Shown here one piece after another: positions 1 through 64,000 of a stretch of 64,000 nt of DNA; positions within the stretch are counted from its first letter, which is position 1; each line of letters starts with the position of its first letter. The notes under the pieces were generated by a model, which was given only the letters and a program-made list of their open reading frames with translations, had not been told where the DNA came from and did no database searches. Position numbers and translations under genes: made by a program. This DNA comes from Patescibacteria group bacterium. Lineage in GTDB: Bacteria; Patescibacteriota; Minisyncoccia; GWC2-36-17; M10-OD1-4. The DNA lies in contig JBBTYT010000001.1 in NCBI GenBank assembly GCA_038061695.1, positions 1,339 to 65,338 on the forward strand, in the 5' to 3' direction.

Positions 1-2333
1 GAAATATCAAGAGTCCTCGTTTGTTTAAGAGAGTTTTTAAATTCCAGTATTTCTTTTTCAACTATTTTTTCAAGAGACTCTGAAGAAAGCGGAATAAAAG
101 TTATGATATTATCTATTCTGTTTATTAATTCAGGTCTTAAAATTTCTTTTAAGGATTTTTGAGATTTTTCTCTTGTGTTTTTAAATTGTTTTCTTCCTTT
201 TTTTCTTCCTTCTTCAAAAAATCCCAAAGACTCTTTATTAAATTCTTCATTTCCTATATTAGATGTCATAACGATAATAGTATTTTTAAAATCAATGGTA
301 TGAGAGCTTGAATCTGTTAAGACTCCTTCATCTAGTATTTGGAGAAGTATGTTAAATATCTGAGGATTGGCCTTTTCTATCTCGTCAAAAAGAATTAAAG
401 ATCGGGGATTATTTTTAACTTTCTCAGTGAGATATCCTCCTTCTTCAAATCCGACATATCCTGGAGGGGAGCCGATAAGTCTTGATATGCTATGCGGTTC
501 GGAAAATTCAGACATATCTATTCTTATAAAGTTGTTAAATGTTTTATTATATGCGTTTTTGCTTCCAAATATCTCTTTTGCTATTTGCTTTGCAAGTTCT
601 GTTTTTCCGACACCAGATGGTCCTAAAAATATAAAAGAGGCAAGAGGTCTTTCTTTATTTCGTATGTTGGCAAATGCTCTTATAACCGTTTCGGAAACTT
701 TTTTTACAGCCTCGTCTTGACCGATAATCTTTTTTAGTAAATTCTTTTTAAGATTTAATATCTTTTTTTTCTCTTCTTTTTCACCTGTAGGCATATTTAA
801 TATTTCAGATAATGTTTTTTCTATATCTTCCTTTGAAAGTGTTTTTCTTTGTTGCGCGTTATTTATTTTAAGTACATTCTTTTTTAGATTCTCTATCTCA
901 TCGGTTAAAAATATTTCTACTTTTTTCAGTTCGGCTCCAGTTTTATAATTCTCATTAAATATCGCCTCTTTTTTTTCATTTTTTACATTCTCAAGATCTT
1001 TTTCAATTTCTGATAATTCCTGCTGTTCTTCTGATGCAATGCTTGAATTACTAAGATGCGCAGATGCTTCATCTATTAAATCCAGAGCTTTGTCCGGTAA
1101 TTTTTTATTAGGAAAATATTTTTCTGAACATAAGATGGCGTAGGAGATAGCTTCATCTGATATACTTATATTATGATGTGATTGATAGGCATCTCTTAGA
1201 TGAGAGATGGTATTAAATGCTTGTTCCGGAGTTTCTTCTTTTATGCGTATTGGATTAAATCTTCTTGCTAAAGCGGAATCTTTTTCTATCGTTTTTTTAT
1301 ATTCTTCAGGCGTTGTTGCGGCTATTACCTTAATATTTCCAGAAGATAGAACAGGTTTTATCATATTAGCCGCATCAAGAGAGCCTGATGCAGAGCCAGC
1401 TCCAACTATCGTATGTATCTCATCTATAAATAGAATAACCTCTTCATTTTCAGCTTCTTCAAGTACATCTTTTAGTCTGGCTTCAAACTCACCTCTAAAT
1501 GATGTGCCGGCGACCAAAAGACCCATATCCAAAGAGAATATTTTTTTATCAAGAAGTTGAGCCGGCACTTGTTTTTTTATTATTTTCTGAGTAAGTCCTC
1601 TTACAATAGCTGTTTTTCCAACTCCAGCCTCTCCAATAAGCAAGGGATTATTTTTAAGTCTGCGTAGAAGTATATGAGATACTCTTTCAATCTCATTATC
1701 TCTACCAAATACAGGAGTTTCTTTTTTATTTTTACATCTCTCATTTAGATTATCACAGAAAAAAGATAGGGCTGGGAATTTCTCACTATATTCCATTCCT
1801 TTTTTATTTTTTTGTGAGGAGTGTCTTTTTCCTTCTTTTGTTATAGTTTGACTTAAAAATCCGTTAGTTGGAATATTTGAAGGGGAGTCTTTTAAATCTT
1901 GAAATTTTACAGAAGATTTTAATGTTTCGTTAATTTGATTTTTTATTTTTTCGTAATTTAAATCTTTTTTTAAGAGTTCTGTTTTTTCAAATATGGCGTA
2001 AAGAATATGCTCAGTTCCGATATATTTATGTTTGTATAAAGATGCGGTAGTGACTGATTTTACGAGAATATTTTTTGATAAGTCATCTAGTTTTTTAAGA
2101 ATAAGATCATGAAGTTTGAATTTTAATTTTTTTACCGTTTTGTATTTTAATTTAACGCCATTTACTAGAAGTATATTATAGGCAAGACAACCTTTTTCTT
2201 TTAAAATTGCACTTAAAATATGCTCAGGAGTTACGAGTTCTGATTTTTTAGATATAGCCTCTGACATCGCGATAAAAAATATATTTTTTGCATGCGATGT
2301 AAATTTTTCAAAAATTTTTTGTTCTGCTTCCAT
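1..2333 (-). CDS. clpC: ATP-dependent Clp protease ATP-binding subunit (ClpC/ClpA-type, two AAA+ modules). The C-terminus runs off the window start.
   Basis: Reverse-strand translation starts MEAEQKIFEKFTSHAKNIFF (Clp_N-like). D1 Walker A LLRRLKNNPLLIGEAGVGKTAIV is encoded around 1560-1670. The D2 segment has GPSGVGKTELAK and an LGF loop, the ClpP-docking type. Forward-frame ORFs 367-720 and 1207-1560 are antisense artifacts. Confidence 0.8.
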   Translation of the reverse strand, partial: MEAEQKIFEKFTSHAKNIFFIAMSEAISKKSELVTPEHILSAILKEKGCLAYNILLVNGVKLKYKTVKKLKFKLHDLILKKLDDLSKNILVKSVTTASLYKHKYIGTEHILYAIFEKTELLKKDLNYEKIKNQINETLKSSVKFQDLKDSPSNIPTNGFLSQTITKEGKRHSSQKNKKGMEYSEKFPALSFFCDNLNERCKNKKETPVFGRDNEIERVSHILLRRLKNNPLLIGEAGVGKTAIVRGLTQKIIKKQVPAQLLDKKIFSLDMGLLVAGTSFRGEFEARLKDVLEEAENEEVILFIDEIHTIVGAGSASGSLDAANMIKPVLSSGNIKVIAATTPEEYKKTIEKDSALARRFNPIRIKEETPEQAFNTISHLRDAYQSHHNISISDEAISYAILCSEKYFPNKKLPDKALDLIDEASAHLSNSSIASEEQQELSEIEKDLENVKNEKKEAIFNENYKTGAELKKVEIFLTDEIENLKKNVLKINNAQQRKTLSKEDIEKTLSEILNMPTGEKEEKKKILNLKKNLLKKIIGQDEAVKKVSETVIRAFANIRNKERPLASFIFLGPSGVGKTELAKQIAKEIFGSKNAYNKTFNNFIRIDMSEFSEPHSISRLIGSPPGYVGFEEGGYLTEKVKNNPRSLILFDEIEKANPQIFNILLQILDEGVLTDSSSHTIDFKNTIIVMTSNIGNEEFNKESLGFFEEGRKKGRKQFKNTREKSQKSLKEILRPELINRIDNIITFIPLSSESLEKIVEKEILEFKNSLKQTRTLDI

Positions 2334-2455
2334 TCTTTTTTATAACATTTATTACGTTTCTTTGCAAGGTAATCGGGCAATAGCTCTTAAGATGGAAATA
2401 TCATATTTTTTTATATTCGTAAGACCACTTTATCTTTTTTTAAAAAGCTTGTATA

Positions 2456-3832
2456 ATGATATTAATGAAAAAGAAAAAGTATTACAAATTTAGAAAGTTA
2501 GAGGCGTTTTTTGCCGTTCTATTTTTTGTGATCTCACTTTCTTTTATTTTTTCTCAATGGAATTATAATCGTAATTCGCCGGCTCAGGCTTCAAGTCATC
2601 CAGTTAAGATTGTTGGAGCCGCTTGGTCAGGTAGTATTGGTTGGATATCTTTTGTTCCTAATTGTGATAAAGATGGTGATGGTCTTTCTGATGGAGGAGT
2701 CGGATGTCCGCCAGCTCTGGATCCTGTTATTACTTATGGTATTTTGCTAGATACGCCAACCGATAATCTTTCAGGAAAAGCTTGGTCTGATTCAGTAGGT
2801 TGGATATCTTTTAATATTGCAGATTTAGCAGGTTGTCCAGATATATTTCCAGGTGATGTAGAGTGTCAGCCAAGGATTGTTGGTGGTAATGTTCTAGGTT
2901 GGGCAAGAGCGCTTAATACTAGCGGTGGTGGCTGGGATGGCTGGATATCTCTCTCTTGTCTTAATTCAGGTGTTTGCGGCACATCTTATTATCAGGTATT
3001 ATTTTCTTTAGCAACAGGAGAGTTTTCAGGGAGCGCATGGGGTGATGTAGTTATTGATTGGGTATCATTTAAGGGTCCAACTTATGGCGTTACAACCGCT
3101 CCAACTACTCCAACTGTTACGGCAAACTCAGTATCAATATTGGATTATTGTGTTGATAATAGAACTCCGGTATTCGTATTCACTTATGATTCTTCTAATT
3201 ATTATCCTATGACTAGTTATGAAATAGTAGTGACTAAGGTTGGGGATGTTCTTCCTTTTAGTAGCATATCAGGACTTCTATCTGTATCTCCTGGTGAATC
3301 TCGCTCTATTACATATACCGGAGCCCCACTTGATAGAAGCGGAGTTGTTGGTATTGATACAGGTTATAACTGGAGTATAAAAGTTACAAATACCGCCGGA
3401 GTGGATTCTTCTTTCACGGATATGGCAGGGAGTCCAGATGTTTTAATAGAGTTTAATAAGAGACCTGTAGTTGATTTTACTTGGGATCCGCTTCTAGTTT
3501 TTCCTGATATAGATATAGATTTTATAAGCGGTGGTTTTGCGGTATGTTATGATTACGATGCTATTGCTGGTAACGATCTTCCTAGGGATTGTACATCGGT
3601 GGATGGTGATACATTTTTATGGGATATTGTTCCTGGCGCGACTTATGTTGGCGGGTCATCAAATGCTTCTGCTGATCCAGTAGTAAATTTTCCTACTTCA
3701 GGAACAAAAATAGCCCAATTAAATATATGGGGAGTAGGCTTTAATACACTTGATGTAGGAGAGTCTTGCCAAATAATAAAAACTTTAGCTGTGAGAAAGC
3801 CAGCTCCAAAATTTCAAGAACAAAGACCATAA
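2456..3832 (+). CDS. Secreted/membrane-anchored hypothetical protein with four W-x4-GWISF-like repeats. It sits first in the pilus locus and is a candidate pilus-associated adhesin.
   Basis: N-terminal TM segment AFFAVLFFVISLSFIF. Repeats AAWSGSIGWISF, KAWSDSVGWISF, GGWDGWISL and SAWGDVVIDWVSF. Lies immediately upstream of pilM. Confidence 0.5.
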   Translation: MILMKKKKYYKFRKLEAFFAVLFFVISLSFIFSQWNYNRNSPAQASSHPVKIVGAAWSGSIGWISFVPNCDKDGDGLSDGGVGCPPALDPVITYGILLDTPTDNLSGKAWSDSVGWISFNIADLAGCPDIFPGDVECQPRIVGGNVLGWARALNTSGGGWDGWISLSCLNSGVCGTSYYQVLFSLATGEFSGSAWGDVVIDWVSFKGPTYGVTTAPTTPTVTANSVSILDYCVDNRTPVFVFTYDSSNYYPMTSYEIVVTKVGDVLPFSSISGLLSVSPGESRSITYTGAPLDRSGVVGIDTGYNWSIKVTNTAGVDSSFTDMAGSPDVLIEFNKRPVVDFTWDPLLVFPDIDIDFISGGFAVCYDYDAIAGNDLPRDCTSVDGDTFLWDIVPGATYVGGSSNASADPVVNFPTSGTKIAQLNIWGVGFNTLDVGESCQIIKTLAVRKPAPKFQEQRP

Positions 3833-3842
3833 ATTTTTTCAA

Positions 3843-4922
3843 ATGAAACTAAACTTAAATTCAAAAATAGATTTTTTAAGTATTTTTCGTGAACATACAT
3901 TTTTAGGTGTTGATATAGGCACATCATCAATAAAAATAGTTCAGCTTACCAGGAGCGGATTAAAATATAAACTTGATACTTATGGTGAAATTCATTTTTT
4001 TTCAAAAAATGAGAATAAAGAATCAGGAGATTCATTAAAAATGTTGGATAATGATGTTGCCTTTTTATTAAAAAAGATAATATTAGAGTCTGGTGCAAAG
4101 GCAAAGAGAGTGGTTATGAGTGTTCCTATATTCTCATCTTTCTCAATCATTATAGATATGCCTGATTTACCAAGAAATGAATTGACAAAAGCTATAGAAT
4201 TCCAAGCTAGACAATATGTCCCGATTCCTGTTAATCAAGTTGTTTTGAGTTATAATATTATAGGAAGAAAAGAGAATGCATCCGGTAATAATATATTACA
4301 GATTCTTTTAGTGGCGATACCGAATGAAGTAAGAGATAAATATTTTAATATAGCAAATATAGCAGGTGTCAAACTTGTATCTTTGGAGGTGGAAACGCTT
4401 CCAATGGTGCGGTCTGTTCTTAAAAATCTTAAAGAGACAGTCATGATAATTGATTTGGGTTTAAAGTCTACTAATTTTTGTATAGTAGATAACGGTGTTG
4501 TGAGATTATCTCATAATTACGATATATCAGGCAGTTCTATAACGCAAGCATTTTTAGGTTTTTCAGGTGGAGATTATAAGAAGGCGGAAAGTCTTAAAAA
4601 AACGATGGGTTTAAATATGACGCCCGGACAAAAAGAGATGGCAAGAGATGTTTTTCATACTATAAATATTATTACAGCAGAAGCAGATAGAATTATGAGC
4701 AGTTATTTTAATAAGTCTAATGTTAGAATGGAAAAGATTATTTTAAGTGGAGGCTCTGCTAATATGTTTGGCCTCAAGGAATATTTTGCAGATAGATTAA
4801 ATTTAGAGGTCGTTGTTGTTGATCCATTTTCAGGTATTATCTATCCAAAAGAATTAGAGAATATTTTGAAAGATATAGGTCCATCTTTTGCTATTGCCTT
4901 AGGACTTGCGATGCGGAAATAG
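3843..4922 (+). CDS. pilM: Type IV pilus assembly protein PilM (actin-like ATPase)
   Basis: LGVDIGTSSIKIVQL phosphate-1 motif; about 360 aa; followed by pilN/pilO-like genes. Confidence 0.75.
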   Translation: MKLNLNSKIDFLSIFREHTFLGVDIGTSSIKIVQLTRSGLKYKLDTYGEIHFFSKNENKESGDSLKMLDNDVAFLLKKIILESGAKAKRVVMSVPIFSSFSIIIDMPDLPRNELTKAIEFQARQYVPIPVNQVVLSYNIIGRKENASGNNILQILLVAIPNEVRDKYFNIANIAGVKLVSLEVETLPMVRSVLKNLKETVMIIDLGLKSTNFCIVDNGVVRLSHNYDISGSSITQAFLGFSGGDYKKAESLKKTMGLNMTPGQKEMARDVFHTINIITAEADRIMSSYFNKSNVRMEKIILSGGSANMFGLKEYFADRLNLEVVVVDPFSGIIYPKELENILKDIGPSFAIALGLAMRK

Positions 4923-5026
4923 GTTTTAGGTGCTAGGAATTTTTTATTTTGAATATATATTGTTAATGTAGTATAATTAAAAAGTTAAAACATAAAAGCT
5001 AACAGCTATAACTTAAAACCTAAAAA

Positions 5027-5551
5027 ATGCCAGATATTTCATTATTACAAAGTGATTACGAAGTGGTTTTGAAGGAAAGTAGAATCCCTAGTATTTTTCT
5101 TACTGTTTCCATAATACTTCTCGTAGTGAGTATAGGTTCATATGTTGGTCTTTTTTTCTATCACGCCACATTAGCTGAGAATTTGAAGCAGGTTTCCATT
5201 GCCATAGAGAGTCTAAGTATTGAAAATGCTTCAAATGAAGCTGGCAGGCTAAGTAAGATGGGCGGTCAATTAGATGTTATTCAATATTTGAGAGAGTTGC
5301 ATACGGATGCGAACGCATCTTTAGCGGTAATTGCAAAATCAGTTCATCCTAAAGTTTATTATAAAGATGCAGATATAAATTTAGTTCAAGGTGAAGCAAA
5401 ATTAACCGGTATTGCTTTGACACCTAAGTCTTTATCAGAGCAAGTGATGATGTATGCCGGAGAGAAGAATATATTAAGCTACGATATTTCCAATATCTCT
5501 TTAGTTAATGATAATGTTAAATTTGAATTAAACTTAAAGATTAAAAAGTAA
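5027..5551 (+). CDS. pilN: PilN-like type IV pilus inner-membrane assembly protein
   Basis: Single N-terminal TM (IFLTVSIILLVVSIGSYVGLFF) followed by a periplasmic region; position after pilM. Confidence 0.5.
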   Translation: MPDISLLQSDYEVVLKESRIPSIFLTVSIILLVVSIGSYVGLFFYHATLAENLKQVSIAIESLSIENASNEAGRLSKMGGQLDVIQYLRELHTDANASLAVIAKSVHPKVYYKDADINLVQGEAKLTGIALTPKSLSEQVMMYAGEKNILSYDISNISLVNDNVKFELNLKIKK

Positions 5552-5557
5552 GTTTTT

Positions 5558-6133
5558 ATGAATAAGGAATACATAACAGGGACAATCTTTCTTATCATCG
5601 CTGTGATTATCTATATTATTTTTATTGAACCAAAATATGCCGAAGTCAAAGTTACAGCAGAGTCTCTTATTGTAAAAAATAATGAGTTTGATGGTTATAG
5701 CGCTTTTATAAAAGATATTGGAAATATAGTTAAAGAATCAGAAGGAGATTTAAAAAGTATTCAAAAAATAGATTCTATCTTACCAGCATCTAAAAATACA
5801 TCTGATGTCCTTGTGAGACTTGATTATATTGCTTCTAGAAATGGACTACTAATGAAGGATGTGAAATTCTCAAATCCGGTGGCAAAATCTCAAAAAACAG
5901 GTAAATACTCAATTATAGATGTTAAGTTGTTTCTTTTAGGATCTTATAATTCATTTTTAAATTTTAGCAAAGATATAAAAAGTAGTAATCCTCTTATGGA
6001 TATAATAGATATCAAATTTTCCAATAATAAAAAAGATGAGGATAGAAACAAAGAGACGAAAGATGAAGTCGGATTATCTTTAGATCCAATTTTTGAATTT
6101 GAGATGAATATAAGTCTTTATTATCAATCTTAA
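5558..6133 (+). CDS. pilO: PilO-like type IV pilus assembly protein
   Basis: N-terminal TM (TIFLIIAVIIYIIFI), coiled-coil-like region, position between pilN and pilB. Confidence 0.45.
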   Translation: MNKEYITGTIFLIIAVIIYIIFIEPKYAEVKVTAESLIVKNNEFDGYSAFIKDIGNIVKESEGDLKSIQKIDSILPASKNTSDVLVRLDYIASRNGLLMKDVKFSNPVAKSQKTGKYSIIDVKLFLLGSYNSFLNFSKDIKSSNPLMDIIDIKFSNNKKDEDRNKETKDEVGLSLDPIFEFEMNISLYYQS

Positions 6134-6135
6134 TT

Positions 6136-6483
6136 ATGAATATTTCAATTAGAAACTTTTTACCGAAAAATGAAAAAACGAAGCAAGATTTAATGACGAT
6201 TATTTTAATAATCTCAACTTTAATAGTTTTTGTTATGATTTATAACTCTTATTTTAAAAAGGCACCCATTATCTCTGTTGTTGATGATGTAAAAAAGACA
6301 TCAGTTGGCGTTATTTCTTCTGCTGAAGCATCAAGGATTATTGTTGATAAAGTGAAAAAAGATATAAAAAGAATACAAGATGAATTAAAAAATCCTTTTT
6401 ACTCCTCTTTAAAAAAATATGAACCTGCAAGCAGTGAGATGGTGAGTCCAGGAAGAGGTAATCCATTCGTTAATACTTTTTAA
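6136..6483 (+). CDS. Small single-pass membrane protein, hypothetical (PilP-position protein)
   Basis: TM LMTIILIISTLIVFVMIY; 2-nt gap from pilO; no recognisable motif. Confidence 0.4.
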   Translation: MNISIRNFLPKNEKTKQDLMTIILIISTLIVFVMIYNSYFKKAPIISVVDDVKKTSVGVISSAEASRIIVDKVKKDIKRIQDELKNPFYSSLKKYEPASSEMVSPGRGNPFVNTF

Positions 6484-6504
6484 ATGATGAATTGATATTT
6501 TTTT

Positions 6505-8214
6505 ATGCAAAAAACACTCATAGATATATTAATAGCTTTAGGCAAAGTATCAGAAAACGATGCTAAGCTTTTAAGGCAAAATTTAACCACCTCTAAAATG
6601 ACAGAGGAGGATTTTTTATTGACTAAGTTTTCGGAAGATATTATTTTTAATGCAAAAAGTAAGTTTTACGGAGTACCACTTAAAGAGATAGCCGAAGATT
6701 ATCGCATTACAAGTTGGGCTTTATCTCAAATCCCGGAAGAAACGGCAAAGACATATAAATTCATACCGCTTAAGAAAGAGGGGTCACTTTTGGAATTAGG
6801 TATGGTTCATCCGCAAGATATGATGGCATCAGATGCTGTGAAATTTATTTTAACAAGTAAAAATCTCAATGCTAATATTTTTTTAATAACGAATACTCAA
6901 TTTGACTCTCTATTTAAACAATACTCTGCTATTGGAGTTAAAGTGCAAGAGGCTATTTCAGAAATTCAAGAAGATGTGGTTCCTGAGATAAAAATCAATT
7001 CGGACGATGGTAGTAAAATTCTTGCGGAGGCCCCAATAAATAAAATAGTCAATGTGATTTTTAAACATGCTTATGAAGGAGGAGCATCCGATATACATAT
7101 TGAGCCGATTGATGATAATACGCGTATAAGATTTAGAGTTGATGGTGTGTTGCACGCATCTTTATACTTGCCAAAGGAGACTCACAGCGCCATAGTTTCT
7201 AAGATTAAGATATTATCAAATCTTAAGATAGATGAATCAAGAATACCTCAGGATGGAAGATTTAGACAGATAATGTATGATCATCCAGTGGATTTTCGTG
7301 TTTCAACATTTCCAACCACTTCAGGAGAAAAGGTTGTTATTCGTATTTTAGATTCATATTCTGGATTAAAGAAAATAGAAGATCTTGGTTTTGTTGGTTA
7401 TTCTTACGATAAGATAATGGAAGCTCTAAAAAGACCATTTGGTATGGTTCTTACAACCGGACCCACCGGTTCAGGAAAATCTACAACACTACAATCAATG
7501 CTCGGTATTTTAAATAAAGAAGAGGTTAATGTGGTAAGCTTAGAGGATCCTGTAGAATATTACATATCAGGAGTTAATCAATCTCAAGTAAGACCTGAGA
7601 TCCAATATACCTTTGCTTCAGGCTTAAGGAGTATATTGCGTCAAGATCCGAATGTTATTATGGTTGGTGAGATAAGAGATAAAGAGACAGCTAACCTAGC
7701 TACTCATGCCGCACTTACAGGGCATATAGTTTTGTCAACAATTCATACGAATGATGCCCTTGGTGTAATACCCAGGCTTATTGATATGGGCGTGGAGTCA
7801 TTTTTGTTGCCACCGGCATTGAATTTAGTTATAGCGCAAAGATTAGTAAAAAAATTATGTGTCTCTTGTAAAACTACATATAAGCCTGAAGGTAGAGCAA
7901 GGGAAATATTAAATGAGGTTATATTGGGGATGCCTAAGTTTTTACAAGATGAATTAAATAAAAATGAAGTAAATATATGTCAAGCTAAAGGGTGTCCAAA
8001 GTGCTCCGGTAAAGGGACGAAGGGGAGAATAGTTATTTTTGAAGTTATAGAGATGACAAAGGAGTTAAGGGATATAATAATAAATGGACAATTTAACGCA
8101 AAGATTGAAGAGGAAACTAAAAGACAGAATATGATAACGATGAAACAAGATGGTATTATTAAGGTGTTAAAAGGTATTATTTCGCTAGAAGATGTTGTAC
8201 AAGCAACAGTTTAG
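6505..8214 (+). CDS. pilB: Type IV pilus assembly ATPase PilB (GspE family)
   Basis: N-terminal GspE_N-like region, Walker A GPTGSGKSTTL, Asp box, His box and a CxxC...CxxC tetracysteine (CVSCK...CPKCSGKG). Confidence 0.85.
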   Translation: MQKTLIDILIALGKVSENDAKLLRQNLTTSKMTEEDFLLTKFSEDIIFNAKSKFYGVPLKEIAEDYRITSWALSQIPEETAKTYKFIPLKKEGSLLELGMVHPQDMMASDAVKFILTSKNLNANIFLITNTQFDSLFKQYSAIGVKVQEAISEIQEDVVPEIKINSDDGSKILAEAPINKIVNVIFKHAYEGGASDIHIEPIDDNTRIRFRVDGVLHASLYLPKETHSAIVSKIKILSNLKIDESRIPQDGRFRQIMYDHPVDFRVSTFPTTSGEKVVIRILDSYSGLKKIEDLGFVGYSYDKIMEALKRPFGMVLTTGPTGSGKSTTLQSMLGILNKEEVNVVSLEDPVEYYISGVNQSQVRPEIQYTFASGLRSILRQDPNVIMVGEIRDKETANLATHAALTGHIVLSTIHTNDALGVIPRLIDMGVESFLLPPALNLVIAQRLVKKLCVSCKTTYKPEGRAREILNEVILGMPKFLQDELNKNEVNICQAKGCPKCSGKGTKGRIVIFEVIEMTKELRDIIINGQFNAKIEEETKRQNMITMKQDGIIKVLKGIISLEDVVQATV

Positions 8215-8249
8215 TAGTTTTTAGTATTATAAATATAAAGTTTTAAAAT

Positions 8250-8624
8250 ATGGATAGAAAAAAAATTTTAATAATAGAGGATGATGCTCTTTTGTCCAAT
8301 ATGTATCAGACAAAATTTAATTCTGAAGGATTTTGTATGATAGTGGTTGCTGATGGCGAGTCTGGTATCAAGCTTTTATCAGAAGGTCTTAATCCAAGTA
8401 TGGTGTTGCTTGATATTGTTATGCCAAAAATGGATGGTATAGAGGTTCTTGAAAAAATAAAGCAAATGGAGATATGTAAAGATGTGCCGGTTATAATGTT
8501 AACAAATTTAGGACAGAAGGAGAATATTGATAAAGCTACGAAGTCTGGTGCCGTAGGTTATATTGTAAAGGCGAATTATACGCCATCCGAAGTTGTGAAA
8601 AAAGTTAGAGAAATTATAGGCTAG
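8250..8624 (+). CDS. Single-domain response regulator receiver (CheY-like) embedded between pilB and pilT
   Basis: KILIIEDD acidic pocket, phosphoacceptor in MVLLDIVMPKMDG, TNLGQ, K in GYIVKA; 124 aa with no output domain. Confidence 0.75.
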   Translation: MDRKKILIIEDDALLSNMYQTKFNSEGFCMIVVADGESGIKLLSEGLNPSMVLLDIVMPKMDGIEVLEKIKQMEICKDVPVIMLTNLGQKENIDKATKSGAVGYIVKANYTPSEVVKKVREIIG

Positions 8625-8650
8625 ATTAATTAAATGATTTTTTAAATATT

Positions 8651-9718
8651 ATGAATGATTTAAAAAGAGAATTTGAGGCGTTGCTTTACGAGGTTGTTGC
8701 AAGAAAGGCATCTGATTTACATTTATCAATAGGAAGGAAACCTCAATTTAGAATAGACGGCTCTCTGGTTACTTTTGAAGAGGCGGATATCATAAGTGAA
8801 AAGAAGGGTAATGATTTAATGTCTATTCTTATGAGTGAGAATCAGAAAGAAAGATTTTTGGAAAATAGAGAAATAGATTTTTCATATACAGTTGATGGTA
8901 TAGGAAGATTTCGCGTTAATGTTTTTTTTCAGAGAGGTAATTTTTCAGTAGCCTTAAGACTTATTCCAAGCTCTATACAGACATTGGACGAACTTGGACA
9001 TCCTGATGTTTTGCATGATCTTTTAAAAACTTCACAAGGATTTTTTATTGTTGTCGGTCCTTCAGGTCAAGGTAAATCTACTACGCTCGCATCAATGATA
9101 GATGAAATAAATCATCAAAGGAAAAATCATATAGTTACAATAGAGGATCCGATAGAGTATTTATTTGAAGATATTAAATCAATTATTGATCAGAGGGAGG
9201 TTGGTAATGATACAAAAGGTTTTAATGTGGCATTGCGTTCTGTTTTGCGTCAGGATCCAGATGTTATTATGGTTGGTGAAATGAGGGATTCAGAAACAAT
9301 ATCAGCGGCTATTACCGCTTCGGAAACAGGACATCTTGTTTTTTCAACATTGCATACGAATAATGCTTCACAAACAATAGATAGAATAATAGACTCTTTC
9401 CCACCGGCGCAACAGAGTCAGATAAAGGCTCAACTTGCAGGAACGCTTTTAGGGGTTCTTTCAAAGAGGTTAATTCCAAGGATAGACGGAGGTAGAGTAG
9501 CGGCATTTGAGCTTCTAATAGCAAATTCAGCTGTTAGAAATCTAATTAGAGAAGGAAAGACACATCAAATTGATCTTGTTATTGAAACATCAGCAGATAT
9601 AGGTATGGTATCTTTAAATAAATCGCTTTCTTATCTTGTAAAAAGCGGAATTATTACTATGGAGAACGCCGAGATGCACTCTCTTAACCCAGTGGAATTA
9701 AGGATGCTTATTAAATAG
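8651..9718 (+). CDS. pilT: Twitching motility/retraction ATPase PilT
   Basis: Walker A GPSGQGKSTTL; 355 aa; lacks a GspE_N domain; AIRNLIREGK motif typical of PilT. Confidence 0.8.
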   Translation: MNDLKREFEALLYEVVARKASDLHLSIGRKPQFRIDGSLVTFEEADIISEKKGNDLMSILMSENQKERFLENREIDFSYTVDGIGRFRVNVFFQRGNFSVALRLIPSSIQTLDELGHPDVLHDLLKTSQGFFIVVGPSGQGKSTTLASMIDEINHQRKNHIVTIEDPIEYLFEDIKSIIDQREVGNDTKGFNVALRSVLRQDPDVIMVGEMRDSETISAAITASETGHLVFSTLHTNNASQTIDRIIDSFPPAQQSQIKAQLAGTLLGVLSKRLIPRIDGGRVAAFELLIANSAVRNLIREGKTHQIDLVIETSADIGMVSLNKSLSYLVKSGIITMENAEMHSLNPVELRMLIK

Positions 9719-9773
9719 AGGTTTTTAAGTATTAATCTAAAACCTAAAAACTATAACCTAAGACCTAGAAAAA

Positions 9774-10979
9774 ATGTTATTTAAATACGAAGCAAAAACA
9801 TATCAAGGTGAAACAAAGAATGGGACGATTGAAGCATCATCACAGAGTATTGCTGTTGACATACTACAAAAAAGCGATTTAATACTTCTTGATATTGTTG
9901 AGGCGTCAGATATTTCATTAGCTACAAAAAAGCTTAAGTTTTTTGAACATATTCCAAAGAAAGAAGTTTTTATGTTTTCTCGCCAGCTTTCTGTTTTATT
10001 TGAAGCTAAGGTTCCTGTTGTGGAATCTTTACGCACAATGATTGATCAAACAAGAAGCGTAGCATTTAAAGAGATTTTGGAAAAAGTAACAAAGAGCGTT
10101 AATGATGGAAATCCTTTATCAAAATCTTTTGCAGAACATAAAAAAGTTTTTTCTGATTTTTATATAAGCATTGTGAAGTCTGGTGAGCTTTCAGGAAATC
10201 TTGAAACCGTTTTCTCTTATTTAGCCGAGTCTCTTGAAAGAGATTATTATTTAACACAAAAAGTCAGAGGCGCAATGATTTATCCCGCATTTATTATATT
10301 TGCAATGATTGCCGTTACATTTGTGATGATGATTTGGGTTATTCCTAATCTTACTTCTGTTTTTACAGAATCAAATATGGAGTTGCCTTTTTTAACTCAA
10401 ATTATAGTTAATATATCAGATGTATTTCAAGAGTTTTGGTGGTTAATACTTTTTGTTTTGGTTGGTGGAGCGACTGGTTTTTGGCAGTGGGTATCAACTG
10501 AAAATGGTAAAATGATCTGGGGCTCAATCCAGCTTGAAATACCAGTTTTTGGCGAGATTTTAACAAAATTTTATCTTGCAAGATTCTCAGATTCTTTAAG
10601 CACATTAATAGTCGGTGGATTGCCAATTGTAAAATCACTAGAGACTTCTGCTGATGTCGTAGGTAATTATACATATAAAAAAATCTTAAGAGAGACTATT
10701 GATGTTGTAAAAAAAGGAGGAACTATAAGTTCAGTTTTTAGAAGATATAAAGAAGTTCCAATTATGGTTACTCAAATGATTTCAATAGGTGAGCAAGCAG
10801 GTAAGCTGGATGGCACATTGAAGACAATTTCTAAATTTTATAGCAAGGAAGTTGAGAGTGCTATGGATAATATGGTGACATTAATAGAGCCATTACTTAT
10901 TTTGGTGTTAGGAACAGGAGTAGGAATATTGATAGTCGCAATTTTAATGCCGATGTATAATCTTACCGCCGCTATATAG
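9774..10979 (+). CDS. pilC: Type IV pilus platform protein PilC (GspF family)
   Basis: 401 aa with duplicated GspF-like halves, three TM segments, C-terminal ILMPMYNL. Confidence 0.8.
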   Translation: MLFKYEAKTYQGETKNGTIEASSQSIAVDILQKSDLILLDIVEASDISLATKKLKFFEHIPKKEVFMFSRQLSVLFEAKVPVVESLRTMIDQTRSVAFKEILEKVTKSVNDGNPLSKSFAEHKKVFSDFYISIVKSGELSGNLETVFSYLAESLERDYYLTQKVRGAMIYPAFIIFAMIAVTFVMMIWVIPNLTSVFTESNMELPFLTQIIVNISDVFQEFWWLILFVLVGGATGFWQWVSTENGKMIWGSIQLEIPVFGEILTKFYLARFSDSLSTLIVGGLPIVKSLETSADVVGNYTYKKILRETIDVVKKGGTISSVFRRYKEVPIMVTQMISIGEQAGKLDGTLKTISKFYSKEVESAMDNMVTLIEPLLILVLGTGVGILIVAILMPMYNLTAAI

Positions 10980-11020
10980 TTTTTAGGTTATAGTTGCTAG
11001 GTTTTAGTTGTTAAAAATTT

Positions 11021-11389
11021 ATGGTTAAAATTAACTCTTATAAAGATTTAATCGTATGGCAAAGGTCTATGCAATTAGTTGAAAATATTTATAAAATAAC
11101 TGAGAAATTTCCCAAAGAAGAAATTTATGGTCTGACTGCGCAAATGAGAAGATCTGCCGTATCAATTCCTTCAAACATAGCAGAAGGAAGTTGTAGGGGA
11201 ACAAGAAAGGATTACGCGCAATTTTTAAGAATGGCATATGGATCTGGCGCTGAGCTTGAAACACAAATAGAGATAGCAAAAAGATTACTAGGAAAACAAA
11301 AAATTGATTATTCTGACGTTGATAAATTTTTAGATGAAGTAATGAAGATGCTTAATTCTTTAATAAAAAGACTAACCACCAACATCTAA
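11021..11389 (+). CDS. Four-helix-bundle protein (TIGR02436 / 23S rRNA intervening-sequence protein family)
   Basis: YKDLIVWQRSMQLVENIYKIT...EEIYGLTAQMRRSAVSIPSNIAEGSCRG...AYGSGAELETQIEIA is a near-textbook match to the family consensus. The gene is flanked by inverted repeats 10981-11012 and 11388-11424. Confidence 0.85.
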   Translation: MVKINSYKDLIVWQRSMQLVENIYKITEKFPKEEIYGLTAQMRRSAVSIPSNIAEGSCRGTRKDYAQFLRMAYGSGAELETQIEIAKRLLGKQKIDYSDVDKFLDEVMKMLNSLIKRLTTNI

Positions 11390-11542
11390 CAACTAAAACC
11401 TAGAACCTAAAATCTAGCACCTAGTGAAAGAGTTATTCACAGCTGTATTCAATTTAAAGTTGTTAAAATAAATATTTACTTGTATAATATATGAATATGA
11501 TAAATAAATAATTTATTCAAGGTCGAAAGTTAATCAAATCTT

Positions 11543-12052
11543 ATGAGCCACTTAAGCTTAGGGCTTATGAGAATATTAAAGAAAATTATGAAAAGAAATC
11601 AAAAAGGTTTTACGCTTATCGAACTTTTAGTCGTTATCGCTATTATCGGTATATTGTCTTCTATCGTTTTAGTCTCTTTGAATACTGCCAGAGTAAAAGC
11701 TAGAGATGCTAAGAGAACAGCGGATATGCAAGCAATTTCTACAGCTCAGGTTTTATTTGCTGATTCTCAGACAGCATTTAGATATGTAGCAGTTTCAGCT
11801 GCCGCTTGTACTGGCTGGGATGGTGTTAATTGTCCTCTTGTTACAGACGGAGTTCCAGCATTTTCTACTCTTATGCCAGTATTACCTGTTAATCCTTCAG
11901 CAACAGGACTTTATCATTATAAGAATGTTGGTTCTGATTCTACATATTGTGTAGCGGCTGATTTAGAGTCACCTGCTGGAGATGCATTTGTTTGTACTTC
12001 TGTGCGTTGCGCTAAGTTAACTGTTGTATCTACTGCTTGTGTAGAACAGTAA
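11543..12052 (+). CDS. Type IV major pilin (class III signal peptide; prepilin)
   Basis: Leader ...KRNQKG then FTLIELLVVIAIIGILSSIV (G-1, F+1, E+5). Followed by a strong rho-independent terminator. Confidence 0.85.
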   Translation: MSHLSLGLMRILKKIMKRNQKGFTLIELLVVIAIIGILSSIVLVSLNTARVKARDAKRTADMQAISTAQVLFADSQTAFRYVAVSAAACTGWDGVNCPLVTDGVPAFSTLMPVLPVNPSATGLYHYKNVGSDSTYCVAADLESPAGDAFVCTSVRCAKLTVVSTACVEQ

Positions 12053-12080
12053 TTTAGATTCTATTTAATTTAAAATAAAA

Positions 12081-12118
12081 ATTAGCGCACAATATTGTGT
12101 GCTAATTTTTATTTTTTT
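12081..12118 (+). terminator. Rho-independent terminator after the major pilin gene
   Basis: Perfect hairpin TTAGCGCACAA-TAT-TGTGTGCTAA followed by a T-run. Confidence 0.7.
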
Positions 12119-12168
12119 GGAAGTATGATATAATAAATATATCTTTTAATAAATTTTAATCTTAATTT

Positions 12169-12846
12169 ATGAAATATAATATTTTAAAGATGACATTTTT
12201 AATAACTTCTTTTGCTATGCTTTCATTTGTCGGCGCTATCTTAATTAAAAATTCCTACGCTCAGTGGGTTGGCCCCACTGGCGCGCCTCCATCAAATAAT
12301 ACATTGCCCTCTTTAAATACAGGAATTACAGATCAGATAAAAACAGGCGGTTTAACAGTTGGAAGATTAAACACATCAGGGAATATAACTGCAGGCGGAA
12401 TTATTTGTGATTCTTCGGGGTGTATAAATTCTTCTGCTTTAGAAGCAGATCCAACAGTTCTCGCATCTGTTAAAGATGGAGTATCTTGGGCTGAGCTTGC
12501 AACTGTTCCAGCAGGTTTCTTAGATGGTATTGATAATGTTGGAGCAGTTGTCGCAGAAACAGATCCAACAGTTCTCGCATCTGTTAAAGATGGAGTATCT
12601 TGGGCTGAGCTTGCAACTGTTCCAGCAGGTTTCTTAGATGGTATTGATAATGTTGGAGCAGTTACTCTCAATAGTGTTGGAACTAATGAAGTTATTGATG
12701 GCTCTCTAATGATGTCAGATATGAATGCCACGGTTATTCAGGCTAGAATTTCGGGTACTTGTTTATCAGGTATTTCCGTTGTGAATTCAAATGGAACCGT
12801 TGGTTGTGTAGTGGCTGGTTCATCGGAAGCTGTTTACGCTCCATAA
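12169..12846 (+). CDS. Secreted hypothetical protein containing a perfect 38-aa tandem duplication
   Basis: Signal peptide MTFLITSFAMLSFVGAILI. DPTVLASVKDGVSWAELATVPAGFLDGIDNVGAV occurs twice (nt 12448-12549 and 12562-12663, identical). Minus-strand ORF 12333-12731 is its antisense shadow. Confidence 0.6.
   Translation: MKYNILKMTFLITSFAMLSFVGAILIKNSYAQWVGPTGAPPSNNTLPSLNTGITDQIKTGGLTVGRLNTSGNITAGGIICDSSGCINSSALEADPTVLASVKDGVSWAELATVPAGFLDGIDNVGAVVAETDPTVLASVKDGVSWAELATVPAGFLDGIDNVGAVTLNSVGTNEVIDGSLMMSDMNATVIQARISGTCLSGISVVNSNGTVGCVVAGSSEAVYAP
12448..12663 (+). repeat. Two identical 102-bp copies in direct tandem with a 114-bp period (12-bp spacer)
   Basis: The 102-bp unit GATCCAACAGTTCTCGCATCTG...GTTGGAGCAGTT is repeated with 100 percent identity. 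Confidence 0.85.
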
Positions 12847-12863
12847 TTTTGAATTAGAAGATT

Positions 12864-13553
12864 ATGAAAAAAACAATAATAATAACAATAATATTTATAC
12901 TTATTACTATAGTTGTTTTTTCTATTTTGTACTTTTCTTTTTCTTTAAAAAAAGGTGAAGATCTAAGTAATGTTACTACATTAAATGAGAGAGAAATTCA
13001 AAAAAATACTCTTGAGATTATAAAAACAAAAGACTTTTCTCTATGCGAAAATATAAGTGATATTACATATAAATCTGTTTGTATAAATAATATTGCGATG
13101 ATGTTAGCAAAAGAGAGCGGCGATATCTCTTATTGTCAAAAAATGGATGGTAAATTAATAACAACTCAAGAGTGTGAAATACAAACTCTCTCTGTAAAAC
13201 TTTCTGAGAGCGGTGATGCAACCTTATGCGATAAATTCACTAATCAAGTATCTAAAGATGATTGTAAAAATGGTTTTTATTTAAGTGTTTCACAAGAGAA
13301 AGGCGATATTTCTTTATGCAAAAATATAAAAAATAAAACAGATTCAGATTTATGTATTAATTCTTACAATACAAGGAAAGTTTTCTTAAATGATCCGGCT
13401 AACTTTGATTGTTCTTTGATGATTGGTGATGATGCAATATCCGATTGCAAGAAAGTAAAAGATATTATAAGTGATTTTGGTAATAATGTCATTTTGTCGC
13501 CGGATAAATGTTTGCAACTCAAAACATCTTTATTTTCAACTTATTGTATATGA
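12864..13553 (+). CDS. Secreted Cys-rich repeat protein, hypothetical
   Basis: N-terminal TM IIITIIFILITIVVFSILYF; four to five repeats of C-x(10-14)-SGD(I/A)S(Y/L)C. Confidence 0.5.
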   Translation: MKKTIIITIIFILITIVVFSILYFSFSLKKGEDLSNVTTLNEREIQKNTLEIIKTKDFSLCENISDITYKSVCINNIAMMLAKESGDISYCQKMDGKLITTQECEIQTLSVKLSESGDATLCDKFTNQVSKDDCKNGFYLSVSQEKGDISLCKNIKNKTDSDLCINSYNTRKVFLNDPANFDCSLMIGDDAISDCKKVKDIISDFGNNVILSPDKCLQLKTSLFSTYCI

Positions 13554-15070
13554 GATATATTTTTTTATTAATTTTTGCTTTTATATTATCTTCTTTCGGA
13601 ATCAAAGATGTTTTTGCGGCGGAAGGTGATCTTTTGTGGTCAAAAAGCATAGATCAGACATCTAGCCAAGATTCGGCAACAGCTATTGCCGTTGATGCAT
13701 CCGGTATTTATGTTGCCGGGCGTATCCAGAATGTTACTGGCTATGATGCTAAGATAGATAAGTTGTCGCTAGACGGGACAACTGTCATAGCAAGCAGAAT
13801 ACTGAATATAGCAAATCCTTATAGAGCGGAGATCACAGATATAGCTTTAGATGCCACTGGTATATATATATCAGGATATAAGTATGCTTGTTGTCTAGCA
13901 TGGGACCTTGAATGGTTTGTAAAGAAAATATCTTTAGATTTAACAACAGAGATCTGGTCTGATAATCAAAATTATACTGTTGGCGGTAGTACTGAAGATA
14001 CGGCAAATAGCATTGCTGTTGACGCTACTGGTCTTTATGTTGGCGGTTCTATTTTACATGGAGGCGCTGGAAGCAAGTGGCGGTTAGAAAAAAGAAGCTT
14101 AACTACCGGTATTGTCTCGGATTTTGCGATAATAGATGTTGGACCAACCGGTATGTATAATAATCTTAAAAGTATTGATATTGATGCAACAAGTATTTAT
14201 TTAGCTGGTTCTTTTTCTGATTCTTCAAGTAATAAGAATTGGAGGATAGAGAAAAGGGCGATTTCTAACTTAAATACTATTATCTGGGCAAGGAATGTTG
14301 GAACGGGTGCAAATAATATACCTTATAGCATTGCTGTTGATGCTACTGGTGTTTATGTTGGCGGTACTTTTACAACTTGGAATATAAAAAAGCTTTCTAT
14401 TGTTGATGGTACTGTTATTTGGAGTAGAAGTGATTCCACTGTAGTGAACGGCTATCCTGCTAGTATTGATCTTGGAGCACCAGGTAATATCTACTCTATT
14501 GGATATGATATAAAAGTAGGTTCTGATTCTTGGTGGCATTTTGATAAGAGAGATACAAATGGAAATCTTTTGTGGTCGCAAGAAGAAAATCCATCTCTTA
14601 ACTTTGATATTCCATTTGGGGTAGTTATTGATTCTGCAAGCAATGGCATTTATGTAGTTGGCTATGACGCTATTTTAGGAAATGCTAATATTGAGTGGCG
14701 AATAGAGAAGAGAACGCTTTCTCTTATTTGTACTGGTCAAAAAGTATTTGTCTGGACGGATCCTGCTTTAACTGCTGGTCTTACAAAAATAAGAAAGGTT
14801 CATATAGATGAGCTTCGTTCAAATATTAATATTATGCGTTTGGATGCCGGTTTAATAACTTTCTTGTGGACAGATCCTATTATTGCATCAGGAGCTACGA
14901 AGATTAGAGCAACACATATTCAAGAGTTGAGGACAGCTATATTAGATGTTTATACAGCTTGTGGTTCTATAGCGCCGGTCTTTTCTGACGCAACCTTAGT
15001 AGCTGGAACAACAAAAATAAGAAAAGTTCATATAGACGAACTTAGAAGTGCTGTAAATCTTGTTCCGTAA
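13550..15070 (+). CDS. Secreted beta-propeller (SBBP-type repeat) protein with three C-terminal roughly 30-aa repeats
   Basis: Signal peptide. Six or more repeats of (S/A)IAVDATG(I/L/V)YV(A/G)G, the SBBP beta-propeller signature. C-terminal triple repeat WTDPxLxAGxTKIRxxHIxELR. Start chosen at the ATG overlapping the upstream stop (ATGA). Confidence 0.55.
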   Translation: MRYIFLLIFAFILSSFGIKDVFAAEGDLLWSKSIDQTSSQDSATAIAVDASGIYVAGRIQNVTGYDAKIDKLSLDGTTVIASRILNIANPYRAEITDIALDATGIYISGYKYACCLAWDLEWFVKKISLDLTTEIWSDNQNYTVGGSTEDTANSIAVDATGLYVGGSILHGGAGSKWRLEKRSLTTGIVSDFAIIDVGPTGMYNNLKSIDIDATSIYLAGSFSDSSSNKNWRIEKRAISNLNTIIWARNVGTGANNIPYSIAVDATGVYVGGTFTTWNIKKLSIVDGTVIWSRSDSTVVNGYPASIDLGAPGNIYSIGYDIKVGSDSWWHFDKRDTNGNLLWSQEENPSLNFDIPFGVVIDSASNGIYVVGYDAILGNANIEWRIEKRTLSLICTGQKVFVWTDPALTAGLTKIRKVHIDELRSNINIMRLDAGLITFLWTDPIIASGATKIRATHIQELRTAILDVYTACGSIAPVFSDATLVAGTTKIRKVHIDELRSAVNLVP

Positions 15071-15073
15071 TAT

Positions 15074-15847
15074 ATGATATTATTTTTTATATTTTTATTC
15101 GGTCTTATAATCGGTTCTTTTTTGAACGCCGTCATATATCGCCTTGAGGTTGGCGGTTCTTTGGTTACAGAGAGATCTCGCTGTCCGCTTTGTGGAGGTA
15201 CATTAAGCTGGTATGAGCTTATACCTCTTCTATCTTTTTTATTTCAAAAAGGACGCTGTCTTTCTTGCGGTGAGAAGATATCTTGGCAATATCCCATAGT
15301 AGAGCTTTTAACAGGATTTTTATTTCTTTTGACAGCTTTTTTAAAAGAGGGTTCTCTTTTAGATATGACACCAGTAGATATTATATATATTTTTATCGTC
15401 ATGACCTTTTTGGTCTTGATATTTATTTTTGACGGAAAACATTATATAATACCTAATGTAGCTATTTATCCGCTCATTGCTATGTCATTCTTTTACAATA
15501 TATATTCTTTAGGTATTACAGGGCTTTATTACTTTTTAGGAGCATTTATAGCATCGGGGTTTTTTCTTCTGCTTTATCTTATCTCTTCAGGCAAGTGGAT
15601 AGGTATGGGGGATGTAAAGTATGGTGCATTTATGGGTTTTTTCTTACCATGGACGAATGTTCTAGTTGCTCTTTTTATCGCTTATGTTATCGGTGCTATT
15701 TTTGGACTAGCTCTATTGTATTTAAGAAAGAAAGGCTTAAAAAGTGAGATTCCATTCGGTCCATTTTTAATTATAGGGACATTGATAGCATATTTTTTTG
15801 GAACTGATATATTAAGCTGGTATCTAGGCGGAGTTTTTTCTTTTTAG
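15074..15847 (+). CDS. pilD: Prepilin peptidase PilD (A24 family)
   Basis: CPLCGGTLSWYELIPLLSF...GRCLSCGEKISWQYP zinc tetracysteine; polytopic membrane protein; GMGDVKYG catalytic-Asp region. Confidence 0.8.
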   Translation: MILFFIFLFGLIIGSFLNAVIYRLEVGGSLVTERSRCPLCGGTLSWYELIPLLSFLFQKGRCLSCGEKISWQYPIVELLTGFLFLLTAFLKEGSLLDMTPVDIIYIFIVMTFLVLIFIFDGKHYIIPNVAIYPLIAMSFFYNIYSLGITGLYYFLGAFIASGFFLLLYLISSGKWIGMGDVKYGAFMGFFLPWTNVLVALFIAYVIGAIFGLALLYLRKKGLKSEIPFGPFLIIGTLIAYFFGTDILSWYLGGVFSF

Positions 15848-15943
15848 TTGTTAGCTTTTAGAATTAAAATAAAAGAAAAGATAAAAGTGTAAAATGCAAA
15901 GCGAAAAGTTCAAAATAACGACGCAAAATAGAAATAATAAAAT

Positions 15944-16540
15944 ATGCAAAATCTAAAATCTAAAACCTATAACCTAAAACCTAGCGAGGGCTTTACATTG
16001 ATAGAAATTATAATTGCCTCAGCGGTAATAGCTATAGTTTCTATTATAACTGTAGTTAAGGTAGGTACTGGAAATCAGGAACAGGCACTTTTAAGATCTG
16101 CTCAAAAGCTCGCGTTAGATCTAAGGAGGGCTCAAAATTTAGCACTTTCTCCATTAACTACTGATAATTGTGTTTATGGTGTTACAGGAAAAACGACCAG
16201 TTCTGATAGCTATATTCTTTATGTGGCAACTAGCACATGCGACTCTTTTAGTGATAGGAGCTTCCCAAACACCGGCTCTTATAGCGTCTGTAATGTTGAT
16301 GATGGTTGTCTTGGTAGGTATGAATTTGAGGACGGTGTTGTATTACAGACGGGTAATAATTTTGATATTTCATTTCTTCCTCCAGAACCAATATCTCTTT
16401 CTAATGGCAGAACTGCTGGTCCGCCTGGTTCTGCTTTCAATCCTGGAGGAATAGAAACAATCACCATTAGGTTAGCTAATAATATTGCAAGAGAAAAAAA
16501 AGTAGTAGTAAATAAATTTGGAAATATTGAAATACAATAA
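15944..16540 (+). CDS. Minor pilin / pseudopilin (type IV prepilin-like)
   Basis: Leader MQNLKSKTYNLKPSEG then FTLIEIIIASAVIAIVS. The internal ORF 16170-16454 is an artifact. Confidence 0.7.
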   Translation: MQNLKSKTYNLKPSEGFTLIEIIIASAVIAIVSIITVVKVGTGNQEQALLRSAQKLALDLRRAQNLALSPLTTDNCVYGVTGKTTSSDSYILYVATSTCDSFSDRSFPNTGSYSVCNVDDGCLGRYEFEDGVVLQTGNNFDISFLPPEPISLSNGRTAGPPGSAFNPGGIETITIRLANNIAREKKVVVNKFGNIEIQ

Positions 16541-16578
16541 ACGAGGTTTTAGGTTATAGCTTTTAGCTTATAGAATTT

Positions 16579-17145
16579 ATGAAAAAAATTATATTAAAAT
16601 TTAATAAAACTCTAAAACCTAAAACCTATAACCTAAAATCTAATAGGGGTTTTACTATAGTTGAATCCTTGGTTGCTATAACTATTTTGACTGTTGGCGT
16701 GTCAGCCTCAATAGGAGCTATAATGAGCTCTATTCAACTAGTCTCTAAGACAGAAAATAGAACAATAGCTGTTGGTTTGGCGCAAGAGGGTGTTGAGATT
16801 GTAAGAAATATGAGAGATTTAAATTGGATAGATGGCAATACGCCATGGGATTTGGGGTTAACTGATGATATATTAATCAGTGGTGGTTTCAAAACAGGAT
16901 GCGTTGAGTTTGATAGCGTCTCGTTTGATGTTAATTGTGTTGTCGGCACTTCTTATACTATGAAGCTTATTGATAATGCTGGTAATTTATATTACGGACA
17001 TGATCAATTGAGTCCGGCTACTATATTTTCAAGAACGATTACCTTAACAAGGATCAGCGCTGATGAGATTGTAGTGCGATCTTTGGTTGCTTGTGGAGTG
17101 AATTGCAATATTTCTGTAGAGGAACATTTATTTAATTGGCAGTAG
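16579..17145 (+). CDS. Minor pilin / pseudopilin
   Basis: Leader ...LKPKTYNLKSNRG then FTIVESLVAITILTVGVSA. Confidence 0.7.
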   Translation: MKKIILKFNKTLKPKTYNLKSNRGFTIVESLVAITILTVGVSASIGAIMSSIQLVSKTENRTIAVGLAQEGVEIVRNMRDLNWIDGNTPWDLGLTDDILISGGFKTGCVEFDSVSFDVNCVVGTSYTMKLIDNAGNLYYGHDQLSPATIFSRTITLTRISADEIVVRSLVACGVNCNISVEEHLFNWQ

Positions 17146-17170
17146 ATATTCTTTTAACTCGTAGAATAAT

Positions 17171-17713
17171 ATGATAAAAAATAGAAAATTTATAAAAGAA
17201 AAAAATGGATATACATTAATTGAATTAATGCTTGCTATATCTATTTTTTCTATCGCCGTATCAATATGCGTTAATATGTTTATTAACGCTATAAAGCTTC
17301 AAAGAAGCGCTATAGCAGTTCAAAATGTTTCCGATAATGGAAGATATATTATGGAAATAATAGCGAGGGAGATAAGAACAGGAAAAGTTAATAGTTTTAT
17401 TCTTAATGGCACTGATGATCTTTCCTTTCAGAGTAATTCTCCAAATAGAGCTGGAAATACATTAAAATTTTACTTATCCTTATCCGGAGATCAATTAATG
17501 TTTGATGATAATACCGCTGATGCCTTAGAAGCTTTATCTGTAACAGCAACTAATAATGTCGTAGTAACTTTTTTAAGATTTGAAATTCAAAATTCCACAA
17601 AACAACCAAGAATAACAATTTTTTTAAATGTTCAATCTAAAAATCCGCCAGTTGACTCTCAAGATGAAATTTATTTACAGACAACTATTTCGCCAAGAGA
17701 GCTAAGACAATAA
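17171..17713 (+). CDS. Minor pilin / pseudopilin
   Basis: Leader MIKNRKFIKEKNG then YTLIELMLAISIFSIAVS. Confidence 0.7.
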   Translation: MIKNRKFIKEKNGYTLIELMLAISIFSIAVSICVNMFINAIKLQRSAIAVQNVSDNGRYIMEIIAREIRTGKVNSFILNGTDDLSFQSNSPNRAGNTLKFYLSLSGDQLMFDDNTADALEALSVTATNNVVVTFLRFEIQNSTKQPRITIFLNVQSKNPPVDSQDEIYLQTTISPRELRQ

Positions 17714-17718
17714 TAAAT

Positions 17719-18141
17719 ATGAAAAAAATATTTAAAAAAAATGAAAATGGTATAGCTATTTATCTTTCAATCTTAATATTGGCTTCCGTCGTTTCTGTGG
17801 CTTTATCAGTCTCAAGTTTATTGATAGGTGAATTTAAAATATCAGGGGATTTACAGGAATCTTCGGCATCCATTTATGTGGCAGATTCTGGACTTGAGGC
17901 GGCGCTTTATAGTGTTAGACTTGAAACGCTTCTGGCAGGAATATATCCTTGTTCAGATCCTCAATTATTAGGAGCCGCAACAACTATGAATTGTTCTGTT
18001 ACGGTTGATACAGCTTATATAGATATTAATAATTCGCTCTGCAATAATGTACCTTATGATTGTACAAGTATTGTATCTACAGGGCAGAATAATGACGGTA
18101 CATATTTTAGGAAGCTTCAGGCAATATATCAAAATAGATGA
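17719..18141 (+). CDS. PilX-like minor pilin
   Basis: N-terminal hydrophobic IAIYLSILILASVVSVALSV then SIYVADSGLEAALYSV, which resembles the PilX_N AAEAGLE motif. Stop overlaps the ligA start (ATGA). Confidence 0.5.
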   Translation: MKKIFKKNENGIAIYLSILILASVVSVALSVSSLLIGEFKISGDLQESSASIYVADSGLEAALYSVRLETLLAGIYPCSDPQLLGAATTMNCSVTVDTAYIDINNSLCNNVPYDCTSIVSTGQNNDGTYFRKLQAIYQNR

Positions 18142-20237
18142 CGAAAAAAGGTATTAAACAAAGAATTAATAAACTCAAAAAAGAGATTAATTATCATAGA
18201 TATCTTTATCATGTTTTAGATACACGGGAAATATCAGATGCCGTTTTAGATTCTTTAAAGCATGAATTATATAGGCTTGAACAACAAAACCCTGAATTTA
18301 TAACAGAGGATTCTCCAACCCAGAGGGTTGGCGGAGAAGCATTGGATAAATTTAAAAAAGTATACCATAAGGTTAAGATGCTTTCTTTGGAAGATGTTTT
18401 CTCTACCGGTGAATTTGAGGATTGGGAGAAAAGAATCAAGAAAGTTTCACCCTCTGGAAAGTATGAATATTTCGGTGAACTCAAGATAGATGGTTTTGCA
18501 ATATCTTTGAATTATGAAAATGGTCTTTTAAAATTTGCTTCAACAAGAGGTGATGGAGAAATCGGAGAGGATGTTACTAAAAATATTAAAACTATAGAAT
18601 CTATTCCTCTTGCGTTAAACATTCACGAAGATGAAAATGTTATTAATGATGATATGAATATATATATAAAGTCTATCAAAAAATTATTGGAAAGAGGTAA
18701 TTTGGAGATAAGGGGTGAAGTTTATATGTCTAGGAAGGTGTTTTTAGAAATAAATAAAGAGAGAAAAAAAAAGGGAGAGCCTCTTTATGCAAATCCGAGA
18801 AACACAGCGGCAGGTTCTATAAGACAACTTGATCCTAAGATTGCGGCATCAAGAAAATTAGAATTTTTACCATATGCGATAATTACTGATTTCGGGCAGG
18901 ATGGTCATAAAGATGAGCATAATATATTAAAGATTTTAGGATTTAAAAGAGATAAATATGCAGGTATTTTTTCTAATATTTCTGAAGTTGAAAGTTTTTG
19001 GAAGGATATTTTAAAGAGAAGAGAGAAGTTAGCGTATCAGATAGATGGACTTGTTATATCCGTGAATGATAACGCAACTTTTAAAAAGCTTGGAGTAGTA
19101 GGCAAGGCTCCAAGGGGTGCTGTTGCTTTTAAATTCCCAGCAGAGGAATCAACAACAAAGGTTGAGGATATATCTGTGCAGATTGGAAGAACAGGCGCTT
19201 TAACTCCAGTTGCGCATTTTTTGCCTGTCTTAATAGGAGGGACTATAGTTACAAGAGCATCTTTGCATAATGAAGATGAGATAAGAAGGTTAGATCTAAA
19301 AATCGGAGATACTGTTATAATAAAGAGGTCTGGAGATGTTATACCAAAGGTTGTTAGTGTATTAAAAAATTTAAGAGTAGGCAAAGAGATGGATTTTAAG
19401 ATGCCAAAAAATTGTCCTTTTTGTGGTGGTAAAATTGAAAGAAAAGAAGGAGAAGTAATATTAAAATGCGTAAATAAAAAATGCTCCGCAAAACATAGAG
19501 AGGCGTTGCGTCATTTCACATCAAAAAAAGCTTTTGATATAGTAGGTCTTGGACCACAAATACTAAATAAGCTAGCAGATGAAGGTTTAATATCAGATTT
19601 TGCAGATATATTTTCTTTGAGAGAGGGCGACTTATTGCCTATAGAGAGATTTGCTGAGAGGTCAGCATCAAAATTAATAGAAGCAATTCAACAAAAAAAG
19701 GAGATAACTCTGGCAAAATTTATATATTCTCTTGGTATCCAGCATGTTGGTGAGGAGACAGCGCTTACACTTGCTGGAAGCACGAGCGCAGAAATAAAAA
19801 GTCAAAAATCAAAAGTCACTGTGGATGAAGTATCAAGTATATTGAAAAGTTTTTCTTTGGAGGATTTAGAAAAAATTCAGGATATAGGTCCTAAAGTGGC
19901 GGAGTCTATTCATATATATTTTAATGATATTAATAATAAGGTTCTCCTAGAAAAACTTAATAATCTTAATATTATAATCAATATTCCTAAGGTGAATTTG
20001 AAAAAATATATTTTTTCTGCTAAAGTCTTTGTATTGACTGGTGAACTAGAAGGTTTTACCAGAGATAAAGCAAAAGAGGTTATTAGGTCTTTTGGCGGAG
20101 AGATATCAAGCTCTGTATCAAAAAAAACCGATTATTTGCTCGCAGGTGAGAATCATGGTTCAAAATATGATAAAGCAAAAGAACTTGAAGTAAAAATTAT
20201 AAACGAGAAGGATTTTTTAAAAATGATTAATTCATAA
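18138..20237 (+). CDS. ligA: NAD-dependent DNA ligase LigA
   Basis: Adenylation motif ELKIDGFAIS, OB fold, Zn finger CPFCGGKIERKEGEVILKCVNKKC, HhH and C-terminal BRCT; 699 aa. Confidence 0.9.
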   Translation: MTKKGIKQRINKLKKEINYHRYLYHVLDTREISDAVLDSLKHELYRLEQQNPEFITEDSPTQRVGGEALDKFKKVYHKVKMLSLEDVFSTGEFEDWEKRIKKVSPSGKYEYFGELKIDGFAISLNYENGLLKFASTRGDGEIGEDVTKNIKTIESIPLALNIHEDENVINDDMNIYIKSIKKLLERGNLEIRGEVYMSRKVFLEINKERKKKGEPLYANPRNTAAGSIRQLDPKIAASRKLEFLPYAIITDFGQDGHKDEHNILKILGFKRDKYAGIFSNISEVESFWKDILKRREKLAYQIDGLVISVNDNATFKKLGVVGKAPRGAVAFKFPAEESTTKVEDISVQIGRTGALTPVAHFLPVLIGGTIVTRASLHNEDEIRRLDLKIGDTVIIKRSGDVIPKVVSVLKNLRVGKEMDFKMPKNCPFCGGKIERKEGEVILKCVNKKCSAKHREALRHFTSKKAFDIVGLGPQILNKLADEGLISDFADIFSLREGDLLPIERFAERSASKLIEAIQQKKEITLAKFIYSLGIQHVGEETALTLAGSTSAEIKSQKSKVTVDEVSSILKSFSLEDLEKIQDIGPKVAESIHIYFNDINNKVLLEKLNNLNIIINIPKVNLKKYIFSAKVFVLTGELEGFTRDKAKEVIRSFGGEISSSVSKKTDYLLAGENHGSKYDKAKELEVKIINEKDFLKMINS

Positions 20238-20251
20238 TTTGTGATTTATAT

Positions 20252-20542
20252 ATGATAGACAAGGAAAAGATAAAACATATTGCTTCGCTAGCAAGGCTTA
20301 AAGTAGATGATAGTGAAGTTGAAAAATTTTCAAAAGATTTATCAGCAATTTTAGATTATGTTGCTGAGCTTAATGAAGTTGATATTTCAGATATATCTCC
20401 AACATTGAGTGCAACATCATCTCAAAATGTATTTCGTGATGACAATGTGGACGAAGAAAATAAAGATGTTGCTAAGAGGTTGGTTCAGTCCGCTCCAGAT
20501 AGCGAGAATGGCTATATTAAAGTTAAGTCAATATTAAAATAA
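20252..20542 (+). CDS. gatC: Asp-tRNA(Asn)/Glu-tRNA(Gln) amidotransferase subunit C
   Basis: 96 aa; IKHIASLARLKVDDSEVEKFSKDLSAILDYV is a GatC signature; 1-nt overlap with gatA. Confidence 0.8.
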   Translation: MIDKEKIKHIASLARLKVDDSEVEKFSKDLSAILDYVAELNEVDISDISPTLSATSSQNVFRDDNVDEENKDVAKRLVQSAPDSENGYIKVKSILK

Positions 20543-21966
20543 TGGATTTTACAAAGCTAACAATAAGGGAAATTAATAAAAGCCTAAAAGAGAAAAATGT
20601 CTCAGCTTCGGAGTTGACCGATTTTTTTATCAATCAGATTAAAGATAAAGATGAGGATATAAAAGCTTTTTTAAGTAATGATTTTGCATCAGCAAAAAAA
20701 CAAGCCAAAGCCGTAGACGAGAAGATTAAAAGCGGAGTGGATATTTCAATCCTTGCCGGAGTGCCGTCTGCTATAAAAGATAATATATTGATTGACGGTG
20801 TAAAAGCCACAGCATCTTCAAAGATGCTTGAAAATTATATCGCTACTTACGATGCCACAGTAATAGAAAAATTGAAAAATCAAAATTCTGTTTTTTTAGG
20901 CAAAACAAATATGGATGAGTTTGCTATGGGATCATCAACAGAAAGTTCAGCGTTTTTTAAGACCAAGAATCCAAATGATTTAAATAGAGTGCCTGGAGGT
21001 TCGTCTGGTGGTTCTGCGGCGGCGGTTGCCTCCTCTGAAGTTGTTTTTGCTTTAGGCTCTGATACGGGAGGCTCAATTAGACAGCCAGCATCTTTTTGTG
21101 GCGTTGTTGGTTTAAAGCCTACATATGGAGCTGTTTCAAGATACGGACTTATAGCGATGGCATCTTCTTTGGATCAAATTGGCCCTTTAACAAAAACCGT
21201 AGATGATGCGAGAGTAGTTTTTGAAGCTATAAGAGGGAAAGATAAGAGGGATGCAACCAGTGTAATATATCCTGAGAAATTACAAGAGAGAGGATTAAAA
21301 GGAATGAAAATAGGAATTCCAAAGGAGTATTTTATTGATGGAATGGATAAGGATGTTGAGAAATTGATAAAATCTGAAATAAAAAAAATGGAAGATGCCG
21401 GCGCAAAGATAGAAGAAATAACATTGCCTAATACAAAAAGCGCTTTATCTGTTTATTATATTATTATGCCGGCAGAAGTGTCTTCAAATATGGCAAGATA
21501 TGACGGTATGAAATTCGGTTTTTCTACACATAATAATGACACGGAAGATCTTTTGTCGGTATATTTAAATTCAAGAGCGAAAGGTTTGGGAGTAGAAGTG
21601 AAAAGAAGAATAATGTTAGGCACATATGTTTTATCGGCCGGATATTATGACGCCTATTATAAAAGAGCTCAGCAGGTAAGAACAAAAATAACTAATGATT
21701 TTAAAAAGGCATTTGAGGAAGTTGATATTATAGTTACTCCTACGGCGCCAACAACAGCATTCTTGTTTGGCGAAAAGACAGATGATCCTCTCGCGATGTA
21801 TCTTGAAGATATATTTACAGTACCTATAAATCTAGCCGGTCTTCCGGCAATCTCTATTCCTTGCGGTAAGGTAAAAAATATGCCAGTCGGTATGCAGTTT
21901 ATAGCACCTTGGTTTTATGAGGAGAGATTATTTAGATCTGGAGAAGATTATGAAAAATTAAAATAA
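20542..21966 (+). CDS. gatA: Glutamyl-tRNA(Gln) amidotransferase subunit A (amidase signature family)
   Basis: GGSSGGSAAAVA amidase signature, Ser-cisSer-Lys triad context; 474 aa. Confidence 0.9.
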   Translation: MDFTKLTIREINKSLKEKNVSASELTDFFINQIKDKDEDIKAFLSNDFASAKKQAKAVDEKIKSGVDISILAGVPSAIKDNILIDGVKATASSKMLENYIATYDATVIEKLKNQNSVFLGKTNMDEFAMGSSTESSAFFKTKNPNDLNRVPGGSSGGSAAAVASSEVVFALGSDTGGSIRQPASFCGVVGLKPTYGAVSRYGLIAMASSLDQIGPLTKTVDDARVVFEAIRGKDKRDATSVIYPEKLQERGLKGMKIGIPKEYFIDGMDKDVEKLIKSEIKKMEDAGAKIEEITLPNTKSALSVYYIIMPAEVSSNMARYDGMKFGFSTHNNDTEDLLSVYLNSRAKGLGVEVKRRIMLGTYVLSAGYYDAYYKRAQQVRTKITNDFKKAFEEVDIIVTPTAPTTAFLFGEKTDDPLAMYLEDIFTVPINLAGLPAISIPCGKVKNMPVGMQFIAPWFYEERLFRSGEDYEKLK

Positions 21967-21977
21967 GATGAATTGTT

Positions 21978-22535
21978 ATGCAGAATACTCAAGTAGATTT
22001 TTTAATTAACGCGACAGAGGGCGTTGCAAATTCTGGAGTATTTCAGTCGGATGCGTTTTTGGCTTTTTTTTGGATTATTAAATTTATATTTTTGACACTT
22101 GCGGTAATTTTTTTTCTGCACATCATTTATCTTATTTTTAAAATTAATACTATACAAGGAGAATTTAAATTTTATAAAGATCTTTTAACAAAAAAAAATA
22201 CTTTTCAGCATAAAGGAGAATTTGCCGTAAAATGGAGAATAGTTAAAGAGAGGGCTTATAAAATACAAGAAGCGGAATATAAACTTGCTATTATTGAAGC
22301 AGATAAGTTGTTTGATGATCTTCTAAAAAAGATGAATTTAAAAGGTAATGATATGGGTGAAAGATTGAAGAATATCAATAATGAATTATTGCCATCTATA
22401 GATAGAGTTTGGAAGTCGCACAAGATAAGAAACAAGATCGCTCATGAGCCGGATTTTCATTTGAGTTATAATGATGCTCAAGATGTAATTAAAAACTATG
22501 AAGTGGCTTTATATGAGCTTAAAATACTTGATTAA
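21978..22535 (+). CDS. Hypothetical membrane protein
   Basis: Single TM FLAFFWIIKFIFLTLAVIFFLHIIYLIF; no motif recognised. Confidence 0.4.
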   Translation: MQNTQVDFLINATEGVANSGVFQSDAFLAFFWIIKFIFLTLAVIFFLHIIYLIFKINTIQGEFKFYKDLLTKKNTFQHKGEFAVKWRIVKERAYKIQEAEYKLAIIEADKLFDDLLKKMNLKGNDMGERLKNINNELLPSIDRVWKSHKIRNKIAHEPDFHLSYNDAQDVIKNYEVALYELKILD

Positions 22536-22716
22536 ATTGATTTTTTGTATTAGAATAGTTTAAACTCTAAATCGTCATATGCTTTGTAGTTAAAGATTAA
22601 GTGAGTGGAGTAGTTTTTTGTTTTATTAAGAATGAGTAAGACATTTGACCATCTGAATGTCTTAATTTGAGTTCAATTCTCAAAATAAGAGTAGCAGAAA
22701 AAAGTTGATAGAATAT

Positions 22717-22789
22717 AGCGGGGTAGAGGAGCTGGTACCTCGTCGGTCTCATAAGCCGAAGGTCGTGGGTTCGAATCCCGCCCCCGCAA
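22717..22789 (+). tRNA. tRNA with CAT anticodon, possibly initiator-like because the acceptor stem appears to have an unpaired 1:72 position
   Basis: Cloverleaf by eye: D-stem GAGG/CCTC, anticodon loop CTCATAA, T-loop TTCGAAT, acceptor xGCGGGG/CCCCGCx with discriminator A. Confidence 0.6.
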
Positions 22790-22821
22790 CAAAGTTTGGT
22801 ATGGTTTTTTCCAGTGATTAC

Positions 22822-22895
22822 GCCAGGGTAGCTCAGTTGGTTAGAGCACAGGACTCATAAGCCTGGGGTCGTGGGTTCGAATCCCACCTCTGGTA
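22822..22895 (+). tRNA. tRNA with CAT anticodon (elongator Met or lysidine-modified Ile2)
   Basis: GCCAGGG-T-A-GCTCAGTTGGTTAGAGC...CTCATAA...GTGGGTTCGAATCCCAC-CTCTGGT-A. Identity cannot be settled from sequence alone. Confidence 0.65.
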
Positions 22896-22917
22896 CCGAA
22901 ACTTTATAATTTTTTTT

Positions 22918-22995
22918 GGGGCCGTGGTCTAGCCCGGTTATGACGTCTCCCTGTCACGGAGAAGATCGCCGGTTCAAATCCGGTCGGCCCCGCCA
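22918..22995 (+). tRNA. tRNA-Asp (GTC) with genomically encoded CCA
   Basis: Acceptor GGGGCCG/CGGCCCC, anticodon loop CTGTCAC, T-loop TTCAAAT, discriminator G plus CCA. Minus-strand ORF 22904-23200 overlapping it is spurious. Confidence 0.8.
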
Positions 22996-23119
22996 GATTT
23001 CTAAGTTTGAACCCCGATAAAATAAGGGGTTTTGATGATTTAGAAACCGTTATCCGAACGAGGCGCCGGTTTTTCTTAATCCTTATCAAAGGAGTAAAAT
23101 TTTGATATAATAAAATTAT

Positions 23120-25462
23120 ATGGCAAACGAAAGAAAAACCGAAATAATCACAAGAGATCACTTTTCCAATTTTTTGGATTCTATTTATATTGAAGAACAA
23201 CGCTCAGATAATCCAAAAATTGATAAGTTGTTAAAATCCGCCTCAAAAAAAGGCGGTGGAAAAGGTTATCCTGAATTTATCATTAGCTATAAAACCAATC
23301 CTGATTTATTGATTGTTGTTGAATGTAAAGCAGATGTAACCAAACATGAAAGCAAAGATCGTGATAAATATTCAGAATTTGCGGTTGATGGTGCTTTACT
23401 TTATGCCTCCTATCTCTCTAAGGGTTTTGATGTTTTGGCAATCGCAGTTAGTGGAGAAACAAAACAATCATTAAAAGTTTCTCACTTTTTGCATTTAAGA
23501 AATGAGAAAAAAGCGACCCCAATTTTCGGAGATAAATTTTTACCTGTTGATGATTATTTGAATGGATATTTGAAAAGTCCTGAAAAATTCAGACAAGACT
23601 ATATCTCCCTTTTGGATTTTACAAAACAGCTTAATGAAAAACTACATACCTATAAGATTCTTGAAAGTCAAAGAAGTTTGCTTATCAGCTCAATTTTAAT
23701 TGCTTTAGAAAATCCTGCATTTAAAAGATCGTATGCTTCGCACACTAGACCAGAAGACTTAGCTTCTTCTCTTATACAAACAGTTTTAAGTGAATTAGAA
23801 AAGGCAAATATTACTGGTAAAAAATTAGAAAATTTAAATACACAATTTAGTTTTATAAAAACTGACACTTCTTTATCAAAAAAAGAAAATATTTTGAAAG
23901 AAATTATTGACGAAATTGACGAAAATATAAATATTTTTATTAAAACTCACAAATATTTTGATGTATTAGGACAGCTCTATATTGAATTTTTGAGATACGC
24001 AAACAGCGATAAAGGTTTAGGAATTGTTTTAACACCTCCGCATATTACAGAACTTTTTGCAGATTTGGCACAAGTAAATAAAAACTCTATTGCCTACGAT
24101 AATTGTACTGGAACAGGCGGATTTTTGATTAGTGCAATGAAAAGAATGATCGCAGATGCAAAAGGTGATGAAACAAAAATTAAAGAAATAAAATCAAAAC
24201 AGCTTATTGGAACGGAATATCAATCACATATTTTCGCTTTGGCGGTTTCTAATATGTATATCCATCAAGATGGAAAAACGAATATCATAAATGGAAGCTG
24301 TTTTGATGAGGAAGTTATTGAAGAAGTTAAATCAAGAAAACCAACAGTTGGATTTTTAAACCCGCCTTACAAATCAAATAAAAAAACAGATACTGATGAA
24401 TTAGAATTTATACTAAACAACTTAGAGTGTTTAGTTGACGGAGGAACTTGTGTTGCGATTGTACCAATGAGTAGTGCTTTAGCGATGAAAGGGAAAACCT
24501 ACGAAATTAAAAAGGAATTATTAAAAAAGCATACATTAGAAGCAGTATTATCAATGCCTAATGATTTATTTATTGATTCTGATGTTGGTACAGTTACTTG
24601 TATTATGGTTTTCACTGCTCATAAACCACATTTTCAAGGAAAAAAAACATTTTTTGGATATTTTAAAAATGATGGATTTGAGAAAAGAAGAAAAGGAAGA
24701 ATTGAAATTAATTGTCAATGGAAAGATATAAAAAATGAATGGCTAAAGGCATATTTAAACAAAGCCAATATTCCTGATTTAAGTATTAATATAGAAGTAA
24801 CGGCAAATAATGAATGGTGCCCAGAAGCATACTTAATTACAGATTTTACAAAAATAAATAATAATAATTTTATTAAAAATCTAAAAGAACATTGTATTTA
24901 TTTGTTTAATAACGATCTATCAAAAAATATTTCCAATAATCCTTTGGTGCAAAAAGAAATAAATATAAATTTTCAAAATTGGCAAAGGTTCAAGGTTAAA
25001 GATTTCTTCAAGGTTTATTCTGGTGGTGATAAACCAAAATCAGATGATTCAAAACATTGGAATGGTGAGATTGTTAATTCAGTAGAAAATCAAACAACAA
25101 ACAATGGAATAAAAGAAAAAATAGAATTTGCCGATGAAAATAAGATTTTTGAAAATTTTATTTCAGTTGTTTCTATCGGAGAAGGAGGTAAGGCATTTTA
25201 TCAACCAGAAAAAGGCGCTTGTTTTACTCGTGTTAAAGTCCTTGTTCCAATTAAGCAATGCAAAAATAATTTTAATAAATATCTCTTTCTGTTTTTTTGC
25301 TCCTTACTTGATATGGAAAGATATAGATATGGCTATGGCAGAGTTCTTAGCAAAGATAGATTGGGAGAAACGGAGTTATTAATACCAACAAAGAACAATT
25401 TACCAGATTGGGAATTTATGGAAAATTATATTAAATCATTGCCCTATTCTTCAAGTCTCTAA
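23120..25462 (+). CDS. Single-polypeptide restriction-modification enzyme, Type IIG-like: N-terminal PD-ExK nuclease, gamma-class N6-adenine methyltransferase and a C-terminal specificity region
   Basis: NPDLLIVVECK is a PD-x5-ExK motif. MTase motif I DNCTGTGGFLISA and motif IV FLNPPYK. The C-terminal region resembles a target-recognition domain. 780 aa. Confidence 0.6.
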   Translation: MANERKTEIITRDHFSNFLDSIYIEEQRSDNPKIDKLLKSASKKGGGKGYPEFIISYKTNPDLLIVVECKADVTKHESKDRDKYSEFAVDGALLYASYLSKGFDVLAIAVSGETKQSLKVSHFLHLRNEKKATPIFGDKFLPVDDYLNGYLKSPEKFRQDYISLLDFTKQLNEKLHTYKILESQRSLLISSILIALENPAFKRSYASHTRPEDLASSLIQTVLSELEKANITGKKLENLNTQFSFIKTDTSLSKKENILKEIIDEIDENINIFIKTHKYFDVLGQLYIEFLRYANSDKGLGIVLTPPHITELFADLAQVNKNSIAYDNCTGTGGFLISAMKRMIADAKGDETKIKEIKSKQLIGTEYQSHIFALAVSNMYIHQDGKTNIINGSCFDEEVIEEVKSRKPTVGFLNPPYKSNKKTDTDELEFILNNLECLVDGGTCVAIVPMSSALAMKGKTYEIKKELLKKHTLEAVLSMPNDLFIDSDVGTVTCIMVFTAHKPHFQGKKTFFGYFKNDGFEKRRKGRIEINCQWKDIKNEWLKAYLNKANIPDLSINIEVTANNEWCPEAYLITDFTKINNNNFIKNLKEHCIYLFNNDLSKNISNNPLVQKEININFQNWQRFKVKDFFKVYSGGDKPKSDDSKHWNGEIVNSVENQTTNNGIKEKIEFADENKIFENFISVVSIGEGGKAFYQPEKGACFTRVKVLVPIKQCKNNFNKYLFLFFCSLLDMERYRYGYGRVLSKDRLGETELLIPTKNNLPDWEFMENYIKSLPYSSSL

Positions 25463-25525
25463 ATATAACTCCTTGTAGATCAAAATAAAAACTCCCTGAA
25501 AAGCTGACGGGAAAAGCTCGATCAA

Positions 25526-25711
25526 CTAATTTGTGGAATCCACGATATCATCCGAGTAAGCAATCTGCTTTACACGAAGAGCAGAGTTAATAGCGGCTTG
25601 TTTTGAGGAATAACCCTCACTAGCAGCGACCTTCTCGCCGTTTAAAGCTTGAAGGTACCACCGATAATAACCGGCACGATTTTTGTAAATCACAAATCTT
25701 GGTTTTGCCAT
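25526..25711 (-). CDS. YegP-like (DUF1508/UPF0339) single-domain protein
   Basis: FVIYKNRAGYYRWYLQALNGEKVAASEGYSSKQAAINSALRVK matches the DUF1508 consensus (F.iyKd..GeyRwrLka.NGeiia.SegYsska.a...i.sVk). Codons are more G+C-rich than flanking host genes. Confidence 0.65.
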   Translation of the reverse strand: MAKPRFVIYKNRAGYYRWYLQALNGEKVAASEGYSSKQAAINSALRVKQIAYSDDIVDSTN

Positions 25712-26053
25712 AGATTTAATCCATTACTTTTTGTTAATTAATAGAGAGTCGACCTTTACGCTTACTCCCCACCCCAAAAACTAAAAGTTCCTAGGGAGGA
25801 GAGGTAAAGGCGACTTGATCTAATAACCACGAAAAGGTCCCTGAGGTATCCCGCCAGCTTTTCAAGGAGCTAATAATTACAATTTACGCTTTTTGAATTA
25901 TGGAGTCAAGATTAAGATATAAAATAATCCACCTCATTTTTACCCCTATTAGACTCTGGACGAGGCGTTTCAAACCATTCAGGATGAACTTTGTACATTA
26001 CCCTTAATTCGCTATACTTTTATCAATATCTTCGAATTTGAGCCACTTTCTAG

Positions 26054-26100
26054 GTTCAAAGTTCCGGAGATCGGCCCAGCCATATTTTTAAGTTTGAACC
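26054..26100 (+). repeat. Degenerate direct repeat of the tRNA-Asp 3' end plus downstream flank (putative attR of an integrated element)
   Basis: GGTTCAAAGTTCCGGAGATCGGCCCAGCCATATTTTTAAGTTTGAACC versus tRNA-Asp 22971-23013 GGTTCAAATCCGGTCGGCCCCGCCAGATTTCTAAGTTTGAACC. About 40 of 43 positions align with two small indels, including 12 identical terminal bases TAAGTTTGAACC. Confidence 0.6.
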
Positions 26101-26302
26101 GTAATGATTACAAGACTTAATGAAAGGAAGTTTTTTGAGCTTTCAGTGATGTATTCTCAACATAACAGAGCACGGATTGGTCGCGCTTTTTATTGCGACC
26201 ATTGACTTTTGCTTTAATAAATACTATTATGTTAAGTCATGATTCGGCATGTTGTTGGTCAGGTGGTCTGTTCATTCAAAACAAAATAAGGAGTGTGTTA
26301 TT

Positions 26303-26680
26303 ATGGTAAAGAAAATTTTGGTGCTGTTTCGAGATAAATTTTTTCACTGGAGGATATCTGATATGCTTAGACAAAATTATGGTCAATATACCTCAATAGA
26401 GAATGGAATTTGTTCTTTTCTTTACAACTCAAAAAACGCGTTGGATATCGTAGAAAGATTTAAAAAAGGAGGCTATGACTATCTGGTGATTATGGGTTCG
26501 TTCCAGATGAGTGATGTGTTCTGTAAAAATGGTATCAGAGTGTTGTGGCCGGAATGGGTCAAGGAAGATGATCATTCTAAAATTGAGTTTTATGATATGC
26601 ACGCCAGGCAAGGTTACCGGCTCGTTCGGTTTCGTCAGATTAAGAGTTTCACTAATGATACTCTAGAATTTGAGGATTGA
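26303..26680 (+). CDS. Hypothetical protein (island gene)
   Basis: Start chosen at the internal ATG with SD TAAGGAG 8 nt upstream (track ORF begins 26249). TTGACT-N17-TATTAT promoter-like site at about 26197-26225, preceded by a TGGTCGC/GCGACCA inverted repeat. Confidence 0.45.
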   Translation: MVKKILVLFRDKFFHWRISDMLRQNYGQYTSIENGICSFLYNSKNALDIVERFKKGGYDYLVIMGSFQMSDVFCKNGIRVLWPEWVKEDDHSKIEFYDMHARQGYRLVRFRQIKSFTNDTLEFED

Positions 26681-26767
26681 TTCATTTGGTGTTTCGGCAC
26701 CTTCACAGAATGGATATGATCGCCGAAACGATCGTGTCAGTAATGCATAAAATGAAAGGAGATCAAG

Positions 26768-27127
26768 ATGGAATACGATGAAGTCCTCAAACTGGCAATG
26801 AAGCTCGGAAAGGAGCGTCATCCGGAAGCTCCTCAACACCATCACGCGGCCTTTGTCAACTCAGTGCAGACTCTTGTTACTGGTTGGAGTGGAGGCTTCG
26901 GCGGTCCGTCCATGCGTGAGCACTGGGCGTGCCGAGTTGCCAAAGCCAAGGACACAGTCGGACAGTTCAGCTTCGACGATGCGGTGACGGCGGTTGAGGA
27001 AGCCTGTTACGGCCAACTCACCCTCGATCACGCGAACATGCTCGAAGAGGAGCACTGCTTCGATGATGCTCCTGGTGAAGTGGAGACGGCACAGTGGCTT
27101 CTGGCGATGCACCATCAGCACGATTGA
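26768..27127 (+). CDS. Hypothetical protein, conspicuously G+C-rich foreign ORF
   Basis: SD AAAGGAG upstream; His/Glu-rich product. Followed by hairpin terminator GGCACGTTTT-CCCA-AAAACGTGCC plus T-run (27154-27188). Overlapping minus ORF 26861-27193 and plus ORF 26994-27221 rejected. Confidence 0.5.
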   Translation: MEYDEVLKLAMKLGKERHPEAPQHHHAAFVNSVQTLVTGWSGGFGGPSMREHWACRVAKAKDTVGQFSFDDAVTAVEEACYGQLTLDHANMLEEEHCFDDAPGEVETAQWLLAMHHQHD

Positions 27128-27339
27128 ATTGAAGTGTGCGATAATGGGTTTCTGGCACGTTTTCCCAAAAAACGTGCCTTTTCTTTTATCCATTTTTGGC
27201 TATTTGACCGCCTTTATGTAATAATATACAATGGAAAGGTGAAAATATCACCTTTTCATTAAACATATTGATATTGCTACACTCGGAACAGGAGCGATAG
27301 TGTCTTCTGGTAAGTGCGAATTTAGAAAATAGTTTCTCT

Positions 27340-28761
27340 ATGAAAAAGATCGTCTTTTATTCTTGGCAGTCAGATTTACCTAACGGTACAAATCGTAATC
27401 TTATCGAAGGTGTTTTAAAGGATGTTGCCAAAGAAATAGGAAGTGATGAAGATACTAATATCGAGCATGTTATCGACAGGGATACTCAAGGTGTAGCCGG
27501 TGCGCCGAATATTGCAACAGCTATTTTCCAAAAAATTGATTCGGCAGATATTTTTGTCGCTGATGTATCAATAATTGGAAGTGCGAAAAAACGCGCAGTA
27601 CCTAATCCAAATGTTTTAATTGAATTAGGATATGCTCTTAAATCTTTAGGACACGAACGTATTATATTGGTTTTTAATACTGCGTTTGGAAAAATTGAAA
27701 AATTACCATTTGATCTAAGAATGCATAGAACTCTTACTTACCAATGTGCTGAGTCGGTTACAGATCGCACAGAAATAAAGAAAGGTTTAATTAGAGATTT
27801 CAGATTAGCTCTTTTAGCGGGATTTTCTCATGTAACTCCTAAAAAAGTCACAACACCTATAATTGATATCATCAAAAATAGAACGGCGAGTAAAAAAATT
27901 GACCTCAGGGCATATTTAGATGAATTATATAATGAATTGTGGAAATTACAGCCACCTATGAAAAGAGATGGCGGTACTGTACAAGATTTGTTATCTGCTC
28001 TACCAAAAACCGAAAAAATATCTGCCAAATTTGCAAAACTTTCACAGACCATCGTTTTAATGAACGATAAAGAATCATCAAGAGAAGTATTTCAATGGTT
28101 CGGTAAGTTGTTAACGAATTACGATCCAATACTAAAAGGCGATGGTAAAATATGGAACTGTGATGGAGATTTTTTTAAATTTATAGGGCATGATCTTTTT
28201 GTAAATTTTATAAATCCTTTTCTGCGAGAAGAAAAATGGGATGAAATAAAAGAACTTTTAAAAGGAATTTTATCAGTTGGGCCAACATCGTATAGCCAAA
28301 ACGATCGAAAGGAATCTTGGACAGAGTTATCCAAACATTCTCCGCTTTTAATAGATGAAGGGAAAACTAATCGCCGTGTATCTTTCCATGCCGATTTATT
28401 AAAAACCAGACACGAAAAAGGTGAATTAGCTTCCATCGTACCTTTTAAGGAATTTACTGAAACAGATTTTTTTCTCCATTTATATGGCGAAGGGATAACA
28501 CAAGATAACAAATATTACGGTAAATGGTATCCGAGAAGTGATATCTGGCTTCAGCATACTCCAAAATTTATATCTGAAGCTACTGATTATCCAACCGCCA
28601 TGAAGATATGCAATGCTCTACAAATAAGTGATGTCGAAGAATTTAAAAGACGGCTGGCACATACACAAATTAAATGGGATTGGCATTCCCCAGTTAGCGC
28701 AGCAGATATTAATAAAATTGGGAGTACTGGTGGTGCTGTTATTATTAAAATAGATGAATAA
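27340..28761 (+). CDS. TIR-like (ThsB/DUF1863-like, nucleoside 2-deoxyribosyltransferase fold) N-terminal domain fused to a roughly 300-aa C-terminal domain of unknown function; candidate anti-phage defense protein
   Basis: N-terminus KIVFYSWQSD parallels the ThsB-type RVFFSFHYQD start. ADIFVADVS and NPNVLIELGYALKSLGHERIILVFN carry the conserved Glu of the TIR/NDT superfamily. No motif recognised in residues about 170-473. Promoter-like TTGACC-N17-TACAAT at about 27195-27225. Confidence 0.5.
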   Translation: MKKIVFYSWQSDLPNGTNRNLIEGVLKDVAKEIGSDEDTNIEHVIDRDTQGVAGAPNIATAIFQKIDSADIFVADVSIIGSAKKRAVPNPNVLIELGYALKSLGHERIILVFNTAFGKIEKLPFDLRMHRTLTYQCAESVTDRTEIKKGLIRDFRLALLAGFSHVTPKKVTTPIIDIIKNRTASKKIDLRAYLDELYNELWKLQPPMKRDGGTVQDLLSALPKTEKISAKFAKLSQTIVLMNDKESSREVFQWFGKLLTNYDPILKGDGKIWNCDGDFFKFIGHDLFVNFINPFLREEKWDEIKELLKGILSVGPTSYSQNDRKESWTELSKHSPLLIDEGKTNRRVSFHADLLKTRHEKGELASIVPFKEFTETDFFLHLYGEGITQDNKYYGKWYPRSDIWLQHTPKFISEATDYPTAMKICNALQISDVEEFKRRLAHTQIKWDWHSPVSAADINKIGSTGGAVIIKIDE

Positions 28762-28930
28762 ATATGAAAAAGAAAAAATTTGATATTATAAAATTTATAA
28801 GGGAGTTTGTGTAATCACAAAGATTAACACGCGCACGGGTGGGTGGGGCAAGTGTTGTATTTATGTAGCCGACCTCTCCTCCAAAAAATCTTCGGATTGA
28901 ACCTCTTCTTATAACCTCGCAATTAAGAAA

Positions 28931-28960
28931 AACAGAAATCTTTAAATTTCTGTTTTTCTT
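28931..28960 (+). terminator. Rho-independent terminator at the distal end of the accessory region
   Basis: AACAGAAAT-CTTTAA-ATTTCTGTT perfect 9-bp stem followed by TTTCTT. Confidence 0.6.
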
Positions 28961-28994
28961 GCATTAAAGCTCTAATTATTCTAAAATATCTGGT

Positions 28995-29357
28995 ATGATA
29001 GATAAAAGAGAAATAGGTAAAATATTACTTATAACGATAACCTCTTTTTTGGTATTTCTTTCGATCTTATTTAAGGTGGATCCTAAAAATGCGGAACCAT
29101 TGGAATTTATAGCTTTTTATGTCAGTATATTCCTATCGCTTTTCGGGTTATTTTTCTTAGTCGGATTTATGGTGATGCATTTAAGCAAAAAATCTGACTC
29201 GCTGACATTTTATCAATCTGCTTTGCATGGGGGTTTACTCTCTCTTCTGCTCGTAGGTTTAATTATGCTTCAGCATTTGGGATATTTTTCATTTTTAAAT
29301 ATAATAATTTTTTCTTTAGGTGTGATATTTTTAGAATTTACTTTTTCAAAGAGATGA
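28995..29357 (+). CDS. Hypothetical polytopic membrane protein
   Basis: Three to four hydrophobic helices; stop overlaps the pheS start (ATGA). Confidence 0.45.
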   Translation: MIDKREIGKILLITITSFLVFLSILFKVDPKNAEPLEFIAFYVSIFLSLFGLFFLVGFMVMHLSKKSDSLTFYQSALHGGLLSLLLVGLIMLQHLGYFSFLNIIIFSLGVIFLEFTFSKR

Positions 29358-30385
29358 CGATTGATTTTAATGAATTAAAAAAAGAAGCGGATGGGGAGCT
29401 TAAAAAAATAGAGAGCCAAGAAAAACTTGAGCTTTTTAGGTTAAAATATTTTGGCAGAAAGGCGGGTATTTTAAATGATATTTTAAAATCTCTCAAAGAT
29501 TTATCAATTGAAGAAAAAAAAGAGGTTGGCAAGTTTGCAAATGAATTAAAAATATATCTTGAAAATGAAATAGATATAAAAAAAGAATCTCTCTTATTTG
29601 GTGATATAAAAGAGAGAGAAAAGAAAGAGAAGATTGATATTACTGTCCCGGGAAAAAAAGTTTTTAGAGGATATATTCATCCGTTGACTCATGTTATGAG
29701 AAAGGCGGTTTCAATATTTGAATCTATGGGATTTGAGGTTGTCTCCGGTCCAGAAGTTGAAACAGAGTTTTATAATTTCGATGCTTTAAATATACCAGCT
29801 TCTCATCCATCTCGCGATATGCAAGATACTTTCTGGCTTGATGTGCCAGGACTTTTAATGAGAACTCAGACATCATCTGTGCAGATAAGATTTATGAAGG
29901 AGCATAATAAACCTCCATTTAGAATAGTTTGTCCAGGAAGAGTCTTTAGAAAAGAGGCAACTGATGCTACGCATGAGATGCAATTTTATCAGATGGAATG
30001 TCTTGTTGTTGCAGAAAATATTTCTTTAGTCAATTTAAAATCAATTCTTGAATTATTTTTTAAGAAATTATTAGATAATAAGAAGATCAAGGTTAGATTT
30101 AGACCGTCTTTTTTCCCATTTGTTGAGCCTGGAGTAGAGGTGGACATCCTTTGTTTTAAATGTTCTGGAAAGGGATGTCCATTATGTAAAGAAACAGGTT
30201 GGATAGAGGTTGGTGGAGCAGGAATGGTGCATCCTAAGGTTTTAAAAGGAGTTAATATTGATATTTCAAAGTATAGAGGTTTTGCATTTGGTATGGGACT
30301 GGATAGAATAGCGATGATAAGATACGGAATTGATGATTTGCGTTTATTTTACAACACTGATATGCGATTTTTAAAACAATTTTAA
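29354..30385 (+). CDS. pheS: Phenylalanine--tRNA ligase alpha subunit
   Basis: Class II aaRS motifs (FRxE-like RVFRKEATDATHEMQFYQMEC, GxGxGxxR GFAFGMGLDRIAMIRYG); 343 aa. Confidence 0.9.
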   Translation: MTIDFNELKKEADGELKKIESQEKLELFRLKYFGRKAGILNDILKSLKDLSIEEKKEVGKFANELKIYLENEIDIKKESLLFGDIKEREKKEKIDITVPGKKVFRGYIHPLTHVMRKAVSIFESMGFEVVSGPEVETEFYNFDALNIPASHPSRDMQDTFWLDVPGLLMRTQTSSVQIRFMKEHNKPPFRIVCPGRVFRKEATDATHEMQFYQMECLVVAENISLVNLKSILELFFKKLLDNKKIKVRFRPSFFPFVEPGVEVDILCFKCSGKGCPLCKETGWIEVGGAGMVHPKVLKGVNIDISKYRGFAFGMGLDRIAMIRYGIDDLRLFYNTDMRFLKQF

Positions 30386-30400
30386 ACTTCAAATTTTAAA

Positions 30401-32464
30401 ATGAAAATTTCCTACAATTGGCTAAAAGAATATATTTCTTTAAAAGAAAAACCTGAAAAAATAGCAGATATTTTAACTATGCATGCCTTTGAAGTTGAAG
30501 ATGTAAAGAGGGTAGGTAAGGATTATATTTTTAATCTTGATATTTTACCAAACAGAGCCCATGACTGTCTTTCTCATATAGGTGTGGCGCGAGAGCTTGG
30601 CGTTCTGCTTAAAAGAAAGGTGAATTTTAAGATTCCAAAAGTTAAAGAAAATAAAAAAGAAAAGATAGAAGATTATATTTCAGTGGATGTGAATGAGAAA
30701 TATCTTTGCTCAAGATATACAGCAAGAGTTATTTTGAATTTGAAAGTTGGACCATCTCCAAAGTGGCTAAAAGAGAGAGTTGAATCACTTGATCAAAAAT
30801 CAATTAATAACGTCGTTGATGCAACAAATTATGCAATGTTTTTGATGGGACAGCCTATGCACGCTTTTGATCTTGATAAATTAAAGGAGGGCGAGATAAT
30901 AGTTGCAAAATCAAAAAAAGATGAAGTTATAGAAGTGTTGGGTGGTGATAAATATATTCTTGATGACTCTATTTTGACTATACGCGGTAAAGATGGGTTG
31001 CTTGCTATCGCTGGTATTAAGGGTGGTGTAAAAGCTGAAATAGATGCTAATACAAAAAATATTATTTTGGAGTCAGCATATTTTGAGCCGATAAATATAA
31101 GGCAAACATCAAAGAAGTTGAATTTGAGAACGGATTCATCAATGAGATTTGAAAATGAGCTTCATCAGACTATATGCAAGGATGCTCTGGAGTTTCTTGC
31201 TGGTATTATTTTGGATGTAGCTGGCGGTAGTGTTGTTTCCGGAGTTATTGATACAGGAGTTGATAAATATGAAAAAACAAAGATTATCTTTTCCATCAAA
31301 GAGATTAAGGATGTTATCGGCATTGATATATCTGAAAAGGATATTCTTGTTATATTAAAACGACTTGGATTTTTTGTTGTAAAATCAGTCAAAAAAGATA
31401 TTTTTATAGCGGATGTTCCTTTTGAAAGGCTAGATGTTTTATTAAAAGAGGATTTAGCCGAAGAGGTGGCGAGGGTTTATGGATATGAAAATATAAATTC
31501 AAGACCAATTGAGGCGGAGCTTTATCCGGCAGAGAGGAATGATGAATATTTTTATTCAGATTCTACAAAAAATATATTGGTCGGCCTTGGACTTACAGAT
31601 GTATATAATTATTCTTTTATAGGCAGAAAAGAAATAGCTTTATTTAATGATCAGTACAATGACCTAGTAAGTATCTTAAAACCTCTATCTTTGGATAAAA
31701 AGTTTTTAAGACCGACTTTGTTATTTCATCTTCTAAATAATATTTATGAAAATTTAAAGCATCAAAAACATATTAGGCTTTTTGAGATAGGGAAAGTATT
31801 TTCTTATTCAAAATCAAATGGTCTTTTAGAGAAAAATATGCTTGCCGGTGTTTTGGCTTATAAGACAAAGAGACAAGATGGTGCTGAGGTTTTCTATGAG
31901 CTTAAGGGAATTTTGGAGATATTTTTTGAAAAGCTCGGTATAGCTGATATATCTATAGATGCTTTAAAAAATGATAGTAGCTATTCACATTCTGCTTTTT
32001 GGCATTCTGGCAGGATAGCAGAGGTGAGTATTGGCAACATTGTTGTCGGAGTTGTTGGCGAGATAAGCCACTCTATTTTAAATAAGATGAATATAGATAC
32101 GAGAGTCTCTGCTTTTGATCTTGATTTTTCAAAGATTATAAAGATGGTGGATGAAAAATATGAGTATAAAGCTATAAGCAAGTTTCCGGCTACGACAAGA
32201 GATATAGCCATCTTAACGGAGAGCGATGCAAGAATAGGAGATGTTCAAGATTTGATAGAGAGGGTTGGCGGGTCATTACTCGTTGATGTAGATCTTTTTG
32301 ATATATACGATGATAATAATACAAATGCTTTATTTGGGAAAAGTCTGGCATTTCATCTTATCTTTCAATCTCAAGAAAAGACTCTGCTTGATAAGGATGT
32401 TGATAGTATTATGGAGAGAATAGTAAAATCTTTAAAAGATAGCGGTTGGGATGTTAGACAGTAA
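30401..32464 (+). CDS. pheT: Phenylalanine--tRNA ligase beta subunit (short form, no N-terminal tRNA-binding domain)
   Basis: Starts MKISYNWLKEYI (B3/B4 region); B5 and FDX-ACB-like C-terminus; 687 aa immediately after pheS. Confidence 0.85.
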   Translation: MKISYNWLKEYISLKEKPEKIADILTMHAFEVEDVKRVGKDYIFNLDILPNRAHDCLSHIGVARELGVLLKRKVNFKIPKVKENKKEKIEDYISVDVNEKYLCSRYTARVILNLKVGPSPKWLKERVESLDQKSINNVVDATNYAMFLMGQPMHAFDLDKLKEGEIIVAKSKKDEVIEVLGGDKYILDDSILTIRGKDGLLAIAGIKGGVKAEIDANTKNIILESAYFEPINIRQTSKKLNLRTDSSMRFENELHQTICKDALEFLAGIILDVAGGSVVSGVIDTGVDKYEKTKIIFSIKEIKDVIGIDISEKDILVILKRLGFFVVKSVKKDIFIADVPFERLDVLLKEDLAEEVARVYGYENINSRPIEAELYPAERNDEYFYSDSTKNILVGLGLTDVYNYSFIGRKEIALFNDQYNDLVSILKPLSLDKKFLRPTLLFHLLNNIYENLKHQKHIRLFEIGKVFSYSKSNGLLEKNMLAGVLAYKTKRQDGAEVFYELKGILEIFFEKLGIADISIDALKNDSSYSHSAFWHSGRIAEVSIGNIVVGVVGEISHSILNKMNIDTRVSAFDLDFSKIIKMVDEKYEYKAISKFPATTRDIAILTESDARIGDVQDLIERVGGSLLVDVDLFDIYDDNNTNALFGKSLAFHLIFQSQEKTLLDKDVDSIMERIVKSLKDSGWDVRQ

Positions 32465-32496
32465 GAGCAGTGTCAGGCACTATTTAATTTTTATAA

Positions 32497-34566
<2,070 letters not shown>

Positions 34567-34625
34567 ATTTTCATATTTGGCGCATTAGTATAAAAGTTTT
34601 AATTATTTTTTTTATAACAAGTAAT

Positions 34626-35249
34626 ATGCAAAAACAAAAAATATTTTTAATAGTAGCTCTGTTTTTATTTGTTCCTCTATTTTTTGCGTTCGCTGCCATA
34701 GTAAATCCTTTAGGAACCGTAGATACTATACCAGAGATAATATGTTTAGGAGTCTCTTTTTTATCAACTAAATTGATGCCACCATTAGCGGTTTTGTTTA
34801 TTTTTTGGGCTGGATTTTTATATCTTACAGCTGCTGGAAATTCTGAGAATATAAAAAAAGCAAATAACACTCTGGTTGCGGTAGTTATCGGTATTGCTGT
34901 TCTTCTCTTAGCACCAGCCCTAGTGGCTCTAACAGTCCAAATATCAGGCGGACCATCATCGGGCGCGCCTGTTGGCGCTACGACAGCCGTTACAAGTATA
35001 TGTAAGGTTGTCACCTCAACTTCAAATATAACAAATGCTCTTGTGAATCTAATAAATTGGTTTGCTTGGTTTGTGTCCCTAACTTCAGTCGCAATGGGGC
35101 TTTATGCTGGATTTTTATTTATGACATCCGGGGGAGATCCAAAAAAGAGAGAAGAAGCTACAAAGACATTTGTATTTACTTTGATAGGTGTTGCGGTAGC
35201 GATTTTAGCCTTCTCTATCATATCAATAGCCGAAGTTTTTATAAAATAA
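34626..35249 (+). CDS. Tandem TrbC/VirB2-like pilin protein (two VirB2-like hydrophobic hairpin units in one polypeptide)
   Basis: Signal peptide, then two units each with a TM hairpin and a charged loop (…FWAGFLYLTAAGNSENIKKANNTLVAVVIGIAVLLL… and …MGLYAGFLFMTSGGDPKKREEATKTFVFTLIGVAVAIL…). Minus ORF 34571-35014 is antisense. A bidirectional hairpin terminator lies at 35285-35309. Confidence 0.5.
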   Translation: MQKQKIFLIVALFLFVPLFFAFAAIVNPLGTVDTIPEIICLGVSFLSTKLMPPLAVLFIFWAGFLYLTAAGNSENIKKANNTLVAVVIGIAVLLLAPALVALTVQISGGPSSGAPVGATTAVTSICKVVTSTSNITNALVNLINWFAWFVSLTSVAMGLYAGFLFMTSGGDPKKREEATKTFVFTLIGVAVAILAFSIISIAEVFIK

Positions 35250-35321
35250 TCTCAAGTTTTAAAAGTTAATAAATTTTAAAAAAATCCGCACATTGCATGC
35301 GGAGTTTTTAATGTTCAATTT

Positions 35322-36038
35322 TTATATTACCAATCGACGCTGTAAGTAGCCTTTTATTTTCTGAGTACAGTGCATTACTATTTGAGATATCCTTGATTCA
35401 GTTACCCCATATATGCACCCGATGTCCTTATTTGTAAGGCCAATTTTAAAATGAAATAAGTATATATTTTTTTCATCAGCTGTAAGAGATGAGGTAATAG
35501 CTTTTTTAAGCCATCGCATATTCTCTTCTTTTTCACTTTGTATTTCCGGACTTATATTATAAATTAAATTACTATGGAAAATATTAATCTCGTCGTTATC
35601 TTCTTCAGGCGACTCTAGCTTTTCAAGTGGAATAAATCTCAATGATTGAGTTTTAAAAAGAATCATAGCAAGTTTTGCTATTGAGAGATTCATTACTACA
35701 GCAATCTCACTAAGTTTAGCTTTTCTTTGAAGAATTATTTCAATATCATTTATAGCATCTCTTGCAGTGCGACGTTTTCTAATAAGACCTTTTGATTCTA
35801 TCCCTGATCTTATTAGTCCGTCTTTCACGGCGCCTCGTATTTTTATTGTCGCATAGGTTGTAAATGAAGCTCTGCGAGATGCGTCATATTTTTCAAAGGC
35901 CTTCATGAGTCCGATAAGTCCATCCTGCACCATATCTTTAACATCAATATTTGCTGGAATGCCTTTTTTTATGTTGAAGACTATCTTTTTCACGAGTGCT
36001 AAGTGTTTTGCCACATCTTTATCAGATATCTTTTTCAT
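35322..36038 (-). CDS. RNA polymerase sigma-70 family sigma factor (group 3/FliA-like size)
   Basis: Region 2 DGLIGLMKAFEKYDASRRASFTTYATIKIRGAV; region 4 HTH GVTESRISQI; 238 aa. Confidence 0.75.
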   Translation of the reverse strand: MKKISDKDVAKHLALVKKIVFNIKKGIPANIDVKDMVQDGLIGLMKAFEKYDASRRASFTTYATIKIRGAVKDGLIRSGIESKGLIRKRRTARDAINDIEIILQRKAKLSEIAVVMNLSIAKLAMILFKTQSLRFIPLEKLESPEEDNDEINIFHSNLIYNISPEIQSEKEENMRWLKKAITSSLTADEKNIYLFHFKIGLTNKDIGCIYGVTESRISQIVMHCTQKIKGYLQRRLVI

Positions 36039-36191
36039 GAGATATTTCCTCCATAGGTATGTAATTTACTTGTAAGGAGCTGTAATAATATTAACAATTT
36101 TTGTTAGAAGTTGTCAATTATTTTTAAAAATGTATTTTATAAAAAAATAACCGCCTACTCATTAAGAGTTCGGCGGTTTTATTTTTAATAT

Positions 36192-37403
36192 CTATTTTTT
36201 AAGAAGTAATTTATTACGAATCTTAGAAAAAATACATAAGATATCTCCAAGTGGAATATCTTTCCAGTACTCATCAACGATTATACTTTTACCAAGCTCA
36301 ACTAAATCAAATTGAGAAAAATATGGTGTCTCAGCAGGATTAATCTGCATAGGCCATCTAATTTCATCATTTGAAGCTACGAGACGCATATCATTTCTCT
36401 CTTTACTTGTTAGAGAGCCGTTATCGTGAGCTACCAAAAGTCGACGATGCATAATTTCCTCTGATGGATGATCTTTGATGTAGCCGATTCGAGCCACTGT
36501 TCCCATTGGCATATGTACTGTGATATTTTTTGGTATCAGAGCAGGGCTCCACTTGCGTAAGTGTTGAAGCATTAAAGATAAAGAATTTTGATATTCTTTA
36601 CGGGTTGCGTAATGAATCATATCTGGTCCAGAAATATCATACCGATGAGTTTCGCCTGTCTTCCAATAATATACTAACATATTTGAAAGTATAGATATTG
36701 GTCCGTTATAACAAACACCGCCATGAGTAATTATTGGTTCATCAGAAAAGAGTAAGTTATCAAGCTCACTTAAAAGATTAATAAATGAGCTTGCAAGATG
36801 CTTGCTATTAATAATTAAAGTCCTTTCCTCTTCTTCTTTCGGCATAAGAGAGAAATCCGGATGAAACTCTGCAGAATTATTACTGCTTTTGAGCGGTACC
36901 ATGATACCTTTATCAGAAATATATCTTGTAAACACTTTTTCTGGACATGTATGAGCAAGATACTCAAACATTTCACTGATTTTTTCTTTCTCGGAAAGTA
37001 AAAGTCGTGAACAAGATGATAATGTCGGAGAGAAAGATTGTTGCATAGCTTGAACATGAATACGACCCAACTTTTGACCAAGATGTTCAGACATATCTGA
37101 TTTCAAGTATGCTGTAACATATCTATGTTCGGAAGTGGCGGTAGAGTCAATGCTCTTAATGGTCTCTTCACTCAAAAGCGGAATAGACTCGCCATTAACA
37201 AGTTTGTGTTTTGGCCAGTTATTTTTATCCGCTTTTGCGCAAGTTATATCCCATAGATTTTCCTGAATACCACAAGACCAGAGGGAACTCTTATATAAAG
37301 AAGCATTCCCTGGGTGACTCGTTAGAGTAACAGGTATGCCAGATGCTTGAAGGCTTAAAAGATCATTGATTGATAAATCACGGTTAGGCATAATCTTAAT
37401 CAT
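36192..37403 (-). CDS. Hypothetical protein
   Basis: Start set at MIKIMPNRDL with a GGAG SD (the track ORF extends to 37475). Hairpin terminator AACCGCC...GGCGGTT at about 36150-36180 downstream. Minus ORF 36815-37081 is in another frame and rejected. Confidence 0.45.
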   Translation of the reverse strand: MIKIMPNRDLSINDLLSLQASGIPVTLTSHPGNASLYKSSLWSCGIQENLWDITCAKADKNNWPKHKLVNGESIPLLSEETIKSIDSTATSEHRYVTAYLKSDMSEHLGQKLGRIHVQAMQQSFSPTLSSCSRLLLSEKEKISEMFEYLAHTCPEKVFTRYISDKGIMVPLKSSNNSAEFHPDFSLMPKEEEERTLIINSKHLASSFINLLSELDNLLFSDEPIITHGGVCYNGPISILSNMLVYYWKTGETHRYDISGPDMIHYATRKEYQNSLSLMLQHLRKWSPALIPKNITVHMPMGTVARIGYIKDHPSEEIMHRRLLVAHDNGSLTSKERNDMRLVASNDEIRWPMQINPAETPYFSQFDLVELGKSIIVDEYWKDIPLGDILCIFSKIRNKLLLKK

Positions 37404-37651
37404 GATGATTCTCCGTATGAATAGATAAAAAGAACAAAAATAGACCCTTCTTTCAGGGTCTATTTTTATCTTCATTTTTTGTATCTGTAACTTAGATTAG
37501 ATATCTCTTGAAATAAAAGCAAAAATAGGCCCTGAAAAAAGGGTCCAATAATGCATAAACATATTATTTTGTAATTTTTGCAATGACATAATTTAACTAT
37601 ATATAGAAAAAAGTAACTTGTCAAATGATTTTTTTTAAATTATTATAGATA

Positions 37652-37807
37652 GACCTACCACTCAATAACTTTCGTAGCGAAGCTTTTAAATAACGAGCGA
37701 GACGAAGCAAAAAAATAGAGTAATAATGGTTTTATTATGATATTTTTTTGTAAAGTCGTAGCCGTTATTTGAAAATTGTAGTAGAAAGGTTATTGAGTGG
37801 TAGGTCT
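37652..37807. repeat. Long inverted repeat (23-bp perfect core within about 45-bp imperfect arms, about 110-bp spacer) immediately upstream of the M15 peptidase gene
   Basis: AGACCTACCACTCAATAACTTTC at 37652-37674 and GAAAGGTTATTGAGTGGTAGGTCT at 37784-37807. The arms extend imperfectly (CGTTATTTAAAAGCTTCGCTACG / CGTAGCCGTTATTTGAAAA). Confidence 0.8.
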
Positions 37808-37812
37808 AAAAT

Positions 37813-38400
37813 ATGGAACAAATAATATTAGATAGTCAGTTGCCAAAAGAGGAGATATTAAAGCAGAATCCAAATATGCCTGCTCCGTTAGATGTTATAG
37901 ATAATTTAGAGATCATAACTCTTATTTATTATGGATTTGATTCTATTCTGCATCAAGGTCAGATGGTAATGCATAAAAAAGCAGTTAATGACTTAAAAGC
38001 ATTTTTTCAGTTAGCTTTCAAAATAAAATTTCCCATTGAGAAAGTGATACCGATAGCATATAAAAAGTATAAATGGAATGATGATCTATCATGTAATGAT
38101 AATAACTCGTCAGGTTATAATTTTCGTTTTATAGCAGGAACAAATAGAATGTCAAAACATGCGCTTGGTCTTGCGTTTGATATAAATCCGGCGCAAAATC
38201 CGTATATTAGATATAACGAAAAGAAAGAAGAAGTATTTAGAGCCCCAAGTTTTGCTTTATATGATAAGCAAAATCTTGGTACATTATACAAAGATCATCC
38301 GCTAGTTGTACTGCTAAAATCACACGGATGGGAATGGGGTGGAGATTGGGATATAGAAGGCGGAAGAATTGACTATCAGCATTTTGAGTTTTGTTTATAG
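37813..38400 (+). CDS. Peptidase M15 family (VanY / L-alanyl-D-glutamate peptidase-like) cell-wall hydrolase
   Basis: SKHALGLAFDINP (H-x6-D zinc ligands) and DYQHFE (D-x-x-H); GWEWGGDW. Confidence 0.65.
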   Translation: MEQIILDSQLPKEEILKQNPNMPAPLDVIDNLEIITLIYYGFDSILHQGQMVMHKKAVNDLKAFFQLAFKIKFPIEKVIPIAYKKYKWNDDLSCNDNNSSGYNFRFIAGTNRMSKHALGLAFDINPAQNPYIRYNEKKEEVFRAPSFALYDKQNLGTLYKDHPLVVLLKSHGWEWGGDWDIEGGRIDYQHFEFCL

Positions 38401-38539
38401 ATAATTTTATTAAAAATCCCCCCCTACTATGAAGAAAGATAATGTTATCCACTTTTATTATCTTGCTAAATTTTCGTTTAAGGATTATAATATAAAAAGT
38501 ATAGTAAAAATTTATTAAATTAATTTGATTTATTAATTT

Positions 38540-39769
38540 ATGAAAATAAAACAAAAACTTATCGGATCGTTTTTTTTGCTTCTTTTCTTTACTCTAGGTA
38601 TAACTAGTTATTTGCTTTATAAAAATTCAGTTAATAATTCTATCAACCTTGTATATGCAACAATGCATCAGGATATTAAGCAGAGAGCTCTTCGCATTGA
38701 AAATTTTCAAGATAGGGCAAAGAGCGATCTATTACTAGCTCTTAATTATCCGCTTTTTATAGAATATTTTGAGCTTCCAGAAACTAAAGCAGGAAATGTT
38801 TATGTGGATGGGATTATACAGTTTACCCCTAATCAACGTGAGATTAAAAATAAGCTTGATGTATGGATCAAGTTTTTTCAGAATCGATTTTCTGTTGATG
38901 AAACTTGCCTTATTGATGGATCTGGACAGGAGCATACGCGACTTACTTCAGGTATAATAGCGCCAGACGATGATTTTTCGAGTGAAGAAGATGGCGCGTC
39001 GTTTTTTGCGCCTAGTATGGCAAAATCAAAAGGAGAGGTACATATAGAGTATCCATATATGTCTCCAGATTCTAATAGGTGGGTATTCGCATATACTTCA
39101 CCAATCGTATTATCTGATGGATCAAAACCTTCGTTTTTTCACTTTGAGTTACCTATGTTATTTTTTCAAAAAACATCACTTGAACGCGCTCCTGAAAAAA
39201 CACGTATAATAGTACTTGATCCGGCAAAGGGTCTCATCCTTGCAGATACCGCGCAGAATATAGAGACAGGCGTTAAGGAATTGGGAGATATTGAAAAGTC
39301 GTTGATGACAAATTATTTTCCATCAATTAATACTATCTCGACAGGCGTAAACTTTAATACAGCTATAGCAGATATGAAAGCTGGAAAAGAAGGAAGTATA
39401 AATATTACAATGATAAATGGAGAAGAGAAGCTACTGGCATACGGTCCACTTACTACATTTGGTTGGTCTGTTTTAGAAATAAGAGATAGTGGAGAGAGTG
39501 GGGTGGCTGGAGTGTTCGGTGGTTCTATGCTGATTATTCTTATCACTGTCTTTCTTCTTGACCTTATTATTATCATCATCGTAACAAGAGCAATTGTACG
39601 ACCGATAGAAAGCTTAACTGAGAGCGCAAGTAAAATATCAAGAGGAGAAGCGAATGTTATGATACCAGAAATAAAAACTAAAGATGAGATTCACGATCTT
39701 GCAGAGGCAATGAAAGGTGTTCTTGCCGCTGTAGAATTTTTACGTGATGAAATTGATAAGAAAAAATAA
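38540..39769 (+). CDS. Membrane sensor-like protein: periplasmic Cache-like region, TM and HAMP domain, with no output domain
   Basis: N-terminal TM LIGSFFLLLFFTLGITSYLL, about 280-aa extracytoplasmic region, second TM MLIILITVFLLDLIIIIIV, then HAMP IVRPIESLTESASKISRGEANVMIPEIKTKDEIHDLAEAMKGVLAAV. Protein ends 20 aa later. Confidence 0.55.
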   Translation: MKIKQKLIGSFFLLLFFTLGITSYLLYKNSVNNSINLVYATMHQDIKQRALRIENFQDRAKSDLLLALNYPLFIEYFELPETKAGNVYVDGIIQFTPNQREIKNKLDVWIKFFQNRFSVDETCLIDGSGQEHTRLTSGIIAPDDDFSSEEDGASFFAPSMAKSKGEVHIEYPYMSPDSNRWVFAYTSPIVLSDGSKPSFFHFELPMLFFQKTSLERAPEKTRIIVLDPAKGLILADTAQNIETGVKELGDIEKSLMTNYFPSINTISTGVNFNTAIADMKAGKEGSINITMINGEEKLLAYGPLTTFGWSVLEIRDSGESGVAGVFGGSMLIILITVFLLDLIIIIIVTRAIVRPIESLTESASKISRGEANVMIPEIKTKDEIHDLAEAMKGVLAAVEFLRDEIDKKK

Positions 39770-39771
39770 AA

Positions 39772-39954
39772 TTGGGAAAGATATTGTTACAATATTATGA
39801 AATAGTAAAAGAGAGAGATGGGCTAAACTCTCAGGTTAAATTAGCTATGTTAACTAGGATTTCGTCAAAGAAAGCTGAAGTGATTGAGGATTCTCCAGAG
39901 AATATTGCGTTATTTGAAGATGCGATGAAAAAGATATTTGATGACAAAGATTAA
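39772..39954 (+). CDS. Small hypothetical protein (60 aa) downstream of the sensor
   Basis: ORF only. Followed by a 15-bp perfect-stem hairpin ACAACAGGCATCTAT...ATAGATGCCTGTTGT at 39974-40009. Confidence 0.3.
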   Translation: MGKILLQYYEIVKERDGLNSQVKLAMLTRISSKKAEVIEDSPENIALFEDAMKKIFDDKD

Positions 39955-40133
39955 GCGTGATGATTATAAAAAACAACAGGCATCTATCTTAATGGTAGAT
40001 GCCTGTTGTCAGCATTGATAGTTTTACAATAATGGTTAGGTTTGGATTAATATATCATAAAAATTTTTTGACATATTAAATTTATGTTGATATAGTAAGT
40101 CAATTAATTATAGAGGTAAATATTAATTTTTTT

Positions 40134-42866
40134 ATGAAATCAAGAAGGTTGTTTTTTATAGGCGCATTTTTTATCTTATTTGTCGTTTTTCCTAGCGTAG
40201 TAACACTTACAATAGATTGGTGGTGGTTTTCTGAAGTAGGTTATAGTAATATTTTTATTAAATCATTAGCTACTAAAATTCTATTATTTTTTTCAGTTTT
40301 TGTTTTTGTCGCTAGCTTCTTATTTACAAATCTCTACTTGGCGATTCGTTCAAAATCTCCTTGGGTAGCAAGTTTGCCGGAAATGTTAATTGGACGTTCT
40401 ATAAATCTTGATAATAGAGTTATCAAGAAATTAGCTATTACTGCAAGTCTTGTCATCGCGCTTTTTTTTGGATTTTCTGCAGTTGCTAATTGGCAAGAAA
40501 TTTTAAGATTTTATTCAGCTACGTCTTTTGGCGTAGTGGATCCAATTTTTGGAAAGGATGTAGCTTTTTATATTTTTTCTCTTCCTATATTTCAATTTAC
40601 TCTTGGTATCGTAAAGATGTTAATTGTTTTAACATTAATTATTTGTGCGTTTATATATGTTTTACGTGGTTCTCTTCGTTTTCCAGCGTTATCAGCACAA
40701 CGCGGGTTGCAATCTTTAAGGAATATAGAGATAGATCCTTCAACACGTCTTCATCTTGGTATTTTGTTAACTATTTTCTTGGCAACTATTGCCATCGGTA
40801 TATATCTCTCTTTATTTTCTCTGCTTACGAGTCAGAGTGGTCTTATCTTTGGCGCAACATATACAGATGCAACGATAAGAATACCATTATTATGGATATC
40901 TTTCGGCGTTGTTTTGTTCGCAGTAGCATCTCTATTTATATGGATATGGAGGGGAAGTTTGGCGTTGTTCGCAGGATCAATTTTTCTTTATATTTTAGTA
41001 GGAATAGCTTCCGTGATCATCCCATCTTTAGTTCAAAAATTATCTGTCACTCCAAATGAAATAGTGAAAGAAACGCCGTTTATTAAAAATAATATAGATG
41101 CTACTCGTCAGGCATTTGCTCTTAACGAGATAGAGGAAAGGGAGATTTCAGTGGATAAGCCAATAACTTCTGCTGATATAACTGCTAATAATCTTACCAT
41201 TAAGAATGTTAGGCTTTGGGATAGAAATCCTCTTTTATCAACATTTTCACAAATACAAGAGATAAGGACTTATTATGAATTTGTTGAAGTTGATGACGAT
41301 CGTTATATTATTGACGGAGAGATTCGTCAAGTTATGCTTTCTCTGCGTGAGTTGGCATCGGCTTCTTTACCGAATAGAAATTGGATTAACGAGCGTCTTA
41401 CATTTACTCACGGCTATGGCGTAGCGGCAGGACCTGTTAACCAAGTTACGCCAGAAGGATTACCAGTTTTATTTGTTAAAGATTTACCACCAAAGTCAGA
41501 TGTAAAGGAGCTTGAGATTTCTCGTCCCGAAATTTATTTTTCTGAACTTTCAAATGATTACATTATAACAAACACAAAATCACGCGAGTTTAATTATCCA
41601 AAAGGCGAAGAAAATGTTTACTCAGATTATGAGGGTAGCGGTGGCGTTGAGATTAATTCATTTTTGAAGCGTATATTTTATGCATTTAAGTTTAAATCAC
41701 TCGCATTGCTTTTATCAAACGACATTACTAGGGAAAGTCGTATTATTTACTTAAGAAATATATCTGATAGAGTTGCTAAGATTGCGCCATTTTTAACATT
41801 TGATAAAGATCCATATAGTGTTATTGCTGATGGTAAATTATATTGGATCGCTGATGCTTACACAACAAGTGATAGGTATCCTTATTCTCAACCATTAAAA
41901 TTAAATGGTAAAAATATAAATTACATCAGAAATTCTGTAAAGGCGGTAGTTGATGCATATAATGGAAAAATAACATTTTATCAAGCGGATGCAAAAGACC
42001 CGATTTTACAAACATATGCAAAGATTTTTCCAGGAACATTCAAGCCAATCTCAGAAATGCCAAAAAGCTTAATTTCTCATATTCGTTATCCTCAAGATAT
42101 ATTTACATTACAGACAAATATGTACTCTATTTATCATATGGATGATCCGCAGGCATTTTATAATAAAGAGGATCAATGGGAGGTTCCAATAATTACAGTG
42201 GATGGAGATGGTGTGTCTAAAGATAGATCTCCGCAGATGCAACCAAGGCATATTATTATGAGGTTGCCAGAAGAGAAAAAAGAAGAATATATTTTGATGT
42301 TGCCATTTACGCCGCGCGCAAAAGATAATCTTTCGGCTTGGATAGTTGCTCGTAATGATGGAGAAAATTACGGCAATCTTATAGTTTATCGTTTTCCTAA
42401 AGATAAGTTAATTTTTGGACCAAAGCAGATTATTGGTAGAATCAATCAAGACCCCGAGATTTCCCAACAGCTTTCTTTATGGAATCAGGGCGGTTCGCAA
42501 GTTATTCAAGGGCCATTACTAGTAATCCCAATAGAGGAATCATTGCTTTATGTGCGTTCTCTTTTTCTTAAGGCTGAGAATGGTAAAATTCCTGAATTAA
42601 AACGTGTTATTGTGGCATATGAGAATAAAATTGCGATGAAAGAGACATTAGAGGAGGGACTCGCAGTAATTTTTGGCAATAGTCCTACGATGAAATTAAA
42701 AGATAATAAAATTGCAAAACAGAAAATTACTATAACAGAAAATACGACTGAGCGTATAAAAAAAGCATTAAGTGCTTATGAGGAGTCATTGCGTGCTCAG
42801 AGAGATGGTGATTGGACACGCTATGGTGACGCAATTAAACGCTTAGGTGAAATATTAAAGCAATAA
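40134..42866 (+). CDS. UPF0182-like large membrane protein (N-terminal polytopic domain plus large extracytoplasmic C-terminal domain)
   Basis: 910 aa; N-terminus TIDWWWFSEVGY with about 7 TM helices, then a soluble domain. Family assigned from recalled architecture. Internal plus ORF 40490-41059 is in another frame and rejected. Confidence 0.45.
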   Translation: MKSRRLFFIGAFFILFVVFPSVVTLTIDWWWFSEVGYSNIFIKSLATKILLFFSVFVFVASFLFTNLYLAIRSKSPWVASLPEMLIGRSINLDNRVIKKLAITASLVIALFFGFSAVANWQEILRFYSATSFGVVDPIFGKDVAFYIFSLPIFQFTLGIVKMLIVLTLIICAFIYVLRGSLRFPALSAQRGLQSLRNIEIDPSTRLHLGILLTIFLATIAIGIYLSLFSLLTSQSGLIFGATYTDATIRIPLLWISFGVVLFAVASLFIWIWRGSLALFAGSIFLYILVGIASVIIPSLVQKLSVTPNEIVKETPFIKNNIDATRQAFALNEIEEREISVDKPITSADITANNLTIKNVRLWDRNPLLSTFSQIQEIRTYYEFVEVDDDRYIIDGEIRQVMLSLRELASASLPNRNWINERLTFTHGYGVAAGPVNQVTPEGLPVLFVKDLPPKSDVKELEISRPEIYFSELSNDYIITNTKSREFNYPKGEENVYSDYEGSGGVEINSFLKRIFYAFKFKSLALLLSNDITRESRIIYLRNISDRVAKIAPFLTFDKDPYSVIADGKLYWIADAYTTSDRYPYSQPLKLNGKNINYIRNSVKAVVDAYNGKITFYQADAKDPILQTYAKIFPGTFKPISEMPKSLISHIRYPQDIFTLQTNMYSIYHMDDPQAFYNKEDQWEVPIITVDGDGVSKDRSPQMQPRHIIMRLPEEKKEEYILMLPFTPRAKDNLSAWIVARNDGENYGNLIVYRFPKDKLIFGPKQIIGRINQDPEISQQLSLWNQGGSQVIQGPLLVIPIEESLLYVRSLFLKAENGKIPELKRVIVAYENKIAMKETLEEGLAVIFGNSPTMKLKDNKIAKQKITITENTTERIKKALSAYEESLRAQRDGDWTRYGDAIKRLGEILKQ

Positions 42867-42913
42867 ATATCTTACCATATACAAAGGAGGTTTTTAATTA
42901 AAATTTTAAAATT

Positions 42914-43807
42914 ATGAAGATAGGATATATAGGATTAGGAAAAATGGGTGAAGGTATGGTATTGAGGCTTTTGGAAAAAGGCTGGGATGTTGTTGCTTAT
43001 AATAGGAGTAAAGATCCGATAAAAGAGGTGGAAAAAAATGGTGCTGTTGGAGCATATTCATTAAGAGAGCTAGTGGATAAGTTGGAAACGCCAAGAGTTA
43101 TTTGGTTAATGGTTTCACATCAAGCCGTTGACGCTGTCCTAGAAGAGCTTGTGCCTTTGCTTTCTGATGGTGATGTTCTGATAGATGGTGGAAATTCAAA
43201 TTATAAGGAAACTTTAAAAAGATCAAAGGAGTTAAAAGAAAAAAATATCCACTTTTTAGATGCTGGCACAAGCGGTGGTCCAAGAGGAGCGAGAAATGGC
43301 GCTTGTGTGATGGTTGGCGGTGAAAGAGATTTATTTGATAGATATGAGAAGCTTTTTACAGATATATCTGCGGATAAGGCATATGGATATATGGGTCGCT
43401 CAGGATCAGGTCATTTTGTGAAGATGGTACATAATGGCATTGAATATGGGATGATGCAGGCTCTTGGAGAAGGATTCGAAGTTTTAAAAAAATCGGAATT
43501 TAATTTGAATCTTACAGAGGTTGTAAAGATATATAATAATAAAAGTGTAATAGAATCACGTCTTACAAACTGGCTTCAAAGCGCCTTTCAAAAACATAGT
43601 GAGGATTTAAATGGTATTTCAGGCAAGGTTTCTCATAGCGGGGAAGGTCTTTGGACTGTTGAGGCGGCAAATGAGCTTGGTGTGCCATTACCTATTATAG
43701 AGGGTTCGCTTAAATTCAGGGAAGAGTCGCAAAATAATCCTAGCTACACAGGTCAAGTTCTTTCCGCTTTGAGGAATGAATTTGGAGGACACGATGTTAA
43801 AAACTAA
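42914..43807 (+). CDS. gnd: 6-phosphogluconate dehydrogenase, decarboxylating, short (about 300 aa) form
   Basis: MKIGYIGLGKMGEGMVLRL Rossmann motif; 6PGDH C-terminal core; strong SD AAAGGAGG upstream. Confidence 0.7.
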   Translation: MKIGYIGLGKMGEGMVLRLLEKGWDVVAYNRSKDPIKEVEKNGAVGAYSLRELVDKLETPRVIWLMVSHQAVDAVLEELVPLLSDGDVLIDGGNSNYKETLKRSKELKEKNIHFLDAGTSGGPRGARNGACVMVGGERDLFDRYEKLFTDISADKAYGYMGRSGSGHFVKMVHNGIEYGMMQALGEGFEVLKKSEFNLNLTEVVKIYNNKSVIESRLTNWLQSAFQKHSEDLNGISGKVSHSGEGLWTVEAANELGVPLPIIEGSLKFREESQNNPSYTGQVLSALRNEFGGHDVKN

Positions 43808-44551
43808 ATGATTGATATAAAAGTGTACGAGAGTAAAAAAGATGCACTAAACAATATATCTGATGATATAAATAAAAAGATATCAGAATTCAAAAAAAGT
43901 AATACGCCTTTATTATTTTTAATATCAGGCGGTTCGGTTCTTGAAATTTTAGATTATATAAAAAAAGATTTTTTAGGAGATTTTATGACAATTTCTGTTT
44001 TAGATGAGAGGTTTGATATTACTAATAAAAATAATAATTTTACTCAGCTTTCAGAAAGAGTGATTTATAAAGCGATGGTTTTTGCAGGAGTCAATTTTAT
44101 AGATACAAGCGTAAAGTATGGTCAAACAAAAGAAGAGTTGGCTGATTTTTTTGAAGAAGAGCTTAAGAGCTGGAACGGAAAAAAAATAAATGGTAGAATA
44201 ATAGCAATATTTGGCGTCGGTATTGATGGACATACATCTGGCATTATGCCTTTTTTCAAAGATGAGAAAAAGTTTCTGGAATTATTTGAAGGTGATAGAT
44301 GGGTTATTAGTTATGATGCGTCAGGGAAAAATCAATATTCAGAAAGAGTAACAACGACAAATACTTTTTTACGCCGTATAGATGAAGCCTTTGTATTTGT
44401 AATTGGAGAAGAAAAAAAGATGGCATTAGAAAATATGCAAAAAAATGGAAGTGTAGCGGAAGTTCCAGCGAGAATTTTAGCTGAAATTAACGCCAAGGTT
44501 TATACAAATATACTATTTAAAAACTTTGAAATTACGAAAGAGAAAGATTAA
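43808..44551 (+). CDS. pgl: 6-phosphogluconolactonase (NagB/Pgl family)
   Basis: LFLISGGSVLEIL; 247 aa; lies between gnd and pgi. Confidence 0.55.
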   Translation: MIDIKVYESKKDALNNISDDINKKISEFKKSNTPLLFLISGGSVLEILDYIKKDFLGDFMTISVLDERFDITNKNNNFTQLSERVIYKAMVFAGVNFIDTSVKYGQTKEELADFFEEELKSWNGKKINGRIIAIFGVGIDGHTSGIMPFFKDEKKFLELFEGDRWVISYDASGKNQYSERVTTTNTFLRRIDEAFVFVIGEEKKMALENMQKNGSVAEVPARILAEINAKVYTNILFKNFEITKEKD

Positions 44552-44665
44552 GGTTTTCTTACGTGTGCTCACGCTAATCTGCCGACCAGTAGATTAGCTG
44601 CGCTTACCGTTAACACTTCAGAAAACCTTAATCTTTCTCTTTCGTAATTCGAAATTAAAAAAAAG

Positions 44666-45982
44666 ATGATGCAATTTTTTTATAAAAAAATATCTCAAAT
44701 AGAAGAAGGTGATACTATAGCGGTAACTTCTACTTTAAAAGATTATATTAAGCGCTTAAATGAAATTGCAAAAAGCGGGAATTATGAATCTCCGGAAGCA
44801 TCAATTAATTTAGCATTTGATGATGAGCTTATAAATAAGTCAGTAGAATTGGCAAGAATTAAAAAAAACGACAGATTAAAATATATAGTAATTGTCGGCA
44901 TAGGAGGTTCTAATCTCGGCACGATGGCTGTTTATGAGGCTATTTTTGGCAATTTAGCCGTAGTTTTAAATAATCAAAAGCCAAAGATGATATTTTTGGA
45001 TACGAATAATCCAAAAGATATTTTAGATGTGAAGCATATTTTAGCTGACATAAAAGATAGAGATGAAATACTAATAAATTTAATCAGTAAGTCTGGAGGA
45101 ACAACAGAAACAGTTGCGAATTTCGAGGTTTTATATGATTTTCTAAAAGGTAAAATTGATAATTTTGATGAAAGAGTTGTTGTAACAACGGATTTTGAGT
45201 CAAAGCTTTGGATTTCTGCAAAGAATAAAGGATTTTCTCTTTTGGAGATTCCAAAAAATGTAGGCGGAAGATATTCTCTCTTTTCTGCTGTTGGTATTTT
45301 CCCGTTAGCTTTGATTGGGATTGATATTAAGAATATTCTTGAGGGAGCGAAGAATATGAGAGATATATGTTTAAATAATGATATAGAAAAAAACCCAGCT
45401 CTCTTATCAGCTATTTTAATTTTTTTACATAATAAGAAAGGTATAAATATAAATAATTCTTTCTTTTTTCACTCACAACTTGAATCGGTTGGCAGGTGGT
45501 ATAGGCAACTTTTAGGGGAGTCTATAGGTAAGCAAAATAATAAGAATGGTGAAGAAGTAAGGGTTGGAATAACACCAATAGTATCTATAGGTTCGACAGA
45601 CCTTCATTCTATGGCTCAGCTTTTTTTGGGCGGTCCAAAAGATAAATTTACAACATTTATAAATACACAATCTCATAAAAGTGGTGTAAGTATGCCAAAT
45701 AAGCTTGAACTTGGTGAGCTTGTAGAAGATATAGCAGGAAGAGATTTTTCAGATATAATGGACGCAATATATAAAGGAGTAAAAGAGGCTTATATTCAAA
45801 ATAAAATGCCTTTTATGGAGGTGATTATAGATGATATTAATGAGAAAGAGTTGGGCGGATTTTTACAATTTAAGATGATGGAGATAATCTTTTTGGCGGA
45901 ACTTTTAAATGTAAACGCCTTTGATCAGCCTAATGTAGAGGATTATAAAAAAGAGACAAGGAAGATATTAAAAATTATATAG
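44666..45982 (+). CDS. pgi: Glucose-6-phosphate isomerase
   Basis: VIVGIGGSNLGTMAVYEAI, SKSGGTTET, GGRYSLFSAVG (PGI signatures); 438 aa. Confidence 0.85.
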   Translation: MMQFFYKKISQIEEGDTIAVTSTLKDYIKRLNEIAKSGNYESPEASINLAFDDELINKSVELARIKKNDRLKYIVIVGIGGSNLGTMAVYEAIFGNLAVVLNNQKPKMIFLDTNNPKDILDVKHILADIKDRDEILINLISKSGGTTETVANFEVLYDFLKGKIDNFDERVVVTTDFESKLWISAKNKGFSLLEIPKNVGGRYSLFSAVGIFPLALIGIDIKNILEGAKNMRDICLNNDIEKNPALLSAILIFLHNKKGININNSFFFHSQLESVGRWYRQLLGESIGKQNNKNGEEVRVGITPIVSIGSTDLHSMAQLFLGGPKDKFTTFINTQSHKSGVSMPNKLELGELVEDIAGRDFSDIMDAIYKGVKEAYIQNKMPFMEVIIDDINEKELGGFLQFKMMEIIFLAELLNVNAFDQPNVEDYKKETRKILKII

Positions 45983-46068
45983 CATTGATTTTTTTGTATA
46001 AATCTGTTATAATCTATGAAATTAATGTATAACATAGTTCTTTGAATTCATAATTAGGAGGGTTAAAT

Positions 46069-46332
46069 ATGATATTAAAGAATAATCAAGCAGGGAGCTA
46101 TGTTGTTGAGCTCGATGCTTACGAAGGTGTAGTTAGGGGAGCTAAGGTGTTATTCATAGCTTCTAACGAAAAGGTCGTCGTAAGAAATATCTCTAGTGTT
46201 GATAACGAGGTATTTATTATGGTTGATACTCCTAAGAAATTCTGGAGGGATTGTCATAAGAATCTTGGGCAGTCTTTTGAACCACCAGAAATTGTGAAGG
46301 TTCGCAAGAGCGATATTTATGTTCTTGTGTAA
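46069..46332 (+). CDS. Small hypothetical protein (87 aa) with strong SD and its own terminator
   Basis: SD AGGAGGG 7 nt upstream; terminator ACCCGC...GCGGGT plus T-run at 46345-46385. Confidence 0.45.
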   Translation: MILKNNQAGSYVVELDAYEGVVRGAKVLFIASNEKVVVRNISSVDNEVFIMVDTPKKFWRDCHKNLGQSFEPPEIVKVRKSDIYVLV

Positions 46333-46490
46333 TTAAACCCATAGACCCGCGGAAGCTAAAAAAGCTGAAGCGGGTTTTTTATTTGCACTCTGTTTTAGCG
46401 CATTATGTTGTGGATTAAATTTAGTTGGTGATATGTATATTTATTGATATAATGTTATTATGCATTAATAATAATTAATTTTTTAAAAAA

Positions 46491-46835
46491 ATGATGAGAA
46501 AGAAGTTTGAGTCTAATATTAAATTAGACAGGTCTATTTTTACAAATGCTCTTATATTAACTTTATTAGTAGGGTTGATTTTTTTTGCATATATTTTTGG
46601 TTCTTCTAATGGATATGTAAAAGGTAAGAAGATTGGAATATCAGAAGGAAAAGAGACTGGGCAAATTGAACTTTTGCAAGCGCAGAGAAAGTCTGCTGAA
46701 GATGCTATTATGGCAGCTCAGAATAGACTCAAAGAAGGACAGGATGCTTCTGCTCCAAAGGATATAAAAAATCCAATAGAGGATACACTTTCTCAGCCAT
46801 TTGGAACACCACTTGTAAATCCACTTAATAATTAA
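46491..46835 (+). CDS. Small membrane protein, paralog A
   Basis: TM LILTLLVGLIFFAYIFGSS, then GYVKGKKIGISEGKETGQIELLQAQRKSAEDA, C-terminal NPLNN. Confidence 0.5.
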   Translation: MMRKKFESNIKLDRSIFTNALILTLLVGLIFFAYIFGSSNGYVKGKKIGISEGKETGQIELLQAQRKSAEDAIMAAQNRLKEGQDASAPKDIKNPIEDTLSQPFGTPLVNPLNN

Positions 46836-46866
46836 TATATTAATTAGTAATTTAAGTTAATAAAAT

Positions 46867-47163
46867 ATGACAAAAACATTCTATATAGTTTTGTTTCTTC
46901 TTATTTTGATAGCGGGCGGAATTTGTTCTGGGTATTGGTATGGAAGTTCTACTGGTTTTGATTATGGTAAATCAATCGGCATAATAGAAGGAATTGAAAC
47001 AGGTAAGGTGCTAGGAAGATCAGCTGTTTTAAAGGAGCAAAGCAGTGCGGCTGAAAAAGCTTCAAAGGAAGCGCAAGATAAAGTTCTTAAAGATATTAAT
47101 CCATTTAACGCAGAAGAAATTAATCCTTTTTCCAATAGCTATACAAATCCTTTTGCTCAATAG
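46867..47163 (+). CDS. Small membrane protein, paralog B
   Basis: TM FYIVLFLLILIAGGICSGYWYGSS, then GFDYGKSIGIIEGIETGKVLGRSAVLKEQSSAAEKA, C-terminal INPFSNSYTNPF. Confidence 0.5.
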   Translation: MTKTFYIVLFLLILIAGGICSGYWYGSSTGFDYGKSIGIIEGIETGKVLGRSAVLKEQSSAAEKASKEAQDKVLKDINPFNAEEINPFSNSYTNPFAQ

Positions 47164-47193
47164 AGAGTTAAAATATTTTGTAAAATTAAAATA

Positions 47194-49083
47194 ATGAAAA
47201 GAAATATATTTAAAGTAATATTTATTCTTCCTTTGTTTGTGTTTGCAATTTCTTTTTTTGCAAATGCGCAGAATCCATTCGATATTGAATTTCCTATTAA
47301 AGAGCTTGGAAGTTGCTCTTCTATAAGCGAATGTAAGTCTTATTGTGATCAAGCTGATAATGCTATAGCGTGTATGAGTTTCGCTGAGAAAAACGGAATT
47401 GTTAAAAAGCAAGAAGATAGGTCTAGTAGAGCGGACGAAGTTCTAAAAGATAGAGCTGGTCCAGGCGGATGCGTTGGCAGAGTAGCTTGCGATGCTTTTT
47501 GTAGTGAGCCAGAAAATAGAGAAATCTGTTTCTCTTTTGCAAAAGAGAATGGTTTAATATCAAAAGATAAGATAGAAAAGATTGAAAAAGAGATGGAATC
47601 AAATAGTGGTCCAGGTGGTTGTAGTTCGCGTCAGCAGTGTGATACTTTTTGTAAAAATCCTGATAATATTCAAATTTGTTTAGATTTTGCCGTAAGCAAT
47701 GGGCATATTGATCAAGAAGAAGCGAGTCTTTTAATTGAAAGGATGAGCAGAGGTAAAGATTTCAGAATAAATAATCAAGGGTCACGAGGTGAATTTAAGG
47801 GTGAAGTGGTAGGCTTGGAGGTAGGCTTGGAGCCTGAGATAGATAAGAAAAAAGCTGAGGAGGTTTTAGCTAAAAATGGCGGACCAGGCGGATGTTTGAC
47901 CATGCTGGAATGTGAAGCTTTTTGCAGTAATGCTGACAATGGGAATATATGTCTTGATTTTGCAATTTCAAATAACTTAATACCAAAAGAGAAAGCAGAG
48001 AAGATGAAAGAGATGATGAATAAATCCGGACCAGGCGGATGTAAGGGAATTGAGTGTAAGGTCTATTGCGAGAATCCTGAAAATGCAGAGGCTTGTTTTA
48101 ATTTTGCAAAAGAGAATGGTTTGTTACATAAAGATGATATAAGACAGTTTGAGAGAGGAAAGGATATTATAAAGAGAATTGAGGGGCGAGGAGGTCCAGG
48201 AGATTGTAGGAGTGAGAAGGAGTGTAGAGCATATTGCCAAGATTCAGTAAATATTGATGAATGTGCTGCTTTCTCTGTTAGTGTGGGATTTATAGATGAA
48301 GATGAAGTTAAAAAATCTTTTGAAGAATTTGAATCTATTAAAGATATGCGAAATAATTTTTCTAATCAGGACTTTCAGGGGGATATGCAAAATCGTCTTA
48401 TAAGAGAAGGTAATTTTACCGGTCAGGGAAAAATGCAAGGAGATTTTAATCCTGAAGGTATGATGCAACAAGGCTTTGATAGGTTTGAAAAGTTTAGAGA
48501 TGAGTTTAAAAAGCATGAAGATTTTTGTTTAAAGCCAGAAAATTCTGAATCATGTAAAAAATTTGAACAGCCTAATATTAATCAAAATGAGTTTACGCCA
48601 AATGATAGAGCACTTGAAATGATGAGATACAAAGAGAATCAAAAAGATATGCCAAGGGATAATACAAATCAAGATCAATTAGATCGCAAAGATTTTAATC
48701 CTCAGAACGATGATGCTAGGAAATTTATACCTAGAGATGATCAGAGAATGGGCGATTTTAATTCTCAAGGTATCCCAAGTGGTCAAATGCCTGGAGCACC
48801 AGAAGGATTTAAACAACCAGAAGGTTTTGTTCCACCTGCAGGCTTTGACCCATCTCAGATGCCAAGAGACTTTAATCTTCAAGGTATTCCAAGTGGTCAA
48901 ATACCTATCGGATCGGAAGGATTTACTCCTCCGGCAGGCTTTGATCCATCTCAGATGCAAAGCGGATCAGAAAGTTTTAAATATCCGGAAGGATTTGTTC
49001 CTCAAATAATTCCACAGTCAATGAATAGATCAATAAATATACTTGCGAATCCACTTGATTTATTGTTTAATCTCTTAAAATAA
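47194..49083 (+). CDS. Secreted protein with six tandem Cys-rich repeats (GPGGC-x5-C-x3-C-x8-C...ENG(L/I)I) and a C-terminal Q/P/G/F-rich tandem repeat region
   Basis: Signal peptide. Repeats AGPGGCVGRVACDAFCSEPENREICFSFAKENGLI, SGPGGCSSRQQCDTFCKNPDNIQICLDFAVSNGHI and four similar copies. C-terminal GIPSGQ(M/I)P...PPAGFDPSQM repeated twice. ORFs 48244-48516, 48679-48960 and 48710-49009 are repeat-induced artifacts. Confidence 0.6.
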   Translation: MKRNIFKVIFILPLFVFAISFFANAQNPFDIEFPIKELGSCSSISECKSYCDQADNAIACMSFAEKNGIVKKQEDRSSRADEVLKDRAGPGGCVGRVACDAFCSEPENREICFSFAKENGLISKDKIEKIEKEMESNSGPGGCSSRQQCDTFCKNPDNIQICLDFAVSNGHIDQEEASLLIERMSRGKDFRINNQGSRGEFKGEVVGLEVGLEPEIDKKKAEEVLAKNGGPGGCLTMLECEAFCSNADNGNICLDFAISNNLIPKEKAEKMKEMMNKSGPGGCKGIECKVYCENPENAEACFNFAKENGLLHKDDIRQFERGKDIIKRIEGRGGPGDCRSEKECRAYCQDSVNIDECAAFSVSVGFIDEDEVKKSFEEFESIKDMRNNFSNQDFQGDMQNRLIREGNFTGQGKMQGDFNPEGMMQQGFDRFEKFRDEFKKHEDFCLKPENSESCKKFEQPNINQNEFTPNDRALEMMRYKENQKDMPRDNTNQDQLDRKDFNPQNDDARKFIPRDDQRMGDFNSQGIPSGQMPGAPEGFKQPEGFVPPAGFDPSQMPRDFNLQGIPSGQIPIGSEGFTPPAGFDPSQMQSGSESFKYPEGFVPQIIPQSMNRSINILANPLDLLFNLLK

Positions 49084-49085
49084 AT

Positions 49086-49931
49086 ATGTATCTTTTGTTT
49101 GATATAGGTGGAACCAAGACAAGAATTGCTTTCTCTGAAGATGGAAAAACATTTGAAGATCCAGAAATATTTTTAACACCTGAAAATTTTGAAGAAGGAA
49201 TAGATCTTATAAAAAGCAAAGCAAAAAAAGTTATAGGAGGAAGAAATCTTATTGCTTTGGCTGGCGGGATAGCTGGTTCTTTGAGTAAAGATAAGAAGGA
49301 GATATTAATTTTGCCAAATATTCCGAAATGGCAAGGAAAACCGATAGTCAGTAGATTAAGTAATGCTTTTAACCTTCCTATTTTTTTGGAAAATGACGCC
49401 GCTTTAGTTGCTCTCGGTGAGGCTATTTACGGTTCTGGTAAGGGAAATAAAGTAGTAGCATATATAACTTTAAGTACTGGGGTAGGTGGGGCGAGAATAG
49501 TTGACGGTAAGATAGATGTAAATTCTTTTGGTTTTGAGCCAGGACATCAAATTATTGATTTTGAAGAAGCATATTGTTCTTCTTGTGGCACTAAAGGTGA
49601 GCTAACTGATTATGTTAGTGGTAAGAGCTTAGAAAACAGACTACATAAGAAACCTCAGGATGTAAAAGATGAAAAAGTTTGGGACGAGCTTGCGAGAATT
49701 CTTGCTTATGGAATAAATAACGTTATTGTATTTTGGTCTCCTGATGTTGTTATTCTTGGTGGAAGTATGATGAACGAATCTAGTATATCTATAGAAAAGG
49801 TACGATCTTATTTGAAGGGTATATTAACTATATTTCCTAAATATTCAGATATTAAATCAGCTTCTTTGGGGGATGTTGGTGGTTTATACGGAGCTCTGGT
49901 ATTGGCAAATTCTAAAAAAGATGAATACTAA
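49086..49931 (+). CDS. ROK-family sugar kinase (glucokinase-like)
   Basis: LLFDIGGTKTRIAF ATP-binding start; ROK zinc motif CSSCGTKGELTDY; 281 aa. Confidence 0.7.
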   Translation: MYLLFDIGGTKTRIAFSEDGKTFEDPEIFLTPENFEEGIDLIKSKAKKVIGGRNLIALAGGIAGSLSKDKKEILILPNIPKWQGKPIVSRLSNAFNLPIFLENDAALVALGEAIYGSGKGNKVVAYITLSTGVGGARIVDGKIDVNSFGFEPGHQIIDFEEAYCSSCGTKGELTDYVSGKSLENRLHKKPQDVKDEKVWDELARILAYGINNVIVFWSPDVVILGGSMMNESSISIEKVRSYLKGILTIFPKYSDIKSASLGDVGGLYGALVLANSKKDEY

Positions 49932-51336
49932 GAAAACAAGAATTATAGCTACGATTGGTCCAGCATCTCAAAATGAAAAAGTGCTGACTAAAATGATAAA
50001 GTCAGGAGTGAACTTAGTTAGACTTAATTTCTCTCATGGAGATCATAAAATTCATGAGAGGACGGTTCAACTTATAAGAGAGATATCTAAGAAATTAAAA
50101 ATTTCTGTTTCTATAATTCAGGATTTATCTGGACCAAAGATAAGAATAGGGGATTTTTATAAAGATAGAGTTAATTTAAAAACCGGATCCATCTTTACAT
50201 TAAGCACTAAGCTGTGTATCGGTGATGAAAGTGTTGTATTTGTAAATTACAAAAATTTACCAAGAGAGGTTAAAAGTGGAAGCATGCTACTTCTTGATGA
50301 TGGTAAAAAGAAACTCTGTGTTATCTCTGTTTTAAAGAGTGAAATAAAATGCAGAGTAGTTGTTGGTGGAGAGATGAAAAACAGGAGGGGTGTAAATATT
50401 CCGGGAGCATATTTAAAGATCAGCTGTCTTACAGAAAAAGATAAAAAAGATATAGCTTTTGGCATTAAATATGATGTTGATTTTTTTGCTTTGTCTTTTG
50501 TAAGAAAGCCGTCAGATATTTTAGAGTTAAGATATATTTTAAATCAAGAGAAATCAGAAGCTGGTATAATTGCAAAAATTGAAACAGAGGAGGCTATAGA
50601 AAATTTAGATGCGATTATAGATGTAACAGATGCTGTTATGGTGGCAAGAGGTGATCTTGCTGTTGAGATGCCACCTGAGGATGTGCCTACATTACAGAAA
50701 ATTATTGTTAAAAAATGCAATAAGTCTGGCAAGCCAGTCATAGTAGCTACGCAGATGCTTGAGTCTATGATAAAATGTCCTGTCCCAACAAGGGCTGAAG
50801 TAAGCGATATTGCAAATTCTATACTTGATGGCGCTGATGCGCTGATGCTTTCTGAAGAGACGGCACTCGGAGATTATCCAGTTGAAGTGATAAATATAAT
50901 GGCGAGCGTTGCTATAAAGACAGAATTAAATTATCCTAAAAAAGAGATTCAAGTAGTAGATGAGCAATATAAAAAAGGTATCGTTGATTCTATAACAGAG
51001 TCAATTGTAAAAACAGCAAACGACATTGATGCGAAGATTATCATAGCTTTAACAGAGTCGGGATTTACGCCAAGAATGATATCAAGATATAAGCCGACAC
51101 AAAAGATAGTTGTTTTGACTCCAAATCAAAAAACAGCAAACAAAATAATGTTGAGTTTTGGGTGTTATCCTTTTATCATAAAACCATTTCAAGATATTAT
51201 TCAAGTAAGCGATTATGTGAGTTCATTTGTTATTAAAAATAAATATGCAAAAAAAGGTGATAGGATAGTTATCGCCGCAGGCATTCCATTCGGACAAGTA
51301 GGCGGAACTAATACTATAATGGTTCAGGAAATTTGA
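49921..51336 (+). CDS. pyk: Pyruvate kinase
   Basis: MNTKKTRIIATIGPAS...NFSHG, MVARGDLAVE. Start set at the ATG overlapping the ROK stop by 11 nt (the track ORF begins 49873). Confidence 0.85.
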   Translation: MNTKKTRIIATIGPASQNEKVLTKMIKSGVNLVRLNFSHGDHKIHERTVQLIREISKKLKISVSIIQDLSGPKIRIGDFYKDRVNLKTGSIFTLSTKLCIGDESVVFVNYKNLPREVKSGSMLLLDDGKKKLCVISVLKSEIKCRVVVGGEMKNRRGVNIPGAYLKISCLTEKDKKDIAFGIKYDVDFFALSFVRKPSDILELRYILNQEKSEAGIIAKIETEEAIENLDAIIDVTDAVMVARGDLAVEMPPEDVPTLQKIIVKKCNKSGKPVIVATQMLESMIKCPVPTRAEVSDIANSILDGADALMLSEETALGDYPVEVINIMASVAIKTELNYPKKEIQVVDEQYKKGIVDSITESIVKTANDIDAKIIIALTESGFTPRMISRYKPTQKIVVLTPNQKTANKIMLSFGCYPFIIKPFQDIIQVSDYVSSFVIKNKYAKKGDRIVIAAGIPFGQVGGTNTIMVQEI

Positions 51337-51356
51337 TAAGCTTATAATATTACAAT

Positions 51357-51788
51357 ATGGTTTCCACAACCGAGATTGAAAATTTTAATAAAAATTTTGA
51401 TGTTGTTTCTGTTTTTATTGAGCATAATGAAGAGATATTGCTTTTACATCGTCAGGATCATAAACCGCAAGGTAATACATGGGCTAATGTGGCAGGCAAG
51501 GTGAATGGCGGTGAGAATTTACTTGATGCTTTGATCAGAGAAGTTGAAGAAGAGATCGGTTTAAAAATAAAAAAAGAAAATTATACATACTTCAAGAAAT
51601 ATTATGTTAGATATCCGGGGTATGATTTTTTATATCATATTTACCATCTGCTTTTGGAAGAGAGGCCAATTTTGAATTTAAACTTAGAAGAAAGCAAAGA
51701 TTATAAATGGATAAAGCCGCAAGATGCTTTGAAGCTTGATTTAATTCAAGATGAGGATATTTCTATCAAGCAATTTTATAATATTTAA
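51357..51788 (+). CDS. NUDIX hydrolase
   Basis: Nudix box GKVNGGENLLDALIREVEEEIGL. Confidence 0.75.
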   Translation: MVSTTEIENFNKNFDVVSVFIEHNEEILLLHRQDHKPQGNTWANVAGKVNGGENLLDALIREVEEEIGLKIKKENYTYFKKYYVRYPGYDFLYHIYHLLLEERPILNLNLEESKDYKWIKPQDALKLDLIQDEDISIKQFYNI

Positions 51789-51808
51789 TCAGTTATATTA
51801 CTAATTAT

Positions 51809-52276
51809 ATGTCTAATGCCTGTGACCATAAAAGTGTCGGAATGATTCTTTACAAAGATGAAAAAATTCTATTAATTGAAAGAGCCAAATATCCTTTTGG
51901 CTTTGCCATTCCAGCTGGTCATGTCGATGATGACAAAACTTATGAAGAATCTGCCCAGCGTGAATTAAAAGAAGAGGTTGGGCTAGGAACAAAAGAATTA
52001 AAATTAATTATAGAGGGGAGAAAAGAAAATAAATGCAGGAGAGATGGCGGTTCATGGCATTTTTGGAAGATATATCAAATAATTTCAATTGGAGAAATAG
52101 ATAGAAGTAAAGACGAAACGAAGCAAGTCGGCTGGTATACTAAAGATCAAATAAGAGTTCTTGGAAATAAAGCTGAAAAGTATAATAATAAAGAAATTTC
52201 TGAGGAAGAGTGGAATAAGAATCCTGGGCTGGAACCCGTGATATATGAATGGTTTAAGGAATTAAAAATAATTTAA
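51809..52276 (+). CDS. NUDIX hydrolase (second, divergent copy)
   Basis: Nudix box AGHVDDDKTYEESAQRELKEEVGL. Confidence 0.75.
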   Translation: MSNACDHKSVGMILYKDEKILLIERAKYPFGFAIPAGHVDDDKTYEESAQRELKEEVGLGTKELKLIIEGRKENKCRRDGGSWHFWKIYQIISIGEIDRSKDETKQVGWYTKDQIRVLGNKAEKYNNKEISEEEWNKNPGLEPVIYEWFKELKII

Positions 52277-52281
52277 AGAAA

Positions 52282-52746
52282 ATGAAAAAAGTTACTAAAA
52301 TAAAAAAGAAAAAGAGAGAGGTTGTTATTTGTTCAAGCGCCGCTTTTTATAAAAATATGTTGGATGTTGAGGATGAGCTTAAGAGATTAGGATTTAAAGT
52401 AATCATCCCTCTTACTGCAAGTGCAATGAAAAAGAACGGTGATTTTAGCGTGGAAAGATATAAAACTTGGCATAAAAATTCGGATGATTATAAAAGAAAA
52501 ACTTTTTTAACGAAACATCACTTTAATAAAATTGTGAAAGGAGATGTTATTCTCGTATTGAATTATGAAAAAAATGGAATTATTGGATATATTGGCGGGG
52601 CAGTTTTATCTGAGATGGCAATCGCCCTTCATCATGGCAAGAAAATTTACATGCTTAATCCAGTACCAGAATCTCTATCTTACAAAGAAGAGCTTTATGG
52701 AATGATGCCGATTGTCATCAATGGCGATTTAAATTTAATCCGTTAA
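52282..52746 (+). CDS. Nucleoside 2-deoxyribosyltransferase-like protein
   Basis: VVICSSAAFY N-terminal strand and GGAVLSEMAIALHHGKKIYML, matching the NDT-family catalytic-Glu region. Confidence 0.45.
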   Translation: MKKVTKIKKKKREVVICSSAAFYKNMLDVEDELKRLGFKVIIPLTASAMKKNGDFSVERYKTWHKNSDDYKRKTFLTKHHFNKIVKGDVILVLNYEKNGIIGYIGGAVLSEMAIALHHGKKIYMLNPVPESLSYKEELYGMMPIVINGDLNLIR

Positions 52747-52765
52747 TAAAAAAGGTTTCAAATAT

Positions 52766-53101
52766 ATGACTTTAGAAATATTTCAAAAATTTATCGATGA
52801 ACAGGATGCTCTTTTTCGCGCGGTGAAAGATTCTAATAAAACTGATCGTGAACGTGTTTTTGCTCGTGTGATTAAATTAGGGGAAGAGTACGGGGAGTTA
52901 TGTGATGAAGTGCTTGCTTCAGTCGGAGATCAAAGAAAGGACAAATTAGATGAGAAGCATGATTTGGAGGGTGAGTTTGCTGATGTGGTTATCGTTGCTT
53001 TCATGCTCGCAAAAGCTATGAATATAGATATGAAAAAAGCGTTAATAAATAAGATGCAAAAAATTAAGGATAAACATAATAAACAAATAGGGGTTAAGTA
53101 A
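52766..53101 (+). CDS. MazG-like nucleotide pyrophosphohydrolase (single domain)
   Basis: EEYGELCDEVL and EFADVVIVAFMLAKAMNIDM (EExxE/D metal-binding helices); 111 aa. Confidence 0.65.
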   Translation: MTLEIFQKFIDEQDALFRAVKDSNKTDRERVFARVIKLGEEYGELCDEVLASVGDQRKDKLDEKHDLEGEFADVVIVAFMLAKAMNIDMKKALINKMQKIKDKHNKQIGVK

Positions 53102-53192
53102 AATTTATATAATCGAAATTGTGTTTCAAGTTGAATTTTTCAATTTTTCTGATATACTGATTTTATATTAAAATTTAACTTATTTATCTTAT

Positions 53193-53750
53193 ATGTATGA
53201 AGATATCTTAAATCCATTTAAGGAAAAAATGGAAAAAACCATTGATCATTTTAGATTGGAAATAACTTCTTTAAGAACCGGTAGAGCATCTTCCACCTTG
53301 GTTGAAGATTTGAAAGTTATTTATTTTGGAGTTCCAACTCCATTAAATCAAATTGCTTCAATAACAGTTCAACCGCCAAGCACGATAGTTATTAAACCGT
53401 GGGATAGAAGTGCTATTGCTCCTATTGAGTCTGCTATTAGAAATTCTCAAATTGGTCTTGCGCCTATTGCCGAAAGCGACTTTGTCAGGATAAATATTCC
53501 AACTTTAACTCAAGAAAGAAGAGAACAATTGATAAAGATTTTAGGTCAGAGAGCTGAGGATGCGAAAGTTGCTGTAAGGCAAGAAAGAGAGTATATTATG
53601 AAGGATATTGATAAAAGAGAGAAAGAAGGAACTTTGTCTGAGGATGATAAATTTAAATCAAAAGAGATGGTTCAGAAGCTTGTTGATTTATATAATGATA
53701 AGGTAAAAAATGTAAGAGATTTAAAGGAGAGAGATATATTAAGTAATTGA
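53193..53750 (+). CDS. frr: Ribosome recycling factor
   Basis: 185 aa; TIDHFRLEITSLRTGRASSTLVEDLKVIYFGVPTPLNQIASITV is a classical RRF. Confidence 0.9.
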   Translation: MYEDILNPFKEKMEKTIDHFRLEITSLRTGRASSTLVEDLKVIYFGVPTPLNQIASITVQPPSTIVIKPWDRSAIAPIESAIRNSQIGLAPIAESDFVRINIPTLTQERREQLIKILGQRAEDAKVAVRQEREYIMKDIDKREKEGTLSEDDKFKSKEMVQKLVDLYNDKVKNVRDLKERDILSN

Positions 53751-53761
53751 AATTATAACCA

Positions 53762-54850
53762 ATGTCAGTTTTATTATCTATAGTAGTTTTCATTGTTATT
53801 TTAGCCTTATTGGTTTTGGTGCATGAATTTGGGCATTTTAAGGCTGCGAGAAAATTCGGAATTCGTGTTGATGAATTCGGTTTTGGTTTTCCGCCTAAAA
53901 TTTGGAGTAGAAAAAAAGATGAAACAGAATATTCTATTAATTGGATACCGCTTGGCGGATTTGTGAAGATATTTGGAGAATCAAGAGAAGGGGAAGGAGA
54001 TCCAAGTAGTTTTGCGTCAAAGCCTGTTTGGCAAAGAATGATAGTCATTTCAGCAGGTGTGTTTATGAATTGGGTTTTAGCAGTTGTTCTTCTAACTATA
54101 GGATTTTGGTATGGTCTTCCTCAGCTTGTGACAGATGAGAATATTGGTAGAGCTAGAGATGTGACTGTCACTATTACTCAAGTTGTGTCAAGTTCTCCGG
54201 CACAAGAAGCAGGTTTTAAAGTAGGTGATTCTATAAACAAACTTACATTTGGTTCTGATATTATTTTAATTTCAGAGCCTGAGCATGTTCAGGAATTTAT
54301 TGCAAAGCATAAAGGTGAGAATATTTCAGCTCAAATAAAAAGAGGAGGGGAATTATTAAACTTGGAAGTTACTCCAAGATTAAAGGTTCCAGAGGGAGAA
54401 GGTGCTGTTGGTGTAGCTATGGGAAAAGTTGGTATAGTTTCATCTATTTGGTATAAAGCTCCTTGGGATGGTTTAAAAACAACATATTTTATGACAGGAT
54501 CTATGTTCACAGGTTTTTATGAAATATTAAAAAATCTTGTTCTTTCTGGTAAGGCTGGTGTTGATGTCGCAGGTCCTATAGGCATTGGTCAGATGACATA
54601 TCAATTCACTCAACTCGGATTCTCTTATCTTATTCAATTTGCTGCTATACTATCAATTAATTTAGCTATTTTAAATGCTCTTCCAATCCCAGCTCTTGAT
54701 GGTGGAAGATTTATATTTTTAATTATAGAGGCGATAAAAAGATCTCCTGTTTCTCAAAAGGTTGAGATGACTTTTCAGACAGTAGGTATTGCGCTTTTAA
54801 TATTATTAATGGTGGTGGTGACTATTAAAGATATTATACGTTTATTTTAA
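53762..54850 (+). CDS. rseP: RIP zinc metalloprotease RseP (site-2 protease)
   Basis: HEFGHF HExxH in the first TM, PDZ domain, LNALPIPALDGG LDG motif. Minus ORF 53653-54048 is antisense. Confidence 0.85.
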   Translation: MSVLLSIVVFIVILALLVLVHEFGHFKAARKFGIRVDEFGFGFPPKIWSRKKDETEYSINWIPLGGFVKIFGESREGEGDPSSFASKPVWQRMIVISAGVFMNWVLAVVLLTIGFWYGLPQLVTDENIGRARDVTVTITQVVSSSPAQEAGFKVGDSINKLTFGSDIILISEPEHVQEFIAKHKGENISAQIKRGGELLNLEVTPRLKVPEGEGAVGVAMGKVGIVSSIWYKAPWDGLKTTYFMTGSMFTGFYEILKNLVLSGKAGVDVAGPIGIGQMTYQFTQLGFSYLIQFAAILSINLAILNALPIPALDGGRFIFLIIEAIKRSPVSQKVEMTFQTVGIALLILLMVVVTIKDIIRLF

Positions 54851-55010
54851 TACTTTCCTTTGTTTTTGTTGAAAATATGCATAATTTCTAGGATGCTAGA
54901 GATTGTAATACACATGTTAAGTATCAATTTTATTAATGTTAAATAATTATATATTGATATACCTATTAAACCCTTGCTTTACGCTATATTTAGGTATAAT
55001 ATGTTAATTA

Positions 55011-56210
55011 ATGAATGATCAAGATGTAAATAAATCAGAGTTTAAGGAAATACCCTTGAAAATATATGAACCAACATGGGGTTCAGACCTTGCTGGTACT
55101 ATTATTGAGCTTGAAAAACTGCGCGTAAGAAAGCTTGGTGGACCGGTCCCACCCTATATATTTTTTCAGCTGAAAGATATTTTTCAGATGATGGAAAGTC
55201 TCGGGTCCGCGCGCATCGAGGGAAACCATACAACCCTCGCCGAGTTTGTTGAAAAAATTATTGACCAAATTCCAAAAGACACAAAAGAGGAATCCATTCG
55301 TGAGATTTTTAACATTGAACGAGCAATTAAATTTATCGAGGATAATGTTGCCGAGGGTGGGAAAATTACTCGTGCGCATATATCAGAAATTCATAAAATT
55401 ATTGTAGATGGTCTTACTCCGTCACCATTTGGTGAAGGCTCATGTTATCCTGGAGACTTGAGATCAATCAATGTCGGCATTCAAGGATCGTCCCATGTGC
55501 CACCTGATAAAGTTAAAGTGCTAGATTATTTTGAAGAGCTTATTGCGTTTGTGAACACGGAAGTCGGACCACAAAACGATCTATTGGTAACAGCTCTCTC
55601 TCATCATCGTATGGCGTGGATTCACCCATTCGATAACGGCAACGGACGTTTGATTCGAATGTTTACTTACGCTTTGCTCATTAAGCAAGGTTTTAAAGTC
55701 CATGACGGACGAATACTTAATCCAACGGCAATCTTTTGTATGGACCGTAATCAGTATTACAAAAATTTAGGACTTGCTGATACTGGAGAAAAAGACAAAG
55801 TGCTTGAATGGTGTTCGTATGTCCTTAGCGGTTTAAAAGAGGAAATTGAAAAAATTGACCGTTTGCTTGATTTAAAATATATGACTGAGACGATTTTGAT
55901 ACCAGTTTTGGCCTATGCGCTTGAACGTCAACTTATTACTAAACGCGAATTCTATATTTTAAGTGCCTTGGTGAAGAGTAAGTTGATGATAATTAAGTCG
56001 TCAGACCTCAATTCAATTATTGGAGAAGAGTCAGCTGTCCAGCGTTCACGCATTCTTAAGCGTCTAAAAGATAAAAAAATGCTCCGTCTTGCGCATGGCA
56101 AGAGTCGTGTATATACCATTAATTTCGTAAATAATTATCTATTGCGTGGGATTTTTTATGTTCTTGAGAAGAACGGCTTCGTCCCGCCGTCTTTGAACAA
56201 GAAAAATTAA
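55011..56210 (+). CDS. Fic family protein (class II, with N-terminal inhibitory SxxxEG helix and C-terminal winged-helix)
   Basis: Fic motif HPFDNGNGRLIRM; inhibitory motif SARIEGN upstream of the core. Flanked by AT-rich non-coding DNA on both sides. Minus ORF 55083-55379 rejected. Confidence 0.8.
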   Translation: MNDQDVNKSEFKEIPLKIYEPTWGSDLAGTIIELEKLRVRKLGGPVPPYIFFQLKDIFQMMESLGSARIEGNHTTLAEFVEKIIDQIPKDTKEESIREIFNIERAIKFIEDNVAEGGKITRAHISEIHKIIVDGLTPSPFGEGSCYPGDLRSINVGIQGSSHVPPDKVKVLDYFEELIAFVNTEVGPQNDLLVTALSHHRMAWIHPFDNGNGRLIRMFTYALLIKQGFKVHDGRILNPTAIFCMDRNQYYKNLGLADTGEKDKVLEWCSYVLSGLKEEIEKIDRLLDLKYMTETILIPVLAYALERQLITKREFYILSALVKSKLMIIKSSDLNSIIGEESAVQRSRILKRLKDKKMLRLAHGKSRVYTINFVNNYLLRGIFYVLEKNGFVPPSLNKKN

Positions 56211-56462
56211 AATGTAATTTAAAGTACAAACCGCCATACGATAAGACTCAAACATTGCTACATCGTCTATAGGTTTTTATCATTATTTGATAAACCTGCT
56301 TTTTAATTTGTCTTATTTTCGCTTAATTTCACTTGTAAATTCTGATTTTATTAGGATTTACAAAGTAACGGTATTGATGTATTCTATCATAATAGTGAGG
56401 ATATATCTTTTTTGACGAGGAATTAAAAGATATAAAAAATAAATTTCTTAAATTTCAAGATA

Positions 56463-57497
56463 ATGTTAAATAAAATTTTTGGATATTTTTCAAAAGATAT
56501 CGGGATAGATTTGGGCACCGCAAATACCCTTGTTTATGTTAAGGGTAGGGGTATTATAATCAATGAACCATCCGTTGTTGCTATAAATCAAAAAACTGGA
56601 CAAGTTCTAGCTATAGGTATTGAGGCAAAAAAGATGATTGGCAGAACGCCAGGGCATGTTGTAGCGGTGAGGCCTCTTGTAGATGGTGTTATCTCTGATT
56701 TTGAGGTTACCGAGCAGATGCTTAAATATTTCATAGATAAGGTTCACAAAGAATCTTTTTCTCTAATACCAAGACCAAGAGTCGTCATTGGTATTCCTTC
56801 TCAGATCACAGAGGTTGAAAAAAGAGCAGTGGAAGAGGCGGCAAAAAATGCCGGAGCGAGAGAAGTTTATTTAGTTGAAGAGCCTATGGCGGCCGCTATT
56901 GGTTCAAGAATGCCTATACATGATGCAGTTGGAAATCTAATTGTTGATATAGGTGGTGGCACAACAGATATAGCTGTTATATCTTTAGGTGGTGTCGTTA
57001 TTTCTAAAAATTTAAAAATAGCAGGTGATAAATTGAATCAGGACATTATAAGATATGCTCATGATGAGTATAAACTTCTTATTGGCGAGAGAGCGGCAGA
57101 GGATATTAAAATATCTATAGGCTCGGCTTATCCGCTGGAAGAAACCTTAACTACCCATATGAGAGGTAGAGATCTTGTTTCAGGGTTACCAAAAGAAATT
57201 ATTGTTACGGATGTTGAAATAAGAAAGACGCTTTCTCGCTCGGTAGGTGCTTTAATTAGTGCTATTAAGTCAACCATAGAATCAGCTCCTCCTGAGTTAG
57301 TCGCTGATCTCTTAAAAAATGGTATTATTTTAACTGGTGGAGGTTCTTTGCTTCGAGGTCTTGATAGGGCTATAGAGGAGGATACTAAAATATCTGTTAG
57401 AGTTGCGGAAGATGCTCTCGCTTCCGTTGTTATTGGAACTGGAATTATTATAGAAAATTTAGACAAGTTAGCCCATGTTTTAGTTTCAACTAAATAA
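56463..57497 (+). CDS. mreB: Rod shape-determining protein MreB
   Basis: DIGIDLGTANTLVYV, LIVDIGGGTTDIAVISLGG; 344 aa. Confidence 0.9.
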   Translation: MLNKIFGYFSKDIGIDLGTANTLVYVKGRGIIINEPSVVAINQKTGQVLAIGIEAKKMIGRTPGHVVAVRPLVDGVISDFEVTEQMLKYFIDKVHKESFSLIPRPRVVIGIPSQITEVEKRAVEEAAKNAGAREVYLVEEPMAAAIGSRMPIHDAVGNLIVDIGGGTTDIAVISLGGVVISKNLKIAGDKLNQDIIRYAHDEYKLLIGERAAEDIKISIGSAYPLEETLTTHMRGRDLVSGLPKEIIVTDVEIRKTLSRSVGALISAIKSTIESAPPELVADLLKNGIILTGGGSLLRGLDRAIEEDTKISVRVAEDALASVVIGTGIIIENLDKLAHVLVSTK

Positions 57498-57530
57498 AGC
57501 TATAAGTAAGAATCTTTAAGATATATTTGT

Positions 57531-58352
57531 ATGGCAAAAGGTAGTAAAATGAAGCTATTTTCTTTTTTAGTGGTGATAGTTTTTTTGTTGATTTTTTTGA
57601 GTATATTTTTTAAGAATGGTAAATTACAAAATATTATTTTTGATGTTGCTAGTATTCCAGAAAAAGCATTTTTTTTGATTGGTGATATATTTTCCAGTGG
57701 ATTTAAAATTATTTTCTCTTTAAAGAATGTTGTTATAGAGAATTCTTCATTAAGATTGGAAAATGATACTCTTGTGCAAAAGCTAGTTGATTTTGAAAAA
57801 GTAAAAAGTGAAAATATTCTTCTAAGAGAACAATTATCTTTAAGCTTAACAAAATCGTATAATCTTTTGGATGTTAAAATCACCAGTTTTGAGCCAAGTA
57901 ATCTTTTTGAATTTTTAATTATAAACAAAGGAAAGAATGATGGATTAGAAAAAGATATGCCTGTTATTTTGACCGGCAATATATTGGTTGGAAAAATTAC
58001 CGATGTCTATGATGATTATTCTAAAGTTATGCTCATAACTGACAGTAATAATAAAGTTAATGTTATTTCATTTTCTAATCAAGAAGATATTGAATCTCAA
58101 AACAGATCGTATTCTGGTGTTTTAAGTGGTTATTTTGGAAAATCAATTTTTATGGATTTAATAGAGAAGAGTTCTTTGGTTAATCAAAAAGATATGATAA
58201 TAACCTCAGGATTAGATGGTATTTATCCTGAAAATCTTATCGTTGGCTATGTTGATGTAATAAAGGATGATGATAATGCTGTTTTTAAACAAGCCTATTT
58301 AAATCCTGCTTTTTTACCATTAGACTCAACTTTAGCTTTTGTAATTAGATGA
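57531..58352 (+). CDS. mreC: Rod shape-determining protein MreC
   Basis: N-terminal TM, coiled coil, beta domain; position mreB-mreC-mreD. Minus ORF 57500-57979 is antisense. Confidence 0.7.
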   Translation: MAKGSKMKLFSFLVVIVFLLIFLSIFFKNGKLQNIIFDVASIPEKAFFLIGDIFSSGFKIIFSLKNVVIENSSLRLENDTLVQKLVDFEKVKSENILLREQLSLSLTKSYNLLDVKITSFEPSNLFEFLIINKGKNDGLEKDMPVILTGNILVGKITDVYDDYSKVMLITDSNNKVNVISFSNQEDIESQNRSYSGVLSGYFGKSIFMDLIEKSSLVNQKDMIITSGLDGIYPENLIVGYVDVIKDDDNAVFKQAYLNPAFLPLDSTLAFVIR

Positions 58353-58843
58353 AAATTTTTATATTTTTTTTCACTTTATCATTGGCTATATTTTTTCAAG
58401 TTTCTTTGATGCAAAAAATAGATTTTTATGGGGTTGCCCCAAATCTACCACTTGTTATTGTTTTTTTTCTAATATTTTTTTCTGATAATTATAAAAAAAC
58501 AATGTTTAGCGCAATGTTTTTAGGTCTTCTTTTTGATATATTTTCTGGAGTAATATTTGGAGTATTTACATTAACATTTATTGTAACAGCTTTTTTAGCA
58601 TTTGTTCTATCAGACACCATTGTTTCTCGTGATAATATATTAATCTTATTTTTTATATCCATATGCGGGACTTTATTTTATGCGTTATTTAGCGTTCTTT
58701 TAATTTATATATTTTCTTTTTTTAACACTGATAATTTAAAAATATTTTTGAATTTCATATTCTTTAGAAATATTATATTTGAGGCTATTTTGAATTCTTT
58801 ATTGATCTTTGTTTTATCGCCATTAAAAAGATTTGTGAAATGA
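58349..58843 (+). CDS. mreD: Rod shape-determining protein MreD
   Basis: 164-aa polytopic membrane protein; 4-nt overlaps on both sides. Confidence 0.6.
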   Translation: MKIFIFFFTLSLAIFFQVSLMQKIDFYGVAPNLPLVIVFFLIFFSDNYKKTMFSAMFLGLLFDIFSGVIFGVFTLTFIVTAFLAFVLSDTIVSRDNILILFFISICGTLFYALFSVLLIYIFSFFNTDNLKIFLNFIFFRNIIFEAILNSLLIFVLSPLKRFVK

Positions 58844-60792
58844 AATATTTTATAAAAAAATCGCAATCTGAGATGATAGAGCCAGAAGAAATTCTTCTAG
58901 ACAGACATTCATCAGAAAAACTAGATGATTCTAAGATGGAAGTTCCTATTAATAAGAAAATTTTTATATTATTTTTTATCTTAATTCTTTTTTTATTCGG
59001 TATTTTTATTATGCGTTCAATAGAGCTTCAACTTTTTAAATATAATGAATATTCTGGTTTAGCGGAAAATAATAAAACAAGAAGTTATCCAATACTTGCA
59101 AATAGAGGAATAATTTATGATAGAAATATGAATCAGCTTGTTTACAATGTGCCGAGTTTTGATCTTGTGGTAATCCCTGCAAATTTGCCAAAAAATAAGC
59201 TTGAAAGAGAACAAGAACTGATTAAGGTGTCAGAGCAGTTTGGCATTGGCAAGGAAGATATGTTAAATAAATTTAAAAAAGTTGATGCTGTATCATTGTC
59301 ACCGATATTGATTAAGGAAAATATACAGAGAGAAGACGCTTTGTTTATAGAATCGCACATAGATCAATTTGAAGGTGTTGAACTTAAAAAAAATTCAACG
59401 AGAGATTATAAGGATGGAAAATATTTTTCTCATATTTTAGGTTATACTGGAAAAATTTCTGTAGATGATCTTTTTTTAAATAAAAATTTATCATCTATTG
59501 ATTATATAGGAAAATCAGGTGTGGAGTTTGTTTATGACAATATTTTAAGAGGTATTAATGGCAGGGTTATTCAGTATGTTAATTCTATTTCAAGACTTAA
59601 AAAAGAGAGAAAAATAAGAGATGATGTAGTTGGTAATAATATTGTGCTTTCTATAGATGCCGATCTTCAAAGGATCATATATGATGAATTATCAAACCAG
59701 CTGGCAATTAATCCGACTGCAGATGGAGCCGCAGCAGTTGCTGTGGATCCAAAGACAGGTGAAATATTAGCTTTAGTTTCTTTGCCTTCTTATGATAATA
59801 ATATTTTTTCTAAAGGTGGTTTGAGAAGTGAATATAAGAAGATGATAGAAGATGAAAAAAAACCGCTTTTTAATAGGGTTGTTTCAGGCACTTATTCTCC
59901 AGGATCTGCTATAAAGCCTTTCATAGCATCAGCTGGACTGGAAGAGAATATTATTACAGAGAATACAAAAATACATGATACAATAGGATATATATCAATT
60001 CAAAATCAATATAATCCTGAGATAGTTTATACATTCAAAGATTGGAAAGCTGGTGGACATGGAATAATATCTATTAGAGATGCCCTCGCCGTATCATCAA
60101 ATGTGTTTTTTTACACAATCGGTGGTGGTTATGGTGATGTGGTTGGACTTGGTATGTCTAGGATTAAAAAGTATCTTAATCTTTTTGGTTTCGGTGATAT
60201 TTTAGGGATTAATTTAAATGGTGAGAGAGCAGGAATAATACCAGATCCTGAATGGAAGCAGAGGATTAAGGATGAAGATTGGTATATTGGAGATACTTAT
60301 AATTCGTCAATCGGACAAGGAGATGTATTAGTCACGCCACTTCAGATTGCTATGGCAACATCTGCAATAGCAAATAATGGCACTCTTTTTGAACCACACC
60401 TTGTAAAGGAGATAATAGATAAAGATCAAAATGTAATATCTAAAATATATTCAAAAGAGATGAGGAGTGGATTTATAAAAAAAGAAAATTTACAAACTGT
60501 CAGAGAGGGAATGAGGATGACTGTGACGGAAGGGTCAGCAAAAAGACTTTCTGATCTGCCTGTTGTAATTGCCGGAAAAACAGGAACAGCTCAGGTATCA
60601 GGTGATAATACTAATGCTTGGTTTACATCATTTGCGCCATATGAAGATCCAAATATAGTCTTGACCATATTAATTGAAAGGGGTGGTGAAGGCTCTGCGT
60701 CAGCAGTGCCGGTGGCTAGAGAGATTTATAAAAAATATTTTAAAATAAATGAACCAAAAAAACAATTAGAAGAAGAGCAACTTATTAATTAA
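58840..60792 (+). CDS. mrdA: Penicillin-binding protein 2 (elongasome transpeptidase)
   Basis: N-terminal TM, dimerisation domain, SxxK (TYSPGSAIK), SxN (SSN), KTG (GKTGTAQ); 650 aa. Minus ORF 59142-59360 rejected. Confidence 0.85.
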   Translation: MKYFIKKSQSEMIEPEEILLDRHSSEKLDDSKMEVPINKKIFILFFILILFLFGIFIMRSIELQLFKYNEYSGLAENNKTRSYPILANRGIIYDRNMNQLVYNVPSFDLVVIPANLPKNKLEREQELIKVSEQFGIGKEDMLNKFKKVDAVSLSPILIKENIQREDALFIESHIDQFEGVELKKNSTRDYKDGKYFSHILGYTGKISVDDLFLNKNLSSIDYIGKSGVEFVYDNILRGINGRVIQYVNSISRLKKERKIRDDVVGNNIVLSIDADLQRIIYDELSNQLAINPTADGAAAVAVDPKTGEILALVSLPSYDNNIFSKGGLRSEYKKMIEDEKKPLFNRVVSGTYSPGSAIKPFIASAGLEENIITENTKIHDTIGYISIQNQYNPEIVYTFKDWKAGGHGIISIRDALAVSSNVFFYTIGGGYGDVVGLGMSRIKKYLNLFGFGDILGINLNGERAGIIPDPEWKQRIKDEDWYIGDTYNSSIGQGDVLVTPLQIAMATSAIANNGTLFEPHLVKEIIDKDQNVISKIYSKEMRSGFIKKENLQTVREGMRMTVTEGSAKRLSDLPVVIAGKTGTAQVSGDNTNAWFTSFAPYEDPNIVLTILIERGGEGSASAVPVAREIYKKYFKINEPKKQLEEEQLIN

Positions 60793-60810
60793 ATTTATAG
60801 ATATAAAAAT

Positions 60811-61275
60811 ATGAAAGAATTAAAAGAGGGAGATAAAGCACCAGAATTTACATTACCATCATCATCAGGAAAGGATTTTTCATTAAGTGATTTTTTTGGC
60901 AAGAAGATCGTGTTGTATTTTTATCCAAAAGATATGACTCCAGGCTGTAGTATGGAAGCTCAGAACTTCAGGGATATTTATGATAAGTTTCAAGAGAAAG
61001 GCATTATTATTATTGGCGTTTCTCCAGATCCGATAAAGATGCATTTAAAATTTATTGAAAAAGAAAATTTGCCGTTTGAACTTTTAGCAGATGAGAGTCA
61101 TACTGTTTTGGAAATCTATGGCGTCTGGAAAGAGAAAAGTATGTATGGAAAGAAGTATATGGGTGTAGAGAGATCAACTTTTATTATTAATGAGGAAGGT
61201 AAGATAGAGAAAATTTATAGAAAAGTATCTGTCACGGGGCACGCAGAAGAGGCATTAAAATCCTGTAATATGTAA
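60811..61275 (+). CDS. bcp: Thioredoxin-dependent peroxiredoxin Bcp
   Basis: FYPKDMTPGCSMEAQ peroxidatic Cys motif; 154 aa. Confidence 0.8.
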   Translation: MKELKEGDKAPEFTLPSSSGKDFSLSDFFGKKIVLYFYPKDMTPGCSMEAQNFRDIYDKFQEKGIIIIGVSPDPIKMHLKFIEKENLPFELLADESHTVLEIYGVWKEKSMYGKKYMGVERSTFIINEEGKIEKIYRKVSVTGHAEEALKSCNM

Positions 61276-61381
61276 GAATTATAATATATATAAGTATATA
61301 TCTCAGGTATTATTGACTATTTACTATAAATGATATATTATAACTGTAATAAAGCCTGAGGGCTTTTTAAAAATAGTTTTT

Positions 61382-61585
61382 ATGAATATTTTATCAAGAG
61401 TATTTTTTTCTGTAGCGACCTATTCAAAAGAGGTTAGGTCAGAATTAAGAAAGGTTACGTGGCCATCAAAAGCAACCACTATTAATTACACACTTGCTGT
61501 AGTTGTTTTTTCCATTGTAATGATTATCTTTTTAGGCGGTCTTGATCTCGGCTTCTCTTATTTATTAAATAAGTATATATTATAA
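61382..61585 (+). CDS. secE: Preprotein translocase subunit SecE
   Basis: VRSELRKVTWPSKATTINYTLAVVVFSIVMIIF; 67 aa immediately upstream of nusG. Confidence 0.8.
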   Translation: MNILSRVFFSVATYSKEVRSELRKVTWPSKATTINYTLAVVVFSIVMIIFLGGLDLGFSYLLNKYIL

Positions 61586-61586
61586 T

Positions 61587-62132
61587 ATGGCAAAGCAGAC
61601 TATAGAACAAGGCAGGAAATGGTATGCTATTCATACTTATTCAGGATATGAAGATGCTGTTGTTAGAAATCTAAAACAAAGGATAGAGTCTATGAGTATG
61701 GAAGATAAGATATTTAATGTTCTTGTTCCAAAAGAAAAAAAGATAAAAATAAAAGACGGTAAAAGACATGTCATAGATGAAAGGATTTATCCAGGGTATG
61801 TTTTAGTTGAGATGTTAGTGACGGATGATTCTTGGTATGTTGTAAGAAATACTCCAAGAGTAACAGGATTTGTCGGTTCAGGAACAACGCCAATTTCATT
61901 ATCTGAACAGGAAATTAAAGATTTGCAGAAGAGAATGGGAGTAGAAGAGCCTAAGTACAAGATAGATTTAATTGTCGGTGATCCTGTGAAGATAGCAGAC
62001 GGACCATTTAAAGATTTTGATGGCAAGGTATCCGAGATAGATGATGAGAAGGGAAAGGTAAAGGTTTTAGTTTCAATGTTTGGAAGAGAGACGCCGGTAG
62101 AGTTGGACTTTTTACAAATAAAGAAAATTTAA
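61587..62132 (+). CDS. nusG: Transcription termination/antitermination factor NusG
   Basis: [14 protein letters not shown] domain, C-terminal KOW ([18 protein letters not shown]). Confidence 0.9.
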
Positions 62133-62152
62133 TTAAAGATAAAGTTAAAAAT

Positions 62153-62578
62153 ATGGCAGGTAAACCAATAAAAACAGTAATCAAAATAAATATTAAGGCT
62201 GGAGCGGCAAATCCAGCGCCTCCAATCGGAACAGCTCTTGGTCCGCACGGTCTTAATATTCAGCAGTTTTGTTTGCAATATAACGAGGCTACAAAAGATA
62301 GAATGGGTGAAGTTATCCCAGCAGAGATTACAATATTCACAGATAGAACATTCTCATTTAAATTAAAAACACCTCCTACATCTGAATTACTCAAAAAAGC
62401 TGCCGGAGTGACTAAGGGTTCAGCAGAGCCTCAGAAGAATAAAGTTGGTAAAGTAACAAAGAGCCAAATAAGAGAGATTGCAGAAAAGAAGATGGTTGAT
62501 TTAAATGCTTACGACCTTAATCAAGCATCGTTAATCATAAAAGGAACTGCAAGATCAATGGGTATCACAGTTGAATAG
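62153..62578 (+). CDS. rplK: 50S ribosomal protein L11
   Basis: [31 protein letters not shown]; 141 aa. Confidence 0.9.
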
Positions 62579-62649
62579 ATGTAGATAAGAAAAACAATCT
62601 TGCTTTTATGCTTGATTGTTTTTTGAATTATTAGATAATTTAAATTATT

Positions 62650-64000
62650 ATGGAGCATAATACAGATATTTTCACAAATTCAATTTTAGCGGTTGCTATA
62701 TTATTGTTTTTATCCTCAGTTATATCAGTTTATCTAAAAAATATTAAGATGCCTTATACTGTTGTGCTTGTTGTGGTTGGAATATTATTAAGTATTCTCG
62801 CAAAGAATGTTGAGGCGTTCAGCTTTTTGAATATTTTGGAGCTAACACCAGAATTAATATTTTATATCTTTTTACCAGTATTAATATTTGAGTCGTCTTA
62901 TAATATAAAATTTTCAGAATTTAAAGAAAATATAGTCACAATATCGGTGTTATCTGTTGTGGCTCTTTTAATATCAACATTAATAGTCGGAGTGCTTTTC
63001 TATTTTGGACTTAAGGTGATCGGCATAGAAATTCCTTTTATAGTAACATTGCTTTTTGGGGCGCTAATTTCAGCTACTGATCCTGTCGCCACCTTGGCGT
63101 TATTTAAGGAAATGAGAATTCCAAAAAGACTTTATTTAGTATTTGAAGGCGAGTCTCTTTTCAATGATGGAACAGCTGTTGTTGTTTTTCAGATTATATT
63201 AGCGTCTTTATTTTTGGGAAGTTTTTCAGCGATGTCTGTAATATCTGGTACGTGGGATTTTGTTTATGTTGTTTTCGTAGCTTGTATCTTCGGAGCTTTT
63301 ATGGGTTATTTATTTTCCTTTTTAATAGGGAAGGTAAGAAGCTTATTTGCAGTTGAGATGACATTGACCTTAGTACTCGCTCATACAACATTTATAATAG
63401 CAGAACGCTTTTTTGGTGCATCTGGTATTATAGCTACAGTTTTTGCAGGACTTATTGTTGGAGGCTATGGCAGAAGTAAAATATCTCCTCCAGTGCGTGA
63501 AATTATGGAAAAATTCTGGTGTTATGGAGCATTTGTTGTTAATTCACTCATATTTTTATTAATAGGACTTTCTATTGATAAGGTGAATTTTCTTGAAGTT
63601 GTAGTTGCTTCTATTATCGGAATAGTAGTTGTCTTAATAGCAAGAACGGCATCAGTATTTGTTTCTTTTCCTTTTATCCATAAATTTTCTAATGAAGATA
63701 GGACACCATTTTCTTGGCAGTTGGTTCTTTCATGGGGCGGATTAAGAGGAGCGTTGGCGCTTGCTATAGCTTTGCTTTTGCCGGAAGATTTTATTTATAA
63801 AGATTTTATTTTAACCATAACGCTTTCTATAATTTTATTTACCTTAATAATTCAAGCGACGACAATTAAGAAATTGATTCAAAAATTGGGTATAGACAAA
63901 TTATCTGATGAGGAGTCTTTTGAGTTGGAAGAAGGATTTATTTTTATTGATGAGATTGTAAGAAGAAAGTTGGTAGAGATGGAGAAATCGGGAGGAATCT
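62650..64000 (+). CDS. Na+/H+ antiporter, CPA1/NhaP-type (partial; runs off window end)
   Basis: Polytopic membrane protein with FGALISATDPVATLALF (the conserved TDP motif of CPA1 exchangers); C-terminal soluble tail begins before the window ends. Confidence 0.65.
   Translation, partial: MEHNTDIFTNSILAVAILLFLSSVISVYLKNIKMPYTVVLVVVGILLSILAKNVEAFSFLNILELTPELIFYIFLPVLIFESSYNIKFSEFKENIVTISVLSVVALLISTLIVGVLFYFGLKVIGIEIPFIVTLLFGALISATDPVATLALFKEMRIPKRLYLVFEGESLFNDGTAVVVFQIILASLFLGSFSAMSVISGTWDFVYVVFVACIFGAFMGYLFSFLIGKVRSLFAVEMTLTLVLAHTTFIIAERFFGASGIIATVFAGLIVGGYGRSKISPPVREIMEKFWCYGAFVVNSLIFLLIGLSIDKVNFLEVVVASIIGIVVVLIARTASVFVSFPFIHKFSNEDRTPFSWQLVLSWGGLRGALALAIALLLPEDFIYKDFILTITLSIILFTLIIQATTIKKLIQKLGIDKLSDEESFELEEGFIFIDEIVRRKLVEMEKSGGI

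Follow-up and report, generated by a model that had tools for sequence, protein, structure and literature searches.

Whether the type IV pilus locus at positions 2456-18141 of the 64-kb stretch of DNA analysed here (the window) represents a system with signalling and attachment components of its own, or an ordinary pilus operon carrying passengers, is the question addressed below. The whole is best explained, with a probability of about 0.7, as a conserved type IV pilus operon of the Parcubacteria type, carried by a Patescibacteria MAG and bearing three kinds of add-on. The claim of the initial annotation that a CPR genome here carries a complete type IV pilus locus was borne out by Pfam identification of the core genes and by the name of the source record, Patescibacteria group bacterium (a MAG, named by NCBI). 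All genes of the locus lie on the + strand, to which every coordinate given below refers, and their order, pilM-(N)-(O)-pilB-[REC]-pilT-pilC-pilin(s)-pilD-mp1-3-pilX-like-ligA, is kept across 80 related CPR loci with a PilB identity of 40-53%. Overall, the locus is ordinary, with one interesting passenger, a cassette composed of an IVP gene and heptamer repeats.

The alignment complex consists of PilM (3843-4922; PF11104, 140 bits), a PilN-like protein (5027-5551), PilO (5558-6133; PF04350, 26.8 bits with a cut-off of 22) and a small GRxNPF protein (6136-6483), a transmembrane protein which here ends in GRGNPF. The PilN-like protein, devoid of a Pfam match, was assigned by position and by its single N-terminal transmembrane segment, and phmmer homologues in the equivalent position were found in a few relatives. 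The small protein, also without a Pfam match, is the product of a conserved accessory gene directly before pilB; a C-terminus of the form [RK]-x(0-2)-[ND]PF is borne by the pilB-preceding gene in 45 of 71 related loci. The motor ATPases are PilB for extension (6505-8214; T2SSE 412 bits, MshEN 36 bits) and PilT for retraction (8651-9718, 355 aa; T2SSE 174 bits), with PilC (9774-10979; T2SSF twice, 196 bits) as the platform. PilD (15074-15847; A24_N_bact 112 bits, Peptidase_A24 56 bits) cuts one major and three minor prepilins, and the set is completed by a PilX-like protein of 140 aa (17719-18141), which has an N-terminal hydrophobic segment and no Pfam match, and was named by its position and by homologues at the equivalent position in many relatives.

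Type IV pili are a part of the OD1 core genome (PMC4508563), and among Saccharibacteria T4P locus one of TM7x is a comparable case (PMC11623550). The operons of both groups resemble the one described here in gathering PilB, PilT, PilC, PilM/N/O, PilD and several pilins in one cluster without a secretin, and in belonging to ultra-small hosts with reduced genomes. Beyond these, our locus contains a GWISF/PKD gene, a three-gene surface cassette and IVP/heptamer elements, as well as a receiver within the cluster, which is not mentioned in the text of either PMC4508563 or PMC11623550. It is possible, if only tentatively so, that we deal primarily with a DNA-uptake (competence) pilus rather than one for attachment or motility, and that the downstream ligA reflects processing of the incoming DNA. 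Such a role would agree with the finding that, in at least 26 of the 80 loci, the final pilus gene is followed by ligA (here its start and the PilX-like gene overlap by 4 nt), and with the inclusion of the type IV pilus, ComEC, ComF and DprA in the Parcubacteria core gene set (PMC4508563). On the other hand, the window showed no com genes, PilT together with PilM/N/O fits a retractile T4a-type pilus able to serve both roles, and pili of this kind power twitching as well as binding to the host in Saccharibacteria (PMC11623550); the two roles are, moreover, not exclusive.

A stand-alone CheY-like receiver of 124 aa (8250-8624; PF00072, 80.5 bits), the only receiver in the window, is encoded between pilB and pilT. 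The view that it is an unusual insert was not sustained: among 78 related CPR loci, 50 have a receiver of 121-149 aa directly 3' of pilB, which makes the gene a conserved member of the operon with a defined place in it. In 11 of these 50 loci pilT is absent and the receiver is kept. It is not found at the post-pilB position in the remaining 28 of the 78, so in those loci it is dispensable or encoded elsewhere. The phospho-acceptor aspartate, on which the initial annotation had made its receiver reading depend, is present (D55, aligned with CheY D57), and E10, D11, T85, Y104 and K107 align with CheY D12, D13, T87, Y106 and K109, respectively. When the window sequence, 50 orthologues and CheY were aligned (n=52), the columns of CheY D13, D57 and K109 (D, D, K) and that of T87 (T/S) were each kept in 51 of the 52 sequences. 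The closest PDB sequences were a de novo designed protein, followed by generic CheY and RR468-type receivers. The search for a cognate histidine kinase, which had been proposed earlier, was run within the 64-kb window and found none there. Since the receiver has no output domain, we infer that its phosphorylated form binds the motor, most likely PilB, and biases the balance between extension and retraction; the phosphate at D55 would come from a kinase whose gene lies outside the window. PilG/PilH of the Pseudomonas Chp system, the cyanobacterial PixG/PixH-type proteins, and EmvR and DrdR of Xanthomonas are likewise CheY-like receivers that lack an output domain; they are single-domain response regulators acting on the T4P motor and bear on pilB/pilT function. 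The gene described here differs in its place between pilB and pilT and in having neither a CheA-type nor any other kinase gene in its vicinity.

Only four ORFs in the window carry a prepilin motif: the major prepilin (11543-12052; N_methyl 43.7 bits, cleavage between G22 and FTLIE) and minor pilins mp1 (15944-16540; 25.1 bits), mp2 (16579-17145; 25.4 bits) and mp3 (17171-17713; 27.8 bits). Long leaders of 13-24 aa had been ascribed to all four. This holds for the minor pilins, whose leaders of 16, 24 and 13 aa, respectively, are real because each gene has a single possible start; in the major pilin the candidate starts Met1, Met9 and Met16 give a leader of 22, 14 or 7 aa. A promoter-like site (11460-11488) is located upstream of the major pilin gene, and a terminator-like hairpin with a T run (12072-12114; when the spacer is folded, a stem of 20 bp at -27.7 kcal/mol) is located 3' of it.

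Between pilC and the pilin gene lies an IVS-like cassette (10977-11423), in which a 23S_rRNA_IVP gene (11021-11389; PF05635, 130 bits) occupies the loop of a 51-nt inverted repeat (arms 10977-11027 and 11373-11423) made of TAG heptamers. The predicted duplex has an energy of -46.1 kcal/mol (z -5.1), and TAG recurs at 10977, 10984, 10991, 10998 and 11005, the first being the pilC stop codon. ORF-less copies of these arrays are present at the pilM-pilN, pilT-pilC, pilD-mp1 and mp1-mp2 junctions; the stop codons of pilM, pilC and pilD are each the first TAG of an array, and the left arrays close each of the three reading frames with a stop. The pilM-pilN spacer (4920-5025) contains a left array starting from the pilM stop (TAG at 4920, 4927 and 4934) and a period-7 array at 4980-5025, which form a weak hairpin (-20.7 kcal/mol, z -1.75). 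In the pilT-pilC spacer 4.4 copies of a CTAAAAC-type heptamer (9737-9767) gave no significant hairpin when the fold was compared with shuffles. The arrays around the mp1 start (15845-15983), the left one beginning at the pilD TAG stop, likewise folded no better than shuffles, which makes two such sites out of five. The hairpin at the mp1-mp2 junction (16544-16641), with the mp2 start codon (16579) inside, folds better than every one of 200 shuffles (-27 kcal/mol, z -5.3). Right arrays are recruited as coding sequence for the leaders of mp1 and mp2: the one at 15948-15983 encodes mp1 leader residues, and the 3' arm of the mp1-mp2 hairpin encodes the mp2 leader residues KTLKPKTYNLKS. A relative, L090, has 13-aa leaders, including that of its mp2 orthologue, and no heptamer arrays. 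The 23S_rRNA_IVP gene and the arrays had been missed by the initial annotation.

Similar arrangements accompany IVP genes elsewhere. Complementarity between the flanks of 74 metagenomic IVP genes had a median z of -2.9, whereas 51 controls, which were random ATG ORFs and not curated genes, gave -0.1 (Mann-Whitney p = 3e-10). Lag-7 autocorrelation in the IVP flanks was 0.42 against a baseline of 0.27, and TAG occurred in all three frames in 46% of the upstream flanks and in 0% of the controls. Some of these genes reside inside operons, for example between sdhA and sdhB or rmlB and rmlA. Short repeats spreading within a genome are known from Rickettsia palindromic elements (RPE), which can enter coding sequence, and from cyanobacterial STRR repeats, heptamers found in spacers. 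Our arrays recall both by description, in their coding use and spacer location, respectively, but differ from both in their association with an IVP gene and with stop codons.

The IVP family has been reported in 16S and 23S rRNA insertions of CPR (10.1101/2024.02.27.582315), and the 23S IVS of Coxiella, which RNase III cleaves, comprises a 28-bp inverted-repeat stem, an S23p ORF and tandem heptamers (PMC4990558). The cassette described here shares with the 23S rRNA IVSs of Coxiella and Leptospira (PMC4990558) the inverted-repeat stem, the IVP ORF in the loop and the adjacent tandem heptamers. Unlike them, it lies in a protein-coding operon, its heptamers contain TAG and so provide stops in all three frames, ORF-less copies occur at neighbouring gene junctions, and two right arms are translated as prepilin leaders. 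The pilus operon is colonised by hairpin-forming heptamer-repeat cassettes of a kind known from rRNA intervening sequences. By analogy with the latter, RNase III may cut the stronger stems, and such cleavage could split the polycistronic transcript and uncouple pilin expression from that of the machinery genes.

It is unlikely, though conceivable, that the arrays are not RNA-processing hairpins, and arose instead by neutral slippage seeded at TAG stops, or serve as DNA operator arrays through which a regulator, possibly the IVP protein itself, controls the pilus genes. Confinement of the arrays to the pilus locus (which has all 9 of the exact TAAAACCTA matches in the 64 kb, vs 1.3 expected) would suit such a proposal, as would the two sites without a significant fold; IVP-family proteins are basic helical-bundle oligomers, and a bAvd model gave a weak match (29.6 bits). 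However, around IVP genes of many unrelated genomes the inverted array pairs show significant complementarity while their unit sequences differ, which points to selection acting on pairing rather than on any one binding sequence, and RNase III is documented to cut the counterpart in rRNA (PMC4990558).

The two remaining add-ons are genes for surface proteins. The W-x4-GWISF protein of 458 aa (2456-3832), which had been placed between pilin and peptidase, is in fact the product of the gene that opens the locus, ahead of pilM. It consists of an N-terminal transmembrane helix, four W-x4-GW[IV]SF repeats (residues ~50-215), an Ig-like domain and a PKD domain (model pLDDT 84); it has no Pfam match, its PKD part matched ColH in a profile search (E=3e-19), and its repeat domain had no match in the PDB. 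The 509 homologues are essentially all from CPR, many of them named PKD domain-containing. In 15 of the 80 loci such a homologue immediately precedes pilM, and single cases lie beside a PilO-like gene (L092) or upstream of pilC (L094). This membrane-anchored protein is a recurrent partner of CPR pilus loci, for which we infer an accessory role on the envelope side.

Three secreted repeat proteins had been predicted between the pilin gene and pilD, and three genes are indeed there, with a fibre-repeat protein in place of the GWISF one. The fibre-repeat gene (12169-12846) encodes a secreted protein, in its joined form 225 aa long, in which a unit of 38 aa recurs, DPTV..DGVSW.EL..VPAGF.DG.DN (TRF period 114 nt, 2.0 copies as joined, 99% matches). 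The deposited record has a 100-N scaffold gap inside this gene, between window bases 12494 and 12495, and the true copy number may therefore differ. The unit is common to 686 representative proteins, a single one of which can have as many as 17 matched stretches, and some of those in relatives also carry Peptidase_S74 or YadA_head. The 225-aa protein had been left without description earlier. Next come a membrane-anchored Cys-rich repeat protein of 229 aa (12864-13553), with no Pfam match and one word-index homologue, and a secreted beta-propeller of 506 aa from the annotated start (13550-15070), with three C-terminal helix repeats. The model of the latter (pLDDT 89.4) confirms a propeller of 7 blades; the SBBP assignment proposed before found no Pfam support at E <= 0.01. 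Its best Foldseek matches were CylK, BamB and WD40 proteins, and its 255 homologues come from CPR, Bacteroidota and archaea.

The initial annotation regarded linkage to pilus genes in relatives as decisive for these proteins, and the picture is mixed. The trio is absent from all 80 related CPR pilus loci. The closest full-length homologues of the Cys-repeat/propeller pair stand beside rpsB in Wolfebacteria (Cys-repeat identity 30%, E=1e-34), and another propeller homologue beside serS in L091, in both cases away from pilus genes. One relative, L090, does keep the three genes in identical order before pilD (identity ~41% for the propeller, 34% for the Cys-repeat protein), and some functional link to the pilus is therefore possible. 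All three proteins have Sec-type N-termini and no prepilin motif, and for this reason are not pilin subunits. We conclude that they form a portable three-gene surface-protein cassette in a variable pilin-pilD slot, which may be co-expressed with the pilus genes.

That the receiver is an unusual insertion coupling some signal specifically to this pilus, and the secreted repeat proteins are tip adhesins or host-attachment factors of the filament, is improbable: the latter do sit inside the locus and have export signals, L090 keeps the trio before pilD, the fibre unit is found in adhesin-like fibre proteins and PilY1-type tip adhesins contain a 7-bladed propeller, but the receiver follows pilB in most relatives, the trio has the distribution and N-termini described above, its propeller shows no similarity to PilY1/PilC adhesins by Pfam, Foldseek or PDB profile search, and the terminator-like hairpin stands between the pilin gene and the trio.

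In Pseudomonas aeruginosa pilin groups, a slot downstream of pilA is occupied by accessory genes (tfpO, tfpW-Z). Our locus is alike in that accessory genes particular to the lineage occupy a variable slot behind the major pilin, and it resembles the PilY1 case in encoding a 7-bladed propeller beside minor pilins. It differs in its cargo, a fibre/Cys-repeat/propeller trio which also occurs away from pilus genes and has no similarity to PilY1 or Tfp proteins detectable by Pfam (for the propeller, also by Foldseek and PDB profile). Other cargo fills the same slot in L040, L050 and L064, namely large polytopic membrane proteins or a glycosyltransferase-like gene.

The type IV pilus components described in the initial annotation were borne out by Pfam for PilM (140 bits), PilO (26.8 bits at a cut-off of 22, weak but above threshold), the extension ATPase PilB (PF00437 T2SSE, 412 bits, with MshEN), the receiver, the retraction ATPase PilT (PF00437, 174 bits; 355 aa, without an N-terminal domain), the platform protein PilC (PF00482 T2SSF, two stretches, 196 bits), four prepilins and the prepilin peptidase PilD (A24_N_bact and Peptidase_A24). 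The prepilins, namely the major pilin (11543-12052) and the minor pilins mp1, mp2 and mp3 (15944-16540, 16579-17145 and 17171-17713), give N_methyl matches, carry the G/FTLIE motif and are the sole such ORFs in the window. Pfam gave no match for the putative PilN (5027-5551), assigned from its position alone, for a 115-aa gene (6136-6483) or for the PilX-like gene (17719-18141). Three points of the earlier gene map need correction: the locus opens with the gene for the W-x4-GWISF protein (2456-3832), which is not a neighbour of the pilin, and both a 225-aa tandem-repeat protein (12169-12846) and a 23S_rRNA_IVP gene (11021-11389, 130 bits) had been omitted. The G+C content of the window is about 33% and its plus strand carries nearly all genes; because a clpB-like gene heads leftwards from about 2335, the pilus locus begins past a 120-nt divergent spacer.

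For comparison, a PilB scan restricted to one genome per species yielded 80 loci with PilB identity of 40-53%, in which ORFs were called and labelled by phmmer with the window proteins as queries. Most of their titles name Patescibacteria lineages (Staskawicz-, Moran-, Uhr-, Wildermuth-, Kaiser-, Adlerbacteria and others), and a minority are labelled otherwise, e.g. as uncultured Bdellovibrionales or Gammaproteobacteria. The order common to these loci is pilM-(pilN)-(pilO)-pilB-[receiver]-pilT-pilC-pilin(s)-pilD-three minor pilins-pilX-like-ligA, and the window locus is therefore a standard Parcubacteria-type pilus operon. The OD1 core genome was already reported to include a type IV pilus operon (PMC4508563), so that the operon itself adds little to what is known of the equipment of these bacteria. 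The ligA gene (18138-20237) directly follows the last pilus gene, with a 4-nt overlap, and a gene for NAD-dependent DNA ligase occupies this place in at least 26 of the 80 CPR loci (among L007-L075); this linkage may reflect a functional tie to DNA uptake, or just a conserved operon structure. None of the 20 locus genes has a Shine-Dalgarno-like purine run ahead of its start codon; the upstream 25 nt are A/T-rich throughout.

One feature of the operon that a specialist may not expect, according to the computational evidence, is the presence of cassettes resembling intervening sequences (IVS) of rRNA and their contribution to coding sequence. The IVP gene (11021-11389; PF05635, 130 bits) is enclosed by an inverted repeat with arms at 10977-11027 and 11373-11423 (51 nt with 76% complementarity and a perfect core of 17 nt), whose duplex has an energy of -46.1 kcal/mol (z -5.1). 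Both arms consist of heptamers, reading TAGnnnn in the left arm and nnnnCTA in the right one. Five TAGs follow one another at 7-nt intervals, beginning with the pilC stop codon itself, so all three frames are closed. The cassette is located between pilC and the pilin gene, not in a 23S rRNA helix; Rfam detected no rRNA in the window, its matches being three tRNAs only. The closest described object is the Coxiella 23S rRNA IVS, whose ends pair in a 28-bp stem, which carries tandem heptameric repeats ahead of its S23p ORF, and which RNase III excises (PMC4990558). An IVP-family ORF and terminal inverted repeats forming a stem around it are common to both, but the window cassette resides in a protein-coding operon rather than in an rRNA helix. 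ORFs of this family, whose domain was termed functionally uncharacterised, were also reported from CPR rRNA insertions (10.1101/2024.02.27.582315).

That the IVP gene encodes a pilus component was considered and rejected: no IVP gene is present in the 80 PilB loci, and 80 metagenomic IVP loci lack any pilus gene at up to 4 kb distance, which makes the cassette a passenger. In locus L094, an IVP gene again lies between pilC and the pilins, which may indicate a site preference, seen in two cases only. Identity of this four-helix-bundle gene with the Avd component of a DGR was rejected, since the bAvd match (29.6 bits) fell below the cut-off of 40; the 40 window proteins submitted to Pfam (those of the 20 genes of the locus plus 20 other ORFs, covering every ORF of at least 273 aa) gave no match to a reverse transcriptase domain.

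Heptamer arrays are not confined to the cassette. The exact 9-mer TAAAACCTA occurs in nine copies in 64 kb, compared with 1.3 expected, and all of them fall within the pilus locus. TRF reported period-7 arrays at the pilM/pilN and pilT/pilC junctions, on both IVP flanks, and at the pilD/mp1 and mp1/mp2 junctions; those lacking an ORF, built of the same heptamer unit, occupy four gene junctions (4920-5025, 9737-9767, 15845-15983 and 16544-16641) and nowhere else in 64 kb. The stop codons of pilM and pilD are likewise the first TAG of arrays. Among the ORF-less arrays, three were noted as starting at the TAG stop of the upstream gene, and two encode prepilin leader residues. The pair at mp1/mp2 forms a strong hairpin (-27 kcal/mol, z -5.3), that at pilM/pilN folds weakly (z -1.75), and the folds at the remaining two sites are not significant. 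Both mp1 and mp2 have their start codons between array arms, and the right arms are translated into leader residues, KSKTYNLKP in mp1 and KTLKPKTYNLKS in mp2. On L090, a Logan contig from a relative, each of the three minor pilins has a leader of 13 aa, and arrays are absent; thus, the 16- and 24-aa leaders of mp1 and mp2 are by-products of the repeat elements. Leaders in relatives span 4-15 aa, and the major pilin may well start at Met16, with the leader MKRNQKG. The major pilin gene has a terminator-like hairpin of its own directly 3' and is preceded by a promoter-like site (11460-11488), found in a scan that is uninformative at the base composition of the window (85 sites against 84 expected).

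The same architecture is general among IVP genes. The L094 gene and an IVP gene of Wolfebacteria have inverted arms of 42-47 nt built of different heptamers. An IVP gene in an inverted-repeat loop with genome-specific TAG heptamers and 40-50-nt repeats was noted at 10977-11423 of the window, L094:10187-10632 and L086:2652-3137. For 74 IVP genes from a metagenome scan, complementarity of the flanks had a median z of -2.9, compared with -0.1 for 51 control ORFs (p = 3e-10), the controls being a simple set of random ATG ORFs. Autocorrelation of the upstream flanks of IVP genes peaks at lags 7 and 14, and these flanks contain on average 3.1 TAGs (0.43 in controls), with TAG in all frames in 46% of them, a situation met in 0% of controls. 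Of 45 co-directional upstream ORFs, 29 have TAG as their stop codon, the baseline being 25%. The neighbouring genes indicate insertion within operons, namely between sdhA and sdhB, rmlB and rmlA, or pyk and ppdk.

In the pilus operon, the left arrays would insulate the cassettes from upstream translation, and the stronger stems, as putative RNase III sites, would split the operon transcript and free the pilin gene, with its own promoter-like site and terminator, from the machinery genes. A wider possible explanation, to which as a whole we would assign a probability of roughly 0.3, is that S23p/IVP genes mark a widespread class of insulated, RNase III-excised hairpin cassettes between co-transcribed genes. 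Such elements would insert between co-transcribed protein genes (e.g. sdhA and sdhB, rmlB and rmlA, pilC and pilA), their inverted arrays of genome-specific TAG heptamers would place stops in every frame around the IVP gene, and they would spawn ORF-less satellite hairpins nearby. RNase III would cut the cassettes out of mRNAs. S23p/IVP genes have so far been discussed as cargo of rRNA intervening sequences, and the cassettes connect this functionally uncharacterised family with a defined architecture at the nucleic-acid level beyond rRNA. If the proposal is true, re-cutting would have left the pilus operon with transcripts that are stable independently of one another, and two minor pilins would owe their long leaders to newly created N-terminal coding sequence.

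A separate problem is the stand-alone receiver (8250-8624; PF00072, 80.5 bits, no output domain), which had been regarded as an unusual insert. It turned out instead to be a conserved member of the operon, a receiver of 121-149 aa being encoded immediately 3' of pilB in 50 of 78 informative loci. These 50 comprise 37 with the order pilB-receiver-pilT, 11 with pilB-receiver-pilC and no pilT, and 2 at a contig edge; the 28 receiver-less loci comprise 25 with nothing between pilB and pilT and 3 with pilB-pilC. The receiver loci with no pilT at this position are of Uhrbacteria type (L025, L031, L035, L037, L042, L046, L054, L063, L068, L070, L073), and in most of them a larger gene of the GWISF family (580-740 aa) is found upstream of pilM. 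Matches of 2.4 kb given by tblastn in receiver-less loci correspond to the neighbouring PilT; a PilB-receiver fusion or an intein was rejected as their source, the PilB ORFs being just 553-614 aa long. The phospho-acceptor Asp expected of a working receiver is present, since in the alignment E10, D11, D55, T85, Y104 and K107 correspond to D12, D13, D57, T87, Y106 and K109 of E. coli CheY. In 52 aligned sequences (the window protein, 50 orthologues and CheY), the equivalents of CheY D13, D57 and K109, and a Thr or Ser in the T87 column, are each found in 51. With the acidic-pocket, Asp, Thr/Ser and Lys residues kept, the domain therefore looks functional.

How the receiver would act is suggested by its lack of an output domain and by the persistence of its gene beside pilB where pilT is absent, from which we infer direct contact with the motor. 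By analogy with single-domain regulators of Pseudomonas, cyanobacteria and Xanthomonas, which are described as acting by direct, phosphorylation-dependent motor contact, the phosphorylated protein would modulate PilB/PilT through direct binding. A cognate histidine kinase was not encountered in the 64-kb window, which holds this one receiver only: among the 40 proteins scanned with Pfam, HATPase_c was detected in GyrB only and HisKA was absent. The sole related find is a 409-aa membrane protein (38540-39769) with a C-terminal HAMP domain and neither a kinase nor another output domain; its gene is followed by a 365-nt spacer containing just a 60-aa ORF. Literature searches found no mention of a receiver in CPR pilus clusters. 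CPR bacteria have very few signalling genes, and the pilus is their only known organelle of attachment and DNA uptake; a phosphorylatable receiver conserved in the operon provides a concrete handle on pilus control.

Together with the conserved receiver, two recurrent unannotated partners of the pilus machinery make a modest addition to the description of these operons. The GWISF/PKD protein (2456-3832) has 509 detectable homologues, essentially all from CPR, 400-480 aa long and frequently annotated as PKD domain-containing. Its model (pLDDT 84) comprises an N-terminal membrane helix, a repeat domain (residues about 50-215, with invariant Trp/Gly positions) for which no structural match was found, an Ig-like domain and a PKD domain. 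The last is confirmed by comparison of the family profile (positions 328-412) with the PKD domains of ColH (E=3e-19) and by the presence of PF00801 or PF18911 in homologues. The family profile places a homologue immediately upstream of pilM in 15 of the 80 loci, and two closer homologues adjoin a PilO-like gene in L092 and lie ahead of pilC and the pilins in L094, respectively; the protein is thus a recurrent pilus-locus partner. In 45 of 71 loci the gene before pilB encodes a C-terminus of the G[RK]xNPF type, and the window version (6136-6483), a small TM protein ending in GRGNPF and otherwise divergent, is a conserved, fast-evolving, unannotated member of the CPR pilus operon. The GWISF/PKD protein may plausibly act as an accessory on the envelope side, and the GRxNPF protein would serve in the same capacity.

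Between the pilin gene and pilD lie three genes, encoding a fibre-repeat (12169-12846), a Cys-repeat (12864-13553) and a propeller protein (13550-15070). The 225-aa fibre-repeat protein has a cleavable-looking signal peptide, and its gene, as joined in frame across a scaffold gap, contains two 114-nt units that are 99% identical. Since the deposited record (L001:14246-14345) has 100 Ns between window bases 12494 and 12495, inside the tandem repeat, the count of two may not be the true repeat number; the Logan contigs L002 and L003 both end inside this gene. Among representative proteins, 686 share the 38-aa unit, and a single one can contain as many as 17 matched stretches. Peptidase_S74 or YadA-head domains, markers of fibre proteins, occur in some of these relatives; Pfam gave no match for them in the window protein, its gene being interrupted by the gap. 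A word-index search with the Cys-repeat protein (229 aa) returned one relative only. The propeller protein (506 aa), belonging to a broad family from CPR, Bacteroidota and archaea, was confidently modelled (pLDDT 89) as a 7-bladed propeller to which three helix repeats are added at the C-terminus. The Pfam scan gave no match to the SBBP repeat of its earlier label (E <= 0.01), although the modelled fold is a propeller.

The suggestion that these repeat proteins are tip adhesins found no positive support. A PilY1-like identity of the propeller was not supported by Pfam, by the best 50 Foldseek matches in the PDB (CylK, BamB, WD40 and other propellers, with PilY1 absent) or by a PDB profile search, which returned designer propellers only. 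Homologues of the trio are absent from the 80 pilus loci, where the gap between the last pilin and pilD has a median of 120 nt, and their distribution is scattered: in L090 (LigA 72% and PilD 62% identical) the trio likewise precedes pilD, in Wolfebacteria a Cys-repeat/propeller pair (30% and 43% identity) adjoins rpsB, and a further propeller homologue adjoins serS. In our view the three genes form a portable cassette for surface proteins that occupies a variable slot. Other cargo noted between pilin and pilD in further CPR loci (L040:8290-10332, L050:14705-16750 and L064:16390-20418) consists of polytopic membrane proteins of 680-814 aa and a glycosyltransferase-like gene, and may represent pilin-modifying enzymes.

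Elsewhere in the window, a 207-aa protein (34626-35249) matches T4SS_pilin/TrbC (VirB2-like), which hints at conjugation-type genes. An N6 DNA methylase and a type I specificity (Methylase_S) domain are joined in a single 780-aa ORF (23120-25462), and a cluster of tRNA-Met, tRNA-Met and tRNA-Asp (22717-22995) lies just before this ORF.

Follow-up and report, generated by a model that had tools for sequence, protein, structure and literature searches.

The short repeats of the pilus locus are best read as the two arms of stem-loop elements that resemble the intervening sequences (IVSs) of 23S rRNA and are built of tandem heptanucleotide units, a reading to which we would give a probability of about 0.5. 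The repeated motif is real, and it is arranged as inverted pairs between the pilus genes.

The window, meaning the whole stretch of 64,000 nucleotides that was analysed, derives from a groundwater Patescibacterium. Within it, nine arrays, each of 3–6 tandem heptamers CTA[A/T/G][A/C]A[C/N], lie between 4916 and 16646, and none elsewhere. All eight copies listed in a preliminary description were recovered, in place or a few bases away; a ninth array, a degenerate reverse copy at 15841–15870, was absent from that list. Alignment of the units shows a period of 7 with an invariant CTA and no palindrome, contrary to what had been proposed for the unit. A 20-mer allowing up to 3 mismatches finds 11 matches in the window against 0.05 expected from shuffles, and a 13-mer core finds 24 against 3.2, with all of these matches except a weak one falling in 4920–16642. 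In the pilus locus, 6 of the 8 intergenic gaps that measure at least 35 nt hold an array, versus 0 of about 22 in the rest of the window, and none of the 38 window genes outside the locus has one. An additional 12 kb of the same 83.7-kb contig were searched and contained no arrays, and the confinement to the pilus locus claimed earlier holds as a statement on 76 kb of contig; in relatives, pairs also occur at non-pilus junctions (see below).

As had been described, the copies form opposite-orientation pairs around gene starts, and these pairs are polar: a 5' arm, (NNNNTAG)n, sits at or just past the upstream stop codon, and a G-poor, A/C-rich 3' arm, (CTANNNN)n, abuts or enters the next start. 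TAG is the stop codon in 4 of the 5 genes upstream of 5' arms versus 7 of 53 other genes. There are five such pairs, all given here on the + strand; one encloses an ORF and four are ORF-less, two of the latter being decayed. Between pilM and pilN, the 5' arm (4916..4937; TAG GTTTTAG GTGCTAG G) begins at the pilM stop TAG (4920–4922), and the 3' arm (4980..5026), made of partly degenerate heptamers with AAAAGCT/AAAACCT units, stops 1 nt short of the pilN ATG at 5027 and forms a 12-bp stem with 4920–4931. The loop of this pair contains a promoter-like site, TTGAAT-17-TATAAT, at 4949–4977. Between pilT and pilC, a short 5' remnant (9716..9731; TAG AGGTTTTTAAG) starts at the pilT stop TAG and permits a stem of only 7–8 bp; the untranslated 3' arm (9737..9771), of five units (CTAAAAC CTAAAAA CTATAAC CTAAGAC CTAGAAA), ends 2 nt before the pilC ATG at 9774. 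This arm had been thought to encode LKPKNYNLKP in the frame of pilC, but it is out of that frame, being offset 37 nt from the ATG with TAA stops in the pilC frame, and its own frame gives LKPKNYNLRP.

The pair that encloses an ORF, here called the 4HB cassette, is located between pilC and the pilin gene. Its 5' arm (10973..11013; TATATAG TTTTTAG GTTATAG TTGCTAG GTTTTAG TTGTT) includes the pilC stop TAG (10977–10979), its loop holds an intact S23p, or four-helix-bundle (4HB), ORF of 122 aa (11021..11389), and its 3' arm (11386..11427), of six units (CTAACAA CTAAAAC CTAGAAC CTAAAAT CTAGCAC CTAGTGA), overlaps the stop codon of the ORF. Between pilD and pseudopilin-1, a degenerate 5' arm (15841..15870; TTTTTAG TTGTTAG CTTTTAG) starts at the pilD stop TAG (15845–15847), and the 3' arm (15948..15987) falls within the pseudopilin-1 ORF, where it encodes the leader NLKSKTYNLKP. 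In the last pair, the 5' arm (16544..16578; AGGTTTTAGGTTATAGCTTTTAGCTTATAGAATTT) follows the pseudopilin-1 stop codon, and the 3' arm (16605..16646) lies inside the pseudopilin-2 ORF, translated as TLKPKTYNLKS. The translations thus bear out that the unit forms part of the prepilin leader in two pseudopilin ORFs (MQNLKSKTYNLKPSEG/FTLIE and MKKIILKFNKTLKPKTYNLKSNRG/FTIVE); owing to a CTATAAC variant, the array in pseudopilin-1 has no in-frame TAA.

Folding confirmed that some of these pairs can form RNA stems. The duplex of the 4HB cassette reaches −42.6 kcal/mol (z −7.8; unmatched by any of 300 shuffles) and is retained when the entire 461-nt cassette is folded to its MFE; it contains a perfect 16–17-bp inverted repeat of the 11386..11427 arm with 10998–11013, and a 51-nt arm is complementary at 76%. 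The hairpin 16544–16640 reaches −27 kcal/mol (z −4.2 to −4.7; no shuffle as good), with 16544–16578 and 16605–16646 forming a stem of about 33 bp, ATG 16579 in the loop, and 35-nt arms that are 86% complementary. The pilM–pilN pair folds marginally (z −1.2 to −1.7), and for the pilT–pilC and pilD–pseudopilin-1 pairs no folding above shuffles was found. The proposal that each pair forms a stem thus stands for the first two of these pairs and only marginally for the third; with two of five window pairs, plus the marginal one, beating shuffles, several arrays are structurally inert now. In 5 of 15 hairpins the sense RNA is more stable than its antisense counterpart by 5 kcal/mol or more, and in none is the antisense RNA favoured by that margin. 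Any palindromic DNA element automatically yields complementary arms, so "compensatory" differences between genomes are no proof of selection on RNA structure.

The gene in the cassette gives the arrays a family. Its product matches PF05635 across the full profile (E 4e-38), scores above the cut-off for TIGR02436 and NF008911, and matches PDB entry 2GSC (XCC0516; E 2e-28). Judged by these matches, the cassette gene belongs to the IVS (S23p) family, whose characterised member has the same kind of heptamer-repeat stem, a connection absent from the preliminary description. ORF-bearing 23S rRNA IVSs that encode S23p occur in Coxiella burnetii, Leptospira, Xanthomonas, and Brucella. In the Coxiella IVS, the S23p ORF lies in a loop closed by a 28-bp terminal inverted-repeat stem, 2–3 tandem heptamers GACAGAT precede the ORF, and the first repeat is where RNase III cleaves (PMC4990558); rRNA insertions of CPR bacteria also code for an S23p-type protein (PMC11270868). 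The window cassette shares with 23S IVSs the family of its loop ORF, a heptamer stem (with CAGAGGA/TCCTCTG as the unit in an Azospirillum 23S IVS), and absence of the insertion from close relatives. It differs in lying between two pilus-operon protein genes rather than in helix 9, 25, or 45 of 23S rRNA, in that its excision by RNase III is a prediction, and in sharing its operon with four pairs that have the same unit but no ORF. Because the window arms run into stop codons and start regions, any cleavage or pairing would act on mRNAs, not on rRNA. The Avd protein of diversity-generating retroelements has a homologous four-helix-bundle pentamer fold, but the Avd profiles PF22296 (bAvd) and NF033474 match the window protein weakly (25 bits versus a cut-off of 80), no reverse transcriptase, template repeat, or variable repeat lies near its gene, and the Avd gene on the Anabaena plasmid pANA02 lacks strong heptamer arrays.

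The link between 4HB genes and arrays extends across phyla. Arrays of 7–8-nt units flank both sides of 19 of 19 inspected 4HB genes, which come from six phyla or more and include one in a true 23S IVS, in a small and partly motif-selected sample (the window gene, three other loci, three unbiased IMG/VR matches, and twelve plasmid genes including the Azospirillum 23S IVS). The unit is 8 nt in four GC-rich hosts and otherwise 7 nt; the arrays are inverted at about 16 of the 19 genes and direct in 2 of the 12 plasmid cassettes. On pANA02 (50 kb), all four strong lag-7 arrays lie on either side of the only 4HB gene, as do two of four on a Geminocystis plasmid. The more alike two 4HB proteins are, the more similar their units tend to be (Mantel r 0.33, p 0.0003, with unit consensuses assigned by eye and host phylogeny as a confounder), so that ORF and arms behave as one unit. 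The 4HB gene and inner stem of the window are an insertion relative to four syntenic relatives, one of which retains both arms around a loop of about 10 nt. The gene is present in only 4 of 120 motif-selected loci, ORF-less arrays being far commoner, and the empty loops of relatives yielded no 4HB remnants; empty pairs may therefore not stem from the cassette.

At the junctions that bear pairs here, syntenic relatives also have inverted heptamer pairs, built of other units (among them CTAGTGG, CTTAAAT, CATAGAT, and GTATTCT), and such pairs recur in five or six diverged relatives. Many fold strongly, with z from −3 to −10.7 and, in one example, −61.6 kcal/mol. In relatives at 69–71% PilC identity, CTA-type arrays are absent and other units present. 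All junctions of this genome share one unit flavour and the same junctions of relatives have others; the unit sequence is not conserved at orthologous junctions. Pairs also occur in these relatives at ligA–gatC, at pheS–pheT, and upstream of ligA. The identical 20-mer adjoins unrelated genes in Cyanobacteria, Bacteroidota, Fibrobacter, Verrucomicrobia, Acidobacteria, Proteobacteria, other Patescibacteria, and archaea. The polarity of the pairs is fixed: a GTTTTAG partner precedes the CTAAAAC array in 21 of 101 loci and follows it in 1 of 113. The REP/MITE-like spread at the DNA level suggested by the preliminary description fits these data, the unit being translated in two leaders, untranslated elsewhere, and of one flavour here and others in relatives.

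Under the IVS-like reading, 10973–11427 is a complete element whose loop holds an intact gene of the family that defines ORF-bearing 23S rRNA IVSs. Such elements would have spread in this lineage into the small number of gaps between cistrons in the type IV pilus operon, and also into the prepilin leader, which would be the sole coding stretch to tolerate them, as it is cleaved off. In a polycistronic mRNA, the well-preserved pairs would form long A-U-rich double-stranded stems, and RNase III would cut these, by analogy with the IVSs of Coxiella, Leptospira, and Salmonella, separating the pilC, 4HB, pilin, and pseudopilin segments; an RNase III gene was not found in the sequence examined. Only 4 of 59 window genes have a Shine-Dalgarno-like motif, so the idea that the stems enclose a Shine-Dalgarno sequence has to be dropped and start-site accessibility should dominate translation initiation. 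In such a host, the stems would mask the single-stranded A-rich region needed for the downstream start, unless relieved by an upstream ribosome or an internal promoter.

Two kinds of known repeats bear comparison with these elements. REP, BIME, and REPIN sequences of enterobacteria and pseudomonads are likewise short repeats that keep to intergenic and often intercistronic regions, spread within the genome at the DNA level, form mRNA hairpins as inverted pairs, and can either stabilise the mRNA upstream of them or modulate translation downstream. However, REPs are single imperfect palindromes rather than tandem heptamer arrays, are mobilised by RAYT transposases, of which none was seen here, are not associated with a four-helix-bundle gene, and are not tolerated inside ORFs. 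As for heptanucleotides, Mazel reportedly described in 1990 the cyanobacterial STRR as intergenic tandem repeats of this length. TAACTGA repeats are found in Beggiatoaceae, Cyanobacteria, and Bacteroidetes (MacGregor 2015, PMC4679880), and TTTTGAA/TTCAAAA repeats in Nostoc 7120 (bioRxiv 10.1101/2022.06.06.494920). These share with the window arrays a 7-nt unit in 2–6 or more tandem copies, an intergenic position in sense a few bases from start codons, downstream ORFs often lacking a Shine-Dalgarno sequence, a patchy spread over Cyanobacteria, Bacteroidota, and others, and a suspected role in translational control. They differ in that published accounts describe direct repeats whereas the window arrays are polar inverted hairpin pairs, and in that the window unit is CTAAAAC; a link to a 4HB gene was not found in the papers on these repeats.

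Among the alternatives, the one that survives best, though it is unlikely, is that the arrays are neutral or selfish debris without function, produced by slippage on 7-nt units or by decay of a mobile palindrome and persisting where harmless (intercistronic gaps and the cleaved prepilin leader), with orientation set by purifying selection only. Rapid turnover at 69–71% PilC identity, two decayed window pairs, and the same 20-mer beside unrelated genes in many phyla are consistent with it, as is the view that the Coxiella IVS is selfish and its ORF in decay (PMC4990558); heptanucleotides are also the commonest long simple-sequence repeats in many genomes (Mrazek 2007, as cited in PMC4679880). 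Against it stand very stable same-junction pairs in five or six diverged relatives, a polarity of 21 to 1, sense strands that outfold antisense, and an intact, full-length 4HB ORF. This alternative overlaps the IVS-like reading, as both assume a selfish origin.

Behind it, and rather doubtful, comes the proposal that the G-poor, A/C-rich (CUAAAAC)n is a functional unstructured 5' leader that recruits ribosomes in a host lacking Shine-Dalgarno sequences, via S1 or a cold-shock-type protein binding about 7 nt per domain, the GTTTTAG arms being incidental or anti-leaders. Across phyla the CTAAAAC arm lies in sense immediately before start codons in 39 cases versus 16, the fixed polarity always puts the A-rich arm beside the downstream start, Shine-Dalgarno motifs are nearly absent (4/59), and similar roles were proposed for the Beggiatoaceae TAACTGA repeats (PMC4679880) and the Nostoc heptamers (bioRxiv 10.1101/2022.06.06.494920). 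Yet just 4–5 of 59 window genes have such a leader, the major pilin and ribosomal protein genes lacking one; one array in two is of the opposite, G/U-rich type and follows a stop codon, arrays are not kept at orthologous starts of relatives with 70% PilC identity, and the 4HB association goes unaccounted for.

Phase variation, in which gain or loss of 7-nt units would frameshift the pseudopilin leaders or alter 5'-UTR length and switch pilus components on and off, as in the simple-sequence contingency loci of pathogens, is improbable. The unit length is no multiple of three, two arrays lie in the 5' ends of surface-structure genes, Coxiella strains vary in heptamer copy number (PMC4990558), and heptanucleotide repeats control the Haemophilus HMW adhesins, with RNase III involved (PMC12721329). 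Nevertheless, the units are imperfect, neighbours within an array differing at 1–3 positions, which suppresses slippage; four arrays are 100% identical across contigs of four sequencing runs, no length variant of the pseudopilin was found in a collection of 5.8 billion proteins, and most arrays lie outside ORFs. Finally, a DNA binding-site array through which a partner of the CheY-like protein, or a sigma factor, coordinates pilus-gene transcription, the regulatory role first suggested, is highly improbable and already largely refuted by comparative sequence data: despite the 6/8 versus 0/~22 bias in this contig and the tandem heptads that ToxR/ToxT are reported to bind at the cholera toxin promoter, units differ at orthologous junctions, non-pilus junctions of relatives and unrelated genes in many phyla bear such arrays, a 7-bp period puts successive sites on different helix faces, the embedded CheY-like protein consists of only a receiver domain and has no DNA-binding domain, and arrays lie after stops or inside ORFs as often as at promoter-like positions.

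The evidence favours a widespread hairpin element over a regulator site specific to the pilus locus. A purely selfish model leaves the pilus-locus enrichment within the contig unexplained, except via gap availability. Within the operon mRNA, the double-stranded RNA stems probably serve for processing or for masking starts. If pilus expression is affected, this is probably a by-product of a selfish or neutral element, which may have been co-opted.

Every gene of the type IV pilus operon in the window lies on the + strand: pilM (from 3843), pilN (5027), pilO (5558), pilB (6505), a bare CheY receiver (8250), pilT (8651), pilC (9774-10979), a four-helix-bundle (4HB) gene (11021-11389), the major pilin gene (11543/11588-12052), pilD (15074), and four pseudopilin genes from 15944, followed by ligA. 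The repeat copies reported from this locus in the preliminary description were all recovered on re-reading the sequence, at coordinates that were exact or off by a few bases. With up to 3 mismatches, a 20-mer consensus gives 11 matches against 0.05 expected from dinucleotide-preserving shuffles, which rules out a chance or low-complexity origin of the motif, and its 13-mer core gives 24 against 3.2; across the whole window, these matches lie within 4920-16642, with one weak exception. Their unit had been taken for a palindrome. Since Tandem Repeats Finder returns a period of 7 or 14 at every array site and CTA recurs at a spacing of 7 bases, it is rather a tandem heptanucleotide, of consensus CTA[A/T/G][A/C]A[C/N], and the palindromy is between arrays. 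Scanning for CTA every 7 bases yields eight arrays of 3-6 units and no other in the 64 kb, and the pilN array, one unit of which is TTA, makes a ninth; the locus thus has the 7-nt unit and the at least 2-3 contiguous copies by which heptanucleotide repeats are recognized. One degenerate reverse array, at 15841-15870, had been overlooked. All nine are confined to 12 kb of the 76 kb of contig sequence seen: where neighbouring genes are 35 nt or more apart, arrays occupy 6 of 8 such gaps within the pilus locus versus none of about 22 elsewhere in the window. The contig, of 83.7 kb, comes from a Hainich groundwater Patescibacterium and holds the window at 3512-67511; a further 12 kb of it outside the window contains none. 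Rfam returned only three tRNAs and one chance snoRNA match, whether at the gathering threshold over the whole window or at E up to 1 over 4800-17000. A promoter and terminator scan gave no excess over shuffles, and two promoter-like sites, one within the pilM–pilN loop and one ahead of the pilin gene, are no more than consensus matches.

The arrays form five polar pairs. On the coding strand the 5' arm reads (NNNNTAG)n and, in 4 of the 5 pairs, opens with the stop codon of the upstream gene; TAG terminates pilM, pilT, pilC, and pilD, against just 7 of the remaining 53 genes. [quoted passage not shown] The copy upstream of pilC had been thought to encode the pseudopilin string in frame; it is in fact offset by 37 nt from the ATG, and its own frame reads LKPKNYNLRP. 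In the pseudopilins the arm is translated as a KTYNLKP-type leader, upstream of the G↓FT(L/I)(I/V)E cleavage site, and the unit of these translated arrays that would give an in-frame TAA is CTATAAC (TAT). Because the prepilin peptidase should remove this leader, it would be the sole coding sequence that tolerates the repeat. Homologous pseudopilins of other Patescibacteria have leaders of the kind TSHKLKA, INHQLKN, KSYKLKV, and TRYSLNS, which look like translated arrays of other units; arrays are present in the DNA of L131 and L133, the two loci inspected among these homologues. A different repeat family occupies the same position in the MAG 'bacterium C24_metabat.bin.72' (L036, 1700-4300), where the annotated pseudopilin leaders contain long GC-rich repeats, e.g. 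ERSARRSA..F.DPR..RG, recurring in three genes.

The proposal that the pairs form stems held for two of them. The pseudopilin 1–pseudopilin 2 pair makes a stem of about 33 bp with the ATG at 16579 in its loop (-27 kcal/mol, z -4.2 to -4.7, unmatched by any shuffle). The arms flanking the 4HB gene hold a perfect 16-17-bp core inside 51-nt arms of 76% complementarity; their duplex reaches -42.6 kcal/mol (z -7.8), and in the MFE fold of the entire 461-nt cassette it is this stem that closes the structure. At pilM–pilN the 12-bp stem is marginal (z -1.2 to -1.7), and folding is not better than in shuffles for the pilT–pilC and pilD–pseudopilin 1 pairs. Nor could the stems enclose a Shine-Dalgarno (SD) sequence, as had been suggested: there is none to sequester, since only 4 of the 59 genes of the whole window have an SD-like motif in the 25 nt that precede the start codon. 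This Patescibacterium appears to initiate translation independently of SD sequences, as do the Bacteroidota and many Cyanobacteria that also carry heptamer arrays. As the arms are unalignable between genomes with different units, stem energies and the folding of sense and antisense RNA were compared instead of covariation. Of 15 hairpins, 5 are more stable in the sense RNA by a margin of at least 5 kcal/mol and none is so in the antisense RNA, which is weak evidence of selection on the transcript.

On the strength of its profile matches, the ORF at 11021-11389 is a full-length member of the PF05635/TIGR02436 family. It aligns to profile positions 1-106 of 106 of PF05635 (E 4.4e-38), scores 130 bits with TIGR02436 and 149 bits with NF008911 (cut-off 137 bits), and is homologous to XCC0516 (PDB 2GSC, E 1.9e-28). 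A DGR/Avd identity was rejected: the score is 25 bits where the cut-off is 80 bits, and the neighbourhood holds no reverse transcriptase gene. This S23p family was first met in the loops of 23S rRNA intervening sequences (IVSs). In Coxiella the stem of the IVS is a terminal inverted repeat of 28 bp, 2-3 tandem heptamers GACAGAT, their number varying with the strain, immediately precede the S23p ORF, and RNase III cuts at the first repeat (PMC4990558). S23p proteins are also encoded by rRNA insertions of the CPR (PMC11270868). Like these IVSs, the window cassette has a long terminal inverted-repeat stem around its ORF, and, as in Coxiella, heptamers lie in the stem upstream of the ORF, with five and six units in the arms at 10973-11013 and 11386-11427. 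The same heptamer-stem anatomy is found in a 23S IVS of Azospirillum (L149). Unlike the rRNA IVSs, the cassette lies between pilC and the pilin gene rather than in an rRNA helix, and Rfam detects no rRNA anywhere in the window. When the locus is aligned with those of four syntenic relatives, the ORF and the inner stem prove to be an insertion, one relative (L131) retaining both arms around a loop of about 10 nt.

The relatives' pilus loci were reached through PilC homologues in JGI metagenomes, at 69-71% identity (L125, L126, and L127) or 44% (L128 and L129), and through pseudopilin homologues, which gave three fully syntenic loci (L131, L133, and L134). Inverted heptamer-periodic pairs occur in relatives at the same junctions, with other units: ATTTAAG/CTTAAAT in L126, ATCTATG/CATAGAT in L125, CCACTAG/CTAGTGG in L129, CTAYAAC and AGAATAC/GTATTCT in L133, and GGTTACA in L134. 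Many fold very strongly, for instance at -61.6 kcal/mol (z -10.7) in L129 and -61.5 kcal/mol (z -7.4) in L133. Pairs are also present at non-pilus junctions, namely ligA–gatC in L133, pheS–pheT in L131, and upstream of ligA in L134. Junctions within one genome tend to share one flavour, whereas orthologous junctions differ between genomes, which argues for a repeat family that spreads or is homogenized at the DNA level. As for the REP/MITE comparison drawn earlier, the arms are variable in length and built from tandem heptamers rather than from one fixed palindrome, and no direct duplication is visible by eye at their outer ends.

Two of these loci contain further repeated elements. In L126, one insert of about 110 nt sits in the loops of two different array pairs (5040-5150 and 6430-6540); it bears a nested second heptamer flavour (GAATAAT GAAGTAT GAATTAT) and has no similarity to a 4HB gene. 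In the more distant L129, a palindromic element of about 170 nt, TTGAATTACGAAATTATA..., occurs twice at intergenic junctions of the pilus locus (5349-5520 and 8343-8510), and it is also found in L128. Within the window, the 5' UTR of the major pilin (11515-11590) holds a conserved element, a AAAGGTCGA box and, after it, a 9-bp hairpin (UCAUGAGCC / GGCUUAUGA) whose loop, CAAGCUUGG, is also conserved. It recurs in L125 (6590-6670), L126 (6630-6712), L133 (7085-7165), and L134 (8495-8570), with compensatory changes at two pairs of the hairpin and no Rfam match. The true pilin start is probably the ATG at 11588 (MKRNQKG↓FTLIE) rather than that at 11543. The gene next to the pilin gene (ORF 12169-12846) encodes a secreted-looking protein and contains a 114-bp unit duplicated in tandem with 99% identity (12441-12663), at which every short-read Logan contig of the organism breaks. 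Two long intergenic palindromes, at 44525-44654 (42-nt arms, 90% complementarity) and 37650-37808 (77-nt arms, 71%), are unrelated in sequence to the heptamer arrays; the former has no copy in the fetched relatives and no similarity to the L129 elements.

The association of 4HB genes with arrays was followed in 19 genes: that of the window, three from motif-selected loci (in one of which, L020, 3 kb separate the gene from the seed motif and the unit differs), three distinct ones from IMG/VR (four loci in the viral-contig scan, found by protein similarity alone), and twelve plasmid-borne ones found by tblastn. The Azospirillum gene, from a genuine 23S IVS, is one of the 19. In this small, partly motif-selected sample, short-period arrays lie on both sides of all 19 genes, with a period mostly of 7 nt and of 8 nt in four GC-rich hosts, and are inverted at about 16. 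Among the controls, all 4 strong lag-7 arrays of the 50-kb Anabaena plasmid pANA02 flank its single 4HB gene, as do 2 of the 4 on a Geminocystis plasmid, and such an array is seen at none of the 38 genes that the window has beyond the pilus locus. With units assigned by eye, a Mantel test finds unit sequence correlated with the similarity of the 4HB proteins (r 0.33, p 0.0003). Cyanobacterial proteins with CTAAAAG-type arms are the nearest (47-48%) to that of the window, which shares only 23% identity with the other Patescibacterial example, whose arms are CAACAGC. This small survey suggests a general association, in which 19 of 19 genes are flanked, the unit tracks the protein, and polarity is fixed. 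The converse is weak: arrays do not always adjoin a 4HB gene, which phmmer and an iterated HMM found in only 4 of 120 motif-selected loci among the matches listed.

Several surveyed cassettes deserve mention for their position. Three with heptamer arms lie between cas genes, twice as cas6–4HB–cas4 and once as cas10–4HB–cmr3, on plasmids of Pseudanabaena (pPg_01, L141), Anabaena 90 (pANA02, L143), and Picosynechococcus (L145); these are intercistronic sites in long CRISPR operons, as in the pilus case. Another, on the viral contig UViG_3300001682_000446 from IMG/VR (L136, about 450-1250), has arms TAGTGGT/ACCACTA and appears to break the frame of a PglX-like (BREX/type IIG) methyltransferase, the protein continuing on either side.

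Beyond these loci, the exact 20-mer CTAAAACCTANAACCTAAAA occurs at at least 120 sites in species-representative genomes. Among the matches listed, its hosts include Cyanobacteria, Bacteroidota, Patescibacteria, Fibrobacter, Verrucomicrobia, Acidobacteria, Planctomycetes, Proteobacteria, and archaea, and the copies are intergenic, often immediately ahead of the ATG of unrelated genes. By crude ORF calls on the 120 loci listed, to which the contig of the window does not belong, a CTAAAAC array just upstream of a start is in sense orientation in 39 and antisense in 16, and genes ending in an array read it as GTTTTAG/TAG in 51 loci versus 23. Counted without gene calls among the same matches, 21 of 101 loci have an inverted GTTTTAG partner on the upstream side within 500 nt, against 1 of 113 that have one on the downstream side. 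The TAG...CTA polarity is identical read from either strand, and the G-poor, A-rich arm always adjoins the following start codon, a polarity that would fit a constraint from SD-independent initiation.

The best reading of these data is that the arrays are the arms of IVS-like stem-loop elements, of which one is complete and the rest are ORF-less and partly decayed. Such elements would have entered intercistronic gaps at the DNA level and would be transcribed as part of the operon, where intact stems could be cut by RNase III, hide the A-rich region at which the following gene of this SD-less organism starts, or do both. More broadly, the S23p gene and its flanking inverted heptamer arrays could constitute one horizontally mobile cassette family, colonizing, across at least six phyla, not just 23S rRNA but also intercistronic spacers in ordinary operons, those of pilus and cas genes among them. 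The unit would co-evolve with the pentameric protein, which would recognize, protect, or propagate its own arrays, and ORF-less STRR, TAACTGA, and CTAAAAC arrays would be non-autonomous derivatives. To this broader proposal a probability of slightly over one in five is given. Alternatively, because the converse association is weak and tblastn (E up to 1) finds no 4HB remnants in the relatives' empty loops, the ORF-less arrays may be an independent, older layer into which the 4HB gene inserts.

That the arrays are pure junk would agree with their turnover, and is unlikely given the recurrence of strong stems and a polarity of 21:1 among the matches listed. Rather doubtful is the idea that the CUAAAAC arm acts alone, as a translational leader: it suits the polarity of the pairs and the lack of SD motifs (PMC4679880; bioRxiv 10.1101/2022.06.06.494920), but accounts neither for the G/U-rich arms nor for the lack of conservation. 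Phase-variation switches are disfavoured, since contingency loci have perfect units and copy-number polymorphism, whereas these units are imperfect and contigs of the source organism from four runs (L001-L004) are 100% identical to the window over four arrays, the two in-ORF arrays not among them, with no copy-number variation. Finally, the pilus-specific regulator site first envisaged is contradicted by the comparative data, in which the motif is neither kept at orthologous junctions (units differ in L125, L126, L129, L131, L133, and L134) nor restricted to a regulon, pairs occurring at non-pilus junctions in relatives and the same 20-mer beside unrelated genes of many phyla.

Reports of tandem heptanucleotide repeats in bacterial genomes go back decades, and cover the cyanobacterial STRRs, the long simple repeats of Mrazek, and the TAACTGA repeats. 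S23p, the four-helix-bundle protein found in rRNA intervening sequences, was already known in the 1990s. To our knowledge, neither has an established function. Heptanucleotide repeats upstream of starts and ORF-bearing rRNA intervening sequences are both already described. A literature search, conducted mostly outside subscription journals, found no paper that generalizes the link between heptamers and S23p or reports S23p cassettes in mRNA operons, and an earlier description may exist. What the window offers is a complete S23p cassette with heptamer arms in a protein-coding operon, beside pairs that share its unit but lack an ORF. As regards the pilus locus, it is a caution against taking such a motif for a dedicated regulator site. 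If upheld, the association would help to interpret many genes annotated as 'four helix bundle protein', and many intergenic repeats, in Patescibacteria, Cyanobacteria, and Bacteroidota, and if S23p genes and arrays do form one mobile cassette family, a single answer would cover both what S23p does and where bacterial heptanucleotide repeats come from.

Follow-up and report, generated by a model that had tools for sequence, protein, structure and literature searches.

What is a gene of the 23S rRNA intervening sequence (IVS) type doing between two pilus genes? In the 64-kb stretch of Patescibacteria DNA analyzed here (the window), a four-helix-bundle gene with inverted-repeat arms sits between pilC and the major pilin gene, exactly where the original prediction, made from the sequence alone, had placed it, and not in helix 25 or 45 of a 23S rRNA. 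To our knowledge, no function has been assigned to the S23p/IVS protein family in 30 years. The inserted segment is probably an IVS-type S23p/four-helix-bundle cassette in a protein-coding operon, transcribed by read-through and with a stem that is likely an RNase III substrate, and it appears to be one instance of the usual lifestyle of this family, in operons rather than in rRNA.

The closest precedent, the 23S rRNA IVS of Coxiella, is 428 to 444 nt long and has a sense S23p ORF and a 28-bp terminal stem (Warrier et al. 2016, PMC4990558). Three tandem heptamers (GACAGAT) and one degenerate copy lie just 5′ of its ATG, their number varying among strains, and RNase III cleaves inside the stem where the first repeat begins. 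Such cleavage was shown experimentally for both the Coxiella and the Leptospira 23S IVSs, and earlier proposals, discussed in the same paper, saw IVSs as transposition remnants or mobile elements (PMC4990558). The Coxiella ORF is apparently untranslated and is decaying (PMC4990558), so that the IVS precedent is no proof of a role for the protein.

A four-helix-bundle gene enclosed in a heptamer-built stem

The match of the cassette ORF to PF05635 ("23S_rRNA_IVP") scored 130 bits against a cut-off of 33.8 and covered model positions 1 to 106 of 106 (Table 1), and the ORF also exceeded the NCBIfam cut-offs for TIGR02436 (130 versus 24 bits) and NF008911 (149 versus 137 bits). The closest solved relative of its product is Xanthomonas XCC0516 (PDB 2gsc; E 2e-28), followed by PDB 2rld (E 2e-5). 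Both were deposited with five chains, and the cassette protein putatively shares the four-helix-bundle fold and may assemble into a homopentamer. The next gene after the cassette ORF encodes the major pilin, with an N_methyl motif (Pfam). A promoter scan found no convincing promoter belonging to the cassette ORF itself.

TABLE 1 Coordinates of the cassette, its surroundings, and related heptamer arrays in the window
Feature	Position	Strand	Remarks
Marginal gene-less heptamer hairpin	4912-5030	+	Duplex z -1.7, 9/200 shuffles as good; just 5′ of an ORF starting at 5027
CTA-phased array 5′ of the pilC ATG	9737-9767	+	No convincing partner arm; duplex not significant
pilC	9774-10979	+	Pfam T2SSF, E 2e-58; its TAG stop codon (10977-10979) opens the left heptamer array as first unit
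Left arm	10977-11013	+	Five TAG-phased tandem heptamers: TAGTTTT TAGGTTA TAGTTGC TAGGTTT TAGTTGT
Whole insertion, ~452 nt	10980-11431	+	From the pilC stop codon to the conserved box; segment missing from the L006 empty site
Four-helix-bundle/S23p gene, 122 aa, full length	11021-11389	+	PF05635, E 4e-38
Right arm	11381-11424	+	CTA-phased heptamers CTAACAA CTAAAAC CTAGAAC CTAAAAT CTAGCAC CTAG, complementary to the left arm
Conserved box GTTATTCACAG	11432-11442	+	Right edge of the variable site; common to L006, L008, and L012
Promoter-like site of the pilin gene	11460-11488	+	TTGTTA-17-TATAAT, 10/12 matches; 3′ of the cassette
Conserved AAGGTCG	11519-11525		5′ of the pilin 5′-UTR hairpin; five-genome alignment
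Conserved hairpin in the pilin 5′ UTR	11541-11570	+	UUAUGAGCC...GGCUUAUGA; five-genome alignment and consensus fold
Likely pilin start codon, ATG	11588-11590		MKRNQKGFTLIELL
CTA-phased array encoding a leader peptide	15948-15983	+	MQNLKSKTYNLKPSEGFTLIE, of the minor pilin at 15944-16540; upstream partner weak, duplex not significant
Gene-less heptamer hairpin	16543-16642	+	Arms 16543-16575 and 16610-16642; duplex z -4.89, 0/200 shuffles as good

The left array had been thought to start 1 nt after the pilC stop codon. It begins on the stop codon itself, and the right array begins around the stop codon of the cassette ORF, whose TAA (11387-11389) lies inside the first unit. Each strand of the window has a single occurrence of one perfect 16-mer, CTAGGTTTTAGTTGTT (10997-11012 and 11388-11403). 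These are the 16 perfectly complementary nucleotides that the original prediction had taken for the outer ends of the arms, but they are the inner, ORF-proximal ends, and the pairing continues outward past a bulge (about 17 bp, a 7-nt bulge, and then some 9 to 13 bp more). A repeat search gave wider arms of 51 nt (10977-11027 and 11373-11423) that are 76% complementary. The MFE fold of the 10975-11430 RNA paired the arms with each other as proposed (z -2.2), and the duplex of one arm with the other reached -39.9 kcal/mol (z -5.66), a value matched by none of 200 dinucleotide shuffles.

Only a single copy of the cassette is present in the window. The original prediction had proposed to look for the ORF with its arms elsewhere in the genome and in 23S genes; Pfam scans of eight other small ORFs (111 to 143 aa) of the window yielded no further PF05635 match, and the RNA genes of the window comprise three tRNAs and no rRNA. 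An Rfam search of 4800-17000 at E ≤ 1 returned nothing relevant.

An accessory cassette after pilC, missing from syntenic relatives

Four contigs of the same organism from other samples carry a locus identical to that of the window, with no array-length polymorphism between samples. The junctions without the cassette that the original prediction had proposed to look for were found in four syntenic relatives (L006, L008, L010, and L012), which keep the gene order from pilM to gatA and have pilC genes 68 to 72% identical to that of the window; none of the four has the gene. L006 represents a clean empty site, where GTTATTCACAG follows directly after the pilC stop codon, and its comparison with the window therefore defines the insertion listed in Table 1. 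No insert is present at the pilC-pilin junction of L010 either. The cassette is thus supported as a discrete accessory insertion, sporadic among close relatives. A scan of GTDB genomes with pilC returned only one distant locus (36% identity) and so was of no use for synteny.

The remaining two relatives have inserts of other kinds. That of L008 is about 85 nt long and is homologous to the window arms at its left end (TAGCTTAGGTTATAG) and in its right part (TCTAACAACTATAAACTAAAAC...CACCTAAC). It lacks the gene and the inner left units and retains the inner right-arm units, and it looks like a deletion remnant of the cassette. L012 has different arms, (TGATTGA)n and (ACAAATC)n, around a noncoding cargo of about 180 nt, which had no match in Rfam. 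We rejected this cargo as a decayed four-helix-bundle gene, the best tblastn E value being no lower than 0.03 on a tiny database.

Three relatives (L006, L008, and L012) share the conserved box at the right edge of the site, and all four share the promoter-like site and the 5′-UTR hairpin, whether or not an insert is present. Judging from this conservation, the pilin gene is predicted to have its own expression signals downstream of the variable site. These signals place the cassette at the 3′ end of the upstream unit and not, as first described, within a pilus mRNA joining pilC and the pilin gene. They also make it unnecessary to invoke the stem as a separator of the pilT-pilC and pilin messages, one of the roles that had been suggested for it.

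Complementary flanks recur across the family

To characterize the family, we surveyed 80 metagenomic loci with homologs 46 to 68% identical to the cassette protein, comparing the 90 nt 5′ of the ATG with the 90 nt 3′ of the stop codon against dinucleotide shuffles. The flanks were complementary (z ≤ -3) at 30 of 72 testable homolog loci (42%), with a lowest z of -11, versus 2 of 65 neighboring genes at the same loci (3%); the other 58% of the homolog loci did not reach this threshold. Median z values were -2.71 for the homologs and -0.16 for the neighbors (Mann-Whitney p 5e-11). These results support the gene-in-a-stem arrangement as a family-wide property.

The arms at the significant loci consist of tandem 7-mers or, less often, 8-mers. 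Their units vary (e.g., TAGGGAA, TAGCTTT, TAGTGGT, and TTAGAAGG), and TAG is by far the top periodic trinucleotide. Counting as a chain three or more TAGs (or CTAs) spaced 7 to 9 nt apart, we found TAG chains on the 5′ side of 36 of 68 loci and CTA chains on the 3′ side of 33, the opposite polarity occurring in 5 and 5, against a background of 0.1 chains per kb. The spacing from TAG to TAG was 7 nt in 111 cases and 8 nt in 38, versus 6 nt in 3 and 9 nt in 8, and the stop codon of the upstream gene was itself an array unit at 25 of 64 loci, as in the window.

We considered whether the arrays exist as three-frame stop insulators and rejected this idea. Stop codons of any kind occurred in 24 of 39 arrays compared with the 49% expected from composition, which is not a clear enrichment, TAG alone being enriched, and several cyanobacterial arrays are free of stops. 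Stops in all frames are at most a side benefit of TAG phasing with a period that is not a multiple of three.

At 45 of 60 loci, the gene runs in the direction of both neighbors, compared with only 2 loci where both are antisense to it, and the gaps separating it from its neighbors are typically 20 to 90 nt. Three long contigs show a like build in unrelated operon contexts of Patescibacteria and Nitrospirae: in a T4SS-like operon, next to a gene for a beta-CASP RNase, and among histidine kinase genes of Nitrospirae. None of the 79 homolog loci scanned, which represent the closest homologs, is located in an rRNA; the place from which the S23p/IVS family takes its name appears to be exceptional. 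A survey of rRNA insertions in the CPR reported 23S_rRNA_IVP ORFs in some 16S and 23S insertions (PMC11270868). Our literature search found no paper linking heptamer arrays with four-helix-bundle genes outside rRNA.

The family is very large: of just 8,000 candidates scored, more than 7,000 were homologs at E ≤ 1e-20. The nearest sequence in a different organism is only 72% identical. In the orthologous pair L061/L063, the gene is 95.6% identical in nucleotides and the flanks are about 80% identical, a contrast consistent with strong constraint on the gene.

Copies on plasmids of cultured organisms

A tblastn search of plasmids returned 28 records, mostly from Nostoc, Calothrix, and Anabaena, and ten copies, cyanobacterial and Gemmatimonadota, were examined. 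Five of them have complementary 7- or 8-mer arrays on both sides, and three more have arrays without an inverted pair. On pNPUN01 of N. punctiforme, the gene lies between hypothetical genes and is flanked by (TCAGGAG)n and (CTCCTGA)n; in Anabaena sp. 90, it lies between cas6 and cas4 (ACAGGTG and CACCTGT arrays); in N. edaphicum, between ribonucleotide reductase genes in antisense (GTAGGGA and TCCCTAC); in Nostoc C052, after a gene with a TraM-recognition domain (GGGAACA and TGTTCCC); and in Geminocystis, between an AAA ATPase gene and parB (GGGAAAA and TTTTCCC). The copy of Gemmatirosa, from an unannotated record, has 8-mers, (CTCCTGCC)n, on both sides with no clean inverted pair. That of Pseudanabaena, again between cas6 and cas4, has direct rather than inverted arrays, (GCTAAAA)17 and (GCCAAAA)10. 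Two copies in Nostoc PCC 7120, beside transposase genes, have an array downstream only, and the copy in Calothrix PCC 7716, antisense between toxin-secretion genes, has none.

The plasmid copies with arrays show that the link between this gene and heptamer arrays reaches well beyond Patescibacteria, whereas the TAG phasing does not reach so far. The pattern also accounts for some spurious "CRISPR-associated" calls of the four-helix-bundle family.

Comparison with 23S rRNA IVSs and a proposed mechanism

The resemblance of the locus to a gene in a stem as in a 23S IVS, drawn in the original prediction, holds both for the family, by the flank comparison above, and for the Coxiella IVS, which it matches in size, ORF family, orientation, and 5′ arm, and that observation as a whole is confirmed. 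The Coxiella and Leptospira elements measure 428 to 444 nt and the cassette 444 to 452 nt. In both, terminal inverted repeats enclose the element and form an extended stem, of about 28 to 30 bp, around an ORF of one protein family that is sense to the host transcript, and the 5′ arm consists of three to five tandem heptamers ending just 5′ of the ATG (compared with PMC4990558). Both are also sporadic among relatives.

The differences concern location, arms, and ORF. IVSs lie in helix 25 or 45, whereas the cassette occupies an mRNA junction from the pilC stop codon to the pilin promoter, and its heptamers are TAG phased and make up both arms. The cassette ORF, a member of a strongly conserved subfamily, is intact, in contrast to the decaying ORF of Coxiella. 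RNase III cleavage has been demonstrated for the IVSs, whereas we infer it for the cassette.

We propose the following scheme. A strongly conserved, promoterless gene for a 122-aa protein, carried between inverted arrays of about five TAG-phased heptamers each, has been inserted as an accessory where the pilB-pilT-pilC unit ends, directly 5′ of the pilin promoter. The cassette would be transcribed by read-through from the host operon, which would explain the strong bias toward the sense orientation; both this 45-to-2 bias and the missing promoter speak for expression that relies on such read-through. In the transcript, the two arms may pair as a helix of about 30 bp, with the ORF inside it and the ORF start codon partly covered. 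A helix of this length is a generic RNase III substrate and the rRNA versions are cleaved, which makes processing of the cassette stem by RNase III likely; cleavage would free the ORF RNA, as in the 23S IVSs of Coxiella and Leptospira. Since they are built in tandem, the arms can pair in several registers, and they probably lengthen and shorten through heptamer slippage. The periodic TAG provides a stop codon in each frame at the entry to the stem, the first of them serving as that of pilC. Gene-less heptamer arrays elsewhere in the cluster could be derivatives or relatives of the arms.

The build common to these loci, a sense promoterless gene with inverted tandem-heptamer arms inserted between the genes of an operon, offers a handle on the nature of IVSs, on the purpose of bacterial STRR-type heptamer arrays, and on whether passengers excisable by RNase III punctuate operon mRNAs. 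Its wider interest is a general, testable tie of IVSs, four-helix-bundle genes, and bacterial heptamer arrays, for which the natural filled, empty, and remnant sites at the pilC-pilin junction are ready experimental material. A more sweeping version, which we put forward as speculation and consider distinctly doubtful, is that S23p cassettes are widespread, unrecognized, promoterless "foldback" operon cassettes of which the rRNA IVS is a special case; an Avd-like pentamer would bind its own arrays, each arm having about five units, and thereby regulate RNA processing or mobilize the element, and gene-less hairpins such as STRR-type arrays and the arrays in minor-pilin leaders would be nonautonomous derivatives.

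Alternative explanations

Heptamers of the cassette type are common in the pilus cluster. Decamers resembling TAGGTTTTAG occur 32 times in the window compared with 7.7 expected, a four-fold excess, almost all of them lying where genes of the cluster meet, from 4.9 to 16.7 kb, and the arms are therefore not specific to the cassette. Together with the four gene-less arrays of Table 1, this abundance agrees with the possible, if not probable, explanation that the stem is no traveling unit but a local intergenic heptamer hairpin produced by slippage at operon junctions, like the cyanobacterial STRR, in which the gene merely lodged or was retained, for example through recombination between arrays. 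Hairpins of STRR heptamers between cyanobacterial genes have been described already, with their function unknown (PMC2670836), and arrays of GGGAATC and GGGGAYT are known in Xanthomonas and Nostoc (PMC4692102). Like the arms, these are 7-nt tandem units between operon genes, capable of forming hairpins and variable in copy number. In the relatives, too, arrays occupy many junctions, with unit sequences differing by genome, and the L012 junction combines different arms with a noncoding cargo. Moreover, similarity of the arms and similarity of the protein are only weakly correlated (rho 0.15; Mantel p about 0.04 to 0.055).

On the other hand, neither of the two array papers mentions four-helix-bundle genes (PMC2670836, PMC4692102), whereas here, and on the plasmids of Nostoc, Anabaena, and Geminocystis, complementary arrays bracket such a gene. 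The complementarity is specific to this gene, as the comparison with its neighbors (42% versus 3%) indicates, and the TAG phasing around the subfamily recurs across phyla. In addition, the inner right units of the L008 insert, which have no left partners, fit better with a deletion from a full cassette than with a hairpin that was empty from the start.

A foldback or MITE-like mobile element acting at the level of DNA, with the arrays as terminal repeats (single-stranded DNA hairpins or cruciforms) and an RNA stem devoid of function, is an unlikely explanation. It would fit the presence/absence polymorphism at a precise site, the unrelated insertion contexts, and the existence of gene-less copies, and IVSs have long been suspected of being transposition remnants or mobile elements (PMC4990558). 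It would also fit the arm mismatches, where G·U pairs (62) showed no excess over A·C (55; p 0.58), as repeats at the DNA level would give; there is thus no signature of selection on the sense-RNA helix specifically, in a test of limited power because most mismatches are transversions arising from register differences between units. Correia/NEMIS and ERIC are miniature elements, the Correia ones being targets of RNase III. As with these and with REPINs, the inverted repeats flank a gene here and are also intergenic without one; the hairpins of such elements are cotranscribed with their neighbors, as those here would be. Drosophila foldback transposons have long terminal inverted repeats of short tandem units, most copies lacking an internal gene; they are eukaryotic, have other unit sizes, and share no homology, and the likeness is an analogy only.

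Several observations speak against such an element. No transposase or recombinase is encoded in or beside the cassette. In the REP/RAYT ("REPIN") system, the RAYT is an HUH transposase that recognizes a defined repeat sequence (PMC3116915), whereas the cassette protein belongs to a family with no known catalytic motif, and the arms conserve only their period and TAG. The arm units vary in all else among loci. No target-site duplication could be defined at the boundaries between L006 and the window. Nor did we find near-identical cassettes in different contexts among 84 loci, where nucleotide identity reached at most 76%. The suggestion of a mobile or hitchhiking element made in the original prediction is supported as regards a discrete, hitchhiking cassette with an empty site, current mobility being no more than a possibility. 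Finally, the 45-to-2 sense bias points to dependence on host transcription.

It is very improbable that the segment is a transcription terminator or attenuator at the end of the pilC operon. A strong stem that follows the pilC stop codon directly and precedes the pilin promoter would suit this role, but its loop is about 370 nt, a scan of 10800-11700 found no terminator-like site (no short GC-rich hairpin with a T-run), and the relatives L006 and L010 manage without a stem. That the segment is what remains of a diversity-generating retroelement, the ORF encoding its Avd accessory protein, is hardly credible: the fold is homologous to that of Avd (PMC10053308), with five chains in both PDB relatives of the cassette protein, but the ORF scores 29.6 bits with bAvd and 25 bits with the Avd equivalog NF033474, far under the cut-offs of 40 and 80 bits, neither a reverse transcriptase nor template or variable repeats accompany the neighboring pilus genes, and defense-system models gave no match.

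Heptamer arrays in minor-pilin genes

Two of the gene-less arrays overlap the beginnings of minor-pilin genes. The loop of the hairpin at 16543-16642 contains only the ATG (16579) of a minor pilin with an N_methyl motif, whose leader peptide is encoded in part within the right arm (TLKPKTYNLKS; MKKIILKFNKTLKPKTYNLKSNRGFTIVE). The visual resemblance between such leaders and the right arm of the cassette was the only basis for reading that arm as a decayed pilin leader, an idea we dropped. We likewise set aside a 17-nt identity between 16540-16556 of the window and the left arm of L098, which is not significant, arrays of GGTTTTAGGT being so common. Within the coding arrays, the variant unit CTATAAC avoids an in-frame TAA, and the matching GGTTATAG is present in the left arm of the 16543-16642 hairpin.

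Conserved leader of the major pilin gene

The 5′ leader of the major pilin gene was found to be conserved in all five genomes, i.e., the window and its four syntenic relatives L006, L008, L010, and L012. It consists of AAGGTCG followed by a hairpin, YCAURAGCC ... GGCUUAUGR, in which 9 pairs were retained in all five sequences, with one-sided wobble changes at 4 of these pairs. A conserved GTTATTCACAG box (window 11432-11442) and a promoter-like site lie 5′ of the leader, for which we found no match in Rfam. The leader may be a regulatory element of the pilin gene.

Immediately downstream of the pilin gene, window ORF 12169-12846 encodes a protein without a Pfam domain and carries a tandem duplication of a 114-nt unit (12441-12663; 99% identity), by which ETDPTVLASVKDGVSWAELATVPAGFLDGIDNVGAV is encoded twice.

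Heptamer arrays at junctions and in minor-pilin leaders

The hairpin at the pilC-pilin junction of L012 differs from that of the window and surrounds approximately 180 nt of GC-richer, noncoding cargo with internal hairpins (fold z −3.2). We failed to find any Rfam match for this cargo or any detectable remnant of the four-helix-bundle gene in it. Further operon junctions in L010 and L012 also bear heptamer arrays, whose units are genome specific (TAGATCT/TAAATCT; ATGAATT/AATTCAT), and the whole pilT gene of L012 is enclosed by a complementary array pair.

Some minor pilins have extended prepilin leaders that are partly encoded by heptamer arrays, e.g., NLKSKTYNLKPSEG|FTLIE; the L006 orthologs of these pilins have short leaders without arrays. 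Since a 7-nt unit does not comprise a whole number of codons, the gain or loss of a single unit would shift the reading frame, and thus these arrays could serve as phase-variation switches.

Coordinates of pilin leaders, heptamer arrays, and four-helix-bundle genes in CRISPR-Cas operons
Feature	Position	Remark
Major pilin 5′ leader	window 11519-11590; L006 9280-9349; L008 9362-9440; L010 9285-9345; L012 9540-9600	conserved, five genomes
pilC-pilin junction hairpin	L012 9198-9472	(TGATTGA)n and (ACAAATC)n arrays
Heptamer arrays, other operon junctions	L010 11934-11965, 12627-12654, 16411-16444; L012 6633-6675, 7956-8002	
Translated heptamer arrays, minor-pilin leaders	window 15944-15990, 16579-16650; L008 12987-13070; L012 12399-12500, 13095-13140	
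Four-helix-bundle gene, L100	Pseudanabaena pPg_01 46268-46627	between cas6 and cas4
Four-helix-bundle gene, L101	Anabaena sp. 90 pANA02 44265-44633	between cas6 and cas4

Four-helix-bundle genes at other loci

In the orthologous metagenomic loci L061 and L063, the four-helix-bundle gene shows 95.6% nucleotide identity, against only approximately 80% in both flanks, and a significant flanking stem is present at neither. Nostoc PCC 7120 plasmids gamma (L093) and alpha (L094) encode an identical four-helix-bundle protein (WP_010994075.1), with (CTTCTGC)n, downstream of the gene, as the sole array. On plasmid gamma, the gene lies immediately 3′ of an ISL3-family transposase gene, and the Nostoc gene may be a passenger of that insertion sequence.

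Two cyanobacterial plasmid CRISPR-Cas operons (L100 and L101) have the arrangement cas6, four-helix-bundle gene, cas4, with long heptamer arrays on the gene's flanks; in L100, the two flanking arrays are in direct, not inverted, orientation. A large clustering study listed the family as CRISPR-array-associated (PMC10910872), and this placement may be the reason for the listing.

Follow-up and report, generated by a model that had tools for sequence, protein, structure and literature searches.

Introduction

Genes for structural and surface proteins have been described in several systems to undergo concerted evolution of their tandem repeats (PMC3933166; PMC3512402; PMC3899988). The copies within one gene are then closer to each other than to those of other species, as in spidroin repeats (PMC3933166), yeast FLO adhesins (PMC3512402) and variable coding tandem repeats (PMC3899988); the similarity includes synonymous sites and comes in discrete exact tracts, and the repeat number varies among relatives. 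The same has been found for the gene described here, which lies in a 64,000-nucleotide stretch of DNA from a Patescibacteria group bacterium (the window). Unlike the spidroins and FLO adhesins, the window protein carries only two units and belongs to an uncultured bacterium with a reduced genome, and its repeat unit, named here the DPTV module, is short and strongly conserved (∼60% identity between phyla) and neither of low complexity nor fast-evolving.

Arrays of many units that vary within a strain, a variation tied to immune escape, are known from the alpha C/Rib proteins of group B Streptococcus and from the Vlp/Vsa proteins of Mycoplasma. With these, the gene shares in-frame, DNA-identical units in a protein with a signal peptide, so that recombination could alter the unit number while the frame is kept; it differs from them in having two units and in belonging to an environmental, episymbiont-type bacterium, where no adaptive immune pressure acts. 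A further group are the accessory and tip adhesins of type IV pili, such as PilV of R64 with its shufflon and the PilC/PilY1-type proteins. Like these, the gene lies inside a pilus locus beside a pilin gene, its distal part is variable and a role in the attachment to a partner is plausible, but the protein has no prepilin leader and is not homologous to PilY1, PilC or the constant region of PilV, and the variation in its family would be generated by homologous recombination instead of a site-specific recombinase. Finally, members of the tail-fibre-like proteins (collagen, PF07484, PF13884, C1q) carry the DPTV module themselves, and the orthologs of the window protein are likewise built from a head, a stalk and a swappable C-terminus, whereas the window protein is devoid of those Pfam domains and of a PHROG match, and its gene is chromosomal and situated in a pilus operon. 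The context of this comparison is given by the type IV pili of Patescibacteria (PMC11623550; PMC10633639).

A Modular Secreted Protein in a Complete Type IV Pilus Locus

The window holds a complete type IV pilus locus, in which the following features have been assigned:

3843–10979, + strand: pilM, pilN-like, pilO-like, pilB, response regulator, pilT and pilC genes (open reading frames; Pfam labels via the identical Logan contig L015)
6505–8214: pilB
8651–9718: pilT
9774–10979: pilC
11543–12052, + strand: major type IV pilin gene, directly upstream of the repeat gene (PF07963 N_methyl, 1.6e-11; TIGR02532)
12072–12115: palindrome with 22-nt arms followed by a T-run, terminator-like, between the pilin gene and the repeat gene
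12169–12846, + strand: repeat gene, encoding a 225-aa secreted, modular (fibre-like) protein; positional ortholog of P0336, P0209, P0213, P0337 and P0013 (open reading frame list, tblastn, synteny)
15074–18141, + strand: prepilin peptidase gene (15074–15847) and four pilin-like or minor-pilin-like genes closing the locus (orthologs labelled in L014 and L019)

An Avd-like four-helix-bundle gene has been noticed at 11021–11389, ∼1 kb upstream of the repeat gene; it matches PF05635 (4e-38), and its bAvd match is weak and below the curated cut-off.

The orthologs have been collected through P0209 (449 aa), which was obtained from a HMMER scan and used as the seed of a search that returned P0336, P0337, P0213, P0340 and P0341. 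The gene for P0336 is found on a 229-kb contig (L019) within the order pilM to pilB, response regulator, pilT, pilC, pilin, P0336, prepilin peptidase, pilins, ligA, gatC and gatA, which is the order of the window. The slot between pilin and prepilin peptidase is filled by orthologs in four related genomes (L019 with P0336, L023, L024 and L014), and P0213, P0337 and P0013 share it with P0336. The PilC proteins of the window and of the ortholog genomes are 66–72% identical, and towards the L014 genome identities of 69% for LigA and 59% for the prepilin peptidase have been determined. The repeat gene itself (12169–12813) is 44–47% identical to residues 1–260 of P0336 and P0209 (tblastn).

Along the repeat gene, the following segments have been distinguished:

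12169–12261, + strand: Sec-type signal peptide, residues 1–31, predicted cleavage ...NSYA/QW, no prepilin leader (AF2 helix, alignment)
12262–12366, + strand: N-terminal "head" motif of the mature protein, QWxGPTxxPPxxNxxxPLNxGxxxQxKxGGLTxG (ortholog alignment)
12436–12445, + strand: linker before copy 1 (codons A-L-E and first base of A), different from the inter-copy linker
12446–12549, + strand: copy 1 of the 104-nt repeat, module 1 DPTVLASVKDGVSWAELATVPAGFLDGIDNVGAV, residues 94–127
12550–12559, + strand: inter-module linker (V-A-E-T region), a unique sequence that resembles the orthologs' AAET and ITET
12560–12663, + strand: copy 2 of the 104-nt repeat, module 2 (also DPTVLASVKDGVSWAELATVPAGFLDGIDNVGAV), residues 132–165
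12664–12807, + strand: conserved unit SVGxxEVIDGSL...IQxRxSGTC...DGTVxC after the modules (alignment, BLASTP, tblastn)

The signal region has been modelled as a helix from residue 3 to 29 (AF2, pLDDT 85–97), and A31, which precedes Q32-W33 at the predicted cleavage site, is invariant in the ortholog alignment together with W33. Neither PF07963 N_methyl nor TIGR02532 has been detected in the window protein, while neighbouring genes match both. An identity as type IV pilin or minor pilin has been rejected, as the protein has a Sec-type signal and no class III leader with a G|F/M-T-L-I-E N-methylation motif. In view of this signal and of the position between the pilin and prepilin peptidase genes, the preliminary description of a secreted protein gene in the pilus locus has turned out to be right.

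Regarding the mature protein, the head is marked by the invariant residues W33, G35, P40, P41, N44, Q56, K58, G60 and G65 and recurs in many Parcubacteria proteins, among them P0001, P0011, P0012, P0025 and P0036. Within the ortholog alignment a constant head is followed by a variable stalk and by interchangeable C-terminal domains. The number of modules at the site before the EVIDGSL...DGTVxC unit has been found to be 0, 1 or 2: in P0336 and P0209, which among the orthologs are closest to the window protein in sequence, two tandem modules occupy the window's site and are joined by AAET or ITET linkers where the window has VAET, P0230 has a single module there, and P0213 and P0337 possess two modules each, which are non-adjacent. 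One ortholog clade has further DPTV modules past the EVIDGSL...DGTVxC unit. The window protein ends 11 residues past this unit and is devoid of the C-terminal domain of ∼190 aa that completes P0336 and P0209, for which tblastn has revealed no counterpart anywhere in the window.

The window protein has yielded zero matches in Pfam, NCBIfam, PHROGs and the PDB sequences, and the exact product has no database record. Its full-length AF2 monomer is uninformative (mean pLDDT 63, modules ∼52–64). Judged by the position of the gene and by the domain company that the module keeps in homologs, on which both function and pilus link rest, the protein is a candidate surface fibre or adhesin that may work together with the pilus in attachment. 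One family of Patescibacteria encodes, as a constant element of its type IV pilus locus, a secreted protein of modular build with a DPTV stalk and exchangeable distal domains; this protein is therefore a candidate host-attachment factor, in a group of bacteria whose attachment biology is largely uncharted (PMC11623550; PMC10633639).

Two Identical Modules between Non-Periodic Linkers

By Tandem Repeats Finder the array has been located at 12441–12663, with a period of 114, 2.0 copies and 99% matches. Direct comparison has shown that 12446–12549 and 12560–12663 are the same over 104 nt with zero differences, synonymous sites included; the match lengthens to 109 nt if a single difference between 12445 (g) and 12559 (a) is tolerated, and the spacing between the copies is accordingly 10 nt for the 104-nt version or 5 nt for the 109-nt version. 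Both methods agree with the two identical copies of the preliminary description, whose 102 nt and spacing of 12 nt arise when this pair is counted by full codons (DPTV...GAV, 34 aa, with a period of 38 aa). Since this pair is the sole exact direct repeat of at least 30 nt in the 64-kb window, its length is far beyond chance. Both copies are in frame within the open reading frame 12169–12846 (+ strand). The sequences around the copies behave differently from the copies themselves: of the 10 nt located 5′ of copy 1 (gctttagaag), 5 coincide with the inter-copy linker (gtcgcagaaa), and only 2 of 10 coincide between this linker and the 10 nt located 3′ of copy 2 (actctcaata). The periodicity does not extend to the linkers, and the pair is not a clean duplication of one unit.

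Probable Gene Conversion between Two Old Copies

The perfect identity of the two modules probably results from a recent gene conversion between two old copies and not from a new duplication. Evidence for this comes from the comparison of modules within and between the orthologous genes. Over the first 75 nt, module 1 and module 2 are identical to a fraction of 1.00 in the window, 0.96 in P0209, 0.95 in P0213, 0.95 in P0337 and 0.89 in P0336, as against 0.61–0.87 for modules from different genomes. The third codon positions follow the same trend, with identities of 0.65–1.0 within genes (window 1.0, others 0.65–0.79) vs. 0.41–0.65 between genomes. In all five two-module orthologs the copies within the gene are closer to each other than to any module from another genome, and the longest exact runs between module 1 and module 2 have lengths of 104 (window), 80, 69, 47 and 17 nt.

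A mosaic structure has been observed for P0209, in which the first 80 nt are exact between the copies, while the 3′ end of module 1 (FADNVDDTGT) is common to module 1 of P0336. Two distinct copies therefore predate the split of P0209 and P0336, and part of one copy was overwritten afterwards. Paralogous copies more similar than orthologous ones, synonymous sites included, discrete tracts and copies that are older than their homogenisation have all been found in this family, as is characteristic of concerted evolution. The nearest available relatives of the window stand at ∼70% PilC identity, and for its own lineage we infer that the copies predate the event. According to the preliminary description, zero divergence implied a very recent event, which is in line with 104 nt that contain no difference even at synonymous sites. 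An ancient fixed duplication, visible as the same two diverged copies in relatives, had been named there as the opposite case; two copies are indeed present in the orthologs, but they are homogenised in each lineage and not diverged.

Beyond the orthologs, all module-bearing proteins on file have been compared, and an identity of at least 90% is reached by 27–34% of the module pairs from one protein vs. 0.47% of those from different proteins, in a set ranked by similarity to a query with two identical modules, which may inflate the similarity within proteins. A smaller set (87 matches, 34-aa windows) has shown no excess within proteins (0.574 vs. 0.571), a null result that has been overturned by the larger protein set and by the DNA comparison of true orthologs.

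Based on these observations, one may propose the following course of events. The two-module arrangement, common to orthologs in genomes with ∼70% identical PilC, would be old, and one copy would have replaced the sequence of the other by non-reciprocal homologous recombination within the gene, i.e., gene conversion; the recombination mechanism itself is what we infer. The conversion tract would cover the whole module and halt at the linkers, where homology halts. Indeed, the exact tract of the window is bounded by non-matching linkers, and the linkers would be non-periodic because the tract ends where homology ends. At their 3′ ends, the window modules are 0.70 identical to the downstream-type module of P0336 and P0209, against 0.48–0.63, and the downstream copy (copy 2) was probably, by this slight indication, the donor. 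Conversion appears to have acted repeatedly and independently in the orthologs, so that the pattern across them reads as concerted evolution by repeated gene conversion, with the tract of the window seemingly the most recent and the most complete. As a by-product, DNA-identical units 114 nt apart would be left behind as a substrate for unequal recombination, and gain or loss of modules would therefore be possible. The homogenised pair is thus best explained by an ordinary evolutionary process in an undescribed repeat family.

Alternative Explanations

The zero differences over 104 nt would equally be expected if a single module had been copied in the lineage of the window by replication slippage or unequal crossing-over, with too little time since then for substitutions to accumulate. 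The one-module state of P0230 at the window's site is in favour of such an event, and in another lineage P0345 and P0342 are ∼97% identical save for a 36-residue gap that corresponds to exactly one module; evolutionary change of the copy number in the DPTV-module family is real. A loss of one module with subsequent re-duplication and remodelling of the junctions would also be compatible with the data. A clean 114-nt unit, however, should be periodic over 228 nt, while the flanking stretches of 10 nt show 5 and 8 mismatches and the core none. Moreover, P0336 and P0209 already possess two tandem modules at this site with a similar xAET linker, and the partial exact tracts in both show that conversion operates. 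Taken together, a new duplication is an unlikely origin of the identical pair, although it is the strongest competitor of gene conversion.

The preliminary description had further compared in-frame length variation of this kind with phase- or antigenic-variation devices of surface proteins, which is unlikely as stated. It would amount to a contingency locus at which frequent, reversible in-frame changes of the copy number vary the length or the antigenicity of a surface fibre. The substrate that such a locus requires is at hand, as the gene of the secreted protein contains tandem units that are in frame and do not differ at the DNA level; the orthologs differ between 0, 1 and 2 modules, one unit separates the ∼97% identical proteins mentioned above, and the copies per module-bearing protein range from 1 to ∼9–17 matched stretches. 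Against this, only two units are present in the window, and the two-copy state has been kept in P0336 and P0209 across ∼30% PilC divergence. Four read sets have given one graph structure and otherwise identical sequence, in k=31 graphs that cannot count copies, and in-frame units of 114 nt are incapable of on/off phase variation. We regard a contingency locus as decidedly improbable.

Misassembly is known to arise at tandem repeats whose length is close to or below that of the k-mer, and an expansion or collapse by the assembler had been raised for this pair from the outset. A database entry from a MAG labelled Patescibacteria group bacterium is 100% identical to the window PilC (9774–10979), and Logan contigs from other runs reach the repeat from both sides. 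Both contigs with the window PilC (ERR3858126, SRR32696679) stop at 12475, and both contigs with the downstream 229-aa gene (ERR3858122, SRR32696713) start at 12634, positions that lie exactly k−1 = 30 nt inside the respective repeat edges; otherwise, the contigs are identical to the window, save for 19 mismatches in L018 that are an Illumina adapter tail at the contig end. The k-mer length of these assemblies we take to be 31. A de Bruijn graph with k=31 breaks at nodes that are entered or left by two paths, and contig ends 30 nt inside the edges therefore demand two left and two right contexts in four independent read sets. With both contexts found in four other read sets, the duplication is present in the reads and spurious expansion is excluded. 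In addition, the linker 12550–12559 is unique with the core on either side, the frame is kept, and the linker resembles those of the orthologs. Every assembly examined either shows two copies or breaks at the repeat, the gene being always broken in Logan, whose k=31 graphs do not allow the copies to be counted, and a true number above two may have been collapsed to two. That a single module has been spuriously expanded by the assembler is hence highly improbable, and the expansion artefact considered in the preliminary description is refuted by the ends of these contigs.

A diversity-generating retroelement, in which the copies would be template and variable repeat, has practically no likelihood and is effectively refuted: although the Avd-like gene ∼1 kb upstream matches PF05635 (4e-38) and, weakly, bAvd, the copies show zero mismatches and hence no adenine-specific ones, both are coding and in frame inside one open reading frame with no non-coding template, no unassigned open reading frame of reverse-transcriptase size is present in 2.4–22.5 kb, and the four-helix-bundle gene is absent from orthologous loci that still have homogenised modules.

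The repeat is genuine, and its cause is most probably ordinary gene conversion between tandem repeats.

The DPTV Module

The module comprises ∼37 residues with the consensus ETDPTVxxSVKDGVSWxExxxxPAGFxDGxDxxG, and E2, D4, P5, V7, K12, G14, W17, P24 and D29 have been found invariant in an alignment of 49 modules. It has no match and no curated family in Pfam-A, NCBIfam, PHROGs or the PDB sequences, and its motif strings occur in no paper of the literature collection searched. With regard to the BNR/Asp-box repeats (SxDxGxTW) of solved beta-propellers, the module profile has reached only E = 0.012–0.23 against GH74 enzymes, via GVSWSE-like strings. In some distant module-bearing proteins Shufflon_N (PilV, PF04917) is matched over its last 45 profile positions only. 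These matches include no pilin domain and are not taken as evidence of a pilin identity.

A structure prediction of the module had been proposed in the preliminary description as a means of examining the repeat. The AF2 model of a single module (pLDDT 78, pTM 0.28) consists of short helices and loop-like parts with no beta-hairpin, is of low information and has no match in the PDB (Foldseek).

The assignment as a phage tail fibre protein has been considered and rejected for the window protein, with no PHROG match, no confirmed match of the module profile among the IMG/VR viral contigs, and S74, collar and collagen domains in only some of the homologs. The exact 44-nt core of the repeat has given 0 matches in JGI metagenomes. 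A scan of GTDB species genomes has retrieved no ortholog of the window protein and only unrelated module-bearing proteins (Syntrophus, Sedimentisphaerales, Nanoarchaeota, Nitrospirota, Alphaproteobacteria, Marinoscillum).

Going further, one may imagine the DPTV stalk as a recombination-tunable spacer in the host-attachment fibre of an episymbiont, with units that are kept homogenised for an evolvable length and distal domain, populations that mix 1, 2 and at least 3 copies, and a module that is a new structural repeat across domains (bacteria and DPANN archaea); as a whole, this picture is speculative and rather unlikely. The module merits a family definition and a structure, being frequent in tail-fibre-like proteins and spread over many bacterial phyla and Nanoarchaeota. 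At least 686 protein clusters contain it at E ≤ 1e-3 and 200 at E ≤ 1e-10 (HMMER, 1.84 billion cluster representatives). The sources include Parcubacteria, Desulfobulbus, Dehalococcoidales, Sedimentisphaerales, Nitrospirota, Alpha- and Gammaproteobacteria, Bacteroidota and Nanoarchaeota, and in the homologs the module is accompanied by collagen repeats, Phage Tail Collar and Peptidase_S74 domains, and C1q heads.

Spread and Copy Number of the DPTV Module

The DPTV module, the ~37-residue unit that is duplicated in the repeat-bearing gene of the pilus locus, has also been found in proteins from Nanoarchaeota (DPANN) MAGs and in a group of small proteins of 140-250 aa (for both: L003; P0038, P0041, P0007, P0016 and similar ones), so that it is distributed across both domains. 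The small proteins share a distinctive N-terminus, which is K/R-rich, continues as ...NRxxYTLIxxGILxxxGVGVYAYG..PSxxGHSxxEIE and is directly followed by the module. The module-bearing proteins P0345 and P0342, both from another lineage, differ by exactly one module (3 vs 4 copies) and are ~97% identical outside this gap of 36 residues. Some homologs in their group match the PilV Shufflon_N profile (PF04917), over its last 45 positions only.

The repeat-bearing protein itself terminates in EAVYAP (12829-12846). The same six residues are also the last of P0072, a module-bearing but otherwise different protein from a JGI metagenome, and may represent either a shared C-terminal motif or a coincidence. 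The opposite strand carries an open reading frame:

12333-12731, minus strand: antisense ORF of 132 aa

As this ORF spans the repeat, it contains a duplicated segment of its own; its reading as a gene has found no support.

Neighboring Genes in the Pilus Locus

In relatives, the prepilin peptidase gene directly follows the ortholog of the repeat-bearing gene; in this genome only, the two are separated by two additional genes, and the repeat-bearing protein lacks the ~190-aa C-terminal domain of its orthologs. The additional genes, and two further genes of the locus and its flank, are:

within 12864-15070: membrane-anchored Cys-rich protein, 229 aa, with three diverged ~53-nt repeats (13036-13361)
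within 12864-15070: protein of 520 aa that weakly matches SBBP beta-propeller and carries three C-terminal TKIRxxHIxELR repeats
11021-11389: 122-aa four-helix-bundle protein between pilC and the pilin gene, matching PF05635 ("23S rRNA-intervening sequence protein", 4e-38)
2456-3832: 458-aa secreted protein just upstream of pilM, with several "GWISF"-type motifs

The four-helix-bundle protein also gives a weak bAvd-like match, and no reverse transcriptase has been seen near its gene, which is present in the identical Logan contigs (assemblies from other sequencing runs) and absent from the pilC-pilin position of the related loci L019, L023 and L024. The 458-aa protein has no Pfam family; its motifs read WSGSIGWISF, WSDSVGWISF, GWDGWISL and DWVSF.

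At the end of the Logan contig from SRR32696713 (L018), which at first sight suggested strain divergence, the last 22 nt, aligned over 14008-14029, are Illumina adapter sequence (AGATCGGAAGAGC...).

A Putative Defence Island at tRNA-Asp

Directly after a tRNA-Met/tRNA-Met/tRNA-Asp cluster (22717-22995) lies an insertion of ~5.9 kb (~23000-28990), which reaches a GC content of 0.415 vs 0.33 in the window and includes:

within ~23000-28990: 780-aa fusion of N6_Mtase and a type I specificity domain
within ~23000-28990: 473-aa protein, TIR-like (CAP12/Pycsar) by a weak match

The insertion looks like a defence island; in the related locus L014, the same three tRNAs are directly followed by a 121-aa gene and pheS.
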